Shown in pieces: positions 1 to 64,000 of a DNA stretch of 64,000 nt (within the stretch, counting starts at the first letter, position 1; every line of letters begins with the position of its first letter). The stretch comes from an uncultured delta proteobacterium (lineage in GTDB: Bacteria > Myxococcota_A > Polyangia > Fen-1088): the NCBI GenBank assembly GCA_963796685.1, contig CAWCMR010000025.1, positions 352,001 through 416,000 on the forward strand. The letters run 5' to 3'. The notes under the pieces are model-generated. The model was given only the letters and a program-made list of their open reading frames with translations. It was not told where the DNA came from and made no database searches. A program made the translations under genes and the position numbers.

Positions 1-705
1 CCTTCTTGCGAGCGGCGGCGCCCGTGAAGGCCCCGCGTTCGTGCCCGAACAGCTCGGACTCGATGAGCTCGGGGGGATCGCCGCGCAGTTCACCTTGATG
101 AAAGGTCGATCGCGCAAACCGCTTTCGCGGTGGACGGCGCGCGCGATCAGCTCCTTACCCGTGCCCGACTCGCCGGTGATGAGCACGCGCGTGCGGGTGG
201 GCGCCACCTTGGCGATCTGGGCGTAGAGGGCGGTCATGGCCGGACTCTGGCCGACCATCTCGAATCGGCCCTGGGCTAGCTCGCGTAAGCCGGCCACCTC
301 GCGCACCATGGCCCGGCGTTCGAGGCCGTTGCGCAGGGTCACCATCAGGCGCTCGCGATCGAGCGGCTTTTCCAGAAAATCGTAGGCCCCGGCCTTGGTC
401 GCGCGGACCGCGTCGGCCAGGGTGCCGTGTCCCGAGATCATGATAACGACCGGTTCGGGCTGGGACTTGGCACTTTCGTCGTCCTGCGCACGCGCCTTGC
501 GCATGGACTCCAGCACGTCATGCCCGGAGATCCCGGGCAGCTGAACGTCGAGCAAGACCATGTCGGGCGCAGTGTCCGGTAGACGAGCCAGGGCTTCCTC
601 CCCACTCGATGCCTCCTCGACGGAATAGCCTTCGCCCTCGAGCACCATGCGCACGGTCCGGCGGATGTTTTTTTCGTCGTCGACAATCAGAATGGTTGTG
701 CTCAT
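1..705 (-). CDS. Sigma-54-dependent response regulator (NtrC/NtrX family), 3' part outside window
   Basis: Manual translation from ATG at 705: [16 protein letters not shown] (receiver domain), [18 protein letters not shown] (Walker A), [13 protein letters not shown] (GAFTGA motif). The frame is open to the window edge. Confidence 0.93.
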
Positions 706-777
706 GCGCGTCCCCTGGAGAAATGTACCGCGTTCACGGCGACCACGGCTAGATTGAAACCCGAGCAATTTCCGGAC

Positions 778-906
778 TCTAACCACAGAGAGCACAGCGA
801 GCACAGAGACGGACGAGAAAGGAAGGGTTCGGATCGAGAATCCGGAGGACCCTTCCTTTTCCGGGCCTCTGTGTTCTCTGTGTTCTCTGTGTTCTCTGTG
901 TTCAGA
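778..906. repeat. Palindromic (REP/MITE-like) element with 9-bp subrepeats, copy 1
   Basis: The left arm ACCACAGAGAGCACAGCGAGCACAGAG pairs with the right arm (CTCTGTGTT)x4. Inner stem GGAAGGGT/ACCCTTCC; central hairpin CGGAT-CGAGA-ATCCG. Related to 16449-16563. Confidence 0.8.
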
Positions 907-911
907 AATCA

Positions 912-1778
912 TCAAAACAGCCCGCGCAAGGCGCCCAGCGACGAGACGGCCGAGCGGACCAGGGGCTCGAGCCCGGTTTCTGGCAGGGGCTGGTCGGGCA
1001 GGAACACGCGGTAGTCCACCACGCGGATGGGCGGCGTGCCCTCGCGCGCGGCGCGGGCGTTCTCGCTGTCCACGAAGTCCAGAATCCGGCGCAAGGCGCG
1101 CACGGCGGCCACGTTCTTGTCGTGCAGAAGCAGGATCACCGGCCCGCGCGCACGCCGAAGCCCCGTGGTCGTGTAGCTCACGATGGCGTCCTCGTCCTCG
1201 CCCCGCCACTCCTGAGGATCCATGTTCCAGCCAACCTGGATGAGGTCGCGGTCGGCCAACGCGCGATCGAGAGCGCGGCAGCGGGCACCGTAGGGCGACC
1301 GGAAGAGCAGAGGCCGAACCGAGGTAGCATCGGCGATGATCTCGGAGGCACCGTCTATCTCCTTGGCCATCGCCTCGCGCTCGAGGCAGAGGTTCTTGTG
1401 GTTCATGGTGTGGTTGCCCACCAGATGCCCGTGCGTGGCCAGCTTGCGCAGAAGATCGCGCCTGGCCAGATCCTCGGGACGGTCGCGCACGAGGTGGTGT
1501 CCGTTGACGAAGAACACCGCTTTGACCCCGCGCCGGGTCAGCTCGTCGAGGATCAGCGAAGTGCCTACCAAGTCCGGACCGTCGTCGAAGGTGAGCAGCA
1601 AGCTCCGCCCGAACGCGGCGACCAACCTACCCGAGACGGTGCCCGCATCTCCTGGAAGCGGCCGGAGGAAGCGAGGAAAACGCGCAACCGCCAGCGGCTC
1701 GCCACGGGCCGGTAGCGCGCGGCTCAAAACCAGGACCGCCGTGGCGAACGCAAGAAACCACCTTGCCATGCGGCCCAT
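912..1778 (-). CDS. Polysaccharide deacetylase (NodB/CE4 family), signal peptide
   Basis: LTFDDGP, GNHTMNH, FRSPYG and LLHD motifs; hydrophobic N-terminus. Start uncertain (1778 or 1769). Confidence 0.9.
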   Translation of the reverse strand: MGRMARWFLAFATAVLVLSRALPARGEPLAVARFPRFLRPLPGDAGTVSGRLVAAFGRSLLLTFDDGPDLVGTSLILDELTRRGVKAVFFVNGHHLVRDRPEDLARRDLLRKLATHGHLVGNHTMNHKNLCLEREAMAKEIDGASEIIADATSVRPLLFRSPYGARCRALDRALADRDLIQVGWNMDPQEWRGEDEDAIVSYTTTGLRRARGPVILLLHDKNVAAVRALRRILDFVDSENARAAREGTPPIRVVDYRVFLPDQPLPETGLEPLVRSAVSSLGALRGLF

Positions 1779-1828
1779 CGTACCATCCCCGCAGACGCGG
1801 GGCGAAGCGAGCCCTTTGGGAGCTCCCG

Positions 1829-2290
1829 TCAAAACGGAATATCGTCATCGCCCGGGGGCGGGCCCGAGGGCGCGTCGGCGGCGGCGGGGGTCTGCGATTC
1901 CTCGCCCCAGCCCCGCTTCTTGCTGCCACCGCCGCCACCTGCCCCCTCGGCGCCAGGCCCTTGGCCGCCCAGGAAGACGACCCAATCGGCCACGACCTCG
2001 GTGGTGTAGCGTTTCTTGCCTTCCTTGTCGTCCCACGAGCGCGTCTGGATACGACCTTCCACGTAGACCATGCGGCCCTTGGACAGGTACTTCGAGCAGT
2101 GCTCGGCCTGCTCGCCCCACACGTTCACCCGGTGCCATTCGGTGCGCTCCTGCTTCTGTCCGCCCTTGTCCTTCCAGACCTCGTTGGTGGCAACGCTCAG
2201 GTTGCACACCGGCCGGTTGCTGGGGGTGTACTTGAGCTCGGGATCGGCCCCGAGGTTTCCAACCAGAATGACTTTGTTGACGCTGCCCAT
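1829..2290 (-). CDS. ssb: Single-stranded DNA-binding protein
   Basis: [35 protein letters not shown] and the acidic tail DDDIPF. Confidence 0.98.
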
Positions 2291-2412
2291 GGTGACTTGG
2301 CCTCCTTGCCGTGCGTGAGTTGCTTTTGCCACCTTCCCGCCGGGTTATCAATCCCGGCCTTGGGTGGCACGGACCCTATCGGTCTCCGGCGAAGAAAGGT
2401 TGCGCGCGCGGG

Positions 2413-5400
2413 CTATCGTCGAACCATTCCCCGTTCGAACAGGCCGCCGAGCTCGGAGAATGAATGCGCCACGGGCGGCGTCGCCGCTTCGGCCAGCACC
2501 ATGGCCAAGCCCAGGCGCGCCCGCAGCTCCAAGTAGTCCGAGGAAATGCCCCAACGGGCAAGGTTCAGGATGGTGCGCTCGGGACGCGCGTGGCGCGCCC
2601 GTGCCTCGCGGACGATCTCGCGCGCCGCCGCGACCACATCGCCACACGCCAGCACGCCGGCGCGGTTCGCGATTTCGTCGGCCTCGGCCGACCAGGCGGC
2701 GAGATCCAACTTCGCCGTCCCTGAAAGCAAGGGGGTGGCGGCGCCAACGATCAATTCGACCTGCGCCGGGGGAAGGACCTTGTGCAAGAACGCGGTGTAC
2801 TTGCGTACCGCCCCATGATCGGCCTCCGGCAGCTCGAACTTGGGCTGCACCAGCTTGATGGCCGCCGCCAGGATGGCTTGCAGCTCGCTCAGGTTGGGCA
2901 CGATCTGCGGCCACAGCAGGAAGTGATCGGCGCGCAAGCCCACCAGCTTCTTGGTGAGGAGAAACGCCAACTCTTGATGGCTGCGCCCAACCACCAGGTC
3001 GCGCCCGAGAACCAGCGCGGGCACGGGCGTACCGTCCTCGAGAAGCACCACCAGGTCGATCTCGCCCGGCGCGCCCGGCGGCACGTAGATCGCGGGCAGG
3101 GGCACGCCGATGAGCCGACTGATGTAGACGAGCAGGCTCGACACGAACGATGGATCGCCCTCCAGCCTGGCACGGTACTTGGTGTCGATGCCGTAGGCCG
3201 AGGCGTCCTTGGCCCGCGCCATGATCACGCCGGGCGCGACCGCGGCCAACACCTGCGAGATCATGTGATTGTCGCGCGAGGAGCACAGGTGCCCCTGCCA
3301 CTGCTTTTCCGTCAAGACCGACTTGGCCAGGGGAACGCCCCTCGGGGCGTTGCTCTCGTAGAAGGCGCGCTCGCGGGGATCGGCCTTGGTCAAGGCGCAA
3401 AGTGCGGCGCTGGCGCAGAACAGTTGGTCGTACTGCCGGTACTTGCCGTACAGCCTGGCCAGCGCCCGGATCTGCTTGGCCGCCGCATCCGGACCAGCCG
3501 CTGCTGCGAGCAGGTGCTCGCGCGCGGCCACGGCCTTGCCGAACCCGTCCCGGCCCTGGGCCTCGTAGGCATCTGCCAAGGCCTCGCGCGCATGGACATC
3601 CTCGGGAGCGAGCGAGACGCAAACCTCGTAGGCCGCCGTGGCCGCGGGCAGATCGCCCAGGTAGCGCTGGCAGGTATCGGCCAGCGCGCGCCACAGGGTC
3701 AGCAGCAAGGGCCGTTTGTCCGGCGACGGGCTCGCTCCCAACCGCTTGATCATTCGGCGATAGGCACGGGTCAGCTCGCGCCATTCCTCGCGCTGGACGA
3801 GGATGTGCTCGATGCGTTCGAAGATGCGCCGGTCGCCAGGATCTTCATCCAAGGCGCGGTCGTAGAGCGCGACCGCTTCGAGGGGGGAATCGAGCTCGCC
3901 GTTGAGAATGCTGGCCAGGGCGCCGAGGTAACAGACCTTGTCCCGCCCCGAGGTGATGGACACCAGACTTTCGAGCACATCCACGGCGCGCGACCAATGG
4001 CGATTGGCGGAATGGATTTCCACCAGCTCGTGCAGCACGCCCACGTCGTTCGGCCGCAGCTGCGCCGCCTGCAGATAGGTGCCGAGCGCGGCGGCTTGGT
4101 CGTTCAGCTCCTCGCGCTGCAGGCGGCCGATCTTGCAAATGATGTCGAAGCGCTCGTCGGGCGAGAGCTGGCCGTGCAGGAGCACGCGGTATTGTTCGAC
4201 CAAGGCCGTGGCGTTCGCGCTGCCCCGCCCCTCCATCTGGGCCGTGGCCTTGGCCAGCGATTGCCGCACGCCCGGCAGATCGGGTGCCAAGCGCAGCGCC
4301 TCCATGAAAGCCGCCGTGCCCGCCTCGAGATCGCGCAAGGCCACCTGCGCCTGGCCCATCTGCATGAGGTGTCCAGCGCGCTCTTCGCCGGTCATCTGAT
4401 CGCCCGTCAGGGACAACAGACGGGGCACGGTGGTGAGGATGTCCTGCCACCAACCCCAGTCGCCGGCCAGCCGCGACCAGTCCTTGAGCGTGGGCAGGTG
4501 CGTGGGCATGGCCGCGTAGGCCTTGCGATAGTTGGCGCGTGCGCGCTCCATGTCGCCCGACATCTGCGCCGACCACGCGGCCTTGTGCCAAAGCTGCGCG
4601 GTCTCTTCCATGGCGTGCTTGGCCGAGCCGGCCATGCCTTCGAGCAAGGGGACCGCCGCGGACCAGTCGTTGCGTTCCCAAGCGGCCTCGGCCAGCGCTG
4701 CCAACGCCTTGGGATGGTTGGGCGACAGCGCGAGCACGCGCATGTACTGCACCACCGCCGCCTCGGAGTCGTGCAGTTGGTCGCGGTAGATTTCCGCCGC
4801 GTCGAGAGCGAACTCGACGCTGTCGAACGGGTCGATCGCGTTTCCGGCCGCACAGGTCAAGTAGGCCGCGGCACGGTGCCAATCGCCGCGTTGGCCGTGC
4901 AACAGCACGAGCGAGCGCAGAGCCGTGAAGTTGGCGGGATTGGCCGACATGGCCGCTTCCAGCGACTTCTCCGCGGCCGACGGATCGCCGAGATCGTGCT
5001 GGTACCAAACCGCCATGGTGACCAGCAGATCGGCCCGCTTCGCCTCCGACCCCATGTCGGACAGCAAACCGTTGCACATGCCGACAACCCCTTCCCAGCG
5101 GTTGTGGACCGTGGCCAAGCGCGCGACCTCCGAGATCACGTCGTCGTCCGAGGGGTTCTCCCGCAGTGCCGCGAGCAACGTCGTAAACGCCCGGTCGGCG
5201 TCGCCGAGGTTCGTATCGAAGATCTGCGCCGCGCGCACCAGGCAGCGCGTGCGCTCGGCCGGATCCGACGTCGATGCGGCGCGCTCGACGAACAGCTCCA
5301 CCAGGTCCGCCCAGCGCTCCTCGCTCACGTAGGCGCGCTCCAGCTCCCGGAACGGGAACGTGTCCACCGCTGGCGTCACATCCAAATCGGTGAAGGTCTT

Positions 5401-5523
5401 GGGCGGCTTCGTGAAGGAGTCGTCGACGAGATCGTCGAGATCCACTTCCTCATCGGAGAAGCTGAGGACATTCGCATCCCCCCAGCCTGTAACATCGATC
5501 TCCGAATGCCTTGGACGCATCAT
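2413..5523 (-). CDS. Large tetratricopeptide-repeat protein (myxobacterial type)
   Basis: 1036-aa ORF of helical TPR-like repeats. The C-terminal segment (ANRAGVLACGDV..A) is typical of myxobacterial TPR proteins. Confidence 0.8.
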   Translation of the reverse strand: MMRPRHSEIDVTGWGDANVLSFSDEEVDLDDLVDDSFTKPPKTFTDLDVTPAVDTFPFRELERAYVSEERWADLVELFVERAASTSDPAERTRCLVRAAQIFDTNLGDADRAFTTLLAALRENPSDDDVISEVARLATVHNRWEGVVGMCNGLLSDMGSEAKRADLLVTMAVWYQHDLGDPSAAEKSLEAAMSANPANFTALRSLVLLHGQRGDWHRAAAYLTCAAGNAIDPFDSVEFALDAAEIYRDQLHDSEAAVVQYMRVLALSPNHPKALAALAEAAWERNDWSAAVPLLEGMAGSAKHAMEETAQLWHKAAWSAQMSGDMERARANYRKAYAAMPTHLPTLKDWSRLAGDWGWWQDILTTVPRLLSLTGDQMTGEERAGHLMQMGQAQVALRDLEAGTAAFMEALRLAPDLPGVRQSLAKATAQMEGRGSANATALVEQYRVLLHGQLSPDERFDIICKIGRLQREELNDQAAALGTYLQAAQLRPNDVGVLHELVEIHSANRHWSRAVDVLESLVSITSGRDKVCYLGALASILNGELDSPLEAVALYDRALDEDPGDRRIFERIEHILVQREEWRELTRAYRRMIKRLGASPSPDKRPLLLTLWRALADTCQRYLGDLPAATAAYEVCVSLAPEDVHAREALADAYEAQGRDGFGKAVAAREHLLAAAAGPDAAAKQIRALARLYGKYRQYDQLFCASAALCALTKADPRERAFYESNAPRGVPLAKSVLTEKQWQGHLCSSRDNHMISQVLAAVAPGVIMARAKDASAYGIDTKYRARLEGDPSFVSSLLVYISRLIGVPLPAIYVPPGAPGEIDLVVLLEDGTPVPALVLGRDLVVGRSHQELAFLLTKKLVGLRADHFLLWPQIVPNLSELQAILAAAIKLVQPKFELPEADHGAVRKYTAFLHKVLPPAQVELIVGAATPLLSGTAKLDLAAWSAEADEIANRAGVLACGDVVAAAREIVREARARHARPERTILNLARWGISSDYLELRARLGLAMVLAEAATPPVAHSFSELGGLFERGMVRR

Positions 5524-5643
5524 GGCCCACCACGGCCCTCAGTCTTATTCCCCGATTGTGCACGGATCAAGGCGGATGACCACTTGCATCGACATTTCGT
5601 TACATCGCCGCATCGCGCCCGATGTGGCTCGATGCACAAAGGA

Positions 5644-6294
5644 TTAGTGGGAGCGGACGGCCAGGACCACGCTGCCGAGCACGCCGCCGAGGATGCCGAG
5701 CAGGATCACGGGTAGGACGTGACCGCGCAGGAGGTGCCAAATCCCCGCCACCGGGCACCACACATCGACCAGCACCCACGCACAGGCGCCGACGGCCACG
5801 CCAATCGCCGCACCGAGCAGCCCCGGGTGGCGAGGGTCCTCTCCCCTGCGGGTCAGGGTCAGCAGCAGAACGGGCACCGCGCCCATGGACAGGGACATGA
5901 CGAGACAGCGGTAGCCAAGGTGGGGGCTTTCGTCGAGATTGCCGAACAGCGCGCTCCACGCAATCTTCCAGCCGAGCAGGACGAATGGCGCGAGCACGGT
6001 GCTCGCAATCAGCCAGCGGCGCGATCGGCCGAGCATGGTGCCGCCGCGTCCCAGCGTGATCGATGTGGCGACGCCAGCCACGATGGCGGCGCCGATGGAG
6101 GTACCGGCGAGCAGGAGCATGGAGCGCGACAGGGGCTGCCAGCCGAAGATGGAAAAGGCAAAGGCCCAGTAGCCGGCGGCCATCGCGGCCGCGCCGCCAG
6201 CGATGAGCAGCGCCCGACGCCGACTCGCGGCTGCCCGCGAGGGCGAGGGAAGGGCCGCGGCATCGGCAAGAATGCGTTGCTTGAGGTCGTTCAT
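5644..6294 (-). CDS. Membrane anti-sigma factor, NrsF/DUF1109-like
   Basis: Several TM segments and a C-terminal WCP...HLLRGHVLP motif; overlaps the stop codon of the ECF sigma gene. Confidence 0.8.
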   Translation of the reverse strand: MNDLKQRILADAAALPSPSRAAASRRRALLIAGGAAAMAAGYWAFAFSIFGWQPLSRSMLLLAGTSIGAAIVAGVATSITLGRGGTMLGRSRRWLIASTVLAPFVLLGWKIAWSALFGNLDESPHLGYRCLVMSLSMGAVPVLLLTLTRRGEDPRHPGLLGAAIGVAVGACAWVLVDVWCPVAGIWHLLRGHVLPVILLGILGGVLGSVVLAVRSH

Positions 6295-6884
6295 CGCAGC
6301 ACGGATTCCAGCTCGTCGCCCAGTCGCTCACGAAGCGCGGCACACGCGTAGTGTTTTCTCATCTTCAACGCCGTCGGGGTCGTGTCGGTGATAGCGGCCG
6401 CGTCCTCCAGAGACAGCCCCTCCATGGTCGTAAGCTCGAAAGCTTCGCGCTGGGGCGCCGGGATCTCGCGCAAGGCCGATTCGAGACGGGCGAGGGCCCG
6501 TCGCTGCGCAAGCGCCTCCTCGGGCCCGGTGCAAGTTGGCGGCGGGTGATTCATGAGCTCGTCCTGCCGACCACGCTCGCGGCGGTCGCTGCGGATCTTG
6601 TCGATGAGCAACCTACGCGCGATGGCGAACGCGTAGGGCAAGACGGCCGCTCCCGGACAGAACCGGCCGCGATGTTGGTGGATCTTCAAGAAACAAACCT
6701 GGACCAGGTCCTCGGCGCTCGCGTCGCCACGAAGCTGGCGCCGGACGTAACCCAAGAGGCGTGGTTGCAGCAAATCAATCAAGCGAGCGAATGCCTTCGG
6801 ATCTCCATCTCGAGCGTAACAGTCCATCGCGGCATCGGCCTCTCTTCCGTCCTGCTCGAGCGAGCTCTTGTCTGTCGTTCCCAT
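6291..6884 (-). CDS. ECF RNA polymerase sigma factor
   Basis: AEDLVQ..FLKIH, YAFAIARRLLID (region 2) and a region 4 HTH. Confidence 0.92.
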   Translation of the reverse strand: MGTTDKSSLEQDGREADAAMDCYARDGDPKAFARLIDLLQPRLLGYVRRQLRGDASAEDLVQVCFLKIHQHRGRFCPGAAVLPYAFAIARRLLIDKIRSDRRERGRQDELMNHPPPTCTGPEEALAQRRALARLESALREIPAPQREAFELTTMEGLSLEDAAAITDTTPTALKMRKHYACAALRERLGDELESVLR

Positions 6885-6915
6885 TCACGCAACCCACGTC
6901 AGGCTCCCCACTGGC

Positions 6916-6941
6916 AACGTCCGCGGAGCCTCGAAGTTTCA
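6916..6941 (-). promoter_or_regulatory. Putative ECF promoter TGAAAC-N16-CGTT
   Basis: The minus strand reads TGAAAC ttcgaggctccgcgga CGTT, about 30 nt upstream of the ECF start. The same motif occurs at 8505-8530. Confidence 0.55.
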
Positions 6942-7086
6942 AGTTCTTCCAAGTTGACGACGGTCTTCCCAGGAACTTCAGGAAGGCTTCGATTCTTCCA
7001 TGTCGAGGCACCTTGCGCTCGTGCCACGGGCGCCAAGCCTCAGAAAGGCGAGCTCCTCCGAGGCTTGGCGCCCAAGCGTCGGCCAG

Positions 7087-8478
7087 TCAGCCCGAGCTGC
7101 CTCCATCGATGGCGGCGCTGGTGAAGAAGTAGTAGTCCGCCGAGTAGCTGACGCGCGTCTCGCTGCCCACTGTCGTGGCATCGCAGCCGGTTGCGGGGGC
7201 CTTTCCACCGGTGGTGTTGAGCCGCTGAACGTAGCCGACGTCCGTGAACACGCCGGCTCCGCTCGTAGACGAGGCCTTGAGCAAAAGCCACGGCACGGCG
7301 CCCGCCGAGGGCGAGTCGGCCTGCTGCAACTTCGTCCCGTTGACGACGCTGCCATCGATCGAGGTCCAGCTCGGCCCCGCGCCGTGCGTTCCCACCTGGA
7401 CGAAGGTGGCGTCGTAGAGGATGGCGTCGGGAGCTTTCAAGACCCACGCATAGGCCATGGTCCCGCCGTCCAATCCGCCGTCGGCGCCTCCGCTCGCGGT
7501 GCAGGTGTACACTTGGTCGCCGATGCCGCGGTCGTGGATCTTCACGGTGGCGCCCGCGGGCACGGCCAGCGCGGCTGGCGCGGCGGGTGGGTCGAGCCAG
7601 GCCGCGCCTGCACCGCCCGAATAGAAGTAGTAGTCGGCGCTGTAATCGACCCGCGTTTCGGCGCCGACCGTGCCCGCGTCGCAGCCGGTCGCCGGCGCGT
7701 TGCCACCCGACGTGTTTACGCGCTGAACATAACTGATGTCTCCGAAGACTCCGCTACCGCTCGTGGAGGTCGCGCGCAGGAGCAGCCAGGGAACCCCCGC
7801 CGCTGCCGGTGCGTTTGCTTGCATGACCTTGGCCCCCTTGACGACGCTTCCGTCGACCGTCGAGGTCCAGCTCGGTCCCGCGCCGTGTGTCCCGACTTGC
7901 TCGTTGCAGGCGTCGAACAACTTCGCATCCGGCGCCTTGAGCACCCACGCGTACGTCGTCGCGCCGCCATCCACGCCCGCGTCCTGACCCCCGCTTGCCG
8001 TGCAGGTGTAGACCTGCGCCCCAACCCCGTGGTCGTGGATCTTGACCGTGGCGCGGGCTGGCACAGCCAGCGCCGGGGGAACGGTGGGCGTGGCCAGCCA
8101 GTCCACGCCGCCATCGGACATTGCGCAGCCCATGGCTCCCCCGGCCGCTCCGTCGCTGGAAGTGCCGCCGGCAGACGTGCCGCCGCTCGACAGAGCCCCG
8201 CCCGTCCCCGCGCCGCCGGTTCCCCCGCCGGCCATCCCACCGCTCGCCATTCCGCCGAAACCGCCGCTCGACCCTGCGTTCCCTCCCGAGCCAATTGCAA
8301 CCCCGCCAGCCCCACCGACACCGCCATTGCCAGACATGCCTCCGGAGGCAGGCCCGTCCGCGCCCATGTCCGCGTGAGCACTGCCATCGGTGGCACCATC
8401 ATTCTGGTTGTTGTCAGTGCCGCACCCTGGCGCTGACAAGAGTGCGATAAGCAATCCGAACCCAATCTTCTTGGTCAT
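7087..8478 (-). CDS. Lipoprotein with two tandem DUF3455-like domains
   Basis: Lipobox-like APGC, a Gly-rich linker, then two copies of G.G.QVYTC...WVLKAPDA.L...H.AGPSW...PWLLL...YVQR.NT.GG.AP...Y.ADYYF. GGAGG RBS before ATG 8478. Confidence 0.85.
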   Translation of the reverse strand: MTKKIGFGLLIALLSAPGCGTDNNQNDGATDGSAHADMGADGPASGGMSGNGGVGGAGGVAIGSGGNAGSSGGFGGMASGGMAGGGTGGAGTGGALSSGGTSAGGTSSDGAAGGAMGCAMSDGGVDWLATPTVPPALAVPARATVKIHDHGVGAQVYTCTASGGQDAGVDGGATTYAWVLKAPDAKLFDACNEQVGTHGAGPSWTSTVDGSVVKGAKVMQANAPAAAGVPWLLLRATSTSGSGVFGDISYVQRVNTSGGNAPATGCDAGTVGAETRVDYSADYYFYSGGAGAAWLDPPAAPAALAVPAGATVKIHDRGIGDQVYTCTASGGADGGLDGGTMAYAWVLKAPDAILYDATFVQVGTHGAGPSWTSIDGSVVNGTKLQQADSPSAGAVPWLLLKASSTSGAGVFTDVGYVQRLNTTGGKAPATGCDATTVGSETRVSYSADYYFFTSAAIDGGSSG

Positions 8479-8504
8479 GTTGGCCTCCTGGACACGCACG
8501 GAGA

Positions 8505-8530
8505 TACGAACGCCAACCCAAAAGGTTTCG
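8505..8530 (-). promoter_or_regulatory. Putative ECF promoter CGAAAC-N16-CGTA
   Basis: The minus strand reads CGAAAC cttttgggttggcgtt CGTA, about 27 nt upstream of the DUF3455 gene start. Confidence 0.55.
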
Positions 8531-8595
8531 ACCGAAGTTGTTGACGCGGGCTTCTTCGTCTCAGCCCGCCAGGTCGTGCAAGATGCTCCCTTCGT

Positions 8596-9696
8596 CTACT
8601 GAGGCGACGCACATCCTGGGGGCTCGGTCGCTAGCTTCGAATTGGTGATCTGGCGTGAGCAGAGCGACAGGAGCCTGTCGCTCTGGGACACGGGTCGAGC
8701 TCCACCTGCGCTCAAGACCCAGATGAGCTCGGGCAGGGTTGCGCAGAAATGCGCTCGCGTGGCTGGACTGGCCGTGATCAGCCCCACGGCTTCATCAATC
8801 TGGCCAGCAACGAATCGCAACCGGGCGAGGGCGACGGCCATTTCTACGCGGTCTTCAGGTGCGACGTGCGATTCGTCGACGAGGCGCCCCATGGCAGTCA
8901 TGAGCTGTTGCGCAGGTTTGGTCCTTTGGACCACTGCCACCCGTAGCTCGGGAAGGCTACCGACATGGTCACCAAATAGATGACGGGCACCGGCGTCCGC
9001 CTTGCCGAGCTCTGCCTTGGCGAGGGCCAGGACCTGGTCGTCGTTCCACGGCCAGTCCAGACCAGCGTTGGGTTCAAGCAGGAAGATGTCCCCACCCAGA
9101 ACATAGGCCCCTCCCTGCCCAAGCTCAGAGATCGCCCGGCGGTATTCGCGACGGTTGAGGCGAACCCTGGCCTTGAGCCCTTTCGCCTCGGGGTAGTCGA
9201 TCTTGCGGAGAAGGGCAGAAGCATCTCGAACACGCCCCTCATCCAGGAGAGCGGAGGCCAGCGCCAACTGGGCCGGCAAGTACGCGGGATCCAGTGCCAG
9301 GGCCTCCTTGGCCGCGGTAGCTGTGCCCAGCAGTCGTGCCCGCAGCGTAGCGATTCGCACTGACTTGGGCACGAGTCGCTGTGCCCGGTCGACCATAACC
9401 AACGTCCGCCGTGGGTCACACCCAAGCAACTCCCGTGCACGCAGAATCTCGTACCAGGCTCCTTCACTTGTCGCGCACCGATGGAGAAGGTCCTGGTCCC
9501 TGGCCAGGACTTTGCGTGCAGGATCTCCTGGGCTGAATCGCATAGCGGCGTCTTTGCTGATTGGGAACGCCAGAGCTCTTCGAGCGACTTCGATGGTCGG
9601 ACAAGCGGCCCCTGCCTCCTGCGCCAACGCGTCGCTAACCATCCCACTGGTGGCCAGCGTGACAACCAAGAATGCCAGAGGGAGCGGCCTGCTCAT
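8596..9696 (-). CDS. Exported TPR-like protein, candidate T6SS immunity protein
   Basis: Sec-type signal (MSRPLPLAFLVVTLAT...ALAQ) and helical repeats. Its start overlaps the stop of the upstream effector candidate (ATGA). Confidence 0.6.
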   Translation of the reverse strand: MSRPLPLAFLVVTLATSGMVSDALAQEAGAACPTIEVARRALAFPISKDAAMRFSPGDPARKVLARDQDLLHRCATSEGAWYEILRARELLGCDPRRTLVMVDRAQRLVPKSVRIATLRARLLGTATAAKEALALDPAYLPAQLALASALLDEGRVRDASALLRKIDYPEAKGLKARVRLNRREYRRAISELGQGGAYVLGGDIFLLEPNAGLDWPWNDDQVLALAKAELGKADAGARHLFGDHVGSLPELRVAVVQRTKPAQQLMTAMGRLVDESHVAPEDRVEMAVALARLRFVAGQIDEAVGLITASPATRAHFCATLPELIWVLSAGGARPVSQSDRLLSLCSRQITNSKLATEPPGCASPQ

Positions 9697-10547
9697 TCTG
9701 GCGGCCCCTTGTCGTCAAAGCCGAATACTCTGAGTGTCGCACCTGCTTTGAAGTAGCCCTTGTCCTTGGCTTCGTTGCGATCAGCCGGTCGCATGTGAAT
9801 GCAGCCGTGGGAAGCGGAGAGGTTGACGGTCAGCCCGTTCAGGGTTGCGATTTCGTCTTCTGGCGTGGTGTGGATAAAGAACCCCGTCTTTGTTCCATCC
9901 CGCTGAAGCGAGAACGCCCACGCTCCAAAGTCGTTTCTCTGCCAAATATCGACCAAAGTTCCAGTGGGATCGTCCTGGTCGACATCGAAGTACGTCCTGG
10001 CCTCCTCGTTCAGCCTGATGGAATCGGTACGATTCGGCTGTTTGCCATTCATTCTCACGAATAACCGACGACATGCTTCTGTCATCGGGGCTGTAGCAGA
10101 GCCAGTGGCGTGCTGCCAACCCGAACCTGGGTTGAACTCAATCTCACCATTTGAAGCGCGTCGAATACTTGCGCCCCACGGAATGCTTGAATTGGGCCAG
10201 TTCCGTGTTGTGTACTGAACGGCCTTGCCAAGGACATAGGTTCGAGGAGGGATGGGTGAATGCGTGTGTTTGTCTTGGCCTATGAAGGTCTCCTTGGGCC
10301 CACCTCGCGTTGGATAGTCCGCTAGGATGCTACCCCCTCGCATGACGTAGATCGTTCCAAAGCCGTAAGTGTGGCGAATCTTGCCCTTGGACCTCCCTTT
10401 TGCATCGAGCTCCTTCTCGCTTTTGTATTCAATGCCACTGTCCGCCGGGTAGAAGAACAGTTTCGTCGCCGCAGTGACGTGAACGATAGCCCCACTGCGC
10501 GCAGGACCAGGAATCGCGTTGCTAGCGAGCCTAAACGTGGGCACCAC
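9693..10547 (-). CDS. L,D-transpeptidase-like (Tlde1-related) candidate T6SS effector
   Basis: FIH...SHGCIH motif (YkuD-type H...SHGC), no signal peptide, directly downstream of vgrG, and more AT-rich than the flanks. Confidence 0.72.
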   Translation of the reverse strand: MVPTFRLASNAIPGPARSGAIVHVTAATKLFFYPADSGIEYKSEKELDAKGRSKGKIRHTYGFGTIYVMRGGSILADYPTRGGPKETFIGQDKHTHSPIPPRTYVLGKAVQYTTRNWPNSSIPWGASIRRASNGEIEFNPGSGWQHATGSATAPMTEACRRLFVRMNGKQPNRTDSIRLNEEARTYFDVDQDDPTGTLVDIWQRNDFGAWAFSLQRDGTKTGFFIHTTPEDEIATLNGLTVNLSASHGCIHMRPADRNEAKDKGYFKAGATLRVFGFDDKGPPE

Positions 10548-10562
10548 GCACCTCTTGGCACA

Positions 10563-13340
10563 TCACGAATTCTCCTCGTCGTTGGCGAATGGCTCGCTAC
10601 CGGCCGGGCGATTTGGCCGAACGGCTTCGGGCTCCCCGATGGCCGAATCAGCCTCATTCGAATCTTCATCTTCCTGGTCGGCCCCAGCCAGCGATGCGAG
10701 CCGGCCGTAGGGCACATTCTGGAAGATCATCTCGACCGCTCCGCTGGCTTCCGTAACCCGAAGTGAGTAGGACAGATCCTTCCAAAGATCGTCAAAGAGC
10801 AGATCAACCGTCTCGTTATCTGGTTCCATGTCGTCACGGACGGTCAGCGTGATGGAGATGGAGCAATCCGACGACGTCAGGATGAACTTCGCGTCCATTT
10901 GCTCCGCATGTTTGGGAAGCATGTCGATGCGCACCCACAGCGGTCCCTTCTCTCGTGAGACGCCCCTTTTCGTCGCCATTTCCTGCGATGGCTGGCTATC
11001 GCTAGTATCATCCGCGCCTGAAGCAGCCCTGTGCTTGCGCGCGGTCGGAGATTTGGGTGGCGACTTGGCCTCGTCGACATTCGCCTTCTGCGGCCCCGAG
11101 GACTTGCGCCTTTTTCCCTTCACCCCTTCCGCCTCCTGCAGCTTCAGCGTGCTCTTGCCTTTGATGGTGCACACGCCGTCGGCTTCGATGGTCACGGTCT
11201 TGCTTTTCATGGCGACGGTCTCTTCGCCCATGGCCACCACGCTGCCGGCGCCGGCGGCGGCGGTCACGGCGGGGCTGGCGATGGCGACGCCTCCAGGCAG
11301 GATGGCCAGCGAGCTGGCGCCGCACACGAACTTGATCCCCGTCGGCGAGTCGAACGTCGCCTTGCCCGTCTTGTCCAGGCAAACCGTGGCGCCCCCGGTT
11401 TGCAGCGTGATCGTGCCAGCCGAGTCCACGGTCATGTTGGTGCCCTTGAAGGTCATGCTGGTCGCGCCCTGGTTGAGCTGGAATTTCTTGTCGGTGGTCA
11501 GCTTGTGGGCCAGCCGCACGTGCTCGTCCTTGTTCTTCTCGGCGAAGAGCTCTTGATTGCCGTCCACCTTGCGACTGTGGTCGCCGCCGTAGAGCTGCGT
11601 GACCGGGCCGGTCACCGTCTTGTCGTGCGTGCCGCCGATGACCACGCTGTCGTTCGTGTCGACGGTGAGCTGGCGCTCGTTTTTCACCAGATTGGTTTCG
11701 TCGTTGCCTACGACGATGCCGCGGTTCACGCCGACGTGCAGGGTCTGGTCGTGCTTGACCAGCGTCGACATGTCCTTCTCGGCCTGCAAGTGCAGCTCTT
11801 CCTGACCTTTCCTATCTTCGAAGCGCAGCTCGTTGAAGTTGCTCGCCGTGCCGCCCTTGCTGCTGCGGCTCTTGATGCCGCTCTGGGTTTGATTGGCCGG
11901 CAGATCGTACGGCGGCAGGTTGTCTTTGTTGAACAGGCTGCCCGTGATAATGGGCCGGTCCGGATCGCCGTCGAGAAACGCCACGATCACTTCCTGGCCG
12001 ACGCGCGGCAGGTATTGCGCGCCGAACCTTCCCCCCGACCACGCCTGCGCCACGCGTATCCAGCACGACGACTTCTCGTCGCGCTCGCCCAGCCGATCCC
12101 AGTCGAACTGCACCATCACGCGTCCGTGCTTGTCGGTCCAAATCTCCTCGTTCGCGGGGCCCACCACCAACGCTGTCTGTCGGCCCGGCATGTGCGGCTT
12201 GCGCGTGACCCGGGCCGGGCGAAACTGCGTGTGGCTGTCGAGCAACTGGTAGGTCGCCTTGAACGGCTCGTCGCTGAAGGTCACGTCGCCGGTCTCGTAT
12301 TGATCCACGCTCAGGCGGTAGCTCGCGCCGACCACCAGGTACTGCTTGCCGAAATCCTCTTCGCTCCAGAACGGCTCGCCGTCGGCCCCCTCCGGTCCCG
12401 GGCGCAGAGAGACAAGGTTGCCAAGCCCCAGTCCCATGGTGTTGCCTTCCACCTCGACGACGGTGCTCTCCACCCGCCCCACCTGCGAGCGCACCGTCGC
12501 ATCCTGCTGTGCCTCTTCGGAGTCGTAGAGCCCGCCCGGATAGTCGTAGTGCTCGAACGGGGAGCCCGTCACCAGAGCCTCCGACGTGCCCCGCCCGAAT
12601 TGAAGCTGTCTCGGCCGCAGCGCCGTCGGGTCGTAGCCACTCAGCACCGTGTGGCGGCCGGGATAGAGCGCCCGGCGCACCTTCATGCCCCAGAAGTGCT
12701 CTTCCGAGCCGGCGACCCGCCGCTCTTGCGCGGTGTACAGAATCGATTCGTAGCCGTCGACGGCCTCGTGCCCGGTGATGGCATCGGCCAGCACCAAGGT
12801 GTGCTTGCTCTCCTCGTGCTTGAAGAAATAGTAGATCCCTTCTTCTTCCAGCAAGCGCTGCACGAAATTCAGATCGCTCTCGCGGTACTGCACGCAGAAT
12901 TCGCGCGCGCGGTAGACATGGTCCTGGATCGACCCCGATTCGACGTCGCCGAGCCCGCGCTTGGCCAGCACCGATTTCACGATGGTCAGCGCGTCCTGCG
13001 CGGGATCGTTGAAGACGCGGCAGTCGAAGGTGTGGTCGAACAGGCTCAGCACCGGCCGCAGCTCGGCCGCGTAGCGCGTGTGCAGTTGCGTGGCCCCGCC
13101 TTTGTGGAACCCGGTTACGATACCGTGAAAGAAGCGCTCCTTGCCGGTGTTCAAGTGGATGCCGACGGCAAGCGGCTGGCCGAGCACGTCGTCGGGATCG
13201 AGGTTCGGCTCCTTCGAGAGCAGGCCGAGCTCGAACCGGTACGGCCACCCCAGCGCCTCGTGCCCGCGCAGGGTCTCGAGGAGCAAGACGCCCCTCGGGA
13301 AAGGCCCCGTCACCGAGGTATCACGTCCGAGAAGCGCCAT
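10563..13340 (-). CDS. vgrG: Type VI secretion tip protein VgrG with C-terminal extension
   Basis: REFCVQYRESDLNFVQRLLEEEGIYYFF, IWTDKHGRV, WIRVAQAW, PRVGQEVIVAFLDGDPDRP, FNELRFED and gp5-like repeats. Confidence 0.97.
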   Translation of the reverse strand: MALLGRDTSVTGPFPRGVLLLETLRGHEALGWPYRFELGLLSKEPNLDPDDVLGQPLAVGIHLNTGKERFFHGIVTGFHKGGATQLHTRYAAELRPVLSLFDHTFDCRVFNDPAQDALTIVKSVLAKRGLGDVESGSIQDHVYRAREFCVQYRESDLNFVQRLLEEEGIYYFFKHEESKHTLVLADAITGHEAVDGYESILYTAQERRVAGSEEHFWGMKVRRALYPGRHTVLSGYDPTALRPRQLQFGRGTSEALVTGSPFEHYDYPGGLYDSEEAQQDATVRSQVGRVESTVVEVEGNTMGLGLGNLVSLRPGPEGADGEPFWSEEDFGKQYLVVGASYRLSVDQYETGDVTFSDEPFKATYQLLDSHTQFRPARVTRKPHMPGRQTALVVGPANEEIWTDKHGRVMVQFDWDRLGERDEKSSCWIRVAQAWSGGRFGAQYLPRVGQEVIVAFLDGDPDRPIITGSLFNKDNLPPYDLPANQTQSGIKSRSSKGGTASNFNELRFEDRKGQEELHLQAEKDMSTLVKHDQTLHVGVNRGIVVGNDETNLVKNERQLTVDTNDSVVIGGTHDKTVTGPVTQLYGGDHSRKVDGNQELFAEKNKDEHVRLAHKLTTDKKFQLNQGATSMTFKGTNMTVDSAGTITLQTGGATVCLDKTGKATFDSPTGIKFVCGASSLAILPGGVAIASPAVTAAAGAGSVVAMGEETVAMKSKTVTIEADGVCTIKGKSTLKLQEAEGVKGKRRKSSGPQKANVDEAKSPPKSPTARKHRAASGADDTSDSQPSQEMATKRGVSREKGPLWVRIDMLPKHAEQMDAKFILTSSDCSISITLTVRDDMEPDNETVDLLFDDLWKDLSYSLRVTEASGAVEMIFQNVPYGRLASLAGADQEDEDSNEADSAIGEPEAVRPNRPAGSEPFANDEENS

Positions 13341-13554
13341 GGCTGGATGGTTACTCTAGTCTCTAGCCTCGCGGCGTCAAGAACGATGGCCAGGGCGCTC
13401 GGCCGGTGCGGGAGATTTCGATGGCAGGGCCGGTCTTGGAACGGATTCGAACCAGAGCTCCGGTTCGATGGACAAAAGGGCCATATCGCGCTAGGTGAGG
13501 CGAAAAGAAATGGCGGTGGCAGGTTCGTGGGCCACCAGGGAGTGTGCAAGCAAA

Positions 13555-14883
13555 GTGAGAATCCAACTCATTTACCCTGATCCGAACCCTGGGGTTGCGC
13601 TGAGCGGACGAAAGATCGAAAGCGCCGCGCTCCAACTCCTGGGGGCGATAACTCCGCCTGAGCATGAGGTCTCCATCGTGCAGGAACATCTGGGGGATCC
13701 GGTACGCTTCCACGACAGCGACGTGGATTTGGTCGGCATCACCGCCATGACCATCCAGGCCCGGCGCGCCTACGAGCTTGCCGACGGATTTCGCAGCGCG
13801 GGCAAGAAGGTCGTCCTTGGCGGCATTCATCCCTCCGTTCAACCGGACGAGGCGCTACAGCACGCAGACGCTGTCGTCGTAGGCGAGGCGGAGCCCGTGT
13901 GGTCGCAGGTTCTCGCCGACGCGGAGGCCGGGCGTCTGCATGGCGCGTACCGCGGGCAGACCTACGCGGATCTCACCCACCTTCCGCCCTACCGGCGCGA
14001 CCTCCTTCCCAAGCCGTCGTCCTTCTCGCTCCGCTCCGTGCAGGCAGCACGAGGCTGTCCCTACGATTGCTCGTTCTGCTCGGCCACGCTTTTCACGGGC
14101 CGCAAGTATCGCTTCCGTCCCGTGGAAGATGTCATCGCAGAGATCAGAGGGCTGAAGGCGCGCGCCGTTTTCTTCGTCGACGACAACATCTTTTCCAACG
14201 ATGCGTACTGCCGCGCGCTTTTCTCCGAGCTCAGGAAGCTGAATGTCATTTGGGTCGGACAGGCGTCGTTGCATCTCACCGCGAGCAATCCCGGCCTGCT
14301 CGATCTCGCCGCCAAGAGCGGCTGCGTTTCTCTCTTCGTCGGCATCGAATCGCTTTCCGAGTGCAACCTGCGGACCACCGGTGCGCTGGCGAAGAACCAA
14401 GCGTCGACGCCCGCAGAGATGGGCAGGAGCATTCGCGTCTTGCACGATCACGGTATTTTGGTCATGGCCGGCGTGATCTTCGGTTTCGATGACGACGATC
14501 CCGAGGTATTCGATCGCACGCGGGAGTTCCTCTTCCAGAACCGGGTGGGCCTTGGATCCTTTTCGGCCCTGACACCCTTTCCAGGGACCAGGCTATTCGC
14601 GGAACTGCAGGCCCAGTCGCGCATCACGACCTACGATTGGTCGAAGTACGACGGCACGACCGCCGTGTTTCTTCCCAAACGAATGACCCCCGAGCAATTG
14701 CAGGAAGGCACGCGCCGCATCGGCGTGAACTTCTACAGCACTCCCAGGATTCTGCGCCGCTTTTGGACGAACCGACATCATCCCTTCATCTACCTGGCCA
14801 CCAGCTTCGCCTGGAGGCACACGTGCAGGATGGAGAACAAGGTGCCGTTCTTCGCCCGCAGCGGTTCGTGGAAGAAACGTTAA
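13555..14883 (+). CDS. Cobalamin-binding radical SAM protein
   Basis: B12-binding-like VVLGGIHPS/GEAE, the CxxxCxxC motif RGCPYDCSFC, and TPFPGT. GTG start at 13555 is inferred. Confidence 0.9.
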   Translation: MRIQLIYPDPNPGVALSGRKIESAALQLLGAITPPEHEVSIVQEHLGDPVRFHDSDVDLVGITAMTIQARRAYELADGFRSAGKKVVLGGIHPSVQPDEALQHADAVVVGEAEPVWSQVLADAEAGRLHGAYRGQTYADLTHLPPYRRDLLPKPSSFSLRSVQAARGCPYDCSFCSATLFTGRKYRFRPVEDVIAEIRGLKARAVFFVDDNIFSNDAYCRALFSELRKLNVIWVGQASLHLTASNPGLLDLAAKSGCVSLFVGIESLSECNLRTTGALAKNQASTPAEMGRSIRVLHDHGILVMAGVIFGFDDDDPEVFDRTREFLFQNRVGLGSFSALTPFPGTRLFAELQAQSRITTYDWSKYDGTTAVFLPKRMTPEQLQEGTRRIGVNFYSTPRILRRFWTNRHHPFIYLATSFAWRHTCRMENKVPFFARSGSWKKR

Positions 14884-14907
14884 GCCACCTGCGTCCCGCA
14901 AAATCGA

Positions 14908-16579
14908 CTATTTGCCAAGCTCGCGGCAGTCGCGCTCGGCGCGCTGGCGCTTGTCGGCAGGGGCATCGGGCAGGCGCTTGTAGGCCTCGGCCAGGCTGCA
15001 GTGCACGCTCGGGATCGTAGGGATTGATGGCCAGGGAAAGCAAGAGCGGCGCGACCGCAGCCTTGGCATCGCCCTTGGCCAGGTCGGCCTGGCCGGCAAT
15101 CAAGTGTGGCCAAGGCAATTCCGGATAGGTCGCCTCCGCGCCGCTCACGACCTTGAGGGCGCGGTCGGCCTCGCCCAGGGCCAGGTAGGTACGCCCCAGC
15201 TTCACGGGGAAGATCCAGTGCGAGCTGCCGGCAAGCTTGTATCCCTTTTCGTACTCCGCGCTGGCCGCGAGCGCCCGGTTGCGCAGGAGCAGCATGTTGC
15301 CCAGGCGCAAGAAGCGCTCGGCTTCGCCCGCGGTCGACGAGGCGTCGTCCTCGCTGAGCACGCTGGCGGTGGAGACGCCCTTCTTCTTGTACTTGGGGAC
15401 GATGGGATCGAGACCGGGCAGGATCTTGTAGTGTAGGCCCACCATGAATTGCCGCCAGGCGCGCTCGAAGTCGGACCAGGTGCCGCTGCCACCGTAGGCC
15501 CGCGCCACCGCCAAGCGCGCATCGCCCCCGTCGCGCACGGTGGCCAACACCTCGCGCAGGGCCGCGCTGCCTCCCTTGGCGAAGAGACAGGCAATGGCCG
15601 TGGTGACCTCGGCGAAGGCCAGGGTAGCGTCTTCCGCGCGCGGCAGCTTGGCCATGGACGGGTGCATGGCATCGAAGGGGATGAGCTTGCCGCTCGATAG
15701 GGCCTTGGCCAGGAAGTGTTGCATGGAAGGATTGAGCGAAAGCCCCGCGGGCATGCGCCAGCGGTGCTCGAGAAACTTGGCGTAGCCTTCCTGCAACCAC
15801 ACCGGCGCGCGGTCGTGGGTCAGGGCCGCGACGACGTAGTGGATGAATTCGTGCGACAGGCTGTCCCGCCACTCGTAACCGAGCCGCATGGCGCGCGGGC
15901 TGGTGAGCATGATGCGGCTCCACTTGGACACCGCGACCGTGCCCGTGCGCTCGATCTCGTCGTCGGTCAGCGTGGTCATGGTGGCCAGATCCGCGCCGTT
16001 GCGAAGGATGTCGACCGGGATGGGCCGCGACGGCTGGTAGCCAAGATCGCCGGCCAGGGCGGTGGCCGCGGCTTCGAGGGTTTCGAGGCCATAGTCGGCG
16101 AGCACGCTGTCCTCGGCAGGAAAGCGGAACACGAAGTGCGCCGACCTGCGTTCGAGGTAGCCGTGGACGACCTTGGCCGAGCCCTCGGCCAGGGCCATCA
16201 TCTCCTTGAGCGGCGCCGGTGCCGCGTTGTCGCCGAGTGCGGCCTTGTATTCGGCCACGGCGGCTCGAAAATCGCCGGCCATGAATCGTTCATAGCCTTG
16301 GGCCAGCAGCGTGCCGGGCTCACCGGGGTGTGTCTTGACCAGCGTGGCCAGGGCGCTGTCGGCCTCGTCGAAGCGCCACTCCGAATACAAGTGCTCGACG
16401 CTCGCCGATTCGCTGCCCGCGAGTGCTGGGGTGGCGAGCAGAAAGAATTTCACCACAGAGAGCGCAGAGAGCGCAGAGAGCACCGAATCAGAAATGGTTC
16501 GGATCCAGAATCCGACAGCCCCCTCTGCTCCGGCCTCTGTGCTCTCTGCGTCTCTGTGGTGAACCCTTCCACCCGTCAT
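14908..16579 (-). CDS. Exported zinc peptidase (MA clan, HExxH) with TPRs; apparent +1 frameshift near 15011
   Basis: SHEFIH and PVWLQEG motifs plus TPRs. The C-terminus continues in the 14908..15099 frame (YDP-SVHCSLAEAY). ATG 16579 overlaps the upstream stop. Confidence 0.75.
16449..16563. repeat. Palindromic (REP/MITE-like) element, copy 2, inside the 5' end of the peptidase gene
   Basis: Perfect terminal IR TTCACCACAGAGA...TCTCTGTGGTGAA, 9-bp GCGCAGAGA subrepeats and a central hairpin TCGGAT-CCAGA-ATCCGA. Confidence 0.8.
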
Positions 16580-19560
16580 CGCACCAGCTCCTCGTAGTAG
16601 TGGCGGACCTCGTCGCGGAATTTCTCGGGCGCCTTTTCGCGCATGGCCTCCATCAGCTCCTGGCGCCATTCGCGCGGGGCCTTGCTGGCGTCGGCCTCGG
16701 GGATGCGCACGGGCTCGCGGCTGGGACGTGAGCCTTCGCTCGGGTTGCGTCCGAGGCTTTGGCGCAACTTCGCCAGGCGCTGGGCGACCTCGTCGGCGCG
16801 GCCCGCGCCTTCGTGGGCTGCGCCCTGCTGCAGGTCCTCGCTGGCCTGGCGCATCTGACCGGCGATCTCCTCGAGCTCTGCCGCCGTTCCCTCGGCGCCC
16901 GGCACGGATTCCGTCTTGCCGCCAAGATCGTGCGAGAGGCCACGCGTCTTGTCCTCGATGCTGCTCTGGCGCTGGCCCAGGCTGTGCGTGCGCGCGCGCT
17001 GCTCGGCCGACATGACATCGCTACCGCGCGGAACCAGGCGGGACAGGTCGGCGGAAAGCTCGCGCGCCAATCCGGCGGCTTCCTCCACCTGGCCGTCGAA
17101 GGCGAGGAGTCCCTGCGACGGCGGCCGGCCCTGCGCGACCTGACGGCCGGTCAGATGTTGCAAGTGCCCGAGCTCGGTTTCCATGCGCTCGGCCTCGCTC
17201 TCGGCCTCGCTCCACTCCTTGGCCGGGAGCAGCCGGCGCAGCTGGCGTACATTCTCTCGCGCCGCCCCGACGACCGATTCGGCCGAGCTGCCGAGCTCGC
17301 GTGGAAGCCCGCCCGCTATCTTGCGCTGGATCTGCTCGAGCTTCTGTTTGGCCTTGGCCAAGAGCTCGGCCTGTTGCGCCTCCATACGCCGGGCCAGCTC
17401 GGCGTCTACCTCCTTGGCCAGCGAGCGCCCGTCGTCGGCCAGCGAGCGCTGGTCGCCTTCGAGGTCGCCAAGCTTGCGCGCGAGCTCGGCCACGGCGCGG
17501 GTTTCCTGCGGGAAGCGGGCGTTGCCGAAATCCCCGGCGTTCTTGTCCAACATATCGCGCAGCGAGGACAGGGAATCGCCCAGCTCGGACAGAGCGTCTT
17601 CGAGCGATTTCACGTCCCCCTTGGCCAAGAGGGAATCGAGCCGCGCGGCCTGCTCCATCGCCTTGCGTGTATCCGGCACGTTCATGAAGTCCGGGCTGAC
17701 CTCGTTGCGCGCCTTGACCTCGGCGATCTTGTGCGCCAGCTCGCCGATGCGCGCCCGCAGCTCGCGCACCTCACGTTCGATCTGGCGGCGTAGCTGCTCG
17801 TCGCCGGTGGCCTTGTAGCGTTCGAGCAGATCCTGCAGGCGTTTGTGCGCGTCCACCAGCTCCTTGCCAATGCCGGCCAGATCGTCGAGCTGCTGGCGAC
17901 CGATGAGATCGTCGAGCGCAAGCACGGCCGTTTCCAGCTCGGCAACGTGCCGAGGCGCGGCCACGTGGGTGCGCGCCCACAAAGCGGCGACGCCACCCGC
18001 GCGCTCGCCCTTGCCCGCAAACAAGGCCAGCACCTCTTCCTCGTCGTGCATCAGCTTTCCCAACCGCGCCGTCGCCGTGAGAAGCGGGCCGCCGAGGAGC
18101 TTGTTCGCGCCGCTCGCCGTGCGCCGCTGCGCGACGAGGCGCCCGAGCCCGACCAAGCTCGCCGTCTCGCCGTCGTGGACCTCGCGCAGCCGCGCGGACC
18201 GATCGGGTTCGTTGCCGGACGTGTCTTCCAGCTCGATGCGATCGGCGAGCGTCGCGATGAGCTTTTCCAAGACCTCGCGCTCGCGCAAGAGGTGCTCTTC
18301 CTGATCCTCACGCGGGTTCTGGATGACGAGGTAGAGCGTGCGCGACACGCCGACCTTGCTGCCCGACACCTCGTCCCGATCCTTGGCTTCGATGTGGTAC
18401 GCGACGCGCGCACCGGGGGTCAGCATGGCGCTGGCCGGTTCGAAGGTCGTGGTGGCCCGCACGTCGCGCATGCCTTGCGCGTTCTTGAGCAACTGACGCT
18501 GCTCGGGTCCGTCGTTCACGCGGTACACGAGCGCGATCTCGGCCAGACCGAAGTCGTCGCGCGCGTGGTAGCCGACCTCGACCGGCCTGGGGGTGGCCAG
18601 CTCCAGTCGGTCCGCGGCGGCGACGACGTCGACTTCGGGCGGCTGATCGCTCTCGACCACGATGCGATGGGCGCGCTCCTCGCGCAGCGGCCGACCTAGA
18701 AAGGGCAGCAGCCAAACCCGGTAGGCGCCGTTCTCCTCGAGCGCGAGCGTGGCCGTGAGCTTGCCATGGTCGAGATTGGCCGAAAGAGCACCCTTCTCTC
18801 CGCTGTCGCCCAGCAGAAGCCGCGCCTGGCGGGCCGAGCGCAGCGGACGCATCTCGATCTGGACGCGCGTGCCGCGCAAGGCGTGCAGGTCGCCCGTCGA
18901 GCCTTCGATGATCTGGCGCGACAGACCGGTGTAGGCCGGATAGTCGTAGGTGACGCGAACGTCGCCCACCAGCGGCTCGCGGATCGCCAGCGCGCCCTCG
19001 AACAGCGTGGGTGTGTGAAAAAGGGTGCGCATGCCACGCCCCACGGCGGACGGAAAAACCAGCAGTGCAACCAACAGGGCAAACGACGAAGCGGCCCCGA
19101 CGAACACCGCGCGGACCGCGCGATCGAGCGGGATGAGATCCGCGGAGGCGATGGGCTGCGTGGCATCGGCCACCGTGGCGAAAAAGGCATCGGTCATCTC
19201 CGCCGAGATACCCGTGTCGCCAGTCGGCGCGGATTGCAGCTCCACCGCGGAAAGCAGGTCGCTGGCCAGAAGCGGTCGCTTCTTACCCACCAGGCGCGCG
19301 ACCTCGGAAGGTTGCTCGAGCGCGCGCGCGGGCCACACCCACCCGAGCGCGATGGCGCCGGCCACGCAAGCCGCGATGGTGCCGAAAGCCACATACGGCC
19401 ACGAAACCGCCGGGCCAGTCATGGCCGCCACGAGGGCAAGCAGGAGAAAGGCCAACACCAAGAGCGCGAAGGCGTGGCCGCCAGCCCGGATGCCGGTCTC
19501 CAGCAGCGCCCGGCTGCGTGCTTGACGCAGAAAGGAGTGGATGCGCTCTCGGTCGGTCAT
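16576..19560 (-). CDS. DUF4175-like membrane-anchored coiled-coil protein
   Basis: N-terminal TMs, Ig-like segment (YDYPAYTG, ARDDFGL), long coiled coil and the C-terminal VRHYYEELVR typical of DUF4175. Confidence 0.78.
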   Translation of the reverse strand: MTDRERIHSFLRQARSRALLETGIRAGGHAFALLVLAFLLLALVAAMTGPAVSWPYVAFGTIAACVAGAIALGWVWPARALEQPSEVARLVGKKRPLLASDLLSAVELQSAPTGDTGISAEMTDAFFATVADATQPIASADLIPLDRAVRAVFVGAASSFALLVALLVFPSAVGRGMRTLFHTPTLFEGALAIREPLVGDVRVTYDYPAYTGLSRQIIEGSTGDLHALRGTRVQIEMRPLRSARQARLLLGDSGEKGALSANLDHGKLTATLALEENGAYRVWLLPFLGRPLREERAHRIVVESDQPPEVDVVAAADRLELATPRPVEVGYHARDDFGLAEIALVYRVNDGPEQRQLLKNAQGMRDVRATTTFEPASAMLTPGARVAYHIEAKDRDEVSGSKVGVSRTLYLVIQNPREDQEEHLLREREVLEKLIATLADRIELEDTSGNEPDRSARLREVHDGETASLVGLGRLVAQRRTASGANKLLGGPLLTATARLGKLMHDEEEVLALFAGKGERAGGVAALWARTHVAAPRHVAELETAVLALDDLIGRQQLDDLAGIGKELVDAHKRLQDLLERYKATGDEQLRRQIEREVRELRARIGELAHKIAEVKARNEVSPDFMNVPDTRKAMEQAARLDSLLAKGDVKSLEDALSELGDSLSSLRDMLDKNAGDFGNARFPQETRAVAELARKLGDLEGDQRSLADDGRSLAKEVDAELARRMEAQQAELLAKAKQKLEQIQRKIAGGLPRELGSSAESVVGAARENVRQLRRLLPAKEWSEAESEAERMETELGHLQHLTGRQVAQGRPPSQGLLAFDGQVEEAAGLARELSADLSRLVPRGSDVMSAEQRARTHSLGQRQSSIEDKTRGLSHDLGGKTESVPGAEGTAAELEEIAGQMRQASEDLQQGAAHEGAGRADEVAQRLAKLRQSLGRNPSEGSRPSREPVRIPEADASKAPREWRQELMEAMREKAPEKFRDEVRHYYEELVR

Positions 19561-19838
19561 CGGCTCACGGAGTATAGCCTTACGAAGCGCGTGCGCGGAG
19601 GACACATCAGCGGTTCGAGGAGGCGATTATCCCACCTGCTCAAATGAACAGTTAAAAAGCGGTCCCGACCTTGCACAAGGATGTTTCCGTCATGCAAACA
19701 ACTGGAGAAATCGGGACCTTCCAGCGCCAGCGCGCAGAAGCGCCACACCAGGCGGTGGCATTTACGCTCACGGATTCCGAGACCCCAGAACGTCCCGCAT
19801 CACGACAGCCACGTCGCGTTACGACGACCCAAGGATGC

Positions 19839-20435
19839 ATGGACGAAGCGAGCACAATAGATAGCCTGGTCGAGCGCTCCCAGGCTGGCGACGCTGGGGC
19901 CCTGAACGCGTTGCTCTTGGCCATGCGGCCCCGGGCTCTGGCCGCGGCACTGAAAGTCCTGCACCATCGCGACGATGCCGAGGACGCCGTCCAAGATGCG
20001 TTCCTCAAGGTGTGGCGCTGCCTCGCCACCTTCGAGGGCCGCTCGTCCTTCTCGACGTGGATCCATCGCATCGTCACGAACTCCAGCTTGGATGTGCTGC
20101 GCAGGAACGTCGGCCGCTCGGAGACCGTCGAGCGTGCCGAAGGGCAAGAGGTCTCCCTGTCCGACCGCGAGCCCAGCCATGAGCAGACCCCCGAATCGCA
20201 ACTTTGCGGTTACGAGCTCCAGATGCTGGTGCGCACCGCGGTGGCCACGCTGCCGGCACCGCATCGCCAGGCTGTCGAGCTTCGTGAGTTCGACGACTGC
20301 TCGTATCAGGAGATGGCCGAGATCATCCAATGTCCCGTGGGAACGGTCATGTCCAGGCTCCATCACGCTCGGCAAAAGCTCGCCAACGAGCTGCGCGACC
20401 CGCGAGAAGATTGGCGCCACCGCTGCGCCGCCTGA
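19839..20435 (+). CDS. ECF RNA polymerase sigma factor
   Basis: DAEDAVQDAFLK, FSTWIHRIVTN and SYQEMAEIIQCPVGTVMSRLHHAR. No adjacent anti-sigma gene seen. Confidence 0.93.
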   Translation: MDEASTIDSLVERSQAGDAGALNALLLAMRPRALAAALKVLHHRDDAEDAVQDAFLKVWRCLATFEGRSSFSTWIHRIVTNSSLDVLRRNVGRSETVERAEGQEVSLSDREPSHEQTPESQLCGYELQMLVRTAVATLPAPHRQAVELREFDDCSYQEMAEIIQCPVGTVMSRLHHARQKLANELRDPREDWRHRCAA

Positions 20436-20509
20436 AGCGGCCGGTCAACATCTGCGAAAACAGACGTTAGCAGCCCAACCATCTCTGGGTACAATGGCGC
20501 TTCTTTGCC

Positions 20510-22744
20510 ATGCTGCCCGGAGTCGCCTTTCGCGCACGCCTCAACCGCCTCTTGCTCAACAAGCGGGTGGGGGGATTGGTTGCGCTCGCCATCGTCGCCG
20601 CGACCTACCCCGTCTCGTGCGGGGCGCTCGGCGGACGCCTGGTGACGTCCAAGCTGGCCGCCAAGCTCGGCGTACCGGTCGAGTACGGCAAGGCGCGGGC
20701 GGGCTGGGGGGCGCTGCACATTTCGGGCCTCGTGCTGGGACCCAAGGCCAGCCCTCTTCTCACCATCGCCAAGGCGGACATCTCGTTCGCCGTGGCCTGG
20801 GGCTCGGGCACGGTGGTTCTGGATTCGCTCCACGCCGACATCCGCCGCGGTGGCGCGGCTGACAACGCCAGCGTCCTTCTGGAGCGGCTGCGCAAGCCCT
20901 CCGTTCGCGGAGGCAGCAGCAAGCAAGCGTCGTATCCGGTGGTCGTCGTTCACCACGGCACGTTGAGCCTCCAGGACAGCAAATCCAACCTCTCGCTGAC
21001 GGTGGGAGCCTTCGACGCCACCTGGGAGCCGTCGCGCCGATTCTCGATTGCAGCGGTTACGGTGGGTGGAACGCTCGGCTCGCACGGCGGCGAGAACGCC
21101 CCGTCCTTCGCGGCGGAGTCCGTAACCATCGAAGGCCCCTTGGCCGGCATGCGCCCGCACGGGTTTCCGGAGATCTCGGTCAAGGAGGGGCAGGTCCGGC
21201 TGCTGCCCACCCTGCCCTTGACCGGTATCACCGGCAGCCTGCGGCCAACCCAAGCCGGCGAGGACGCGGTCGACGTCTTGTTCACCGGAAGCTACGCCGG
21301 TGCCAAGCGGTCGCTGTGGACCGCGACCGGCAAGGTGAAGCCCGCCGTGGACTGGTCGAACGTCGACGGACAGGTGGCCCTGCGCGCCGAGCGCTTCTCG
21401 CTCGACAAGATCGCGGATGTCTTGCCCGCGTCGATCCTCGAGCCCGAAAACACGGAGATCGATGCCGCCATCGAGGCGCGCTTTTCCGGGCGGCAGGTCG
21501 AGCTGTCGGGAAGGCTGGACGTCGACGGGCTGAGCGTGTCGCACGAGAGGCTGGCCAGCGAGCCGGTCGAGAACACGAGCTTCACCCTGCGTTTCGACGC
21601 CACCGTCGATCGCGACCGGCGGCGGCTGGATCTGGCGCAGCTCGAAGGCAAGATCGGCAGTCTGGTGGTTCGTCTGACGGGCTCCATCGAGCTCCCGGTG
21701 GGGACCTTCAAGTTCAAGGACGGGCGCGAGCTGAAGGTGGTTCCCAAGATCGAGCTTTCCTTGCGCGTGCCGCGTACGCCGTGCGCGAAGATCCTGTCCA
21801 GCATTCCCGCGCCGCTCGTGCCCAAGCTGCAGGGGTTCGTGCTGCAGGGCCTGTTCGAGGCCGATGTCCACGCCAAGATCGATTTCAGCAATCTCGACGC
21901 CCTCGACCTCGGCGGCAAGGTCGGCATCGACGGCTGCCAGGTGGTCAAGGCCCCCGACGAGGTGATGGCCCTGGCTGGGCCCGAGTCGATCTTGCAAACC
22001 GTCGAAGTGCCGCCGCCCCCGTCGGGCGGCAAGGACGACGAAACCCTGACCTTCGTCATCGGTCCCGACAACGTGGACTTCGTGCCCTACGACAAGATCT
22101 CGCCCTACCTCATCGCCGCCATCCTGACCACCGAGGATTCCGGCTTCTTCAAGCACCGCGGCTGGGTGTCGTCGCAATTCAAGACCGCGCTCCGGCGCAA
22201 CATCGCGGGCGGCGGCTTCCGCCTGGGCGCCTCGTCCATCACCATGCAGATGGTGAAAAACGTGATCCTCACGCGCGAGAAGACCCTGTCGCGCAAATTC
22301 CAGGAGTTGTTCCTGGTCTGGTTCGTCGAGCAGATCTTGACCAAGCAGCGCATCCTCGAGCTCTACTTCAACGCCATCGAATTCGGCCCACGCCTGTACG
22401 GCATCGGACCCGCGGCGCGACACTACTTCGGCAAGAGCGCGGCCGACCTGTCGCCCATGGAGGCGGCCTTCTTCTCGTCCATCCTGCCCAGTCCCAAACG
22501 ACGCTACGTGCAGTACTGCCACGGGTCGCTCTCCCCGCAGTGGGAACGCTATGTGCACAGAATCTTGAATAAGATGCACGAACGTGGCCGACTCAACGAC
22601 GAGGAATTCACCACGGCCCTCGCCTCGACGTTGGTGTTCGACAAATCCGAGATGACCATGACCGAGAAACAATGCCTGGACTGGGTTCGCAAGATCACGG
22701 CGAAACCCGAGCCCGAGCCCGAACCGGACACGGACGAGAAGTAG
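20510..22744 (+). CDS. Peptidoglycan transglycosylase (GT51) with long N-terminal beta-rich region
   Basis: TEDSGFFKHRG, GASSITMQMVKN, RKFQE and KQRILELYFN motifs; no transpeptidase domain. Confidence 0.88.
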   Translation: MLPGVAFRARLNRLLLNKRVGGLVALAIVAATYPVSCGALGGRLVTSKLAAKLGVPVEYGKARAGWGALHISGLVLGPKASPLLTIAKADISFAVAWGSGTVVLDSLHADIRRGGAADNASVLLERLRKPSVRGGSSKQASYPVVVVHHGTLSLQDSKSNLSLTVGAFDATWEPSRRFSIAAVTVGGTLGSHGGENAPSFAAESVTIEGPLAGMRPHGFPEISVKEGQVRLLPTLPLTGITGSLRPTQAGEDAVDVLFTGSYAGAKRSLWTATGKVKPAVDWSNVDGQVALRAERFSLDKIADVLPASILEPENTEIDAAIEARFSGRQVELSGRLDVDGLSVSHERLASEPVENTSFTLRFDATVDRDRRRLDLAQLEGKIGSLVVRLTGSIELPVGTFKFKDGRELKVVPKIELSLRVPRTPCAKILSSIPAPLVPKLQGFVLQGLFEADVHAKIDFSNLDALDLGGKVGIDGCQVVKAPDEVMALAGPESILQTVEVPPPPSGGKDDETLTFVIGPDNVDFVPYDKISPYLIAAILTTEDSGFFKHRGWVSSQFKTALRRNIAGGGFRLGASSITMQMVKNVILTREKTLSRKFQELFLVWFVEQILTKQRILELYFNAIEFGPRLYGIGPAARHYFGKSAADLSPMEAAFFSSILPSPKRRYVQYCHGSLSPQWERYVHRILNKMHERGRLNDEEFTTALASTLVFDKSEMTMTEKQCLDWVRKITAKPEPEPEPDTDEK

Positions 22745-22749
22745 CCGAC

Positions 22750-25131
22750 ATGGCCGAAAGGGACGACAGCGGGAGGCCAAGGCGCAAGAAAAAGAAGCCG
22801 GGCAAACGCACGTGGCTGCGGCGCCTGATCCTGGTGGGAATCATCTTGTTGGCGCCGGTGGTCGTGGGCGCGGGGACGCTGGTCGGCATCTTCTATTATT
22901 ACGGCGACGATCCGGCCATGCCCAGCCTGAGCGGCATCGGCGACTATCACCCGGAGCAGATCATCAAGGTGCTCGACCGCGATGGCACCCTCATCGGCGA
23001 GATCGGGTCTGTCCACCGCACCGTGGTGCCCTACGCGAAGATCCCCAAGATCATGATCCAGGCCCTGCTGGCCGCGGAGGACGCCGACTACTTCGAGCAC
23101 GAGGGCGTGGATTACAAAGGCATGGCGCGCGCCTTCGTCGAAAACATCCTTCGGCGCAAGTTCGCCCAGGGCGCCTCGACCATCACCCAGCAGGTGGTCA
23201 AGCAGCTCTTGCTCACCCCGGAGAAGAGCATGCGGCGCAAGGTGCAGGAGATCATCCTGGCGCGCCGGTTGTCGCAGCGCTTTTCCAAGGAAGACGTGCT
23301 GGCCATCTACCTCAACCAGATGTGTTTCGGCCACGGCCGCTATGGGGTGGAGGAGGCCGCGCGCTACTTCTTCGGCAAGTCCATCAGCGACGTCGACGTG
23401 GGCGAGGCGGCGCTGCTGGCCGGGCTGGTGCAGTCGCCCGAGCGACTCTCGCCGTACAAACATCCGGACGCGGCCAAGAAGCGTCAGATCTACGTCCTGG
23501 GGCAGATGGTCAAGCTCGAATACATCTATGATGACGTGGCCCAGAAGATCGCCGCCGCGCCCATCGCGGTGATCCCCGAGGGACAGGCGGTGCCCAGCGT
23601 GGCCCCCGAGGCCGTGGACACCGTTCGCAAGCTGCTCGAAGCCAAGTACGGCGCCGACAAGCTCTCGACCCTCGGCATCGAGGTCAAGACCACCATCGAT
23701 TCGCGCTTGCAGGCCATGGCCCGCTGGTCGCTGGAACGCGGCCTCGAGGAAGTGGACCAGCGCCACGGCTTCCGCGGTCCCATCGCCCACCTGTCGGGTA
23801 GAGCGCTGGACAGAAAGCGCGCCGAGCTGGTGGCCGAGCGCAAGAAGCCCTTGACCGAGAACGACAAGACCGACGGCATCGTCGAGAAGGTCGACAAGAG
23901 CCCCGACAATCCCAGGCAGGTCTCGCTGACGGTGTTCGTCGGCGACCGCAGCGGCGTCGTCGACATGACGGCGGAGCCCCGCTACAACCAGGGCACCAAG
24001 CCGCCGCTGGCCGAGCGCTTTCATCCCGGTGACCTCGTGCGCGTGCGCCTGGCCCCAGAGCGCAAGCACGACAGCAACGGCAACGTCGCCCTGGCCCTGG
24101 AGCTCGGCCCGCAGGCGGCCATGGTCGTGATGGATCCGCTGCGCCACGAGATCCTGGGCCTGGTGGGCGGCTACCGCTACCGGCTGGGCACCTTCGATCG
24201 CAGCCAACGCGCCCACCGCCAACCCGGCTCGGCCTTCAAGCCCTTCATCTACGCCGCCGCCATCGATTCCAAGCGCTACACCGCCGCCTCGATCGTCAAC
24301 GACAGCCCCGAGGTGTTCAAGCTGTGGAAGCCGCAGAACCACGACAAGGACAACTTCCGCGGTCCCATTCGCCTGCGCGTGGCCCTGGCCAATTCCATCA
24401 ACACCGTCGCCATCAAGCTGCTCTCGGACGTGGGCGTGGTGGCCGCGCGCGATATGGCCGCGCGGGCCGGGCTCGACTTGCCGCCGGTGGAGAAGCTCGA
24501 TTTGTCGCTCGCCCTCGGCACGGCCACGGTCACGCCCCTCGAGCTGAGCAACGCCTACGCCACCTTCGCGGACGCGGGTCAATCGGGCGACGCGCGCCTG
24601 ATCACCGCCTTCGGCAATGAGGCCGCCCCCGCGCCCGTGCTGCCGCAATCCATTCGCCCCGAGACCGCCTACGTCACGGTTTCGCTCATGCGCAGCGTGA
24701 TCGAGTCGGGAACCGCACGCAGCGCCGCCCCCAAGCTCAAGCGCCCGGCGGCCGGCAAGACCGGAACCACCGACGAAGAGCGCGACGCCTGGTTCGTCGG
24801 CTTCACCCCCGAGCTTCTCGCAGGGGTCTGGGTCGGCTTCGACGAGCGCCGCATGCTCGGCCGCGGCGAGGAAGGCGCCCACACCGCCTTGCCCATCTGG
24901 ACCGAATTCATGGTCAAGGCCCTGGCCGGCACCCCCGTGACCGACTTCCCCCAGCCCCCCGGTATCGTCGTCGCGCGCATCAATCCCACCACCGGCCTCT
25001 TGGCCGCCCCCGGCAGCGAAGGCCTCGACGAGGTCTTCCTCGACGGCACCGCCCCCACCGAAACCGCCGCCCCTCCCGGCGAGGAAGCGACGCCGGACCA
25101 GATGCTGATGGAGGGACACGGGGGGCCGTAG
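22750..25131 (+). CDS. mrcA: Class A penicillin-binding protein 1A
   Basis: GT51 motifs (AEDADYFEH, GASTITQQVVK, RKVQE) and transpeptidase SAFK, SIN and KTGT motifs. Confidence 0.93.
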   Translation: MAERDDSGRPRRKKKKPGKRTWLRRLILVGIILLAPVVVGAGTLVGIFYYYGDDPAMPSLSGIGDYHPEQIIKVLDRDGTLIGEIGSVHRTVVPYAKIPKIMIQALLAAEDADYFEHEGVDYKGMARAFVENILRRKFAQGASTITQQVVKQLLLTPEKSMRRKVQEIILARRLSQRFSKEDVLAIYLNQMCFGHGRYGVEEAARYFFGKSISDVDVGEAALLAGLVQSPERLSPYKHPDAAKKRQIYVLGQMVKLEYIYDDVAQKIAAAPIAVIPEGQAVPSVAPEAVDTVRKLLEAKYGADKLSTLGIEVKTTIDSRLQAMARWSLERGLEEVDQRHGFRGPIAHLSGRALDRKRAELVAERKKPLTENDKTDGIVEKVDKSPDNPRQVSLTVFVGDRSGVVDMTAEPRYNQGTKPPLAERFHPGDLVRVRLAPERKHDSNGNVALALELGPQAAMVVMDPLRHEILGLVGGYRYRLGTFDRSQRAHRQPGSAFKPFIYAAAIDSKRYTAASIVNDSPEVFKLWKPQNHDKDNFRGPIRLRVALANSINTVAIKLLSDVGVVAARDMAARAGLDLPPVEKLDLSLALGTATVTPLELSNAYATFADAGQSGDARLITAFGNEAAPAPVLPQSIRPETAYVTVSLMRSVIESGTARSAAPKLKRPAAGKTGTTDEERDAWFVGFTPELLAGVWVGFDERRMLGRGEEGAHTALPIWTEFMVKALAGTPVTDFPQPPGIVVARINPTTGLLAAPGSEGLDEVFLDGTAPTETAAPPGEEATPDQMLMEGHGGP

Positions 25132-25404
25132 AAGCAGCGACAGGTCGAGGGTCAGCCTCGCGGGGCGCCTTGCCGTCCGGATTCGGCCGTCGCGTTCGCT
25201 CCAGCCCTCCCCTTGTCGGAAAGATTGCGGCGTTCGCTGCCTTGTACGCATGTGTTGCTCTCTTGCTCCGGGTGGGGTACCGAGGTGTCGCCGAGCTACG
25301 TGGCCGGAGGCTTCTCTACCTTCTAAGAATCCTAGAGCGCATACGGCTTGATTTGCGGTTTGGCCGTGTTATTCAGGGACCTCTCGCGGAGCAGCGCAGC
25401 AGGT

Positions 25405-26019
25405 CTATGCGCCTACGGCGCCGGCAGGAAGCGCATTCGTCGCATCGTTCAGCCAGCTCCGAAGGCTCCTCGCGTCCTTTGGAATGGCCTGAAAGTTTGC
25501 GCTGCGAACGACCTCGACCATGGCGGGAGTATTCTTGGCCACAATGCCCTTCTCTTGCGCGGCTTTCTGCACGGCCGACTTGCCGCGGATCTCGGTGCCA
25601 CCTTCGCCCAGCAAGGCAAGAAGCCAGCCCTCCAGAGCCGGAACTGCTGCCGCTCCAACTATGGAAAGGGAGCGGGCATCCCCCAGGGCGACACGGATGG
25701 CGTCCGAGATCACGCGCGGTCGCGCTTTGTCGTCATCCGAATCTCGCGTGAAAGCCAGGATGCTCGCTCCCGCGCGGCGGGCTTCCAACGCTAAACCCCG
25801 TACGTTCTGTTGGTCGCTCGGACTTGGACCCCGGGCGCGTAGCTTTACGATGTTGCACCACTTGCACGCTCCTATGACGGTCCAGCCATCCGGCGGGACT
25901 CGCCTAAGCAGAGCTTCGATGACGCCTGGTGATTCGTCGCTCTGGTACACAGTTTCGCCACATCGGCTGCCGAGCTCGTTCTTTCCTTCTCCACCTAGGA
26001 AGAGCTTCAAGTCACTCAC
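25405..26019 (-). CDS. TOPRIM-like (DUF4276/RloB-like) partner of an ABC ATPase
   Basis: LFLGGEGKNE (EG motif) and FTRDSDD (DxD). The GTG start overlaps the ATPase stop. Confidence 0.55.
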   Translation of the reverse strand: MSDLKLFLGGEGKNELGSRCGETVYQSDESPGVIEALLRRVPPDGWTVIGACKWCNIVKLRARGPSPSDQQNVRGLALEARRAGASILAFTRDSDDDKARPRVISDAIRVALGDARSLSIVGAAAVPALEGWLLALLGEGGTEIRGKSAVQKAAQEKGIVAKNTPAMVEVVRSANFQAIPKDARSLRSWLNDATNALPAGAVGA

Positions 26020-26340
26020 GAACGCGGGCTCCCGTTCAGAAGCGGCGCTTCCATGCGGCCGTCGCAATAGCTGACCCAGAATTCGCCCGGCTGGTAGACC
26101 TTTGACGCTTCCTCGAAGCCAGGAACATCCTTGAGGAGCTTCGCGGCTGTACCCGTCTTCGGATCTCGAGTGACGATGCTGACCTCGTCGCCCTTGAGCT
26201 CGTTGACCACGAGTGGGCTGTGTGTGGCGATGATGACCTGACTGTTCTTGGAGATCTCGCGCAAAATCGTCATGACATCGCCGATGCGTGCCGGGTGCAA
26301 TCCGTTCTCTGGCTCTTCGACAAGAAACAGCTTGGATTCG
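26016..26340 (-). pseudogene. C-terminal remnant of an ABC/AAA_21-type ATPase
   Basis: LFLVEEPENGLHP (Walker B/D-loop) and QVIIATHSP (H-loop). The Walker A half is missing. Confidence 0.8.
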
Positions 26341-26425
26341 CCAAGATACGTCGAGAAACACATGTCGTGTGGCTCTCCGGCTGGGCACACGAACCGGCTG
26401 TCCGCCGCAAGAATCCCGTCGTGTA

Positions 26426-26547
26426 CCTACGTCACGGTCTCGCTCATGCGCAGCGTGATCGAATCGGGCACTGCACGCAACGCCGCCCCCAAGCTCAAGC
26501 GCCCAGCCGCCGGCAAGACCGGAACCACCGATGAAGAGCGCGACGCC
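26426..26547 (+). repeat. pbp1A fragment copy 1 (matches 24668-24789)
   Basis: 122-nt ungapped alignment encoding YVTVSLMRSVIESGTAR.AAPKLKRPAAGKTGTTDEERDA. Confidence 0.95.
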
Positions 26548-26613
26548 ACGGTTGATCGTCTAACCAAATGCATCCGGTAGCGGCGGGAACGCAGTTATGC
26601 TGTAGGTTGCTCT

Positions 26614-26970
26614 GTGGAGGTGCATGGCCCCTACCCTCGCGCGACCGGGAGCTTCATGTTGAAGCCCGCTTACTTCTCGACCGCCCACCCGTGGCTCCTG
26701 TTTTCCAAGGTGGATCCCGGCTGCCCCATCACGGTCAAGGGCATGAGCCGCGATGGTATCGTGGCCTTTCGTCTGCCCGAGGTACGGTTGCATGCCGATG
26801 TCAAGATCGGGCGGCGGAGCCTGCAGGCGCCCCTTCGCCTCGACACCGTTGAGCTAAAACCCGAGGAGCACCGGCTCTCGTGCGTGCTGCGCTCGGCCTT
26901 TCGCTACTACGTTCATCCGGGCGAGCACCGCCACGTCACCTTGAGCGATGCCAACGCGGGGAGTGGTTGA
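26614..26970 (+). pseudogene. DUF2169-like (T6SS accessory) C-terminal remnant
   Basis: YFSTAHPWL...ITVKGMSRDG...FRLP...LRLDTVELKPEEHRL..V.R resembles DUF2169 C-termini. It is followed by a short Pro-rich PAAR-leader-like fragment. Confidence 0.55.
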
Positions 26971-27305
26971 TGATTGTCTGGAGCATCAACAGCCTGAACT
27001 TCGTCCTCGGCCTGACGACACACAAATACCTTCCTCTGCCGGCGCCGACGCCCGTCATCGCCGGGGCAACAGACCCGTTACCCTGGACCTGCCAGGGGCA
27101 TCCCCACGGATCGTTCTACGCACGGCGCGCAGCGACGTCGCGCTGAATCCGCGGCCATTTCAAATAGACTGGGACATCGACCACAGTCGACTGACCATGG
27201 TCTGGGGCGCCGGAGTTCCCCTTGCCCACCCCTCGCTAAGCAGCCTGTCCGGACAGGAGTTGCTCGAATGCCGATCATCGCCACTTGATCATCGCCCCGC
27301 CCATG

Positions 27306-27571
27306 CCGGAACCACCGACGAGGAGCGCGACGCCTGGTTCGGCGGCTTCACACCCGAGCTGCTGGCCGGCGTCTGGGTCGGCTTCGACGAGCGCCGCATG
27401 CTCGGCCGCGGCGAGGAAGGAGCCCACACCGCCCTGCCCATCTGGACCGAATTCATGGTCAAGGCCCTGGCCGGCACTCCCGTCACCGACTTCACCCAGC
27501 CCCCCGGCATCGTGGTCGCGCGCATCGATCCCACCACCGGTCTTCTGGCCGCCCCGGCAGCGAAGGCCTCG
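27306..27571 (+). repeat. pbp1A fragment copy 2 (matches 24761-25027)
   Basis: ~266-nt alignment encoding GTTDEERDAWF.GFTPELLAGVWVGFDERRMLGRGEEGAHTALPIW..., with one 1-nt deletion. Confidence 0.95.
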
Positions 27572-27897
27572 TCCTGCACTGGCTGCACGGAGGCGCTACC
27601 AGCCTCAAGAACCTTGCCCTTGTGTGCACTCACCACCATCATTTGCTCCACGAGGGTGGCTGGTCCGTCGAGCGAACGTCGGACGGAGATTTGCTCTTCC
27701 GCGCGCCGGACGGACGAGAAATGCCAGCGGTACCTGCGAGCGAAGTCAGCGAAGATGCGCGCGTGTTCCTGAAAGAATGGGCCGAAGAGCGTGGGATGGA
27801 CATTGGGGCGGACACCAACATGCCGCTGTGGGATGGGACGCGGATGGACTACGACTGGGCAGTGGCGATGCTGACGTCGGAGTCTGGGTTACTATGA
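27572..27897 (+). pseudogene. HNH endonuclease (DUF222-type) C-terminal remnant
   Basis: HWLHGGATSLKNLALVCTHHHHLLHEGG (HNH) and the tail PLWDGTRMDYDWAV. Confidence 0.75.
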
Positions 27898-28033
27898 TGC
27901 TCGCAAGAAAGGCCCGCGCAGCCAGCGTCAACTACAGCAAGCGGTGCACTTAGGCGAACTCTCGTGAGACTGGGAAAAAATGACAAAGTACATCTACCGG
28001 TTTCGCTCAACACGTGCCGCCTTGGACCAGCAC

Positions 28034-28093
28034 GCGAGGAGCGGGCATCCCAGCGGCCCGCCGGACCGGCCATGCCGACGCTCGAGGTGACCC
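28034..28093 (+). repeat. 60-bp direct repeat (second copy at 30672-30731)
   Basis: GCGAGGAGCGGGCATCCCAGCGGCCCG...CTCGAGGTGACCC, with one mismatch between copies. Confidence 0.9.
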
Positions 28094-28396
28094 GCCTGTA
28101 TCGGTTACGCTCCATCAAGCGAGAGTGAGGACGGCCACTTACGCTTGCTCTCCGGAGCTGGGGAGGAGCCAGAAGAAAACAACAGGAAGCCACCGTGTAA
28201 CTCTGCAACTCGCCTCCTGGCAGGCGAGCACGCAAGCGATCCGGTGCTTGCCCGGCTCGTGGCCCTGCAAGCGTACTGGCGGCATGCCCACGACGACAAG
28301 GTGGTGTGCCGAGGGCTGCTCGACCTGTTGGAAGAGCAGTAGCCATGGCGTTTCTATGGTCGCAATCTGCGACTTCAAGTTACCATTGCCACATCC

Positions 28397-28930
28397 ATGC
28401 CTGACCAGCACGTCGTGCCCCTCGAACGGGTAGAGCGCTCAATCCTGATTTTGCGCGGTCACCGGGTCATCCTCGATTCGGACCTTGCCGCTCTCTACGG
28501 CGTGTCCGTGAAGCGGCTCAACGAGCAGGTCAAACGAAACATCGATCGGTTCCCCGACGATTTCGCGCTCACCCTGACCGAGGAAGAGCACGAAGCTTTA
28601 AGGTCGCAATTTGCGACCTTAAAGACCGGCCGAGGTGAGCACCGAAAGTACCTGCCCCGCGCCTTCACCGAGCACGGCGCGCTCATGGCCGCATCGGTGC
28701 TCAACTCGCCGAAGGCCGTGGAGATGAGCATCCTGGTCGTACGCGTCTTCGTGCGCCTCCGCCAGATCCTGGCCAGCAACCGCCAACTCGCCGCCAAGCT
28801 GAACGAGCTGGAGCAAAAGATCGCCGCCCACGACAAGAACATCGTGGCCCTGTTCCAAACCGTGCGCAACTTGATGGTCGTGCCGGAGAAGCCGAAGCGT
28901 AGGATCGGGTTCAACAGGGAAGGGGCGTAA
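28397..28930 (+). CDS. ORF6N-domain DNA-binding protein
   Basis: RGHRVILDSDLAALYGV..KRLNEQVKRNIDRFPDDF, YLPRAFTEHGALMAASVLNSPKA and a C-terminal RRIGF. Confidence 0.92.
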   Translation: MPDQHVVPLERVERSILILRGHRVILDSDLAALYGVSVKRLNEQVKRNIDRFPDDFALTLTEEEHEALRSQFATLKTGRGEHRKYLPRAFTEHGALMAASVLNSPKAVEMSILVVRVFVRLRQILASNRQLAAKLNELEQKIAAHDKNIVALFQTVRNLMVVPEKPKRRIGFNREGA

Positions 28931-29200
28931 CCGGCCGAGGGATAGGCAGCATTCGCATGGACTCGAATGAAAGGTTCCTCGTCGACGAATTGTGCCAGAG
29001 GATCACGTAGCAGATATTCCACGAGCGAGACATCCTGGCCCTGCGGATTCTTTTGAGGGGACACTCGGCCTGGAGACCCGACAATTCCAGCGGCTTCCAG
29101 TGACCCGAGCCCGCGTTTCTCGAGATCGGCCTGGCGCCGTTCCACGCGATCGCTTCCAGCCCAGGCCCTGGTAGCCAGGGATCATGGATAGGCAATCGGA

Positions 29201-29626
29201 TTGCCTTCTGCCCGCCTGGCACCCGAACACGATTCCGGGCTGACTTGTCACCTGCTGGGCATTCGCACCAAGGAGCAGCTGTATGCGCACCCGCTGCGCG
29301 GAGCCATCTTCGAATCGTGGATGGTTTCCGAAGTGGCGAAGGCGCGGCTTGGCGGCGGCCTGTCGCCGCGCACGTTTCACTACCGAGAATCCCGGGGCCC
29401 AGAGGTGGACCTGCTGGTACAAGGGGAGAAGAGCTGGATCTTGGCCGAGGCCAAGTCGGGCAGCACCGTGGATTCCTCATTCTTCGCGGGAATGGAGCGC
29501 TTCTCCACGCGCCTTCCCAAAGGCGCGTCCATCGTCCGCCGCCTGGTCTACGGCGGCAGCGAACCGCAACAGCGCCAAGGCGTGGCCGTCACCCCATCGG
29601 CGAAGATCCAGGACAGCCGCTGGTAA
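29201..29626 (+). pseudogene. DUF4143 C-terminal remnant of an AAA_14 ATPase
   Basis: DSGL...GAIFESWMVSE...HYRESRGPEVDLL...EAKSG. The ATPase domain is absent. Confidence 0.75.
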
Positions 29627-29644
29627 GCCTGCGATGGCCGGCTC

Positions 29645-29968
29645 CTAAGCCGCTGCCTTGCCTTTGCATGAGCCGGGCCAGATGGCTCGCAGAACCGTGC
29701 GTGGGAACTTTTCGATGACGGTCAGCAGAACCAACGCCGGACCGTCCGGGGTGCGGCGTCCTTGTTCCCAGTTGCGGACCGTTCCAAGGCTGACCCCGAA
29801 TGCGGCGGCGAACTGCTCTTGGGACAGTCCCAACTTTCCCCGCGTGGCGGCCACATCCACATCGCTGGCCCGCATCTTACGCACACGACCGCGGGCTTTG
29901 GCGCCCTTGCTGAACGCAATCGCGTCTTCGAGTCCTTCAGCGATAGCCTGGAATGCTTTTTTACTCAT
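29645..29968 (-). CDS. higA: HigA-type XRE HTH antitoxin
   Basis: LGLSQEQFAAAFGVSLGTVRNWEQGRRTPDGPALVLL, downstream of a RelE-like toxin. Confidence 0.88.
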   Translation of the reverse strand: MSKKAFQAIAEGLEDAIAFSKGAKARGRVRKMRASDVDVAATRGKLGLSQEQFAAAFGVSLGTVRNWEQGRRTPDGPALVLLTVIEKFPRTVLRAIWPGSCKGKAAA

Positions 29969-29971
29969 GGT

Positions 29972-30316
29972 TCACCTCTTGAAGTACTTCTTCAACTCCC
30001 TCACCAACGCGGCGAGCTGGTTTCGTTCTGCCATGGACAGATTGTCCTTTTGGTTCTTGGCGAACAGCGTGAGCAGAAAGGTGGGTACGTCTTCGCTGTG
30101 GAAGAACTAGACGACTCGGACTCCTCCGCTCTTTCCCCGTTCTCCGATGGCCACGCGGACTTTGCGAACACCACCGGTTCCCTTCATGATCACGCCGCAG
30201 GCCGGATCTCTTGCGATCGTCTCTATGACTCGGTCCTGCTCTTCCTGGGTCAGGAGTTTCTGTACCCTGGCCTGGTAGCTGCGCGTTTCGACGACCGAGA
30301 TCCATCTTTCCACCAC
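29972..30316 (-). pseudogene. higB: HigB/RelE-family toxin with in-frame TAG at 30107-30109
   Basis: GTGGVRKVRVA...GKSGGVRVV* continues in frame as FFHSEDVPTFLLTLFAKNQKDNLS. Confidence 0.85.
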
Positions 30317-30550
30317 GGCATCGATACTACGCCATTGGCGCATACTCGGCAAGGTGGCCGAGCGGGATGGCAAGGACGTTGGCTGGACGCGTGCATCTCC
30401 CAGCTTTGGAAGCGATCGCGAAAAGCGGCGCCATGGCGATCCCGAGAAGTGCGGGCTCGGATGGACACAAGTTGCCTACGGCATCGCGGCCTTGTTACGG
30501 AAGCCGCCTGGAGCGCATCGAATGTGTAAACCTGCGAAGGCGAGGTCATC

Positions 30551-31131
30551 ATGAGTGCATCGAGCGCACTTCTTCCGTTCGCCGATCGAGCGCTGACGGA
30601 CTTCATCCGTGGCCTCGCGACGGCGCCCTCGCTGAGCGAGGTTGGGGACGTCGCGAAGCTGCGCCGCCTCGGCGAGGAGCGGGCATCCCAGCGGCCCGCG
30701 GGACCGGCCATGCCGACGCTCGAGGTGACCCTCGGCGGGGGATGCCGCGGCGCTCGGCTTTATCGTCCCCCATCGACTATCGCCGGGCGCCCGAGCATCC
30801 GGTGCCGGCGGCCATCGACGATGCCGTCGCTGCTCTCGAGTGGGTTGCCTCGCGTCCGACGGAGCTTGGCCGAAGTCCCGACGCGGTCACCGTCGCGGGC
30901 GAGCTCCATCCCCTGAGGGACCAAGGCGAGGCGTTCGGGGCACGGTTGGTGGCCGCCGGTGTGCCGGTGCTCATGCGACGCGAGCTGGGCATGGTTCACA
31001 ACTTCTTGCTCTGGGATCGGGTATCTCCGGTGTGCGCGGACGCTGGGCGGCGTGTGGCCGCCGATATCTTCGACGGTCTTGCGAGGATTTCCCGAAAAAA
31101 ACTGCCTCCGCTCCAGCCTTCCCACAGATGA
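30551..31131 (+). pseudogene. Alpha/beta hydrolase (HSL-like esterase) remnant with internal deletions
   Basis: DYRRAPEHP.PAAIDD, PLRDQGEAFG.RL...GV and GMVHNF. The HGGG and GDSAG segments are lost. Confidence 0.75.
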
Positions 31132-31138
31132 GCGCCAC

Positions 31139-31298
31139 GTGTTGCGCAATAGCAACACAACCCCAAAGGCGAACTTCACACCTGCTCACCGACATCTCGC
31201 CGGCCCTGTCCAAGAATTGACAGTGCGGCTGACAGCGTGGCAATTTCAGCCACGGAATTGGGTAACCAGGACGACCTCGTACTGGCATAAGGATTGCT
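31139..31298 (+). promoter_or_regulatory. Sigma-54 promoter (31283-31298) with upstream palindromic enhancer-like sites
   Basis: TGGCATAAGGATTGCT fits GG-N10-GC. Palindromes: GTGTTGC-N6-GCAACAC (31139-31158), TGT-N10-ACA (31207-31222) and GTGGC-N7-GCCAC (31237-31253). Confidence 0.7.
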
Positions 31299-31320
31299 TA
31301 CTCGGAGTCGTGAGGTCAGC

Positions 31321-31554
31321 ATGAATTTGTCAAACTGTAGGTTTGTTGCAGCCCCACTGGTCCGACGGACCCTCATCGTCCGAGGAGATGTCCGCGCCGA
31401 TGTTGCATTTCAGAACGACATCAATGCGTTGATGTTTCAAATCGAAGAGGAACCGGTACCGTTTCGTTGTGTGGCCAGCCTCACATCATACAGCGTCGAC
31501 TGGCTCGAGAAATGCGCACCGGAGACGAGCTTCGGTGAAATCGGCCAGCACTGA
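31321..31554 (+). CDS. Small hypothetical protein (77 aa)
   Basis: ATG preceded by GAGG, just downstream of the sigma-54 motif. Confidence 0.5.
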   Translation: MNLSNCRFVAAPLVRRTLIVRGDVRADVAFQNDINALMFQIEEEPVPFRCVASLTSYSVDWLEKCAPETSFGEIGQH

Positions 31555-31592
31555 CCACCGACGACGATGATGATGATGGTGACGGTCTTCGA

Positions 31593-31870
31593 TCAGGGAC
31601 AGGTGTTCAGGAAGACCTGCCAGCCATCTGGCCGGGTCACGATGATGTCGAGCTTGGTATCGTGGTTGAGGTCACCCATGAGGAGAGCCTGGAATGGCTG
31701 CGGCAGCCCACCGGTGCATGGAAAGCTCAGAGGGGTGGCAAATCCGCCTCGTCCATCGCCCAGGTATACGGCGATAGAGCTCTTCTCCTCGGTGGTCGAC
31801 ACCGCCTCCTGCGCGGCGACGATGTCGGGGTTGCCATCGCCATCGATGTCGGCCACCCCGAGAGAATCTA
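31593..31870 (-). pseudogene. FG-GAP/VCBS repeat protein 3' remnant
   Basis: ADIDGDGNPDIV and GDLNHDTKLDII repeats; no 5' part. Confidence 0.65.
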
Positions 31871-32068
31871 CAAGTATCTGCGGCGGGGCGGGACCAAGTC
31901 CTCCAGGTCTGCCGCGGGGCCGGCCAACTGGCGAGCCCACCGCTTCACCTGGCTCAGATGACGCTCGTAGAGCGCATCAATGGGGTCCGCCGAAGCGGCA
32001 CTTGCGCCGGTGTCTCCGTCGGCTATGGCCAAACGTGGCTTCATTCTGAGGTCCGCTCCTGTACTCAC
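31868..32068 (-). pseudogene. ECF sigma factor 5' remnant
   Basis: DALYERHLSQVKRWARQLAGPAADLEDLV, then truncated. Confidence 0.6.
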
Positions 32069-32248
32069 GCCCCGAGCTCACGAAACCTTACGAGTGCGGT
32101 GTCCGGAAAATGGTCGCGTTGTTTCTCGCATAACTTCGACAGGATTAGGGAGCAGCCTCCGGTGACCCGAGCCCCGCGTTTCACTATTTGCCATGAGCTC
32201 GAGCGCATGGTGCTATTGTGCGACCCCTACCGAGGAGAGCATTGGACC

Positions 32249-33287
32249 ATGTGCAGTTTGGGTTCTCGCGAGCTGACAGACCTGTTGAAAATCTCAGTCA
32301 TTGGCGCCCTGCTTGGCGGAGGCTCGGCCTGCACGACGGCTCTTTACAACGGCCCCTCCAGGCCCCCGTCGCAAGTTGCCTCCATTGGAACGCGAAGCGG
32401 AGCCGAGATCTTGGCCATCGACGAGACAGATGTGAATGGAGGCGCCTTCGCCAGGTACGAGGTCCTGCCTGGGCGCCACCTGATCACCTTGGTGGGGAAA
32501 AAGTCGCAAGCGGGTTTCTTCGTGACCACGACCTTCACGTCGCGGGAGCAGGAACTGTGTCTCGACGCCGCTCCCGAGCACGACTACGACGTCGGTGCAC
32601 GTATCGGCAGTCGCGGTTGGGAGATAGAGGTCATTGACGAATCGAGCAAGGAAGACGTCCAGGGATGCGATGACGCTCCCCCGGGTCCGGGCTCTGCGGG
32701 TGTGCCGCGATCGTCCGCTGCGGTTCTTCTCCATGACCCCAAGCCCGGAAACGGCTTCTTGTTCCTCATGAGTGGCGACTTTGGAGGCGAGAACCTCGTC
32801 CGGGCGACCATGTCGAATGGAAACACGCAGACGCTATCCGGGGGCACGGGGATTCTCTTTGGGTTGGGCGCCGCGTACACGCCTCTGTGGATCGGCGATA
32901 CGATGGGACTCGGCGCGGACGCGCGCATCGGGATCAAATACGATTCCATCGATGCATCGAATGCCAGCATCAGCAAGCTGAGCTATCCATTCTCGGCCGG
33001 GATTCACGATTACCTGAAGGTGAGCCGGCGTTGGTACTTCACCTTGGCGGGGGGGAACGCACAAGGAGCTCGGCGCCGGACTTTCGGGTAGCGGCGACGC
33101 CACCGGGAGCGTCAGCTTCGGCTCGCCCTGGGGATGGTATGGCGAAGGCGGCTTTCTATTCGCGGAAACATGGCACTCCGCCATTGCTTTCACGGTTCGC
33201 TACACGAACATGAAACTGACCTACGCCGGGCAAGACATCGGGGCGAGCAACGTCGGCATCGGGTTGACAGTGCAGATCAATCCGTAG
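32249..33287 (+). CDS. Putative lipoprotein with C-terminal outer-membrane beta-barrel; frameshift in G-run near 33050
   Basis: Lipobox-like GGSAC and amphipathic beta strands. After the G7 run the frame continues ...YTNMKLTY...NVGIGLTVQINP*. Confidence 0.55.
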
Positions 33288-33346
33288 CGAGCTGGTCCGC
33301 CCAACCGCGCACTCCTCATGATCGTCTCCAACATGACCGAGGTAGC

Positions 33347-34636
33347 CTATCCGATTCCCCGGACGATCGCGCGCCAGTAGGAAGCTGGGAGCCCGTATTT
33401 GAACATCCACCACGTCGGCCTGTTTGCGCTCCATAGGCCCGCCCATCTCAACCAGGGATAGCGAGGTTTGTTGCTCCTATCGAAGAGCACCAGCATCGCC
33501 TTGCCTATCCCGGAAGGGACCATGCAACCCGTCGTTCCTCGATACTCCTCACGCAACTCCTTGCCCTGTAAGTAGCGAAGCACGTTATCGATCAATGGCC
33601 GCGTCCTGAAATGGACCGCGGCGCCGGTCTTGAATATCGGGGGCTCTGCGATCGTATCACCGTTCGGCCACACGCTTGGATATTGGGGATGTTGCCCATA
33701 CGGATTCGCAGGAACAAAACCACGAAAGCCATCCTTTGCCGCGATGGGATTTTGGTCCAGCCACGGCGAGGGCTTCATCGGCGGCACCATGTGGCTCATG
33801 GCGTATTCGATCTCTTCCGTCCCGCCCGTGTCCAGGTTGGCGAAGACAAGGGCTTTTCTGATGTGATCGACTCGAATGAGATTTCGATTGCAGAACACTT
33901 CGATTCCGTTGGATTTCAGAATGCCTTCCAGCCTGGCTTGGTAATCAGGCACAGGGAAGAGGATTGAATTGCCGAGGTAGATCTTGATATTGACGTTGTG
34001 TCTTGCTTTTCTGGCGCGCAGAACACTGTCGATCATATTGGCAATCTTGAAGATGGCCCCGGCACATTTGAACATGACGTTGGGCCGAACAAATACGTAA
34101 TTGCCTGAAACTGGCCTCTCGAGCATCGCCCGAATTCTGCCCAGTGTTTTCGGCTCGTAGACGCTGCTGAGGCTATCATCGTCACGCATGGCTGCCGCCA
34201 ACCCATCGATTTGGACGTAATCCGGGTGGATGCCCGAAGCTGGGATCAGGATGTCATAGGACAACTTCTCACCCCCTGCCAGCCTCACCGATTTGCAAAT
34301 CGGATCGACATCGACGACGCTGTCCCTCAATAGTGCAGCCTTGCGGGGGATTAGACTTTGGGTGGGACGGGTAATCTTTGCTTCCCCCAATTGCCCCACC
34401 GCACACAATGGCAGAGCTGCTTGAAGCATGTGATCCAGGCGCGGCTCGACAATCGTCACACGACTGTCGGGTGCCCTCCGCAAAGCAGTGTGCGCCGACA
34501 TCAACCCAGCCATTCCGGCCCCGATGACGACGACGTGGGGTTGGCCGCCGTTGGACCTTGGCAACGACGTGCGACTGATTTTCGTTGACCCCTCTAGAGT
34601 GTAGTCGGGTCGGTGCGTAGGTATTTGAAGCGCCAT
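33347..34636 (-). CDS. sqr: Sulfide:quinone oxidoreductase-like flavoprotein
   Basis: VVIGAGMAG Rossmann motif, FKCAGA..K, HMVPPM, GD...KTGAAV and Y.G.TGC, matching type II SQR patterns. More AT-rich than the flanks. Confidence 0.7.
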   Translation of the reverse strand: MALQIPTHRPDYTLEGSTKISRTSLPRSNGGQPHVVVIGAGMAGLMSAHTALRRAPDSRVTIVEPRLDHMLQAALPLCAVGQLGEAKITRPTQSLIPRKAALLRDSVVDVDPICKSVRLAGGEKLSYDILIPASGIHPDYVQIDGLAAAMRDDDSLSSVYEPKTLGRIRAMLERPVSGNYVFVRPNVMFKCAGAIFKIANMIDSVLRARKARHNVNIKIYLGNSILFPVPDYQARLEGILKSNGIEVFCNRNLIRVDHIRKALVFANLDTGGTEEIEYAMSHMVPPMKPSPWLDQNPIAAKDGFRGFVPANPYGQHPQYPSVWPNGDTIAEPPIFKTGAAVHFRTRPLIDNVLRYLQGKELREEYRGTTGCMVPSGIGKAMLVLFDRSNKPRYPWLRWAGLWSANRPTWWMFKYGLPASYWRAIVRGIG

Positions 34637-34654
34637 TTTCCTTCAGCTGTAAAT

Positions 34655-34705
34655 TGTCAGGCCCATTTAGGAATGTCCCCATTCCTGCCAAGTGGAAATG
34701 TCCCC
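34655..34705. mobile_element. Isolated IS terminal repeat, IS1202/ISNCY-like
   Basis: Starts TGT and has two internal AATGTCCCC repeats (TGTCAGGCCCATTTAGGAATGTCCCC...GGAAATGTCCCC). No transposase nearby. Confidence 0.5.
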
Positions 34706-34777
34706 TTGGTCGGTCCTCGCAGACCATACCACCGTAAGGCCTGAAAAGGGCGTAAACCGGTCCTGCAGGCCTGCTGG

Positions 34778-34848
34778 CCGAAACCGCCCCTCCCGGCGAG
34801 AAAGCGACGCCGGACCAGATGCTAATGAAGGGACACGGGGGCCGCAGA
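34778..34848 (+). repeat. pbp1A fragment copy 3 (matches 25058-25132)
   Basis: CCCTCCCGGCGAG.AAGCGACGCCGGACCAGATGCT.ATG.AGGGACACGGGGGCCG.AGA aligns to the pbp1A stop region with small indels. Confidence 0.9.
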
Positions 34849-35229
34849 CAGCCCCTGCCGCGGGGCCGCGGTCTACCCATCGGTCGCCTTCCCACCCAGG
34901 TCTGGCCGTCGCCTCCACTCCAACCCTCCTCTTTCCAAGCAGCAGGCTCCCTCGAGCGCGCCTTTCAGCGCACACATCAGACTGTCGCCGCAGTCCACAA
35001 GGGTCGGAAGGTTGCATCGAATCGGCGACGCCCCAGCTGCTGAATGCCTGAGCCCGGATAGCCGGAACACGCCTCTATGGCCTGTTCACCGGGGCCATCG
35101 CTGGCGGCTGCGTCGACCTTCACGGCATTGTCGGCAAGGGACTTGGGAGTAAGTGAACCCCCGCAAATGCCTACATCGATTGACGTCTCCGTTCTGCGAT
35201 ACGATGGTGGCGAGAAAACGAGGTTTACC

Positions 35230-36891
35230 ATGCGTATCGTCGGCTTTTCGTCGCTCGGTCTTGTGGGCATCACGCTGCTGTCGGTGGCCTGCGGGTCGAA
35301 GAAGACGACCGATATTGTCTATGATGTCCCTCCGCAGCCCTGGCCCGCGGCGGCATGTGCCGCTGTGGCGAACGGCGGCACGAAGACAGTCGCTGCATCG
35401 GTGCTCGTCAAACAATTGATCGACACGGCGTCGCCCTACAGGTGGATGGAAGCCTGGCTTGGTGCCGCGTCGGTCGTCGATCTCGACGGCGACGGCGTCA
35501 AGGAGATCATCGTGCCTCGCGGGTCGACGGTGGAAGCCTGGCACCTCGATGGCACGGTGGCTTGGCACTTCGACACCACGCAAGACCGCATCTGGGCGAG
35601 CCCGGTCATCGCGGACTTCAACGGCGATGGCAAGCTCGAAGTCGCCGTGGCGGCTCGCCAAAAGGTCTACTTGCTCGATGGCACCGGCAAGGTCATGCGA
35701 GGGTTCCCGGTCACCTGGTCGATGGCGGGCGAAATACGCACGATCGCCGCGGGCGACCTCGATGGCGACGGCGTTCCCGAGATCATCGTGAGCCCCGCGA
35801 ACGGAAACTCGGTCACCACTTCGATCGGCGACGTCGACGACACCGTCATGGCGTGGAAGGGCGATGGCACCGTGTTCCCGCACTTTCCGCCGATTGCGGG
35901 CGGCGTGAGCGGATGCACCGACGAAAACGGCAGCTCGCCTTGCTACACGTACTGGGAATACGACCAAAACCTCGCCGTCGGCGACCTCGATGGCGATGGC
36001 AAAGCTGATTTGGTCGTGGGCCACGACGACGCGTACATCTCGATCTATCACTCGAACGGCGTGATGTGGGATTCGAACCCGGAGTTTCCGAACAAGAAGG
36101 TCGCGGGCGTGCGCATGCTGCTCGATCAGGCTCTCGCCATCCAAGGCTACGGGCCTGATAATGCCCTGCAAGCCCACTTCACCAACACTCCGCCCGCGAT
36201 CGCCGACATCGATGGCGATGGCGTTCCCGAAGTCATTTATCTGTCGAGCGTGCAGAACATCGCGCAAGACAATCGGCTTTTGGGGGTCGCGCTTTGGGTC
36301 CTGCACCCCGATGCCAGCAGGCTTGCAGGGTGGGAGACACCGTTCTACGTTGCCCCGTATTTGGCGGGTCTATGGGACTACGATGGCACCAACGTCGTCG
36401 CCGCCACGAACCAAGTGACCGTCGCCGAGATCGACCCGATAAAGGCCGGCCCAGAGATGATCTTCGCGGGCTTCGACGGCTACATCCACGCTGTCGCCGC
36501 GGACAAGACCGAGTTGTGGGCGACGCAATATACGAAATCGGACCAAGTGCTCACGGGCGGCGTCGTCGTTGCCGATCTCTCGGGCGATGGCGTGCCGGAG
36601 ATCGTGTTCAATACGTACTCGACACAGCAGAATGCGAGTTTCTTGTTCGTCCTCGATGCGACGGGCACGATCGTGCAGCAGGTGTCGCTATCGGGGCGTG
36701 GCGCGATGCCGGTGCCCACGATTGCGGATGTCGACGGCGACGGGCAGCTCGAGATCATCGTGTCGCTCAAGGACGCCGTGGAAGGTGTCGAGAGCGTCGA
36801 CGTCTTCACCGTGCCAGGGTCGGCGACCAACTGCATGCCGTGGCCCACCGGACGAGCGAATGATTTGCGCAATGGCTACGTGAGGCCGTGA
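35230..36891 (+). CDS. FG-GAP/VCBS repeat beta-propeller lipoprotein
   Basis: Lipobox SVAC and many D[L/I/F/V]DGDG..E[I/V] repeats. Confidence 0.87.
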   Translation: MRIVGFSSLGLVGITLLSVACGSKKTTDIVYDVPPQPWPAAACAAVANGGTKTVAASVLVKQLIDTASPYRWMEAWLGAASVVDLDGDGVKEIIVPRGSTVEAWHLDGTVAWHFDTTQDRIWASPVIADFNGDGKLEVAVAARQKVYLLDGTGKVMRGFPVTWSMAGEIRTIAAGDLDGDGVPEIIVSPANGNSVTTSIGDVDDTVMAWKGDGTVFPHFPPIAGGVSGCTDENGSSPCYTYWEYDQNLAVGDLDGDGKADLVVGHDDAYISIYHSNGVMWDSNPEFPNKKVAGVRMLLDQALAIQGYGPDNALQAHFTNTPPAIADIDGDGVPEVIYLSSVQNIAQDNRLLGVALWVLHPDASRLAGWETPFYVAPYLAGLWDYDGTNVVAATNQVTVAEIDPIKAGPEMIFAGFDGYIHAVAADKTELWATQYTKSDQVLTGGVVVADLSGDGVPEIVFNTYSTQQNASFLFVLDATGTIVQQVSLSGRGAMPVPTIADVDGDGQLEIIVSLKDAVEGVESVDVFTVPGSATNCMPWPTGRANDLRNGYVRP

Positions 36892-36930
36892 CGCGCAATG
36901 CAATGTCGACGACGTCTTCAAGCGTGTCGC

Positions 36931-37173
36931 TCATGCCTGGCGTCCCGCGAACACGCGCCGAGCAACCTCGGCACCATAAAGACGCTCGGCAAGCTTCTGG
37001 CGAACCTCGTCGTCCGAGAGAAGACGGTTGGGATGCGCCCGTTTGATGCCGGCGATGGCAAGCTCTCGCGTGGCTTGCGACAAGCCGAGGCAGATCGCGA
37101 GTCGTCTTTCGGGCCCTGCTTGGCGCAAGAGCTCGAAGTATCTGGCGTTTGCTTTGGGCGAGGTATCGCGCAC
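36931..37173 (-). CDS. Small hypothetical protein, probably the partner of a lost downstream gene
   Basis: MRDTSPKA...LLRQAGPERRL...HP...LAERLYG. Its stop overlaps an ATG (MSDTLEDVVDIALRV) that runs into the convergent gene. Confidence 0.6.
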   Translation of the reverse strand: MRDTSPKANARYFELLRQAGPERRLAICLGLSQATRELAIAGIKRAHPNRLLSDDEVRQKLAERLYGAEVARRVFAGRQA

Positions 37174-37351
37174 GAAGGTCAATCTACCACGCGCGACGCT
37201 GCTTGCGCGGCGGTCAACGAACCCATCCAAGCGCAAATCGGGGATCTCTTGCTCCGTCCTCGCCACGCCGGATCGCGCCAGTTGGTCCCTGTGCACCTTT
37301 TGCGGCTTGTCTTAAGTCGACGCAGGCCTCGCGACGGCGGTATCGTGGGGC

Positions 37352-38132
37352 ATGGCCGAAGGGTTTGCTTATCGAGAGATTCTTGGAAAGTCCGTGCACC
37401 GCTACGGGCTCTCTGCCTCCTATGGGCTGGATGAGGCTGGCGTGCGCGAGGCGCTCGAAGCTCGGGGCGAACTACATCTTCTGGAGCCCCGCCAAGAAGT
37501 TCCTCAAGACCGTCATCAAGGACGTCGTCATGAAGGATCGCGATCGTTTTATGCTGGCCACCGGGCCCATTCTCGGCTACTTCGCCGGCTCCGTGCGGCG
37601 CGCGACCGAGAAGGCGTTGCGCGCGAGCGGCAGCGACTACCTCGACGTGGTGCAGGTGTTTTGGGCCGGCAGGATGTCGGCGCTCACCCGCTCCGTGATC
37701 GACGAGCTGGTGAAGCTGCGGCAAGAGGGAAAGGCCCGCACCATCGGCGTGTCGATCCACGACCGCAAGCGTGCGGCGAAGCTCGCAGCGCAGGGGCCGC
37801 TCGATTTCTTCATGATTCGCTACAACGCCGCTCATCCCGGTGCCGAGGTCGACATCTTTCCCCATCTGCCGGCGAAGAAGCCCATCATCGCCGCCTACAC
37901 AGCCACCTCTTGGACCAAGCTGCTGCGGCCACCCAAGGGATGGACCGGTCCCGCCGCGACCGCGGGAGACTGCTATCGCTTCTGCCTGAGCAATCCCAAT
38001 GTCGACCTCGTAGTCTCGGCACCCAAGACTGCGGCGCAGATGCGTGAGAACATGCAAGCCCTCGCACGGGGACCGCTGTCCGACGAAGAGATGGCGCACA
38101 TGCGGGCGCTCGGTAAGGCGGTTCACGGCTGA
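37352..38132 (+). CDS. Aldo/keto reductase-like protein; frameshift near 37459
   Basis: SDYLDVVQ, GKARTIGVSIH, IRYNAAH and CYRFCLSNPNVD. The N-terminus is in the 37352 frame. Confidence 0.8.
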
Positions 38133-38312
38133 GCGGCGAACAGAGTCTGTTGAGCTCTCAAAATGAAGCTGCAGTTCCCAAGGCACTGCGAGGGAGGGAT
38201 GGGAAATGGTGACGGCGGCGCTGACCGGAACGTCGTCGTTCGCAGATCCGGTTTCTATTCCGAGAAGGGCACGTCGTGTGGCGCGTCGCCGTCGATAACA
38301 GGCAGCATGGGA

Positions 38313-38663
38313 TTAGAAAATCAAAACGGCGAAAACAACCAACGCTACCGCAACCAGCGCAAGCCATGTGGCGAGTCCGTGCTTGCGACGGTTGGGGGCA
38401 CAGACCTCTACCACCTCGTCCCAGTAGTTCTCAACAGGGGGTGGAGTGGACAGCTCGTCCCCTTCTTTGAAGAACTGGGTATCCACCGTGTCGAAAGCGC
38501 GGTGGGGGGACGGGCGGGTGCTGCTGCTTTGCACTCCCGCAGCAGGGGCGCCGAGCGAGCGAGAGGGCGGGATGGATGATGAGGAGTCCAAGCAAACCTC
38601 GATGCTCCCATGATGAAGCAATCCCCGTGCCGAGCAGCAGGCCCGCCAACCACCAGCAAACAC
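38313..38663 (-). CDS. Hypothetical small membrane protein
   Basis: Acidic segment followed by a C-terminal TM helix; start uncertain. Confidence 0.35.
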   Translation of the reverse strand: MFAGGWRACCSARGLLHHGSIEVCLDSSSSIPPSRSLGAPAAGVQSSSTRPSPHRAFDTVDTQFFKEGDELSTPPPVENYWDEVVEVCAPNRRKHGLATWLALVAVALVVFAVLIF

Positions 38664-38786
38664 GCCATGTCCTCCACTGAGCCTTCACCACAGTCATCAA
38701 ATAGCTGAACGCTAGCGGAACAGAGCGGACAATGTTGTCGCGGGTTCGTTGGAACCACAGCTGTACGACAACGACCTACCTGGCCT

Positions 38787-39701
38787 ATGCTCCTCCGAGA
38801 ATCGATTGACCGAGGGCACTACACGGACAGCGCCACCCTTTCGCAGTACTTCCGCGCCATGATCTGGCTCGGGACGATAGACTTTCGCCTCATCGAGACC
38901 CAATCCAATGACTCGCAGATTTTTCATCGCCCCCAGTTCGAGGCCATGGTTGCGCTGTTCGACCTCTTCGACGGCGGCTTGCTCGACAATTGGAATACCC
39001 TGCACGCGACGATCTCGACCTTCGTCGGCCAGGATGACTCGATGACCCCGGCCGAGGTGCCCGCGCTGGAGCAGGTCTTGGGCGTGCAAAGCTCCGCCGG
39101 GCTAGCCACGCTGGACGACGCGGCCATCGCCCAGGCCGTTGCGACCGGGCGCTTCGGCACGCAACGCATCGACAGCTACATCCTGATTGCCGACCCACAC
39201 GCCGGCACCTTGCCACTCAACAGCTCATTCCTGGTCTTCGGGCAGCGATTCACGGTGGACTCGTTTGTGCTGTCAAATGTGGTCTACGATCGGGTGAACC
39301 ACCCGGATTATCCGCCGCGCATGATGCCGAAACCCCTGGACGCGGCCTTTGCCGCCATGGGCAACGGCGACGCACTCCCGTTCCTGGCCGGCGACCTCGC
39401 AACATATGGCTGGTACCCGCAACTGATCGCCGGCGTCTCCCCGGTCGCCCACAAGCCGACCATCGCCGACATCTTCATGGATCCCGACACCGGCACGGTT
39501 CTCGAGGTGGGCACCGGCGACGTCAACCCGATGGTGGTCGTGGTCGAGACCTGCGTGGGTCCGCGTGCGTTCGCGGGCTTGAGCTTGTCCTACTACGAGA
39601 CCACCGCGAGCAACTTCAAGCCCCTGACGGACAACGATTGGGTGGGCATGCTCGCGACTGCGGCGCGGCCGGACTGGCTTGCGCCGGTGCTGGTGCCGTA
39701 G
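38787..39701 (+). pseudogene. DUF3160-family remnant (5' part and an internal part missing)
   Basis: RGHYT...YFRAMIWLG, FGQRFTVDS, PTIADI..DP.TG.VLEVGTG and SYYE...LTDNDW. Confidence 0.72.
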
Positions 39702-39817
39702 CTTCGACGGGGCGGCGGAGTATCCATAGAGAGTCAGCGACGCAGGCGCCGACGACCGGGCCCCCCCTGGTGACACCACCACCGCTACTTGTCCGGGCGT
39801 TGGTATTGCAAAGGCAG

Positions 39818-41434
39818 TCACTCGAACCCCTGGCCAGCCCTGGCATCTTGCGAGTCGTACCCGGCACCCGCATCGCCCCCACACTGCGAGGACAGCACGC
39901 TGACCCACGAGCTGTTTCCCGTGAGTAAATCAGGGTAGCCGTCGCCATTGAAGTCGCCGGCCGCAACGCCCGAAGGCATGTTGTCCGCATATAGGATGGG
40001 CTGTGAGAACCCGCCTCTGCCGTCTCCCATCAGGACCGCCACCTCTTCGACGACGTCGCCACCATCCGGCGAGAGCCGTAGCCCCGTGGCGATGTCGAGC
40101 TTGCCGTCGCCATTGAAGTCGGTTGCGACCAGGGAGCCGGGGCGTCCGCCTGCATCGATCGTGGCCGGTGTGCCGAACACGCCGTTGCCGGGATTGGCAT
40201 AAAGAAACAAGTGATCGCCGGTGGTGTCGCCCACGATCAAGTCGGTGTGACCGGTGCCCTCGAAGTCGCCGGACACGATGGAGGTCGCGGTAGCAAGCCC
40301 GCTCGATGAAATCGGCCCGAAGTTGTAGGTGGCGCCTGCCGTGAGCGCGCCGGTGCCGTCGTTGAAGAACGTCTCGATCGAGGACGGCTGAAACGAACGC
40401 AACCCCACGACGACGTCGAGTGCCCCGTCGCCATCGAGGTCCGCGAGGGCTATCGTGTCGGGATTGCTGGTCGGATACGCAACGGGGGCAGCGAACGTGC
40501 CGTCGCCGCGATTGAGGAGCACCGCCAACGTATTGGCGTTGTAGTTGGTTACGACGAAGTCGGGATGGCCATCGCCGTTCAAGTCGCCCACCGCGAGACC
40601 GGAGGCAAAGTTTCCGCCCGAGTCGTAGTAGGCGGGGCTGGCGAAGGTGCCGTCGCCGTGGTTGATGAGGACCGCCACTTCGCCGTCGCACCCGTTGCTG
40701 CAACACTGCCCGCCGCAACTCGGTCGACCATCCGCGACCGCGATGTCCACATAGCCGTCGCCATTGAAGTCGCCCGTGGCGACTTGATTCGCCCAGGGCG
40801 TGCCCGCGTACATGACTTGCGGGGCGAACCCGCCATCGCCGTTGTTGATGAAGACGCTCACCGTTTCGTTCTGGTCGGTGGCCGCGAAATCGAGATGCCC
40901 GTCGTGATTGAAGTCGCCCGCCGCCACACGGGTCGGGTGCATCGACGAAGGCGAGCCCTCCGCGTAGGTTTCCAATGCGGAGAGCCCGCCCCACGCGCAC
41001 GCGCGGGCCCGGGCGTCGATGGCGTCCGCATCGGGCATCGCATCTCGGGCGGCCTCGAGTGCCCTATCCGGCGTTGCACGTGCGTCGGCGTCAGGCGAGT
41101 TGTCCGCGGCGAGATCTCCGCGGGCATCGGGCGCGATGTCGCGGGCGCGGTCTTGGCCGAGATCGGGCGCGATGTCGCGGGCGCGGTCTTGGCCGAGATC
41201 GGGTGCGGCATCGCGGGCGCGGTCTTGGCCGAGATCGGGCGCGGCATCGCGGGCGCGGTCTTGGCCGAGATCGGGTGCGGTGTCGCGGGCCGTTTCAACG
41301 GGTTCGATCTGTGCGGCGTCGCGTGTGGGCAGGGAATGGAGAGGCGTGCGTCCGCACCCGAGGGCAAGCAGCATCCACACGAGGCTGGCAGAAGAAAAGC
41401 GTATCGTCTCCCCCGGATCAGGAACCTGCGACAT
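39818..41434 (-). CDS. FG-GAP/VCBS repeat lipoprotein with 12-aa repeat stalk
   Basis: Lipobox ALGC, multiple GDFNGDG..D repeats, and ARD.APDLGQDR repeats. Confidence 0.85.
   Translation of the reverse strand: MSQVPDPGETIRFSSASLVWMLLALGCGRTPLHSLPTRDAAQIEPVETARDTAPDLGQDRARDAAPDLGQDRARDAAPDLGQDRARDIAPDLGQDRARDIAPDARGDLAADNSPDADARATPDRALEAARDAMPDADAIDARARACAWGGLSALETYAEGSPSSMHPTRVAAGDFNHDGHLDFAATDQNETVSVFINNGDGGFAPQVMYAGTPWANQVATGDFNGDGYVDIAVADGRPSCGGQCCSNGCDGEVAVLINHGDGTFASPAYYDSGGNFASGLAVGDLNGDGHPDFVVTNYNANTLAVLLNRGDGTFAAPVAYPTSNPDTIALADLDGDGALDVVVGLRSFQPSSIETFFNDGTGALTAGATYNFGPISSSGLATATSIVSGDFEGTGHTDLIVGDTTGDHLFLYANPGNGVFGTPATIDAGGRPGSLVATDFNGDGKLDIATGLRLSPDGGDVVEEVAVLMGDGRGGFSQPILYADNMPSGVAAGDFNGDGYPDLLTGNSSWVSVLSSQCGGDAGAGYDSQDARAGQGFE
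41126..41290. repeat. 36-bp coding tandem repeat, about 4.5 copies
   Basis: ATCGGG recurs at 41126, 41162, 41198, 41234 and 41270. Confidence 0.9.
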
Positions 41435-41475
41435 CACGACGCTCGACGAATACGTTCGGCAGCACATCGACGCCT

Positions 41476-41700
41476 CTACCGCCGTTTCGAATCGGGATAA
41501 TCGAAGGCGAGGCCATCCGATTTGTACTCGCCCCAGCCGAGGAAGTCGTTGCGCTTTTGAAGCGCCTCTTCATACGTCTGCGCCTCGACGAGGCAGATAA
41601 CCCTGGCATCGCCATCCTTGAGGTGCTCTGCCGACTTGTCGCCCTCGTGGAGAAGGGTGTACGAGCATTCGGAATCTGAGTACCAGAGCTGATATTTCAT
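41476..41700 (-). CDS. Small hypothetical protein
   Basis: GGGGAG RBS; EAQTYEEALQKRNDFLGWGEYK. Confidence 0.6.
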   Translation of the reverse strand: MKYQLWYSDSECSYTLLHEGDKSAEHLKDGDARVICLVEAQTYEEALQKRNDFLGWGEYKSDGLAFDYPDSKRR

Positions 41701-42039
41701 GTGCTCCCCTTGTCTGCCCCGCATTCTACGCCGAAAGCTCCAGGTTTTATTCGGCTGTCAGGGCATGATGCCGCCGGTGTGCATTCCCTAGTCGCCGACG
41801 AGGCTGCCCTAACGCGGCGCTAGGCCGCAAAATTCTCAAGAAATGCGAAGTCCCTCCGTGCGCTGACGCATCCATCGCCCGCGCCGCAACTGGGGCTTTG
41901 GAACCCGCGTCTTTGGCGGCGTCGCTGAAACGGAACTCCCAGGCTTCTGCCACTGCAGATGACGATGGGATCGCTAGAAACGAATTCGTGCGCGGCTTCG
42001 GTCGCGCCGGTCAATGGAACCAGTCATGAAAAGGCAAAG

Positions 42040-43708
42040 ATGCACAAATTGGGAGGGATTTCCCGCGCCATTCTTCTCTCGGTGCTGTGTGTAGCCGCCT
42101 CTGCCCTCTTTGCTCCGAGCACGTCGGCAAGCACCAATCAGTTCAAAGGTGTCAACTGGGCCGATTCGCGGGACAACTTCCAGGCTGGTGTCCTATACGT
42201 TTCTGGCCTCTCCTCGTCCGACACCTACGCGTCGGCGTTGGCCACGGGAAACAGCGTCATGGACCAGTTCGTGTCGAAGCTTGGCGCGAACGCCGTCCGA
42301 ATGCCCATCAACGAGGCGACCGTTTCGACCTTCTGGAGCACGTACACGGGCGCGATTGACGCGGTCCTTGCCAAGGGCGCGGTCGTGCTCTGCTACTGGG
42401 ACAGCGCCAAGAGCAACAAGCCCCCGGACATGAACGCATTCTGGAGCATGTGGAAGACCGTGGTCGACAAGTACGGCAGCAACGACAATGCCTACTTCGA
42501 AATCTTCAACGAGCCGAACATGTACAGCAAGACCGATTCTGGCTGCGCTCTACACGAGCTGGTTGACCCAATTCTCGACCGTGCCCAAGGCCAGGGTCAT
42601 TCTCGACGGAACCGGCAACGCGCAGAACGTTCCCGATATCGGCTCGGTCGCTTCGCTGGACGGCTGCCTGCTGGCCGTGCACGACTACAGCTTCTTTGGT
42701 TCGGATACTTGGACCACCGAATCGCAATGGGTCAGTCAATTCAAGGGCGAAGTCGGCACCTATTCCGACCGGACCGTGTGCACGGAATGGGGCGGCCCCA
42801 TGAGCCCGGGCAGCAAGAACGGGATCAGCTACGGATCTTTGGACTATAGCCAGTCTCCCACGAACTACTTCGAGGCCTACCTCCGCGGCATGAGCAGCCA
42901 GCTGCGCGCATGGGACATGGGAAGCTTCTACTGGCCCGGCCTCCGCGACGGCGACTGGTACAGCATGACGACCCGGAGCGGAACCGGCGCCAACCTGCAA
43001 CTTACGGTTTCGAATCAGTCCGGGTTGGCGCAGCTACAGAATGCGTGGACGGGCCCACCGCCAGGGACTGGCGGCACTTCCGGCAGCGGCGGCCGTGGCG
43101 GATCCGACGCAGGCTCCGGCGGAACCACCACAGTCGGCTCCGGCGGGACAACGACTACCGCCGCAGGAGGGAGCTCGGGCGCGGGCGGTACGTCGTCGGG
43201 AGGCACAGGCGGCGCCGCGGGGGCATCCGCCAGCTCCGGAGGAGCCGGCGGCGCCAGCGCTCGAGGCGGTGCAGATGCGGGCAGCGGCGGAGCGGCGGGC
43301 ACGACGGCCGGCGGAACCGGGGGTGTGCTTGGCACGGGTGGGACGACCGCGACGGGCGGCGTGACGACCGGCTCCGGCGGCACGATTGCCGCTACCGGTG
43401 GCAGCTTCGGGAGTGGAAGCTCCGGCAGAAGCGGCAGCGGCGGCGCCGGACAGGGTGGACTCAGCTCTGCCGGAACCTCGCCGGCAGCGGGGGGGAGCGG
43501 CTCGGGGTGCACGTGCAACATCGGGCTCGCGTCGCCTGTGAGCCTCGGCCGCCTGCCCTTGATGCTTGGCTTGCTCGGCCTGGTAACCTTACGACGTTTG
43601 CGGCGGCGCGGCCGCGCCTTACCGCGCGGCTGGCGGCGTTGGGGCTTGGCTCGCGGTTCTTCGCCCGCTGGTTTCTCACCTGGGCAGGGTAGTCGGTTGG
43701 TACCATAA
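42040..43708 (+). CDS. Secreted GH5 glycoside hydrolase with Gly/Ser/Thr linker and MYXO-CTERM-like tail; frameshift near 42535
   Basis: Signal peptide, VRMPIN, FEIFNEP (acid/base), AVHDY and CTEWG (nucleophile). Tail is GCTC + hydrophobic + RRLRRR. Confidence 0.82.
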
Positions 43709-43720
43709 GGAAGCACCACC

Positions 43721-45265
43721 ATGAAAAAGCTACTCGCCGTCCTCTCTCTCGCCCTGTTCGCCATTGTGACCGTGGGTTGCGCCGGCAGTACGTCGGCCCC
43801 CGAGCCACGACAGAGCGGCGGTGCCACGGGCAGCGGCGGGTCCAGCCAAAGCGCGGGCGGAAGCCAAGGCAAGGGGGGCGGCTCCGGCTCGGGTGGCTCG
43901 GCCACGGGCGGCGTCACGGCGACCGGTGGCGGCGCCGGCAACGGCGGGGGCGTCGGCTCGGGCGGCACCAGCGCCGCGGGCGGAACGGCCGGCAGCGGTG
44001 GCAGCGCGGGCTCCGGGGGCACCAGCGCCTCCGGTGGACAGACCTCGGGAGGTGCCGGTGGCGGCGGTAGCAGCACGACCGGCGGTTCCGATGCCGGCAC
44101 CGGCCGCGATGGCTCGACCGCGTCGGGCGGGCGAGCCACGGGGGGCACGACGGGCGCCGGCGGCACGACGGGCACCGGCGGCACGACGAGCACCGGCGGC
44201 GCGACGAGCACCGGCGGCACGACCGGCCAGCTCACGCCCCAGGACGCGGTTAAGCTCATGTCGCCCGGCTGGAACCTCGGCAACTCGTTCGACGCGACCC
44301 CCAACGAGACGAGCTGGGGCAACCCCACGCCCAGTCAGACGCTGATCAAGGCGGTGCACGCGGCGGGGTTCAAGCTGCTGCGACTGCCTGTGGGCTGGAC
44401 CGACCACATCGGCGCCGGGCCCTCCTACACCATCGACTCGGCGTGGATGAACAAGGTCAAGCAGACCGCACAGTGGGCGGTCGACGACGGGATGTACGTC
44501 TTCCTCAACACGCACCACGATTCGGACGGCGGCAACGGCGGCTGGGTTTCGTTCCCCTCGACGACCTCGGCCGCACAGACGGTGGCGACCGAGGTCACGG
44601 CGGTGTGGACCCAGATCGCCAACGCCTTCAAACCCTTCGATGGCAAGCTGATGTTCGAGTGCTTCAACGAGCCCAACTACACGGCCGGCCGGAGCACCCA
44701 GGCGGAGATCGACCTCAACCTGTACCTCGAGGCGTGCTTCAAGGCGATCCGCGACACCGGCGGCGCCAACAGTACCCGCATCGTCATGATCCAGCCCATC
44801 GGCGCCAGCCCCATCCAGGCCGGGATCCAGAACATTCAAAAGGTCAGCTTCATCAATGACCCGAACCTGGTCATCTCGCTGCACACCTACTACCCGACCA
44901 ATTTCGGATTGAGCACGACGCCCTACGCGTGGGGTAGCGCGGCCGACTACACCGACATGAAGAATTCGCTCGCCCAGCAGATCCGCGTTTGGCTGCCCAC
45001 GCAGGTGATCTTCATCGGCGAATGGGGCTCGATGAACGCGCAGGCGGCCGCCACCCGGGCCGCACACGCCCAGGCCTATGGGCAGGACACGACGACCGCC
45101 AACGTCGTTCCCATCTGGTGGGACAACGGCGGCTCGGGCAGCGAATCCTTCGCGCTCTTCGATCGCAACAGCGCTGCCGTGACCCAGTCGGCGATCGTCG
45201 ATGGCCTGATGACGGGCGTAAAGAACGGCCTGGCGTCGCCCAACAACTGGGCGACCGGCCCGTAA
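43721..45265 (+). CDS. GH5 endoglucanase-like lipoprotein (GH5_4-like)
   Basis: Lipobox TVGC, Gly-rich linker, GWNLGNSFDA, LRLPVGW, NTHHD, FNEP, IGEWG and WWDNG. Confidence 0.92.
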   Translation: MKKLLAVLSLALFAIVTVGCAGSTSAPEPRQSGGATGSGGSSQSAGGSQGKGGGSGSGGSATGGVTATGGGAGNGGGVGSGGTSAAGGTAGSGGSAGSGGTSASGGQTSGGAGGGGSSTTGGSDAGTGRDGSTASGGRATGGTTGAGGTTGTGGTTSTGGATSTGGTTGQLTPQDAVKLMSPGWNLGNSFDATPNETSWGNPTPSQTLIKAVHAAGFKLLRLPVGWTDHIGAGPSYTIDSAWMNKVKQTAQWAVDDGMYVFLNTHHDSDGGNGGWVSFPSTTSAAQTVATEVTAVWTQIANAFKPFDGKLMFECFNEPNYTAGRSTQAEIDLNLYLEACFKAIRDTGGANSTRIVMIQPIGASPIQAGIQNIQKVSFINDPNLVISLHTYYPTNFGLSTTPYAWGSAADYTDMKNSLAQQIRVWLPTQVIFIGEWGSMNAQAAATRAAHAQAYGQDTTTANVVPIWWDNGGSGSESFALFDRNSAAVTQSAIVDGLMTGVKNGLASPNNWATGP

Positions 45266-45313
45266 CCGATGCGCATGGAAGCCAGTAATTTTCTCCGACG
45301 GAAGAGAGAGCCC

Positions 45314-46966
45314 ATGAATCCGTGGATGCTCACATCCATGCTGATGGCCGCGATGGCAATTGCGGGCGACGGTTGTTCTAGCAACTCGACACGTGCGAGC
45401 GGTGGATCCGGCGGTACGTCGAGCTCAGGTGGAATGAGCGACAGCGGTGGCTCGCCAGGCTCTGGAGGAAACACGAGCTCAGGGGGCCAACCACAAGCTG
45501 GCACGATGGGGCGAGGTGGGGCCGTGTCGGGAGGCCAGTCAGGAACGGCGGGAGCAAGCTCGACCGGGGGGCTGAGCTCCTCGGGGGGCCTCACCGGCTC
45601 GGGCGGAGCGAGCTCCGACGGCGGGAGTGGCGGCAAAGACGGCGGCAGCGGAAGCGGCGGGACCGACGCACGCAGCGGCACCGGCGGGTCAGCTATGGGC
45701 GGTGGAACGGGCACGGGTGGCGGTGCTAGAACTGGGACCGGCGCCGGGGGAAACATCGGCGGCACAACCGGCACGTCCCCCGCCAGCGGGGGCGTACCCG
45801 GCGCCGGCGGAACCGGTGCGGGTGGCACCACCGCCAGCTCTTCAGGGCCGCCCATGGGTTGGGCGTCGTGGAATAGCTTTGCCGCCACGATCACCTACAA
45901 CGTCATAAAGACGCAAGCGGACGCCATGGCATCAAGCGGGCTCGAGGCGGCCGGGTACCAATATGTCAACATCGACGAGGGTTGGTGGCAGGGCACGCGT
46001 GACAGCTCTGGCAAAATCACGGTCGACACGTCCGTTTGGCCGGGCGGGATGCAGGCCATCGCCGACTACATCCACGGGCTCGGACTCAAGGCGGGAATCT
46101 ATACCGACGCCGGGAAAGATGGCTGTGGCTACTACTACCCAACCGGGCGCCCAGCCGCGCCGGGATCCGGCAGCGAAGGTCACTACGACCAGGACTTTCT
46201 GCAGTTCTCGCAGTGGGGCTTCGACTTCGTCAAAGTGGACTGGTGCGGCGGTTCTTCGGAGGGCCTCGACCCGAAGACCGCGTACCAGGCGATCAGCAAC
46301 TCCATCGCCAAGGCTACCGCGCAGACGGGACGCCCCATGGTGCTCTCGGTCTGCGACTGGGGCAACGGGAGCCCCTGGAATTGGGCACCCAGCATGTCCA
46401 CGATGTGGCGCACGAGTCAGGACATCATCTACTACGGCAATGCGCCCGACATGGCCAAAGTCCTCTCCAACTTCGACTCTGCTCAACATCCGACCGCGCA
46501 AAGCCCGGGTCACTACAACGATCCGGACATGCTCATCGTCGGCATGTCGGGTTTCTCCCTGGCACAAAACCGAACCCACATGGCCTTGTGGGCAATCTCG
46601 GGCGCTCCCTTGTTGGCAGGCAACAAGCTGGACAGCATGAGCGCCGACACGAAGAGCGTCCTGACGAACGGCGATGTGATTGCGATCGACCAGGACCCAC
46701 TGGCCAAGCAGGGCTCCAAGGTCTCGGACAGCGGGGGACTACAGGTCTACAGCAAGCAGCTCTCGGGGACCGGACGTCGCGCCGTGCTTCTGCTCAACCG
46801 AACCACGTCGACAGCGACCATCACCGTGCACTTTTCCGATATCGGTCTAGGGGCGACCGCATCGGTGCGGGATGTCTGGGCGGGGACAGACTTGGGGAGC
46901 AAGACGACGAGCTATGCCGCCAGCGTTGCGTCCAACGACTCCGTGCTACTGATCCTATCGGAGTGA
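45314..46966 (+). CDS. GH27 alpha-galactosidase-like exported protein
   Basis: PPMGWASWN, VNIDEGW, GIYTDAG, FVKVDWC, MWRTSQD and YNDPDML. Confidence 0.93.
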   Translation: MNPWMLTSMLMAAMAIAGDGCSSNSTRASGGSGGTSSSGGMSDSGGSPGSGGNTSSGGQPQAGTMGRGGAVSGGQSGTAGASSTGGLSSSGGLTGSGGASSDGGSGGKDGGSGSGGTDARSGTGGSAMGGGTGTGGGARTGTGAGGNIGGTTGTSPASGGVPGAGGTGAGGTTASSSGPPMGWASWNSFAATITYNVIKTQADAMASSGLEAAGYQYVNIDEGWWQGTRDSSGKITVDTSVWPGGMQAIADYIHGLGLKAGIYTDAGKDGCGYYYPTGRPAAPGSGSEGHYDQDFLQFSQWGFDFVKVDWCGGSSEGLDPKTAYQAISNSIAKATAQTGRPMVLSVCDWGNGSPWNWAPSMSTMWRTSQDIIYYGNAPDMAKVLSNFDSAQHPTAQSPGHYNDPDMLIVGMSGFSLAQNRTHMALWAISGAPLLAGNKLDSMSADTKSVLTNGDVIAIDQDPLAKQGSKVSDSGGLQVYSKQLSGTGRRAVLLLNRTTSTATITVHFSDIGLGATASVRDVWAGTDLGSKTTSYAASVASNDSVLLILSE

Positions 46967-47091
46967 TTGGTGCTTCTGGGTTTCTGAACGCCATGCGGTG
47001 TCACGGTTTCTCCACGACCAGAGGGCGCTCGCCCCGATGCAAAAACGGCACCCATACGATTGCTTCGTGCGCGTGCTACTCTGCGCCGGTC

Positions 47092-48354
47092 GTGAACCCC
47101 ACGCTCGTGCCCTCTCGCCGTCTTCTTTCCACGCCTGTTGGCCTGGTAACGCTGGCCTTGCTCGCCTTCGCCTGCTCGACTGGTTCCGAGCCCGGGACGT
47201 CTCCACGTACGGGTGGCAGCGGTGGTACGGGTGGGAGCGCTGCCGGTGGTACGGGCGGCGCGCCGACTTCGTGCACGGGCTGCTTTTCAGGACCGCGGCT
47301 GACGGGGGTGAACTGGTTTGGGTTCGAGACCAGCAACTTCTCGCCCCACGGCTTGTGGGCACGCGACTACCGATCGATGTTGCGGCAGATCAAAGAGCTC
47401 GGCTTCAACAGCATCCGCCTGCCCTGGTGCAACGACATGCTGACCGCCAGCCCGAGCGGAATGCAGATCAATGCCTACGGCACCGACCCCTACACCGGGG
47501 AGCTGGGGCTCAACCTCGATCTCGATGGCCTGTCGTCCCTCGAGGTGATGGACAAGATCTTGGACGAGTGCAACCGCATCGGCTTGAAGGTCATCCTGGA
47601 CAATCACTCGCGCGCCCACGACGACTACATGAACGAGACGCTGTGGTACAAGGACGGCTACACCGAGGACGCCTGGATCGCGGACTGGGTCTCGCTGATC
47701 GACCGCTACAAGAACAATCCTGCGGTGGTGGCCGCGGATCTCAAGAACGAGCCCCACGGCAACACCACCACGGGCATGAAGCCGCCCGCCACCTGGGGCT
47801 ACGACGCGCAAGGCTACGGCAACACCGACTGGCGCAAGGCCGCCGCCAAGTGCGGGCAAGCCATCGTCGCGGCCAATCCGTCCATCACCGTCATCGTCGA
47901 GGGCGTCGAGAACTACCAAGGCGACAATTATTGGTGGGGCGGCAATCTGGAGGGCGTGGCCGACGCCCCCATCACCGAGATCCCGTCGGGCAACCTGTGG
48001 TACTCGGCGCACGAGTATGGCCCCGAGGTTTACAACCAGCCGTGGTTCCAGACGGCCGACTTTCCAAACAACCTGCAAGGCATTTGGGACAGCAAATTCT
48101 GGTTCGTGCAGAAGCAGAAGATCGCGCCGGTGTTCATCGGCGAATTCGGTATCAAGGAGGCCTCCGCCGCGGACCCCAGCTCGGTCCCGTACCAATGGCT
48201 GACCACCTTCATGCGAACAATCGGTGGCCAGGCCAGCTGGACCTTTTGGAGCATGAACCCGAACTCCGGCGACACCGAGGGCATTCTCAAGGACGATTGG
48301 GTATCGGTGAACGAGGCCAAGTACAACCTCATCAAGCCCTACCTGGCGCCGTAG
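47092..48354 (+). CDS. GH5 endoglucanase-like lipoprotein (GH5_1-like)
   Basis: Lipobox AFAC, GVNWFGFET, PHGLW.RDY, DLKNEPH, WWGGNL, YSAHEYG, IGEFG and NPNSGDT.G. Confidence 0.92.
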   Translation: MNPTLVPSRRLLSTPVGLVTLALLAFACSTGSEPGTSPRTGGSGGTGGSAAGGTGGAPTSCTGCFSGPRLTGVNWFGFETSNFSPHGLWARDYRSMLRQIKELGFNSIRLPWCNDMLTASPSGMQINAYGTDPYTGELGLNLDLDGLSSLEVMDKILDECNRIGLKVILDNHSRAHDDYMNETLWYKDGYTEDAWIADWVSLIDRYKNNPAVVAADLKNEPHGNTTTGMKPPATWGYDAQGYGNTDWRKAAAKCGQAIVAANPSITVIVEGVENYQGDNYWWGGNLEGVADAPITEIPSGNLWYSAHEYGPEVYNQPWFQTADFPNNLQGIWDSKFWFVQKQKIAPVFIGEFGIKEASAADPSSVPYQWLTTFMRTIGGQASWTFWSMNPNSGDTEGILKDDWVSVNEAKYNLIKPYLAP

Positions 48355-48408
48355 CTCGCGACCGACGCCAAGCCCGTGCGGCGGCATCGACCTCGAGTGG
48401 CGTCCCGC

Positions 48409-50283
<1,875 letters not shown>

Positions 50284-50341
50284 GCCCCTTCTATCGGCAC
50301 AACCTTTGCCGATCTGGAGGAGGCGAGCCGCCCGGCTCGCT

Positions 50342-52087
50342 CTACTGCGGATCGCGCGTTTGGAAGTGGGGCTCGTTGGCGAGATTCACGAACGCATCCA
50401 AAAGGCCGATTTTTCCCGATTGCAAGTCGGAAACCGAGCTCGCGCCCAGGCAGGATTGCGCCGTGCCGAAGGCGTAGGTGGCCAGGTAGTTGGCCACGCA
50501 TTGGTTGGCCTCCGGCACCTGGGCCAGATCCTTCGCCAAGTCTTCCTGTCCCGAAAAGGAGAAGGACTGAGCCCCCGCGATGGCCGGCGTGTACGTGCCC
50601 GAGGCGTCGATGGCAAGGCCACTCTCGGTTTCGCGGTATTGGCCGGCTTCGTTGAAATGCTCGAACCCGAAGCCCAGCGGGTCGAAGAGCTTGTGGCAGC
50701 TCTTGCAGGGCTCGACGCTTGCGTGACTGATTTCGTAGCGCTGGCGGGTCGTCTGCACGCCGGGCGCCGGCGGGGGAATGGGCGGAACGCCCGGGGGCGG
50801 GCTCGGCTTCGTCAGACAGAAGAGACGCGAGTAGGGAAACAACCCACGCTTGGTCGGCGACGACCCGTCCGACGCCGCGTGCACGGACAGGAAGGCCCCT
50901 TGCGCCAGAAGCCCGATTCCCCGCCCGGCCGGGCGGGTCACCGAATCGAAATCCGCCGTAGGCGTCGGAAAGCCGTAGAAGGTCGCCAGCGCCTTGGACG
51001 GGTTGGTGGTGGGCGCGGTCAGCAGGTCTTTGAGGCCGCCCTTGTTCTGGAAGACGACGTCGTCGATGAAGTGACGCGTTTCCTCGACCATGTCCGTGCT
51101 CAGCGCCGGGAAGTTCGACACATTGGTCTTCTGGATGGAGGTGACGTTGCTGTAATCGAAATAGGCGGCGAAGAACCGCTGAAGCGTCTCCTCGCCCGCG
51201 GAGGTCGCCATCATCGCCGCAGCCACCTTGGCCGGCGGATCCATCGACCCGCTCTCGGCCTTGGTCAGAAGATCGTCGGTTGGCGTGGTCCCCGTGTAGG
51301 TGTAGGCGAGCTCGGTCGCCACCTCGACCGGGGTGAGCTTGCGAACGTTTCCTTGGACCGCGCCAATCTCGCTGCGATAGATGGCGTTCGGGCTCTGGAT
51401 GAGCCCCACGGTCATCCATTTGAGGGCGGTCTTGAAGTCGGACTTCGCCAATGACTGGTCGAAGAACGCGAGGTAGCGATCGTGCTCGGATGACGTGAGC
51501 GTACGGCGGAACAAGCGGCGGCCGTACTTGTTCAGAAAGGACTCGGCGCAGGCGTGGTCGGCCGTGCTCGCCGAGCAGGGCAACAGTTGGGCCAGGGGTG
51601 TTCCGACCAGCGCCGTGGCCAACGATTGCGCGGTATCGAGAAGCCCGCTGACCAGTTGGGCGCCGACCGTCGCCTGCGCATCGTTGTCGAAACCGTAACT
51701 GGAGACACCGTTGGCCGGAAGCGACGCGGTCCACTGCCCCTTCACCTCGGGGAAGATGTCGTCGAGAGTATTCTGCAGCTCCCCGTTGGTGAGAAGGCGC
51801 AGCACAGGTGAGCCGTTCGCTGGCTGGGCACAACTTTGCGCATCTGACGACGACGTCGTACCGCCGCTGCCGAGGTCTCCCCCCGCACCCGACCCGACGG
51901 TGGATCCAGCGCTCCCACCTGCGCCCGACCCGACCAGGGATCCGCCGTTGCCGCCCGCGCCGCCCCCATGGACGCCTGCTCCACCGCTCCCGCCCGCTCC
52001 GCCGCTCCCGCCCGCGCGGATGACGGCGCTGGCCCGACACCCGACCAAGGCGCCCAGCAAGGCCAGTCCGAGCCCTATCCGCCTCAC
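50342..52087 (-). CDS. DUF1592/DUF1588/DUF1595-family lipoprotein with CxxCH motif
   Basis: Lipobox LVGC, LRLLTN.EL.NT, GRRLFRR.LT, LIQSP...YR.E, SSPTKRG and CKSCH..FDPLGFGFE.F. Confidence 0.85.
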   Translation of the reverse strand: MRRIGLGLALLGALVGCRASAVIRAGGSGGAGGSGGAGVHGGGAGGNGGSLVGSGAGGSAGSTVGSGAGGDLGSGGTTSSSDAQSCAQPANGSPVLRLLTNGELQNTLDDIFPEVKGQWTASLPANGVSSYGFDNDAQATVGAQLVSGLLDTAQSLATALVGTPLAQLLPCSASTADHACAESFLNKYGRRLFRRTLTSSEHDRYLAFFDQSLAKSDFKTALKWMTVGLIQSPNAIYRSEIGAVQGNVRKLTPVEVATELAYTYTGTTPTDDLLTKAESGSMDPPAKVAAAMMATSAGEETLQRFFAAYFDYSNVTSIQKTNVSNFPALSTDMVEETRHFIDDVVFQNKGGLKDLLTAPTTNPSKALATFYGFPTPTADFDSVTRPAGRGIGLLAQGAFLSVHAASDGSSPTKRGLFPYSRLFCLTKPSPPPGVPPIPPPAPGVQTTRQRYEISHASVEPCKSCHKLFDPLGFGFEHFNEAGQYRETESGLAIDASGTYTPAIAGAQSFSFSGQEDLAKDLAQVPEANQCVANYLATYAFGTAQSCLGASSVSDLQSGKIGLLDAFVNLANEPHFQTRDPQ

Positions 52088-53572
52088 GAAAGAGCCTCCG
52101 CGATCACTCCCGTGGTGTCGGGAAAGGAAACCGTTCCGGCCCCCATGGCCTTGGCCAGGGTCAGGTAAATGTCCGTGGCCGGACGGTTGTTGGTGGCCGC
52201 GGTATCGGGGCTCGTGGTCTGCGAGCGCACCACCTGCCCCGTCTTGAGCGCGCCCCCGCACTTGCCGATGGTCACCAGGGGAAGGTTGGTCGGCACCTGC
52301 GGGTATTCAATCTCGCTCAAGCGGGTGTGGTTTTGCCCGTCGCCGATCTCGCTCATCCAATAGATCACGGTGTTGTCGAGCACCTTGCTTCCCGGCGCGG
52401 TGGGATCGTCCGTGGTCGCCAGCACACTGACCACGTTGTCGACCAGTTGCTGCGCGAACCAGCGTTGCGCAGTGGCAAAGGCTTTGCGCGGGGCGGGATC
52501 GTAGTTGTCGATACTGACCGGCGAGTTGTACTGGGCGGTGGACACCGCTTGCGGCGAGGTGTGCGAAAGGCCGCTGTGGTGCGATCCCGGCGCGCCCGCG
52601 AAGCCGAAGTCGAAGTCGCACGTGGCGAACATGGGCATGAGCCCGATGATCTGGGCCGCGTTGCAGATGAGCGCCTGGGCCACCAGCTCCAGCTGGGCCT
52701 GCAAGATCGTCGGAAAATTCTTCTCTTGGTAGAAATAGTCGTTGCCGCCGCTCGGATCGACGACCAGACCCGCGCTGGCGGCCCGAACCTTCTCTACCGT
52801 GGGCAAGGTCGGGCGGGTGGTGCAGGTCGATTGGCCCGAGCCATTTCCGCTTCCCGAAAGCACGCCCTGGACGGCGTCGAGGTGCGCTTGCAGCTTCGTC
52901 TGTTCAGAGGTCAACCCCGCAAGGCTCGACTGCAAGGTTTGGATTTCCGAAGCCGTCAGCTTCAGGAGATCCTGCCTCAGCCTGCACATCGGCATTGACC
53001 ACCGAAGCTCCGCCAAAGAGCGTGTCCGCGACCTTCACCGGATTCTTCTGGGGATCGATATACGACCCGTTCCAAAACAGCTTGCCGTTGGTGTCGATGC
53101 CGTACGGCAAGTGTGAACAGGCGCCAAGGATCAAGGGATTGATCTTGAGCGCGCTCCCAATCACCTGCTCGAACGTCGTGCGCTGGGTGGTGTCGTCGAC
53201 GATCTGCAGGCCGGAGAGGCAGTTGACGATGCCTGAATGGCTTGCCGCCGCTCCCCGGTACTGAAAACCCTCGTAGACGTTGACATAGGATTTGTACTGC
53301 TGAAGCGGCCCCAGGATGCTGACGTTCGACTTGTCGAGATCGAAGCTCGTCAGGTCGGAGCCCGCGACTCTCGGGTTGTAGTGCTCGGGCGCAACGCCGT
53401 GGGGCATGAAAAACACGAAGAGACGCTTGGCGGGGGTCGTGGGCGCCGCCACCGCGACGCGCGCCAACCGGCCTGCTGCGGCGAGGGTGAGCCCCGCGCC
53501 CATCGCCTTCAAGAACATGCGACGTTCCACGCCACGGCTGGCGCGCAGCATTCTTGGGGATTCTTTGGGCAT
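52084..53572 (-). CDS. DUF1552 (HXXSHH-family) Tat-exported protein; frameshift near 52981
   Basis: Tat motif ERRMFLK, KRLFVFFMPHG, SHHSGLSH and VLDNTVIYWMSEIGDG..H. The two ORFs join by removing one G. Confidence 0.82.
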
Positions 53573-53818
53573 GGGATGGCTTTCTTCGACGGCCCACCCG
53601 AAGAAGCCAAGGCTCGCCCCGCGAGATCACGCGATCAGAGAACCCGGGGTAGAGATTCCAAAACGACTTCTCAGGACGCCGCCAACCGGGGACCAAGCGA
53701 GTACAAGGGAGACCTTGGGATGCACGAAGGCGGCTAAAGGTAACCGCAATTCGCGTGGCCCCATGGGCACCGGTCCAGTAGGTTCCACTCCCACCTGCCC
53801 CTGGCACCGCGATCGAAG

Positions 53819-54985
53819 CTAAGGCCCACAGCCAATGGGCGTGGTGGAGAGCGCCACATCGTCGATCCACAAATCGGTTTCCACGTTGCTGAAGCTCTGC
53901 CAGCCGAACACGGCTTGCACGAACTTGCCGCTGAGGAAGGTAGCCCCTGCGGCCTGGTGCTCCCATTGGTCCGGCGCGGTGACGGAGAAGACCAGGGTAC
54001 CGTTGGCATAGGCCAAAACCTGGTGCTGAGGCAGATCGCCGAGAAACGCGACCTCGACGCAAACCCAATCGTTGGCGGGGATGACCTGGCCCTTGCCCCA
54101 TTGGGTGTCCACGGGGGAAATGTCGTCGGTGGGGACTTCGTTGACCCCGAGGGTGCCCTTGATCTCCCCGAAGCGCACCTCGTTGTCCGCGCCGCTTGGA
54201 TTCTTGCGCAGCACGAACAGGCTTTCGTGGTTGGACGTGTTCGGGTCGTGCATGCCGAGCGGCCGGGTCATGTACACGAAGGCGCGCATGTAGAGGCGCG
54301 TAAGGCCCGTGGGCAAGGTCTTGCCGATCTGCGCGGGCGACGATCCGCCGTGCACGTGGACGGACTTCTTTCCGCTGTGTGCGCGGGTCTCGTCCACCAA
54401 CGCCAGGGTCGTACCGCTGGGGTTCTGTCCATTGAGGTTGTAGGCGATGAACGCGTCGAAACCACCGGGGACGCTGCCCGTGGTATCTGCTTCGAAATCA
54501 TCGCTGAAGAACGGGGTCGGGCTGGCGCCGCCCGAGCCGCCGGCGCTCGATGCACCGCCAACGCCCGCCGCACCGCCGCTGCCCGCCGCGCCACCGCTGC
54601 TCGGTGTTCCGCCAGTGTCCGTCGCGCCGGTGCTCGTGCCAGCCACACCTCCATCGCCCATTACACCGCCAGTGTCGGTCGTACCGCCAGCGCTCGTCGC
54701 GCCGCCAGTGCCAGTCACACGACCAGCGCTCGTCGCGCCGCCAGTGCCAGTCACGCCACCAGCGCTCGTCGCACCGCCGGTGCCGGCCACGCCGCCCGTG
54801 ACCATCGCGCCGCCGGTGCTCGTTGCCCCGCCGGCGCTCGTCGCGCCGCCAGCCACGATTTGGCCACCTGTCCCCGACAGGCCGGCATCGCGCTTGGAAG
54901 AGCTCGATTGGCAATCGGCTGCCAACGCCAAGCCGAGCAGCAACGAGGCTCCGCCGTAGAACCTTGCGCTTCGTGAGCTTGCCAT
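53819..54985 (-). CDS. Cip1-like (polysaccharide-lyase-like jelly-roll) lipoprotein
   Basis: Signal with Cys, a G/T/A linker, FFSDDFE, AHSGKKSVHV, LYMRAFVY, EVRFGEIKG, WVCVEV and LWIDDVALS..PIGC. Confidence 0.7.
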   Translation of the reverse strand: MASSRSARFYGGASLLLGLALAADCQSSSSKRDAGLSGTGGQIVAGGATSAGGATSTGGAMVTGGVAGTGGATSAGGVTGTGGATSAGRVTGTGGATSAGGTTDTGGVMGDGGVAGTSTGATDTGGTPSSGGAAGSGGAAGVGGASSAGGSGGASPTPFFSDDFEADTTGSVPGGFDAFIAYNLNGQNPSGTTLALVDETRAHSGKKSVHVHGGSSPAQIGKTLPTGLTRLYMRAFVYMTRPLGMHDPNTSNHESLFVLRKNPSGADNEVRFGEIKGTLGVNEVPTDDISPVDTQWGKGQVIPANDWVCVEVAFLGDLPQHQVLAYANGTLVFSVTAPDQWEHQAAGATFLSGKFVQAVFGWQSFSNVETDLWIDDVALSTTPIGCGP

Positions 54986-55102
54986 CGCGAAAGCATAAGC
55001 GGCGCCGACGAGGTGCCAAACGGAAAATCGGACCTTGTCGGGTCGATTTAACGCCGCACGACTGCTAAACCAACCACTTCGGAGTGTCCTTGGGAGGATT
55101 CG

Positions 55103-56173
55103 ATGACATGCGCTTCCCTGCCTTCGCTTCCAAATGAGTCTCGGTGGAGGCCGCGCCTGGCGCGCTGCCTGGCAACAGCCGCGTTCGCCGCCTCGCTGGC
55201 AGCGTGCAGCAGCAGCCAACGTTCGGGAGGCACAGGCGGTGCAAACGAATCGGGCGGCGTGACCGGCACCGGCGGCTCGACGAGCAACGGCGGCACCTCG
55301 AGTACCGGAGCAAAAGACGGGATGGGCGGGATGACCAACACCGGAGGTTCGTCCAGCGCCGGCGGCTCGACCAATACCGGCGGCTCGACCGGCACCGGCG
55401 GCACGACCAGCACCGGCGGCACGACCGGCACCGGCGGCACGACCAGCACCGGCGGCACGACCAGCGCCGGCGGCACGACCAGCACCGGCGGCACCTCGGA
55501 CACCGGTGGAAACAGTGGATCCACCAGCAATGGCGCATGTCCCCCGGATGCCTTCTTCTGCTCTGGGTTCGAGGACGCGACCCTGCCCACGGCAGCCACC
55601 TATGTCTCCAATCTTTCGACCCCGGTCGAGGTCGTGATCGACTCGACCGTTCACAACACCGGAACCCAATCCGTGAAGGTCAACCCAGGCACGAGCTACG
55701 TGTACCGCATGCTGTCCGTTCCGGCCGCGAAGTCCTTCTGGTTCCGCGCGTACATGATGACCGACGTACCCATCGATCAGAAAGCGACGGTGCACGAGAG
55801 TTTCATGGGCGCCAACTGGGGCCAGGACAAGGGCGTCGACATCGTGCAGGAACAGTGCGAGGTGGCCGTCAACATCAACGACAATCCCGTGCTCGGATCC
55901 AACGGCCAGAACCCTCCCATCACCTGTCCCGCGGACGGCCAAAAGATCGCCGCCAACACCTGGTACTGCTTCGAAGGTTCTTTCGACGGCAGCACGGGCG
56001 ATTTGGAAATCTTCGTCGACGGCGCATCCATCATCAAGGCCAGCGCAGTTCCGCAAGCCAAGCAGTCGTTCACCAATTTCCGGTTCGGCTACGTGGAATA
56101 CAATGGGACGAACCGCACGGTGTGGTACGACGATGTAGCCACGGCGCCAACCCGCATCGGCTGCCTGAAGTAG
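55103..56173 (+). CDS. Second Cip1-like lipoprotein, divergently transcribed
   Basis: Lipobox LAAC, TGGTTS linker repeats, FFCSGFE, FWFRAY, WYCFE and VWYDDVA....RIGC. Confidence 0.65.
   Translation: MTCASLPSLPNESRWRPRLARCLATAAFAASLAACSSSQRSGGTGGANESGGVTGTGGSTSNGGTSSTGAKDGMGGMTNTGGSSSAGGSTNTGGSTGTGGTTSTGGTTGTGGTTSTGGTTSAGGTTSTGGTSDTGGNSGSTSNGACPPDAFFCSGFEDATLPTAATYVSNLSTPVEVVIDSTVHNTGTQSVKVNPGTSYVYRMLSVPAAKSFWFRAYMMTDVPIDQKATVHESFMGANWGQDKGVDIVQEQCEVAVNINDNPVLGSNGQNPPITCPADGQKIAANTWYCFEGSFDGSTGDLEIFVDGASIIKASAVPQAKQSFTNFRFGYVEYNGTNRTVWYDDVATAPTRIGCLK
55376..55495 (+). repeat. 18-bp coding tandem repeat (TGGTTS/G linker)
   Basis: ACCGGCGGCACGACC(A/G)GC repeated about 6 times. Confidence 0.75.
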
Positions 56174-56208
56174 CACGCGCCTTCACATCATCATGCAATA
56201 ATCGGTCT

Positions 56209-57327
56209 GTGCTCGCTTTGCTCGTCCTGCCGTGGCTGCTCGCCGTGAACACGGCGACGATGGAAAAGAGCGTGTGGCTCCTTCAAGGCACGGGTTGGGA
56301 ACGCGAAGAGACCGCCCTGCTCTATGCGCTGCGTATCTACACGCGCGATCTGAAGGTCCCCATCACCATCAGCGTGATTCCCTCGCAAGGCGAAACGCGC
56401 GACGACCAGCAGAAGGGCGCGAAGAGCCGCTGCGCCCTGGATGCATCCCTCGTGGCCTGGTTCACCAGCGACCAGGCCACCCCCCAGCTCTCGGTCCTGC
56501 GCTGCGCTTCGGGCGAAGAATACCGGCTGCCCCTGGTGCCCGCGCACGATCGCGAGCTTGCAGCCCAGACCCTGGCGCTCAAGATACGCGGCCTATTGAC
56601 GGAGGTCACAGCCAGCGAGACGGCCGAAGCTGAGCTGCCGCCGGGCTCCGGCCAGACTTCCCAGATGAAGCCCAGCCCCTGGAAGGATGACGCCGGGACG
56701 GGGCGCCTCGGCGACAATCCTGGCCGCCCGAGCCCCGCAAGGGCTCTTCCGTCGTCCGTGAGAATCGGTCGAAGCGAGGAAGAGGGACCGGCTGCCGGCG
56801 CGCGAACGCAACGGCCCCAGGCTTTGGAGGGCGGCCTCGACTGGCTCTACGGAGCGACCAATTCTTTCGCCAGGACTCGCCAGGGGCTGCTCTTGAGGCT
56901 GGCCATCGTATCGAAACGGCTGCCGCTGGCCGTAGAGCTGGACGGCGCGGTCGTCACGTCCGTCGCGAACGAGGTAGGCGGCTATCAGCTCACGGTCTCG
57001 GAGAGCCCCATCATCGGGGTCGCGCTGTCGGCGAGGTTGGCCGGCCCTTCGTGGACGCTCTCCATCGGGCCGCGAATCAGTCTGCATCGTATTTCGGCGG
57101 AAGGGCTCAGCCCCGACGGGCGCACAGGCTCGACCACGACCGCTGCCGTCGGGTTCGGGGCCCTCGAGCGTATCCTTTTCAAGGCTTCCGATAGCATGAG
57201 CCTCGGGCTCTCGCTCAGCAACGAAGCGCTCGTGCCACGTCAGCGATTCACCCTGGACGGGCGAACCCGATTCGACGTGGGACGCTTCCAGTGGGCCTTG
57301 TCGGCCGGCGTCGTCGTGCACCCATGA
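56209..57327 (+). CDS. Exported protein with probable C-terminal outer-membrane beta-barrel
   Basis: Hydrophobic N-terminus, Pro-rich linker and alternating beta strands ending WALSAGVVVHP. First gene of an overlapping 4-gene unit. Confidence 0.55.
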   Translation: MLALLVLPWLLAVNTATMEKSVWLLQGTGWEREETALLYALRIYTRDLKVPITISVIPSQGETRDDQQKGAKSRCALDASLVAWFTSDQATPQLSVLRCASGEEYRLPLVPAHDRELAAQTLALKIRGLLTEVTASETAEAELPPGSGQTSQMKPSPWKDDAGTGRLGDNPGRPSPARALPSSVRIGRSEEEGPAAGARTQRPQALEGGLDWLYGATNSFARTRQGLLLRLAIVSKRLPLAVELDGAVVTSVANEVGGYQLTVSESPIIGVALSARLAGPSWTLSIGPRISLHRISAEGLSPDGRTGSTTTAAVGFGALERILFKASDSMSLGLSLSNEALVPRQRFTLDGRTRFDVGRFQWALSAGVVVHP

Positions 57328-58025
57328 ATAGGCTGAACAGCAACCCATTCAACGTTTTGCCACCTGGTGGTACTAATAAGAATGTGAGGGCCGAGAGAGA
57401 TCCCCATGCGTGGACGGCCTCAGGTACGGGCGAAAGGCCGTCCTGGGTCGCGGGCTGCTGCGCGCACGAGCCGGCGGCGATCGCGGCGATGTTCAGGGAG
57501 CACTGCGACACGGTCGAGCGGATGATCCTGAGGCTCGTCGGACCCACACCGGATCTCGAAGATTTGGTCCAGACGACCTTCGTCGAGGTGATACGAACGA
57601 TCAACCGCTACCGGGGAGAGGCCAGCTTCAAGACCTGGATCACCAGCGTTGCGGTGCACGTCGCCCAGCACCACCTGCGTGCAGGACGCTTGCGACGTCA
57701 CGCGCCTTTGGAGATGGTCCCGGAGGAGCGCTTTGCGTCGCCCGCACCCGATATCGAGGCGCAACTCGACGAGCGGCGGCTGTCTGAACGGCTCTACTCC
57801 CTGCTCGACAGGATACCGTCGCGCCAACGGGTCGCCCTCGTGCTCTTCACCATCGATGGGCGGCCCGTGGAAGAGGTCGCGGCCCTGACCGGAGCGAGTC
57901 AGGTGACCACGCGGTCGCGCGTCTTCCTCGGGCGCAGGGCCCTGCGCGCCCTCATCGACGCCGATCCGGATCTGTCCCAGATGGCCGAATCCATGCTGGG
58001 CGGCGGACGGGAGAAGCGGGCATGA
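57324..58025 (+). CDS. ECF RNA polymerase sigma factor
   Basis: DLEDLVQTTF, YRGEASFKTWI and VEEVAALTG...T.RSRV. Alternative start GTG 57384. Confidence 0.9.
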   Translation: MNRLNSNPFNVLPPGGTNKNVRAERDPHAWTASGTGERPSWVAGCCAHEPAAIAAMFREHCDTVERMILRLVGPTPDLEDLVQTTFVEVIRTINRYRGEASFKTWITSVAVHVAQHHLRAGRLRRHAPLEMVPEERFASPAPDIEAQLDERRLSERLYSLLDRIPSRQRVALVLFTIDGRPVEEVAALTGASQVTTRSRVFLGRRALRALIDADPDLSQMAESMLGGGREKRA

Positions 58026-59431
58026 CCTCCTGTCGCCGAATGCGGGCCGCCATCATCGCTGTGGTGCGACGGCAAGCCAGCGAGGCGGAGCGGCTTTGCC
58101 TCGAGAAGCACCTGACGACGTGCCGGTCCTGTCGAGCGGAGAAGGCCCGTTGGCTCCTCATGGAGAGACTCGAGCAGCCGGACCCACCCAGGCTCTCGCA
58201 GGATGCCAGGGCGCGAATCCTGTGCCACGTGACCGACCTGCCCGAGCCCGAGGTCGTGGAGGAGCGAAAAGCCCGGCGCCTCATGCCGGCGCTGGCAGGT
58301 GGCACGCTGGCGGTCGCGCTCGCGGTCGCATTGCTGGTGGTGCTGCCCGGCGGCCGTCGCTCTGCCGCCAGGCTGGCTGGCCACGGCGGCAACGACCGTG
58401 CCCAGCCAGCGTCTCCCGCCATGGAGCGGACGATCGCCATTCGAGCGAAGACAGCCGGCACCCTCGATGCGGGCCGAGCGCATATCCTCTATGAAGCCGG
58501 AGCCGATCTGTGCGTGCAGCCCGGTGGCCGCGAGGTCGAGCTCTTTGCCGGCGAGATCGATGTCGAGGTCGCGCCCGGCGGGCCACGATTCCGCGTTCTT
58601 ACCCCGCGCTTCACCGTCGAGGTCCTCGGCACACGTTTCATCGTCAGGCTCGATCGCGTCCAGACCATCCACGGGGTGGTGCGCGTGGCCGAGCCGGACG
58701 CGGCCGGTGCACGGCAGCTCGCCCTGGTGCGAGCCGGCCAAGTCTGGATCTGTCCGGATGCGTTGCCGGGCGCCGAGCTCGCTTCGCCGACCGCGCTCGA
58801 CCCCAGCCGCGGGGGGGCGCCTGCGCCCCGGCCGAACACCGATTTCCAGGCTTCCACCGCGATCCGCGATCAGGGCCGAGGCCAAGACCTGCCCGCAGGG
58901 GTCTTGCTGGCCAGCGAAGCCTCGCCTGCCACGGAGTCGATGCGGGCAGTACATGCGCCACCCTCCGAATCGGGTGTAGCGGCCGAGGGTGCGCACCCAT
59001 CCGAAAAGGCGATGCTCGCCAGGCGAGAGATCTCGGCAGGCCCGCGCGCCCGTTCCGTCGACGAGCTTCTGTCGGACGCGCGCGCAGCCCTTGCCGCCGG
59101 GAACATCGGTCACGCGCGCGAGTGCGTCGCTTCTGCCCTGCGGGCAAGACCCAGGCCTCGGCAGCGGGCCATGGCCGAGTTGCTATCGGCCGACACCATG
59201 CTGGTCGAAAGCCGATACGACGACGCCTTGACTGCCTACCGCAGCATGATGGACCGGTTCGCCAGCTACCCCGAAGGTGAAACAGCGGCGTTCGCGCTCG
59301 CCCAGCTTCTGTCCGAACGGGGTCCGCAAGATCGGGCGCAACAGGCCCTGGAACGCTATCTGGAGCGCTACCCTGCGGGGCGTTTTGCCGCAGAGGTCGA
59401 AAAGAAGCTGGCCAATACGACTCCCCAATGA
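58022..59431 (+). CDS. Anti-sigma factor: zinc finger (HxxxCxxC) + TM + FecR-like + TPR
   Basis: HLTTCRSC, a TM helix, VEVLGTRFIV and YLERYPAGRF. Confidence 0.85.
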   Translation: MTSCRRMRAAIIAVVRRQASEAERLCLEKHLTTCRSCRAEKARWLLMERLEQPDPPRLSQDARARILCHVTDLPEPEVVEERKARRLMPALAGGTLAVALAVALLVVLPGGRRSAARLAGHGGNDRAQPASPAMERTIAIRAKTAGTLDAGRAHILYEAGADLCVQPGGREVELFAGEIDVEVAPGGPRFRVLTPRFTVEVLGTRFIVRLDRVQTIHGVVRVAEPDAAGARQLALVRAGQVWICPDALPGAELASPTALDPSRGGAPAPRPNTDFQASTAIRDQGRGQDLPAGVLLASEASPATESMRAVHAPPSESGVAAEGAHPSEKAMLARREISAGPRARSVDELLSDARAALAAGNIGHARECVASALRARPRPRQRAMAELLSADTMLVESRYDDALTAYRSMMDRFASYPEGETAAFALAQLLSERGPQDRAQQALERYLERYPAGRFAAEVEKKLANTTPQ

Positions 59432-60378
59432 CCCGCACGCTGCTGGTCCTGTGTTTGCTGGTGGGCTGCACGGAATCGACGGAGCTGTTCCAACAACACA
59501 AAGACGCGTCCTCGGCTGACGGTGCCGCAAGGCCGGAGCACGACTTCTGTCCCACCCGAATCGACGTGTACGGGGGGATCAACATGCAGCTGGCAGGTTG
59601 TGGCGGTGCCGCGCCGACGGACGCGACCCGCGAGAAGGGTTACTTCTCCCCCGGAGCACCCGACTATGACAGCACGGTGGCCGGCCGCTTGCTCGCGCGC
59701 CTGACCGATGACCCGGATCTGGTACCGATCTTCGGCTCGACCTGGAGCGTCCGCTCGTGCGCCGGCCCAGGCCAGACGCTGTCGCAACTGACCCCGCCTC
59801 TTTCCGAAGACGATTGCGCGGTCGATGGGGGCACCGAGGGAGGCACCTGGCAGACGAGCTGTGTCGGCGATCCCGCGCCCGTGTTGTTGTTCTCGGCCGG
59901 GATGCTCGACGATCTTTGTCACGGTGGCGGACCGGATTCGAGCGCCAAGGACGATCCGGCAACCTACGTTCGCCATTACGCGCAGCGAATGGCGTCCTTT
60001 CTGGCCAGCCGCAAGCCGGGGTTGGCCATGGTGGGTCCCCTCACGGAATGGACCGAAGCGCCCCCCTACACCGACAGCACGCCGGCGACATGCGACTGGC
60101 CGCGACCGCAGTGGGACGAGCAAGGCCTGCAGGCCTGGGTCGAATCCGCATCCGGCGCGCAGGGTGTCGCCGTCGATGTAGAGATCGTCCCTGACCTTCA
60201 CGCCGAGTTTCGCGACCACGGCAAGTGCTGCCAGATCCTCGACGGTTCCTGCTCCACCAACTGGTTCAGCCACGATAGCCAAGAGGTCGCGAGCTGCGAC
60301 GGCGCCCAGGCCATCGTGGATTTCTGGTACGCCCGACTCAAGGCCGCGCTGCTGGCACGGGACTTCGTTTGTCCATGA
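59428..60378 (+). CDS. Cys-rich lipoprotein, possible degenerate SGNH fold
   Basis: Lipobox LVGC and an ATGA overlap with the anti-sigma gene. LFSAGMLDD resembles SGNH block III. Confidence 0.6.
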   Translation: MTRTLLVLCLLVGCTESTELFQQHKDASSADGAARPEHDFCPTRIDVYGGINMQLAGCGGAAPTDATREKGYFSPGAPDYDSTVAGRLLARLTDDPDLVPIFGSTWSVRSCAGPGQTLSQLTPPLSEDDCAVDGGTEGGTWQTSCVGDPAPVLLFSAGMLDDLCHGGGPDSSAKDDPATYVRHYAQRMASFLASRKPGLAMVGPLTEWTEAPPYTDSTPATCDWPRPQWDEQGLQAWVESASGAQGVAVDVEIVPDLHAEFRDHGKCCQILDGSCSTNWFSHDSQEVASCDGAQAIVDFWYARLKAALLARDFVCP

Positions 60379-60476
60379 GGTGTTGACGTCCAGAACGAGA
60401 CCGAAAAATACGCGCCCAGCGTTCAACGCCCGGGCCGCAAGAGGCACCAATAGGACAGCAGCATTGAGGTCGACGA

Positions 60477-61298
60477 ATGGGAAGCGAGCCCATGGCCAAT
60501 CAAGTCCCCACGGTGAGCGCGGGTTTCTCCGAGCCCGGGCTTGACCATGCCGACGCGGCAAACTCGGCGTCGGAAGGCGCCGTCTGCGCGGCGCGGTCGG
60601 CTCCCACGAACGCGGATCACGGCGGTGACGAAGCGTGGCGCCTGTGCGTCGATGACGAGGTCACCGCGGTGGTGCCGAGAGGCTTCCCCGGACGCTTCTA
60701 CGGGCACAGGCACGCGTGGCTTCGGGCCATGACCCTGGTCGGAATCGCGGCCCTTGGTTTCGTTGGGATGGGAATTGCCAACGCCGTGAAGGCGCGCCAC
60801 CGGGTGTCCCCGAATGTCGTCACTGTCCGCGCTCCGACCCCGCCTGCGAAAGTCGCCGACAAGCCGGCTGCGACGGCAGACGGGCCGTCCGTCGCCAAGC
60901 TCGGCGGCGAGGCCCCGATCCTGGCCGCCGTCCTGCCGCCACCTGTGCGCAACAAGACAGACCTTGCCCTGTGCCAGGCGGCGCTGACGAAGAGGCGCAC
61001 GACTGCGATCGAGCGGAGCTGCGAGCACGCTCTCGAGGCCGACCCATCCCTGGCTACGCCGATCCTCGCGTGGGCGATGCGGGAGCTCGATCGGGGCAAC
61101 CTGCCCCTTGCGGCGGCCTGGGCCCGCCGCGTGCTGGATGCCGACGATGAGCTGGCGGATGCATACCTCATCGTCGGACTCGCCGAGCAGGAGGCGAGAC
61201 ACGTATCGACGGCCAAGTCCGCCTACCGACGGTACCTCGAGCTGGCGCCGAGGGGCCGGTATGCGCACGACGTGCGTTCGAGCATGGTGGCGCTTTGA
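60477..61298 (+). CDS. Membrane-anchored TPR protein
   Basis: One TM helix and a C-terminal TPR (ADAYLIVG...AYRRYLELAPRG). Confidence 0.75.
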   Translation: MGSEPMANQVPTVSAGFSEPGLDHADAANSASEGAVCAARSAPTNADHGGDEAWRLCVDDEVTAVVPRGFPGRFYGHRHAWLRAMTLVGIAALGFVGMGIANAVKARHRVSPNVVTVRAPTPPAKVADKPAATADGPSVAKLGGEAPILAAVLPPPVRNKTDLALCQAALTKRRTTAIERSCEHALEADPSLATPILAWAMRELDRGNLPLAAAWARRVLDADDELADAYLIVGLAEQEARHVSTAKSAYRRYLELAPRGRYAHDVRSSMVAL

Positions 61299-61346
61299 GC
61301 AGTGGAGGTTGAATCTTCCCCTTTTTCTCCCCTCGCAGGAGCTTAG

Positions 61347-62418
61347 ATGTCCGATCGCAAAGCCGGTTCACGTATCATCCTTTCCGCGGCATCGCTCGCG
61401 TGCCTCGCCGGCTGCCAGGGTAACGGCGCGGTGGGCGGCCTTTCCGACGCGGGCCAAGGCGCGCTGCCGGATTCGTCCATCGTCCTTCCTCTCGATGCGG
61501 GATCGGAGGATGCGCCACCCTGCACGCCCAGCACGAGCTGCACGTGGGGCCAGTGGCAGTACTGCGGCGACATCGGCGACCGCTGCGACGGCACGCTCCA
61601 TTGCGGCGCCTGTCCCGCCGGGCTTTCCTGTGTCGCCGTCGCGCAGCCCGTTCCCCGCGACCGCGAATTGGAGCCTTGCCGGCTCCCCGCAGGAGGTTCA
61701 GGAGACACGCTACTACCCCGGGCCCGGAGGCGACCAGGCCATTCCCCCTCCGGTGATTGCCGAGGTCAACGCCGGCTTTGCGAAAGGCGCGGGCTTCGCC
61801 GAGTGGCTGCTCGACATCGGGGCAGCTACCCAGACCGGCGGGGTCACGACGATTCCCATCCACAATGTCGCGCACGTCGCTGACAGCGTGATACCAGGGA
61901 CAGACGCGGCTCCCATCAGCCAACTGTGGCTCAGCTCGCCGCTGGCCTGGCGGCAGTTTGCCGGCACGACGGCTGTCGATTGCACCACCAGTCCGGAATC
62001 CAACGCGAGCTGTATCCAGCAGCAGTTTGCGCACGAGCTCAGCTTCAACACCCCTGTCGGCTCGCCCGTCGATCAGCAGTGCGGCCGGGTCGTCTTCAGC
62101 GGTTTCCACGTGAACCAGCCCGCCACCGGCACGACCCCGGAATACTGCACGGGTCCGATGACGGCTCAAGAGAAGGTGCTCGAGTTCATGATGCTCGACC
62201 TGGCCTCGTGCATCGGCACGGGCACGCCTCCGCCCGTGATTCCGCCGCCAGCGACACCGCCGCCGCCTCCTCCGCCGGCACCGCCGAGCCCATCGCCGCC
62301 GCCGCCGGTCACCACGCCGCCCGTAGCGCCGCCCTCGGCCGTTCCTCCCCCGCCTCCGCCGCCTCCCGCGGTGATCCCGCCGCCACCCCCGCCGCCACCC
62401 CCGCCGCCGATTCCGTAG
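61347..62418 (+). pseudogene. Cys-rich lipoprotein with poly-Pro tail, internally deleted or frameshifted near 61650-61700
   Basis: N-terminal LAGC lipobox and CG.IGD.C.G.L.CG.C repeat. The C-terminal FNTPVG...QCGRVVFS.FHV...EKVLEFM..DLASC is in another frame. Confidence 0.6.
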
Positions 62419-62497
62419 CCGGGCCGCGCGCAGTGCCCCGCGGCCCACGTGGTGCGGGATCTGCTCCCGGCGCATCAGATCCCGACATGGCTCGACC

Positions 62498-62719
62498 TTA
62501 TCGGTGGAGGAGCCCGAACCGCCGCAACAGGAGCCCGGCCGCGATCAGCAGCAGGACCACGGTGACGACGTTGCCCAGCACGCGCCGGGTGCGCGAGGCA
62601 GGGCGGGCGGGCTCCTTCCCGGCCATGCCATGGGCGATGGAGCGGAACCCGCCGCGCAGCGAGGTCAGGGATCCGCCGCTGCTCTTGCCGGTACGCCGGC
62701 GACGTCGCTTGCGTTCCAC
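62498..62719 (-). CDS. Small basic membrane protein
   Basis: Arg-rich N-terminus and a C-terminal TM helix. Confidence 0.55.
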   Translation of the reverse strand: MERKRRRRRTGKSSGGSLTSLRGGFRSIAHGMAGKEPARPASRTRRVLGNVVTVVLLLIAAGLLLRRFGLLHR

Positions 62720-62782
62720 AGCCGAGATTTTAGCACCAACGCCTGGTGAGGAGACCGGCGAGTTGAGGCCACGGGCCGACGA

Positions 62783-64000
62783 TCAGTCAGAGCGCAGCCG
62801 AGCGAGATACCTGTTCAGCTCTTCTTCCAAGTAGTTGGTGACGCCGCGGATCTCGGGTGGAGCCGCTTCGTTGTAGGAGATGACCGCATCTCTCCACAGT
62901 GTACCAAGCTCATGCTTCGGATCCGCCGCGCGGGCAGCCTTGAGCAACTCATCGCGATGATAGGCGGACAGATCCGAGAGGATCACTCTCGCTCGGCGTT
63001 TCGCCCGCTCGTGCCCATCGATCGCCGGTTGCGCCGGTTGCGCCGGTTGCGCCGTTGGTGGCGGTGGTGATTGCCCGAGCCCGGCCGGCCCCGGTGTGCC
63101 TGCGCCCAGCCTCACGACGGTGGCGAGCATCGCCAGCGGCGCCGTCACCACCTCGGCGTGAGACTCAGCCGGCAGCGCCGTCCTGCTAAACGTCCTCGGT
63201 GCCGGCGTGGCGGCCTTCGCTGCAACCTGGGAAGCTGCCATCGGGGCAACGCTTGGGGGAGCCGTCGAAGCGGCGATGGCTTTCGCCGTGGTGATAGGCG
63301 CGGGCGTGACCGGCCTGGCCGCGGGAGCTGTCGAAGCGGCGATGGCTTTCGCCGTGGTGATGGGCGCGGGCGTGACCTGCCTGGCTGCGGAAGCCGTCGA
63401 AGCGGCGATGGCTTTCGCCGTGGTGATGGGCGCGGGCGTAACCGGCCTGGCTGTGGCCGGGGACGCGGCCGACGGGACTGCCTTGATCGGGGCCGCGCGG
63501 AGCTGCATCTCGATTTCGGCCCGCAGCTTCGTTTCGATCTGCGCCCGCAGCTCCTCCTCCAGCTTCTTGCGCAAGACACGCTCGTTCTCGGCGCTTTGTC
63601 TCTCGTGCTCCGCTCAATCTCGTCGCTCGATGTCCTCCCGCAGCTCCTTCTCCAACGCCGCGCGCCTGTCCGCAGTCTCATTGGCCTGCGCCGCGCGCAA
63701 CTCCGCCTCGATTTGCGCCCTCAGATCCCGCTCGGTCTCATGGGGTGGGTTCCTCCCCAGCGCGCGGAGCGCCTCGTCCACGGCCGCCTTCTGCGCCACG
63801 AGCCGCTCCGAGGCGGTGAGCCCTTCCTCTTCCATCGCATCGAGCATCTGCGTGCATCCGCACTCGGGACACCTCCTGCGTACGAGGCCTATCCAGGCCA
63901 ACACCGAGGCCAGCGCCAGAGAACCAAGACTCGCGCTCCAACCGAGGGCCGGGCTCCAGTGGGGCAAGGCGTTCGAGGGCTCCTGACCGAGGGTGAGGTT
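62783..64000 (-). CDS. Membrane/coiled-coil protein with CxxC and Pro/Ala repeats; in-frame TGA at 63614-63616; 5' end outside window
   Basis: ORFs 63614..63967 and 62783..63574 are in the same frame. C-terminal AKRRARVILSDL..Y domain. Confidence 0.6.
63261..63450. repeat. 66-bp coding tandem repeat x3
   Basis: GC(C/T)GTCGAAGCGGCGATGGC recurs at 63261, 63327 and 63393, encoding ARPVTPAPITTAKAIAASTA. Confidence 0.9.

Follow-up and report, generated by a model that had tools for sequence, protein, structure and literature searches.

At the 3' end of pbp1A in an uncultured soil myxobacterium (delta proteobacterium), a segment of 547 nt is present twice in the 64-kb stretch of DNA analysed here (the window), once within and just behind the intact resident gene and once downstream, as a displaced copy in three pieces separated by low-GC patchwork DNA. 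To judge by its substitutions, the displaced copy stems from a close relative's functional allele, and we give about an even chance to the reading that the locus is the scar of a Campbell-type insertion-duplication at the pbp1A 3' end, within a decayed accessory island.

The duplicated 3' end of pbp1A

The product of the resident gene has an N-terminal glycosyltransferase domain (Pfam Transgly, 1.4e-61), a C-terminal transpeptidase domain (Transpeptidase, 3.8e-24) and KTGT in its translation, the make-up of a class A penicillin-binding protein (PBP), and the gene is collinear with its counterpart in five related loci (L001-L005) as far as the stop codon. Downstream of it, on the same strand and in the same orientation, lie three pieces that match successive parts of its 3' end (Table 1). 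The collinear matches given in a preliminary description of this DNA were recovered far above chance, with 114 of 122 nt identical in piece 1 (E 2e-48), 18 mismatches and one gap in piece 2 (~92.7-92.9% identity, E 3e-110) and 94.8% identity in piece 3, of which the stretch 25067-25135 = 34784-34852 matches at 91.4% (E 2e-22). Piece 3 had been placed at 34778-34848; the start stands, but the alignment runs past the stop codon to 34933 (= 25214), with 55 of 58 nt identical in the coding part (25067-25124) and a tail of 83-85 nt after the stop that is 72.5% identical to the resident sequence, with indels. The ORF crossing piece 2 also matches the C-terminal parts of NCBIfam PBP1A models (PBP_1a_fam, MrcA). 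Both 1-nt indels of the pieces sit in homopolymer runs (C5/C4, G6/G5) and may be long-read errors rather than true frameshifts. No further copy of pbp1A occurs in the 64-kb window.

Table 1. Features at the pbp1A locus, in coordinates of the window
Feature	Position	Strand	Evidence or remark
pbp1A, resident and intact, class A penicillin-binding protein, 819 aa	22672..25131	+	open frame
Resident copy of duplicated segment (464-nt coding end of pbp1A, then 83 nt beyond the stop)	24668..25214	+	matched piecewise by pieces 1-3
Core copy A, over KTGT-motif codons	24761..24789	+	within resident pbp1A
Conserved hypothetical gene, intact, 204 aa, partner of truncated ATPase	25405..26019	-	homologues
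AAA_21 / OLD-AriA-GajA-type ATPase, C-terminal ~130 aa	26016..26425	-	Pfam AAA_21 positions 258-304 of 304 only
Piece 1 (= 24668-24789)	26426..26547	+	93.4% identity, dS 0.265; core copy B (26519-26547) at its end
758-nt inserted block between core copies B and C	26548..27305	+	DUF2169 remnant and broken downstream ORF
Piece 2 (= 24761-25027)	27306..27571	+	92.9% identity, dS 0.29; core copy C (27306-27334) at its start
7.2-kb inserted patchwork, in place of 25028-25057 (30 nt) in displaced copy	27572..34777	.	profile matches
HNH-like C-terminal fragment, fused to piece 2	27572-27897		E 0.028
Esterase fragment	28034-28093		
ORF6N/PDC-S05 gene	28397-28930		
DUF4143/PDC-S01 C-terminal fragment	29192-29626		
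NadS/HTH antitoxin, with broken RelE-like partner	29645-29968	-	
Decayed esterase	30552-31131		
FG-GAP fragment	31593-31976	-	
Sigma-70 region-2 fragment	31871-32077	-	
SQR-like oxidoreductase	33347-34636	-	
Piece 3 (= 25058-25214), last 24 codons and non-coding tail	34778..34933	+	gapped alignment
FG-GAP repeat protein gene, first beyond displaced end	35077..36891	+	Pfam FG-GAP_3 1.3e-31

Laid on the resident gene, the pieces tile the duplicated segment with one overlap of 29 nt and one gap of 30 nt. Because they tile one copy with equal divergence, a single displaced 3' end, later split by the 758-nt and 7.2-kb insertions, is far more economical than the repeated replacement of the pbp1A end first proposed for this site, which the tiling and the shared divergence leave unsupported.

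The intervening DNA

GC content is 0.58-0.63 across 25-39 kb as against 0.65-0.69 in the flanks, and the first gene beyond the displaced end still lies inside this low-GC stretch. The DNA between the pieces is a patchwork mainly of gene fragments, with a few small genes intact. The 204-aa protein encoded behind pbp1A has no Pfam match, nor has any of its 76 homologues of ~200 aa (E <= 1e-5) a Pfam domain; its neighbour, the ATPase remnant, also matches C-terminal parts of PADLOC AriA/HEC-01A/GajA and NCBIfam MAD3/PtuA, and is truncated exactly where piece 1 begins (26425/26426). The DUF2169 remnant of the 758-nt block (26581-26970) retains the last ~80 codons (Pfam profile positions 214-294 of 294). 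An unrelated 60-nt repeat of 98% identity within esterase sequence (28034/30672) brackets a 2.6-kb block of the same region, which suggests a generic process; apart from this repeat and a 54-nt inverted repeat, there are no other copies of the cargo within the window.

An attachment site or homology

As previously described, a 29-nt core occurs three times, terminating piece 1 and starting piece 2: its degenerate pattern is found without mismatch at 24761, 26519 and 27306, with 0 occurrences expected from 100 shuffles. The copies are 27-28/29 identical. They vary at two sites, each a synonymous third position, one of which sets A apart from B and the other A from C (A = C..A, B = T..A, C = C..G); B and C differ at 2/29.

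It is possible, if doubtful, that this KTGT stretch is the att core of undescribed integrative elements that carry a replacement pbp1A 3' end. The locus would then consist of a tandem of two decayed elements lacking an integrase (24790-26518 and 26548-27305), akin to the CIMEs discussed below, followed by the original 3' end, its pieces 2 and 3 separated by a later 7.2-kb insertion. Such elements would account for the three direct core copies that bound two blocks and for the pattern at the two variable sites, which fits reciprocal exchange within the core; their target, like tRNA and housekeeping-gene targets, would lie where the 3' region is most conserved. A regenerated gene with a direct-orientation displaced fragment is the signature used in island mapping (PMC4383910), and integrase-less elements that keep their att sites do build tandems at gene 3' ends (PMC7563491). 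In addition, in L002, which belongs to another species, pbp1A is followed by low-GC DNA with many toxin-antitoxin genes, and a second PBP1A C-terminus (P0216, 151 aa; 98.7% identical to the PBP1A of L002) is encoded on apparently the same contig, one of equal length, but outside the 10-kb flank examined; this second copy hints at a recurrent, directed process.

Against such elements stands, firstly, the gene content. No recombinase or transposase family was matched by any of the 78 ORFs of >=70 aa (E <= 0.01) or the 68 of 40-69 aa (E <= 0.05), and neither these 146 region ORFs nor 37 GC3-selected ORFs elsewhere in the window yielded a relaxase, coupling protein, VirB4, integrase or excisionase, a remnant of one, or a live ICE or IME in tandem. 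The locus has the intact target gene and the displaced same-orientation 3' fragment downstream that mark an integrative element, and no integrase gene inside the interval (0/146 ORFs). Nor does it resemble an insertion sequence or transposon: there is no transposase, end-to-end scores for terminal inverted or direct repeats of all three blocks fall within those of shuffles, and the duplications measure 29 nt and 60 nt. A mobile-element identity of the cargo was considered and rejected: blastn of 25132-33100, from the interval 25132-34777, gave four plasmid records, each matching the PBP piece only, and no match among phages. Scans for tRNAs and Rfam families found none, and promoter and terminator scans gave site counts at shuffle level.

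Secondly, the relatives, all metagenome-assembled genomes examined over flanks of up to 10 kb per locus, bear out only part of the earlier expectation: L001-L005 do differ directly after the pbp1A stop codon, but extra pbp1A fragments were found in none of 23 relatives within those flanks. None of 78 loci gave more than one tblastn match, none of the 80 loci examined contains the exact 29-mer, none of the 45 ORFs after pbp1A in L001-L005 is an integrase, excisionase or relaxase or a remnant of one, and among the 86 ORFs in 10 kb of L002 there is no integrase-type match, only a sub-threshold zf-IS66 (E 7e-4). The variable content of L001-L005 was not accepted as proof of a hotspot: a small ORF of L005 recurs 5.6 kb downstream in L004 and the conserved block ends at 14909 on the opposite side in all five, and ordinary synteny decay accounts for much of the variation. 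Proteins consisting of a PBP1A C-terminus of ~149 aa were likewise set aside as a sign of widespread displaced ends. There are 19 of 141-155 aa among the 120 matches listed, with further peaks at 225-239 and 330-344 aa, and many such short proteins come from contigs of ~1 kb or have a conserved internal Met/Val codon as their start, so that the excess fits gene-caller starts and contig breaks at a conserved motif.

Thirdly, the core copies are embedded in longer homology of 93% that extends 93 nt upstream of the core and, at neutral divergence, 83-85 nt past the stop codon, a span that exceeds what an element needs to restore the gene. They also adjoin truncated genes, and the cut of the ATPase at piece 1 and the fusion of the HNH fragment to piece 2 are illegitimate junctions, not element ends. 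Abrupt junctions of this kind are consistent with homology-driven insertion-duplication, whether Campbell-type by RecA or by homology-facilitated illegitimate recombination (HFIR), and we lean towards homology rather than a dedicated att site as the driver of the crossover.

Origin of the displaced copy

The pieces had been taken for ends of functional alleles rather than products of random decay, and their substitutions agree. Pooled, they show 22 synonymous and 6 non-synonymous changes (dN/dS 0.08, dS about 0.27), with dN/dS of 0.04-0.06 for pieces 1 and 2. The eight differences of piece 1 comprise, exactly as first tallied, seven synonymous changes, all at third positions, and one non-synonymous (S>N); of the 18 in piece 2, described before as mostly third-position changes, 13 are so placed, and 15 are synonymous against 3 non-synonymous. 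When polarised with five outgroups, changes on the fragment lineage itself number 7 synonymous to 3 non-synonymous (P = 0.004 against neutrality). These mostly synonymous differences and the 72% identical tail are why we assign the displaced copy to a functional allele of a close relative; divergence of the tail is about that of synonymous sites, as expected of a relative's orthologous chromosomal DNA. The resident pbp1A end and the displaced pieces are about equally distant from L001 and L002, and sliding identity of the resident gene to these two, examined for a mosaic breakpoint, shows no step at 24668 or 24761, a result neutral towards the mosaic PBP1A proposed earlier. A candidate donor, P0197 (336 aa, 93.7% over 335 aa, on a 276-kb contig), was rejected: it shares only two of the six fragment-specific residues and has two changes of its own within the region spanned by the pieces, which makes it a third allele, probably from a gene split by a frameshift.

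That the pbp1A end was instead duplicated in situ and diverged without horizontal transfer is improbable. The resident allele is the closest known to each piece in a set of 5.8 billion proteins, and fragment-specific changes do strike residues that are conserved (V>G within the motif WFVGF, two E>K), but a fragment lineage that changed mostly synonymously, at a dS of 0.27 with dN/dS of 0.05, implies long selection, which is impossible for a truncated 3' piece. Three independent replacements of the pbp1A end, each with its own displaced fragment, are less credible again: the two differences between core copies B and C mean that pieces 1 and 2 need not stem from one molecule, and content behind pbp1A varies among L001-L005, but independent remnants would twice have to end up within 30 nt of each other, and in the correct order (~1% by a rough estimate), all pieces are equally diverged from the resident gene, and change after duplication or a crossover could equally account for two differences in 29 nt. 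Equally hard to credit is an assembly artefact that set two strains or haplotypes in series, for while the relatives are all metagenome-assembled, the PBP1A of the window lies on a 2.12-Mb contig that is probably long-read, and homopolymer indels and split genes occur both in the window and in L001, the pieces, joined to truncated unrelated genes, measure 122-266 nt, far less than a read, and some ten mutually unrelated gene fragments make up the mosaic of this region rather than a pair of alternative haplotypes.

How the locus may have formed

Under an insertion-duplication, DNA of a closely related lineage would have entered as a circle, or become one, and recombined with the resident pbp1A, bringing accessory genes along with at least the last 464 nt of its own pbp1A and the ~85 nt of spacer behind it. 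Such an event would rebuild a functional pbp1A on one side of the incoming DNA and leave on its other side, in the same orientation, a displaced 3' end that could then decay freely. A deletion may have taken away both the upstream part of this displaced copy and most of the defence-type ATPase gene (junction 26425/26426); the 758-nt block would have entered at the KTGT codons, duplicating 29 nt, and the 7.2-kb patchwork 240 nt further on, removing 30 nt, so that remnants of defence and toxin-antitoxin genes now lie heaped up in low-GC DNA that lacks an integrase. What the sequence shows is the duplication with its extent, its descent from a selected allele, the tiling, the fragmentary cargo and the lack of recombinase genes; the circular intermediate, this order of events and a crossover made by homology rather than by a dedicated integrase are what we infer.

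It is worth recording what counts against a scar. Two later insertions both struck a pseudogene of 547 nt, and one of them fell precisely on its most conserved stretch and duplicated 29 nt, as accretion at an att core would predict and as would be unexpected if insertion were random; the variable sites of the core are also distributed as a reciprocal crossover would leave them.

Known systems and significance

The pneumococcal cps locus lies between pbp2x and pbp1a, and homologous exchange there can drag along the ends of PBP genes and render them mosaic. It too is a variable locus beside a PBP gene, but one of clean double-crossover replacement without displaced gene ends, in another organism and another PBP context.

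A likeness is also offered by e14 and phage 21 at Escherichia coli icd, where element-borne 3' codons regenerate the gene with mostly synonymous differences and the original 3' end persists in the same orientation at the far end as the pseudogene icdC (PMC13626634, citing Hill et al. 1989). Both loci combine a regenerated housekeeping gene, a displaced same-orientation 3' end and mostly synonymous differences; e14, however, has its own integrase and excises, whereas the pbp1A locus is without a recombinase, its homology extends both ways, upstream beyond the putative crossover and downstream beyond the stop, and its displaced end is in three parts. The Islander principle for tRNA and tmRNA islands similarly takes a regenerated target and a direct-orientation displaced fragment as the ends of an insert, tandem arrays included, but it requires an integrase in the interval, and for each tandem island an integrase and fragment of its own, neither of which is present at pbp1A, a protein-coding rather than tRNA or tmRNA target (PMC4383910). 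Streptococcal CIMEs, integrase-less elements with retained att sites and sizes from 130 bp to 13 kb, which lie in tandem at the 3' ends of rpmG, rpsI, fda and rplL, the most decayed farthest from the gene, share with our locus decayed integrase-less DNA with flanking repeats beside the 3' end of a housekeeping gene (PMC7563491). In that study they were detected beside a live ICE or IME sharing att, by a method blind to single CIMEs, while the window holds no live element, represents another phylum and has a repeat that is part of a 547-nt homology. In HFIR and transformation merodiploids, one homologous anchor and illegitimate joints import DNA, and partial duplications can reportedly arise in genetic exchange (PMC3240628, PMC3784515); both findings come from laboratory work with E. 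coli and Streptococcus pneumoniae.

Most likely, then, the type of event, insertion at a gene end with a displaced copy, is already known, and pbp1A is a new gene for it; a text search, a weak test, gave among its 15 top-ranked results no paper pairing PBP1A with an integration site. If the locus is a one-off scar, it provides a worked example of a displaced gene end that records the allele of a partner genome and of how such scars fill with junk, which is ordinary genome biology. If the site is real and recurrent, pbp1A would join the few protein-coding genes whose 3' ends dock accessory DNA, with a transpeptidase C-terminus moved between lineages, and it would be, to our knowledge, the first such marker in uncultured myxobacteria, whose genomes are large and poorly charted. 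More speculatively, and with the odds against it, Polyangia-type myxobacteria may host undescribed integrative elements whose att core is the 29 nt encoding the PBP1A KTGT motif, and which bring the last ~125-150 codons of the gene and leave displaced ends on repeat visits. Such visits would explain the displaced ends here and in L002 and the defence and toxin-antitoxin islands behind pbp1A, and would mean that the C-terminal part of an essential cell-wall enzyme is shuffled between species.

Partial copies of the pbp1A 3' end

Three stretches downstream of the intact (resident) pbp1A, all on its strand, correspond to successive portions of its 3' end with E-values from 2e-22 to 3e-110 (see table), which bears out the collinearity reported in the preliminary description, whose count of seven synonymous and one non-synonymous difference in piece 1 was also exact. 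The duplicated segment is real and, because gapped alignment extends it past the stop codon, measures 547 nt, not about 460 nt. Three copies of the 29-mer that spans the KTGT codons are present, where shuffling predicts none, and the 64-kb window holds no additional copy of the pbp1A 3' end. Directly 5' of pbp1A lies a tandem glycosyltransferase gene, part of which is 72% identical in DNA to the pbp1A transglycosylase region.

Pieces 1 and 2 overlap by 29 nt on the resident gene, a gap of 30 nt precedes piece 3, and the divergence of the three from the resident gene is indistinguishable. Because they tile in order and are equally diverged, we read them as probably one displaced 3' end, subsequently interrupted twice. 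The same features disfavour the three replacements originally proposed: three independent events, each with its own remnant, are very unlikely, unrelated remnants being expected only rarely (about 1%, a rough estimate) to meet in the right order at two junctions, each to within 30 nt.

Features of the pbp1A locus and its surroundings (window coordinates)
Feature	Position	Strand	Remarks
VgrG (type VI secretion spike) gene	10566-13355	-	12 kb 5' of pbp1A, just beyond syntenic block
Tandem glycosyltransferase gene	20510-22744	+	744 aa; YdbH-like N-terminal part, C-terminal transglycosylase domain
pbp1A, class A penicillin-binding protein	22672-25131	+	intact, 819 aa; Pfam Transgly 1.4e-61, Transpeptidase 3.8e-24
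29-nt core, copies A, B, C	24761-24789, 26519-26547, 27306-27334		over KTGT codons
Conserved hypothetical	25405-26019	-	204 aa, intact; 76 homologues of same size
AAA_21 / OLD-AriA-GajA-type ATPase	up to 26425	-	last ~130 aa; cut exactly at piece 1
Piece 1	26426-26547 (= 24668-24789)	+	114/122 identical; dS 0.265, dN/dS 0.04
758-nt block	between pieces 1 and 2		holds last 80 codons of DUF2169 gene
DUF2169 fragment	26581-26970	+	within 758-nt block
Piece 2	27306-27571 (= 24761-25027)	+	92.9%, single 1-nt gap; dS 0.29, dN/dS 0.06
HNH-like C-terminal part			fused to piece 2; E 0.028
Esterase fragment (Abhydrolase_3 / LipP1-like), N-terminal	28034-28093		isolated, 60 nt; 98% identical to 30672-30731, 2.6 kb downstream
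Palindromic sites	28355-28378, 28596-28624		244 nt apart; second near-perfect, 29 nt
ORF6N/PDC-S05 gene	start 28397		
54-nt inverted repeat	29105-29158, 30407-30460		83% complementary
DUF4143/PDC-S01 ATPase			last quarter only
NadS-type antitoxin			RelE-like partner broken
FG-GAP fragment; sigma-70 fragment			3' of NadS/RelE-like pair
Decayed esterase	30552-31131		contains 30672-30731
SQR-like oxidoreductase			last item before piece 3
Piece 3, ungapped	34784-34852 (= 25067-25135)	+	91.4%
Piece 3, gapped	34778-34933 (= 25058-25214)	+	across stop codon
DUF1552/HXXSHH gene	52087-53626	-	split into adjoining same-family ORFs

Divergence and origin of the displaced copy

Divergence from the resident gene was estimated by the Nei-Gojobori method, and pooling all codons gave a dS of about 0.27 and a dN/dS of 0.08 (22 synonymous, 6 non-synonymous differences). 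The 83-85 nt 3' of the stop codon are 72.5% identical with indels, a divergence close to that of synonymous sites. Changes were polarised with the pbp1A loci of five relatives (L001-L005), omitting site 24777 in the overlap and assigning a change to a lineage where the alternative state occurred in at least three of the five outgroups; seven synonymous and three non-synonymous changes fell to the fragment lineage (at least 7/10 synonymous under neutrality, P = 0.004), seven and one to the resident lineage, and ten to neither. The low dN/dS, the synonymous-like divergence of the tail and these polarised changes together bear out the original suggestion of a functional allele rather than random decay, and so the copy most probably diverged almost entirely while part of a functional gene in another lineage; that it arose by duplication in situ is quite improbable. 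A few changes specific to the fragment fall on conserved positions, namely V>G within WFVGF and two E>K substitutions (all G>A), and would fit a brief phase of decay.

When a collection of 5.8 billion proteins was searched, the best match of every piece among the first 120 full-length PBP1A homologues by rank was the resident allele, the next candidates among the matches listed being 88-92% identical for pieces 1-2 and 76-81% for the 17-aa piece 3, which suggests a donor lineage nearer to the present genome than any sequence found among those matches. Both 1-nt indels lie within homopolymers and may be sequencing errors. The DUF1552/HXXSHH gene of the window and, in L001, PntB (16336-19537) are each split into adjoining same-family ORFs and are either pseudogenes or products of long-read-type indel errors, which bears on the weight due to single-base frameshifts.

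DNA between the pieces

The interval between the pieces bears no likeness to an intact mobile element: no integrase, resolvase or transposase was found among 78 ORFs of at least 70 aa or 68 ORFs of 40-69 aa, no terminal inverted or direct repeats exceeded shuffles in any of the three blocks, there was no tRNA or Rfam match, and the first 8 kb (25132-33100) matched no plasmid or phage except at the PBP piece. GC is 0.58-0.63 over 25-39 kb, against 0.65-0.69 on both sides. The AAA_21 ATPase, of which the C-terminal third is left, and the intact 204-aa protein form a two-gene module (25405-26425) that is a candidate uncharacterised defence pair; the partner's roughly 76 homologues at E <= 1e-5 are all about 200 aa and lack a Pfam domain. 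The DUF2169 family is typically encoded beside vgrG, and no sequence link was found between the VgrG gene and the DUF2169 fragment.

Several repeats were also observed. The two copies of the 60-nt direct repeat at the esterase sequences enclose a 2.6-kb block of ORF6N, the DUF4143 fragment and the toxin-antitoxin pair, a layout like that of the 29-nt core, with an insert between long duplicated flanks. The 1.25 kb within the 54-nt inverted repeat contains the NadS/RelE-like pair as well as the DUF4143 fragment; the repeat may have been left by an inversion or may form the termini of a small element. The two similar palindromic sites, one just 5' of the ORF6N/PDC-S05 start and the other inside the gene, look like putative operators.

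The locus in relatives

A scan for homologues returned 80 loci, the closest from uncultured Myxococcales/Polyangia genomes, with PBP1A amino-acid identities of 87% (L001), 81% (L002) and 69-75% (L003-L005). In all five, nucleotide synteny with the window begins at 14909 and stops at the end of pbp1A, at the stop codon; immediately beyond it they differ from one another in a nested pattern (PMT/pntAB, then M66 peptidase, Big_13 protein, OmpA/Hsp33/RNase HII, and tadA with an amidase), with no recombinase among 45 ORFs, and the more distant L008-L026 have a single conserved downstream gene set in common. Among the ORFs lying as far as 10 kb downstream in 16 relatives, none matched the window at E <= 1e-10 except one from L004 (44%, at 60468-61295). 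The variable cargo anticipated after pbp1A is present, but as evidence of a hotspot it is weaker than apparent, because the syntenic block also stops at 14909 in all five relatives and a small ORF of L005 recurs in L004. The pbp1A fragments likewise anticipated were not seen at relatives' loci (0/23 by blastn; 0/78 with more than one tblastn hit in the flanks examined), and the exact 29-mer occurred in none of the 80.

Repeats lie after pbp1A in two relatives. In L005, a hairpin-forming 74-nt direct repeat (93%; 13060-13133 and 13381-13454), its first copy about 10 nt after the stop codon and its second just 5' of tadA, encloses a 72-aa membrane-protein ORF, the one found in L004 5.6 kb after pbp1A. 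In L019, a perfect 37-nt direct repeat (12464-12500, 12538-12574), overlapped by an inverted repeat, immediately follows the stop codon.

Short relatives of the PBP1A C-terminal 180 aa (residues 640-819) were sought in the protein collection. Of the best 120 hits, 19 were of 141-155 aa, starting at or near the conserved VSLMRSV, with further size peaks at 225-239 and 330-344 aa; as displaced ends the 141-155-aa proteins were rejected, most likely reflecting gene-caller starts or contig breaks at conserved sequence. One protein, P0216 (151 aa), starts at a Met two codons past the position where piece 1 begins and is 98.7% identical (2 differences) to the PBP1A C-terminus of L002 (contig CAWAKD010000007.1); its reported source is a 1,866,838-nt contig, equal in size to the L002 contig with the full-length P0023. 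The P0216 ORF was not found within the 23 kb of the L002 locus examined (contig range 1347259-1370345). The 10 kb after pbp1A in L002 have a GC of 0.59-0.63 and carry HicA/HicB-like, ParE and DUF4258 modules alongside numerous ORFs that lack annotation, with no recombinase among 86 ORFs (one sub-threshold zf-IS66 match only). Because of P0216 and these low-GC toxin-antitoxin-type modules, a second species appears to have a PBP1A end, either displaced or duplicated, next to an accessory region whose cargo differs.

Mechanism and known systems

A regenerated gene is followed by foreign DNA and then by a displaced 3' end in direct orientation, the arrangement that would result if a circular molecule with a copy of the pbp1A end had integrated. 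We give about an even chance to a Campbell-type scar in general, leaning towards a crossover that would have been driven by homology, because the shared segment, which reaches 93 nt to the left of the core and beyond the stop codon at neutral divergence, resembles plain orthologous chromosome, truncated genes are joined illegitimately at the junctions, no recombinase remains, and an unrelated 60-nt duplication encloses another nearby block. Site-specific integration at the 29-nt core is somewhat unlikely; it would agree with the three direct-orientation copies of the core, with one later insertion exactly at the core accompanied by a 29-nt duplication, with the arrangement of the core's two variable sites as after reciprocal exchange, and with the recurrence that L002 suggests, and integrase-less CIME-type remnants are known to accumulate at the 3' ends of housekeeping genes (PMC7563491). 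An artefact of assembly is very improbable.

The same anatomy of regenerated gene, insert and displaced 3' end is described for e14 at icd/icdC (PMC13626634), and islands at tRNA genes are mapped by the regenerated-target/displaced-fragment principle (PMC4383910). The pbp1A structure is like both in its working, but their defining integrase is absent at this locus, as is the live element that accompanies a CIME. None of the 15 top-ranked papers of a full-text search linked PBP1A to integration-site terms, a weak test of novelty. Whilst integration at gene 3' ends is known, pbp1A as its target would be new.

Follow-up and report, generated by a model that had tools for sequence, protein, structure and literature searches.

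The locus described here raises the question of whether a pair of genes encoding a DUF1552 protein and a DUF1592-type lipoprotein could stand in for SusC/SusD as the core of a new type of polysaccharide-utilisation locus (PUL), as the first-pass annotation had proposed. The whole stretch of DNA analysed (64,000 nucleotides; hereafter the window) was studied by a Pfam scan of its ORFs, with NCBIfam used for some of them, and the resulting gene calls are collected in Table 1. The kinase-HDOD gene, the two Cip1-like lipoprotein genes and the ECF/FecR unit that had been read from the letters were all recovered by Pfam. No Pfam match to TonB-dependent receptor, Plug, SusD, ABC-transporter or LPMO families was present in the scanned ORFs, in agreement with the earlier remark that a TonB-dependent or ABC transporter is missing. 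Lipoprotein-type Cys signals are carried by the DUF1592-type protein, GH5 number 2, the GH27 protein, GH5 number 3 and both Cip1-like proteins, and the glycosidase genes lie on the plus strand, convergent with the minus-strand unit that contains the DUF1552/DUF1592 pair.

Table 1. Genes called at the locus, with their positions in the window, strands and profile evidence.
Gene	Position	Strand	Evidence and remarks
GH5 number 1	41959..43708	+	Pfam Cellulase 6.7e-9; frameshifted near 42530-42545
GH5 number 2, lipoprotein (TVGC)	43721..45265	+	Pfam Cellulase 8.4e-48
GH27 lipoprotein, long linker	45269..46966	+	Melibiase_2 1.6e-52 and Melibiase_C
GH5 number 3, lipoprotein (LAFAC)	47059..48354	+	Pfam Cellulase 2.1e-44; start codon uncertain
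Ser/Thr protein kinase fused to HDOD/HD	48409..50283	-	Pkinase 1.7e-46, HDOD 1.4e-44
DUF1592-type lipoprotein, 581 aa, CKSCH	50342..52087	-	DUF1587/1595/1592/1588 (Pfam)
DUF1552 (HXXSHH, PF07586), Tat signal ERRMFLK	52084..53572	-	Pfam 9.6e-13 and 5.1e-9, two frames
Cip1-like (X122-type) lipoprotein (LAADC), Gly/Ser/Thr linker	53819..54985	-	PF21340 3.6e-12
Second, divergent Cip1-like lipoprotein (LAAC)	55103..56173	+	PF21340 1.1e-7
Myxococcota-specific hypothetical protein	56260..57327	+	
ECF sigma factor	57291..58025	+	Sigma70_r2 and r4_2, TIGR02937; start possibly 57384
Anti-sigma protein: zf-HC2, membrane segment, FecR, TPR repeats	58022..59431	+	Pfam
Cys-rich lipoprotein	59428..60378	+	Start overlaps the anti-sigma stop codon

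Four tandem exported glycosidases had been described, and three GH5 genes and one GH27 gene were indeed found, except that the first GH5 is broken by a frameshift. In this case, an ORF at 41959-42849 covers only positions 22-136 of the Pfam Cellulase profile and the remaining domain is read in the frame 42488-43708, with the NEP motif and TEWGG standing in different frames. Position 42040, where the gene had previously been started, is an internal Met with the signal peptide after it, and the C terminus is a long Gly/Ser/Thr linker followed by a hydrophobic tail that contains Cys and then by an Arg-rich one. Pfam catalytic domains and close solved relatives support the GH5 and GH27 assignments, for GH5 number 1 only piecewise, and PDB sequence matches of the latter are weak only (4m1r, 3e-4). 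GH5 number 2, which contains a Gly/Ser/Thr-rich linker of ~150 aa, is by sequence a GH5_4-type endoglucanase/xyloglucanase relative (PDB relatives 6pz7, 3e-64; 3ndy; and the xyloglucanase 2jep). Among solved structures, the GH27 protein is closest to 3a21 (E 4e-168), which we take to be a beta-L-arabinopyranosidase and not an alpha-galactosidase, and GH5 number 3 resembles endocellulase E1 (PDB 1ece, 1.6e-91). Taken together, the plus-strand row of four exported enzymes would comprise an E1-type and a GH5_4-type endoglucanase/xyloglucanase, a GH27 enzyme and a broken, divergent GH5, three of them with lipoprotein-type signals and long linkers, and would cleave plant polymers of the beta-glucan or xyloglucan type on the cell surface.

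The pair itself was compared across 80 related loci with 1.02 Mb of flanking DNA, subsets of 74, 72 and 35 being used for individual counts. DUF1552 lies directly upstream of its partner in 73 of the 74 loci with upstream DNA. The coupling already noted between the DUF1552 and CKSCH lipoprotein genes holds well beyond the window: a 4-nt ATGA/GTGA overlap of both genes is seen in 34/35 loci as well as here, where the GTG start of the DUF1592-type gene overlaps the DUF1552 stop codon. The divergence of one gene tracks that of the other (r 0.92, a value reached by 0 of 2000 permutations). Several pairs can occur in one assembly (L012 and L032 share a contig, and likewise L036 and L063), and the pair's family numbers 16,727 representative clusters. 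DUF1552/DUF1592 is a self-contained, translationally coupled and very widespread module, and its two products may be in contact with each other.

The same Pfam families (PF07626/37/31/27 with PF07586) and the same two-gene association occur as the PSCyt3-PSD and DUF1552 genes of Planctomycetes and Verrucomicrobia, where PSCyt3 genes usually adjoin a family of unknown genes (He et al., PMC5615132). The myxobacterial subfamily differs in being short (~550-600 aa), in being a lipoprotein, in giving no DUF1585 match at the thresholds used and in its gene order, DUF1552 then DUF1592, which is reversed in the second pairs at L055 and L059. The DUF1501 and PSCyt1/PSCyt2/PSD1 modules of PVC bacteria likewise join a Tat-signal enzyme to a CxxCH protein, sometimes with carbohydrate-binding domains, but belong to other Pfam families; PMC3542564 proposes electron transfer to sugars or proteins for them.

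The DUF1592-type protein matches PSD3-PSD5-PSD4-PSCyt3 in order (34.1, 59.9, 78.3 and 87.2 bits, none below its cut-off), and this module would correspond to CAZy X132. The CKSCH motif and lipoprotein-type Cys that had been reported were both found, and the CxxCH and lipobox Cys are invariant in 20/20 and 35/35 sequences. The model (pLDDT 78.8) is all-helical, and a search of the whole-protein model against PDB folds returned no match and no solved cytochrome (best E 0.48). The DUF1592-type partner reads as a helical protein tethered to the membrane, its single CxxCH probably serving as a c-type haem site. Its homologues include the C-terminal region of the protein P0144 (1e-33), with the CxxCH aligned, and a second protein, P0130 (3xCBM2-fn3-cytochrome c-DUF1587...DUF1585), matches 100% of the DUF1592-type query region with 33% identity (E 9.4e-59).

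The DUF1552 protein had been described as a Tat-signal protein with a His cluster. Both a Tat-like ERRMFLK ahead of a hydrophobic stretch and the SHHSGLSH motif were located in the window, though not in a single ORF. Export by the Tat system is predicted from sequence, an RRx[FLVI][LIVM] motif being present in 41/41 DUF1552 ORFs chosen by hand from the 72 loci. A model of a DUF1552 orthologue (pLDDT 86) gave 24 PDB matches at E<=1e-3 in Foldseek, all sulfatases among the matches listed, with probability 1.00 and E from 4.8e-6 to 1e-3 but TM-scores of only 0.33-0.39. By sequence, no PDB chain was matched. The alignment has conserved His, Asp and Glu positions, and the C/S-x-P-x-R formylglycine motif was found at no conserved position, with three incidental matches in 37 rows. 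DUF1552 models as a sulfatase/alkaline-phosphatase fold with a conserved His cluster and without the formylglycine motif, and is probably a metalloenzyme. The predicted fold is shared with the type I sulfatases and phosphonate monoester hydrolases of the alkaline-phosphatase superfamily, but the type I sulfatases carry the formylglycine motif that DUF1552 lacks.

The DUF1552 gene of the window is not one uninterrupted coding sequence. Positions 1-150 of the PF07586 profile are matched in 52904-53572 and positions 162-289 in another frame, 52084-53016 (48.8 and 36.6 bits; cut-off 30). Comparison with intact orthologues placed one extra base near 52985, hence a +1 frameshift. Reading from 53572 down to this break gives the N-terminal half, in a frame open to 52904, and the C-terminal half, whose ORF opens at 53016, runs from the break down to 52084 and is 72% identical to the intact orthologue at L008. 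Among the 72 loci, DUF1552 has no internal break in 69 (several cut by a contig end) and is split in three. Since the copy as written is frameshifted, the module may be dead here. One interpretation is that the locus is decaying, with both frameshifts real and the module and one glycosidase reduced to pseudogenes. Neither break lies within a long homopolymer, the region at 25-39 kb of the window is packed with gene fragments, and the long genes at 1-25 kb are intact, which counts against a generally error-prone assembly. However, the public protein P0129, from another assembly, shows the same kind of out-of-frame read-through, which together with the three split loci makes assembly errors plausible in the GC-rich DUF1552 gene, and codon bias is still strong in both DUF1552 halves. 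Decay is a serious possibility that we hold to be short of probable.

The minus-strand Cip1-like gene is co-oriented with DUF1552 and precedes it by 246 nt, and the second Cip1-like gene is transcribed away from it. The product of the first matches 8q2a (1.5e-67), 8q28 (1.2e-58) and Cip1 itself (3zyp, 3.4e-8) in the PDB; from molecule names and lengths, we infer that 8q2a and 8q28 are TtX122B and TtX122A of Teredinibacter. The second protein reaches 31.8 bits against PF21340 (cut-off 27) and has weak PDB matches only. Both long X122 relatives of the first protein (2/2) are fused to cytochrome c and DUF1587/1595/1592/1588. Cip1-like genes occur downstream of the pair in 4/80 loci, and nowhere else in the 1.02 Mb of flanks.

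These fusions recall Cbp2D of Cellvibrio japonicus and TERTU_3803 and TERTU_2913 of Teredinibacter turnerae, which are built of X122, X183 and X132 modules and whose architectures are described in PMC8981238 and PMC10916295. The C-terminal module of such proteins is homologous over the whole conserved region of the DUF1592-type protein, as judged from P0130, with the CxxCH in the same place; the solved domains taken as X122 are closely related to the first Cip1-like protein of the window; and all are exported. The window differs in that its modules are separate lipoprotein genes, without a CBM or an X183-type cytochrome domain, and in the translational coupling of its X132-like gene to one for a Tat-signal DUF1552 protein. 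According to PMC12542752, cbp2D matters for growth on insoluble cellulose, and PMC10916295 reports that X122 domains displayed no activity or glycan binding and that TtX183 domains did not drive LPMO.

The idea of a PUL built around the pair did not survive the comparison of neighbourhoods. A CAZyme-type gene lies within 6 kb of the pair in 22/80 loci and within 10 kb in 27/80, leaving 58 and 53 loci, respectively, with none. CAZyme genes had been expected to be enriched near pairs, but their density is no higher close by (24/546 genes, 4.4%, at 0-6 kb; 13/236, 5.5%, at 6-10 kb; Fisher p 0.58), and there is no proximity gradient. The flanks hold 37 CAZyme-type genes in 1.02 Mb against a background of ~11-13 GH+PL per Mb, a figure derived from Polyangiaceae medians (PMC12093494) and an assumed genome size, and thus from other genomes and another annotation method; the enrichment is gone at ~30 per Mb (p 0.14). 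Clustering of the 546 neighbour genes gave 367 clusters, of which 275 are singletons; homologues of the window GH5/GH27 genes are near the pair in 1/80 loci, and across the neighbourhoods neither a regulator nor a CAZyme emerged as a conserved partner. Bacteroidota PULs also have a multi-copy gene pair, sometimes beside CAZymes and an ECF/anti-sigma unit, and pairs are multi-copy within single assemblies here too. Those PULs, however, rest on a TonB-dependent barrel and a SusD fold, and the fold predictions for the pair, a soluble sulfatase-fold protein and an all-helical lipoprotein, give neither a barrel nor a transporter nor SusD. Replacement of SusC/SusD as a core for glycan capture and import is rejected as wholly improbable. 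Rather than a new system for sugar uptake, the soil myxobacterium has a set of membrane-anchored enzymes that cut plant fibre, placed beside a two-gene module that is very common.

The reading we favour, tentatively and at slightly less than even odds, is of an accessory module like Cbp2D but unfused, with a probable redox role, that lies next to lipoprotein endoglucanases. The minus-strand X122/Cip1-like lipoprotein, DUF1552, the DUF1592-type lipoprotein and perhaps the kinase would form an unfused counterpart of the Cbp2D/TERTU_2913-type proteins of cellulose-degrading gammaproteobacteria, in which X122, cytochrome c and X132 modules share a single chain. Such a unit would not be an uptake device but an accessory outside the cytoplasm that hands on electrons or has some other action on glycans or on glycan-active enzymes, and the neighbouring GH genes may be linked to it. 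The suggestion of a haem/metal redox helper working with CAZymes, with putative haem and metal binding, is upheld in outline by the CBM2/cytochrome c and X122 fusions and by the Cip1-like genes that follow the pair in 4/80 loci. The family and the redox-helper idea are largely known, having appeared for Cbp2D and PSCyt in PMC8981238, PMC10916295, PMC5615132 and PMC3542564. Against this reading stand the many loci without a CAZyme neighbour and the flat CAZyme density, the opposite strand of the GH genes and the rarity of their homologues near the pair, the lack of an LPMO match in the window, the frameshift in DUF1552, the reported results on X122 and TtX183 domains, the partner model without a cytochrome fold match, and the inverse correlation of PSCyt and GH gene density in Verrucomicrobia (r = -0.62; He et al., PMC5615132).

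It could be that chance alone has placed a periplasmic module of general function, with no role in glycan handling, beside a CAZyme cluster in a CAZyme-rich genome. The many singleton clusters, neighbours such as IMP dehydrogenase, GMP synthase, PEP carboxylase, tRNA synthetases and kinases, the flat distance profile and the convergent, not co-oriented, GH genes all fit such chance, and the number of clusters in the family suggests many roles. The X122 fusions, the existence of CBM2 fusions, the confinement of X122 genes to the position after the pair, and the adjacent, co-oriented X122 gene of the window argue the other way, and we consider chance somewhat unlikely. The fold matches to sulfatases and phosphonate-monoester-hydrolase, the conserved His, Asp and Glu and a partner without a cytochrome fold would also agree with DUF1552 being a phospho-, sulfo- or phosphono-ester hydrolase, in which case the CxxCH would have a structural role or hold a metal and the partner would be a subunit for anchoring or specificity. 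The low TM-scores, the absent formylglycine motif and a CxxCH that is invariant across distant relatives also carrying true cytochrome c domains make this improbable. Bolder still, and a long shot, is a reading in which DUF1552 would be a new Tat-exported metallo-oxidoreductase on a sulfatase fold, wired via the single haem of the X132-like lipoprotein partner and steered by an X122 subunit, the three together making up a non-LPMO system that oxidises plant polysaccharides. The fused Cbp2D/TERTU_2913 proteins would then be single-chain relatives that also need a DUF1552 partner, which, if true, would explain the inactivity of isolated domains.

The kinase-HDOD gene begins 58 nt downstream of the DUF1592-type gene, and of the 80 loci only L013 has a full-length homologue near the pair; the protein sequence shows no evident signal peptide or membrane segment. 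The hypothetical protein at 56260..57327 has no Pfam or NCBIfam match; it falls with Atlas clusters of Myxococcota hypotheticals (0.98), with a weak outer-membrane beta-barrel lead (0.89). The Cys-rich lipoprotein, also without a Pfam match, is possibly SGNH/GDSL-hydrolase-like, a lead from its Atlas matches (score 0.92), 23 of the 30 listed sharing a family set with Lipase_GDSL.

Genes in the window, which is GC-rich (0.59–0.70), were fixed by combining third-position GC, a codon-usage caller and Pfam matches, since shadow frames fill the raw ORF lists, and relatives of the encoded proteins belong to Myxococcota/Polyangia genomes and metagenomes. The minus-strand genes for the first Cip1-like lipoprotein, the DUF1552 protein, the DUF1592-type lipoprotein and the kinase-HDOD protein converge on the plus-strand row of glycosidases, and the second Cip1-like gene, the hypothetical gene and the ECF sigma/anti-sigma/Cys-rich lipoprotein genes are divergent from the first Cip1-like gene. 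The genes listed in the first-pass annotation were present, but DUF1552 and GH5 number 1 are each frameshifted, so that its observation was confirmed only in part; the start it gave for GH5 number 1 (42040) is an internal Met preceding the signal peptide. The motifs that it quoted, SHHSGLSH, CKSCH and a Tat-type signal (twin-arginine ERRMFLK), were all present in the translations. Its statement that no TonB-dependent or ABC transporter is encoded also held, as the ORFs scanned in the window gave no family match to a TonB-dependent receptor, an ABC transporter or an LPMO in Pfam. NCBIfam offered no name for any of the unidentified window proteins, and promoter and terminator scans gave no signal above shuffled controls.

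Features of the pair and its surroundings in the window
Feature	Position	Strand	Basis
GH5 number 1	41959-43708	+	Pfam; frameshifted
GH5 number 2	43721-45265	+	Pfam
GH27	45269-46966	+	Pfam
GH5 number 3	about 47059-48354	+	Pfam
Kinase-HDOD: cytoplasmic Ser/Thr kinase	48409-50283	-	Pfam
DUF1587/1595/1592/1588 lipoprotein	50342-52087	-	Pfam
DUF1552	52084-53572	-	Pfam, in two frames
Cip1-like lipoprotein (first)	53819-54985	-	
Cip1-like lipoprotein (second)	55103-56173	+	
Hypothetical, Myxococcota-specific	56260-57327	+	
ECF sigma, then zf-HC2/FecR/TPR anti-sigma, then Cys-rich lipoprotein	to 60378	+	

The relationship between DUF1552 and its DUF1592-type partner was studied in one genome per species, scanned with the DUF1592-type alignment A1, which gave 404 confirmed stretches, 80 loci being kept. 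Of the 74 loci holding upstream DNA, 73 have a co-oriented DUF1552 gene immediately before the partner gene; the remaining six of the 80 loci begin at a contig end. The exception, L078 (1-9076), carries a DUF1592-type gene without an upstream DUF1552 and adjoins a CRISPR-Cas set (Cas1, Cas2, Cas3-like, GSU0053 and GSU0054). The ATG or GTG of the partner overlapped the DUF1552 stop by 4 nt in 34/35 loci examined, as it does in the window. All 35 partners had one CxxCH, and their signal peptides end in Cys; a twin-arginine motif was found in 41/41 DUF1552 ORFs, picked by hand from 72 loci for complete 5' ends. Pairwise identities of the two genes were correlated (r 0.92, reached in 0/2000 permutations), which indicates common descent of the pair as a unit, not binding. 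At E≤1e-3, the DUF1592/PSCyt3 family is very large, with 16,727 representative clusters. The closest relatives are 87–93% identical. In L055 (1674-5104), L059 (2-2151) and L046 (2-1162), a more distantly related second pair with the order reversed (DUF1592-type with DUF1585, then DUF1552) precedes the main pair by a few kb.

A structure was predicted for the intact DUF1552 protein of locus L008, using alignment A2 (35 loci and the two window halves; pLDDT 86, pTM 0.81). The model matched 24 PDB structures at E≤1e-3, all of them sulfatases among the matches listed, and phosphonate monoester hydrolases and alkaline phosphatase came after these (TM-scores 0.33–0.39). Conserved positions include PHG..EH, HH..LSH and SE.GDG..H; the sulfatase formylglycine motif is absent from DUF1552. 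The DUF1592-type model (pLDDT 78.8) consisted of helices only, after a disordered linker some 85 residues long, and had no match among PDB structures (best E 0.48). Profile searches of PDB sequences with both families found no solved relative.

Published accounts describe multidomain proteins with related modules. Cellvibrio japonicus Cbp2D combines CBM2, X158, FN3, a cytochrome X183, Pfam DUF1587 and a C-terminal X132 with CxxCH (PMC8981238), and Teredinibacter turnerae TERTU_3803 and TERTU_2913 contain X122 (Cip1-like), X183 and X132 (PMC10916295). When insoluble cellulose is the growth substrate, Cbp2D and Cbp2E are both reported to be important (PMC12542752), and a lignocellulose metaproteome includes a CBM2 protein annotated DUF1592 (PMC6004670). 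Isolated domains of Cbp2D-type proteins have so far shown no clear activity. Among the longer DUF1592-type relatives, the public protein P0130 has three CBM2, fn3, cytochrome c and DUF1587 to DUF1585 domains, and it aligned with the whole 496-residue region of the window protein at 33% identity (E 9.4e-59), with CxxCH at the same place. Cytochrome c domains also occur in three further long relatives, and CBM2 accompanies them in two of the three. The first Cip1-like protein of the window matched PDB 8q2a ("Putative lipoprotein", 1.5e-67) and 8q28 ("Gluconolactonase domain protein", 1.2e-58), which we infer to be TtX122B and TtX122A, respectively. Two longer proteins containing this type of X122 domain were found, both with cytochrome c and DUF1587/1595/1592/1588 domains, and the window DUF1592-type protein aligned to the tail of public protein P0144 at 1e-33 with CxxCH aligned. 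A custom profile detected Cip1-like genes in 4/80 loci (L049, L054, L060 and L076), each co-oriented with the pair and located no more than about 4 kb downstream of it; the rest of the surveyed 1.02 Mb held no such gene.

It is plausible that a Cip1-like/X122 protein, DUF1552 and the X132-like lipoprotein would form one functional unit. Such a unit would be an unfused analogue of the Cbp2D/TERTU_2913 class, in which X122, cytochrome c and X132 modules share one polypeptide. DUF1552 becomes a concrete candidate for the missing partner in the Cbp2D problem, because the DUF1592-type protein, where it is free-standing, shows translational coupling in nearly every case to a predicted Tat-exported, sulfatase-fold protein, and because X122 genes recur beside the pair and X122 is fused to a DUF1592-type module in 2/2 long relatives. 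By analogy, and given the invariant CxxCH, a redox role for the unit is plausible. A live rival, following from the structure prediction, is that the sulfatase-fold DUF1552 would act hydrolytically. That a redox-type helper module lies beside the CAZyme genes is plausible, and part of the idea is already known: He et al. proposed that PSCyt-type proteins serve carbohydrate metabolism, while finding them inversely correlated with GH density (PMC5615132), and Kamneva et al. put forward a similar carbohydrate role for the sister DUF1501/PSCyt system (PMC3542564). In the examined passages, titles and abstracts on these DUF families, nothing tied DUF1552 to Cbp2D or X132; that link may be the single novel element of this analysis. 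Thousands of "DUF" pairs gain a working hypothesis. The neighbouring GH genes may use the unit, which is the weakest link of this reading.

The first-pass annotation had suggested a new type of polysaccharide-utilisation locus, built around the pair instead of SusC/D. Genes called in the 6 kb flanking the pair on either side (546 genes, 721,097 bp, 80 loci) were clustered and one representative per cluster was scanned with Pfam. A GC3-based caller had missed linker-rich genes, so a codon-usage caller was used, which itself found too few genes (782 in 1.02 Mb). Clustering gave 367 groups, of which 275 were singletons; the largest comprised Ser/Thr kinases (15 genes in 14 loci) and the others were varied, with housekeeping enzymes as well as regulators. 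CAZyme-type genes (GH, PL, one CE, CBM-only and Cip1-like) numbered 24/546, in 22/80 loci, and one further Cip1-like gene, in L049, was added later by the custom profile. The control flanks at 6–10 kb (236 genes, 300,243 bp) held 13 such genes, the second batch of that scan being read at E≤1e-8 as against 1e-6. Near and far densities were indistinguishable (odds ratio 0.79, p 0.58), the far flanks being a control without independence from the pair. Homologues of the window's GH5/GH27 genes occurred in 1/80 loci, as did a full-length kinase-HDOD homologue, and TonB-dependent receptors numbered one in the near and one in the far flanks. The claim of a new locus type, however tempting, is not supported by this result, with CAZyme-type genes near the pair in just 22/80 loci and homologues of the window's own GH genes in a single one. 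Compared with the medians excerpted from PMC12093494 (GH 111 in Polyangiaceae, PL 14 in all myxobacteria), the 37 CAZyme-type genes in 1.02 Mb look 2.5–3x enriched, with genome size assumed and genomes and methods mixed, and this is no longer significant against a background of about 30 per Mb. Some loci (L008, L028, L032, L042, L049 and L055) are CAZyme islands resembling the window; most loci differ. A sugar-handling set (ThuA, Peripla_BP_4, aldose 1-epimerase, GFO/IDH/MocA oxidoreductase and biotin carboxylase) recurs downstream of the pair in 4–5 loci (L046, L055, L059 and L068), and the far flank of L068 has sugar ABC transporter parts as well.

In the PDB sequence search, GH5 number 2 was closest to GH5 endoglucanases/xyloglucanases (6pz7, 3e-64; 2jep), GH5 number 3 to endocellulase E1 (1ece, 1.6e-91) and GH27 to 3a21 (4.1e-168), which we take to be a beta-L-arabinopyranosidase; GH5 number 1 was divergent. 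Lipoprotein-type signals occur in three of the four glycosidases, together with Gly/Ser/Thr linkers roughly 100–170 residues long. Judged from sequence, the set fits a surface-tethered attack on beta-glucan/xyloglucan rather than mannan. The tail of GH5 number 1 (43100-43708, +) has a long Gly/Ser/Thr linker, GCTCN, a hydrophobic stretch and RRLRRRGR, a resemblance to the MYXO-CTERM sorting signal for which NCBIfam yielded no match at E≤1e-3.

DUF1552 is divided between two frames by one extra base near 52985, and intact orthologues read VDYDVQLRKDLL across the break position; the frameshift in GH5 number 1 lies near 42530-42545. Real decay of these genes is plausible, because neither break falls within a long homopolymer, the long genes at 1–25 kb of the window are intact, and 25–39 kb contains gene fragments at lower GC. 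An assembly error is also plausible and is kept as an option because similar DUF1552 breaks occur in 3/72 related loci and in one public protein call, P0129. This protein (1063 aa) was considered as a natural DUF1552-DUF1592 fusion and rejected; it is a gene call across a frameshifted DUF1552, since its Arg-rich, out-of-frame stretch is read-through, and it gives no fusion evidence.

The stretch at 25000-39700 (GC 0.59–0.63) is dense with gene fragments and looks like a decayed island. These include AAA_21 (profile 258-304), DUF2169 (214-294), DUF4143 (84-160), DUF3160 (158-351 of 632), an FG-GAP piece, a partial Pyr_redox_2 and a partial aldo-keto reductase; an ORF6N gene and an HTH/MqsA-like gene also lie there. 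FG-GAP repeat proteins at 35077-36891 (+) and 39818-41467 (-) flank the fragment-rich stretch, the latter directly upstream of the GH cluster. The DUF2169 fragment (26614-26970, +) is 13 kb from a VgrG-like spike gene (10563-13340, -; Phage_GPD, Gp5_trimer_C and Phage_base_V), both being type VI secretion parts. Two adjoining penicillin-binding/transglycosylase genes (20510-25131, +) follow an ECF sigma gene, and one of them (744 aa) has a Transgly domain solely at its C-terminal end. The Cys-rich lipoprotein gene (59428-60378, +) overlaps the anti-sigma gene at an ATGA and is thereby coupled to it. Language-model look-alikes of its product were SGNH/GDSL hydrolases (score 0.92), 23/30 among the matches listed sharing a family set with Lipase_GDSL, and as a lead only it may be a carbohydrate esterase.
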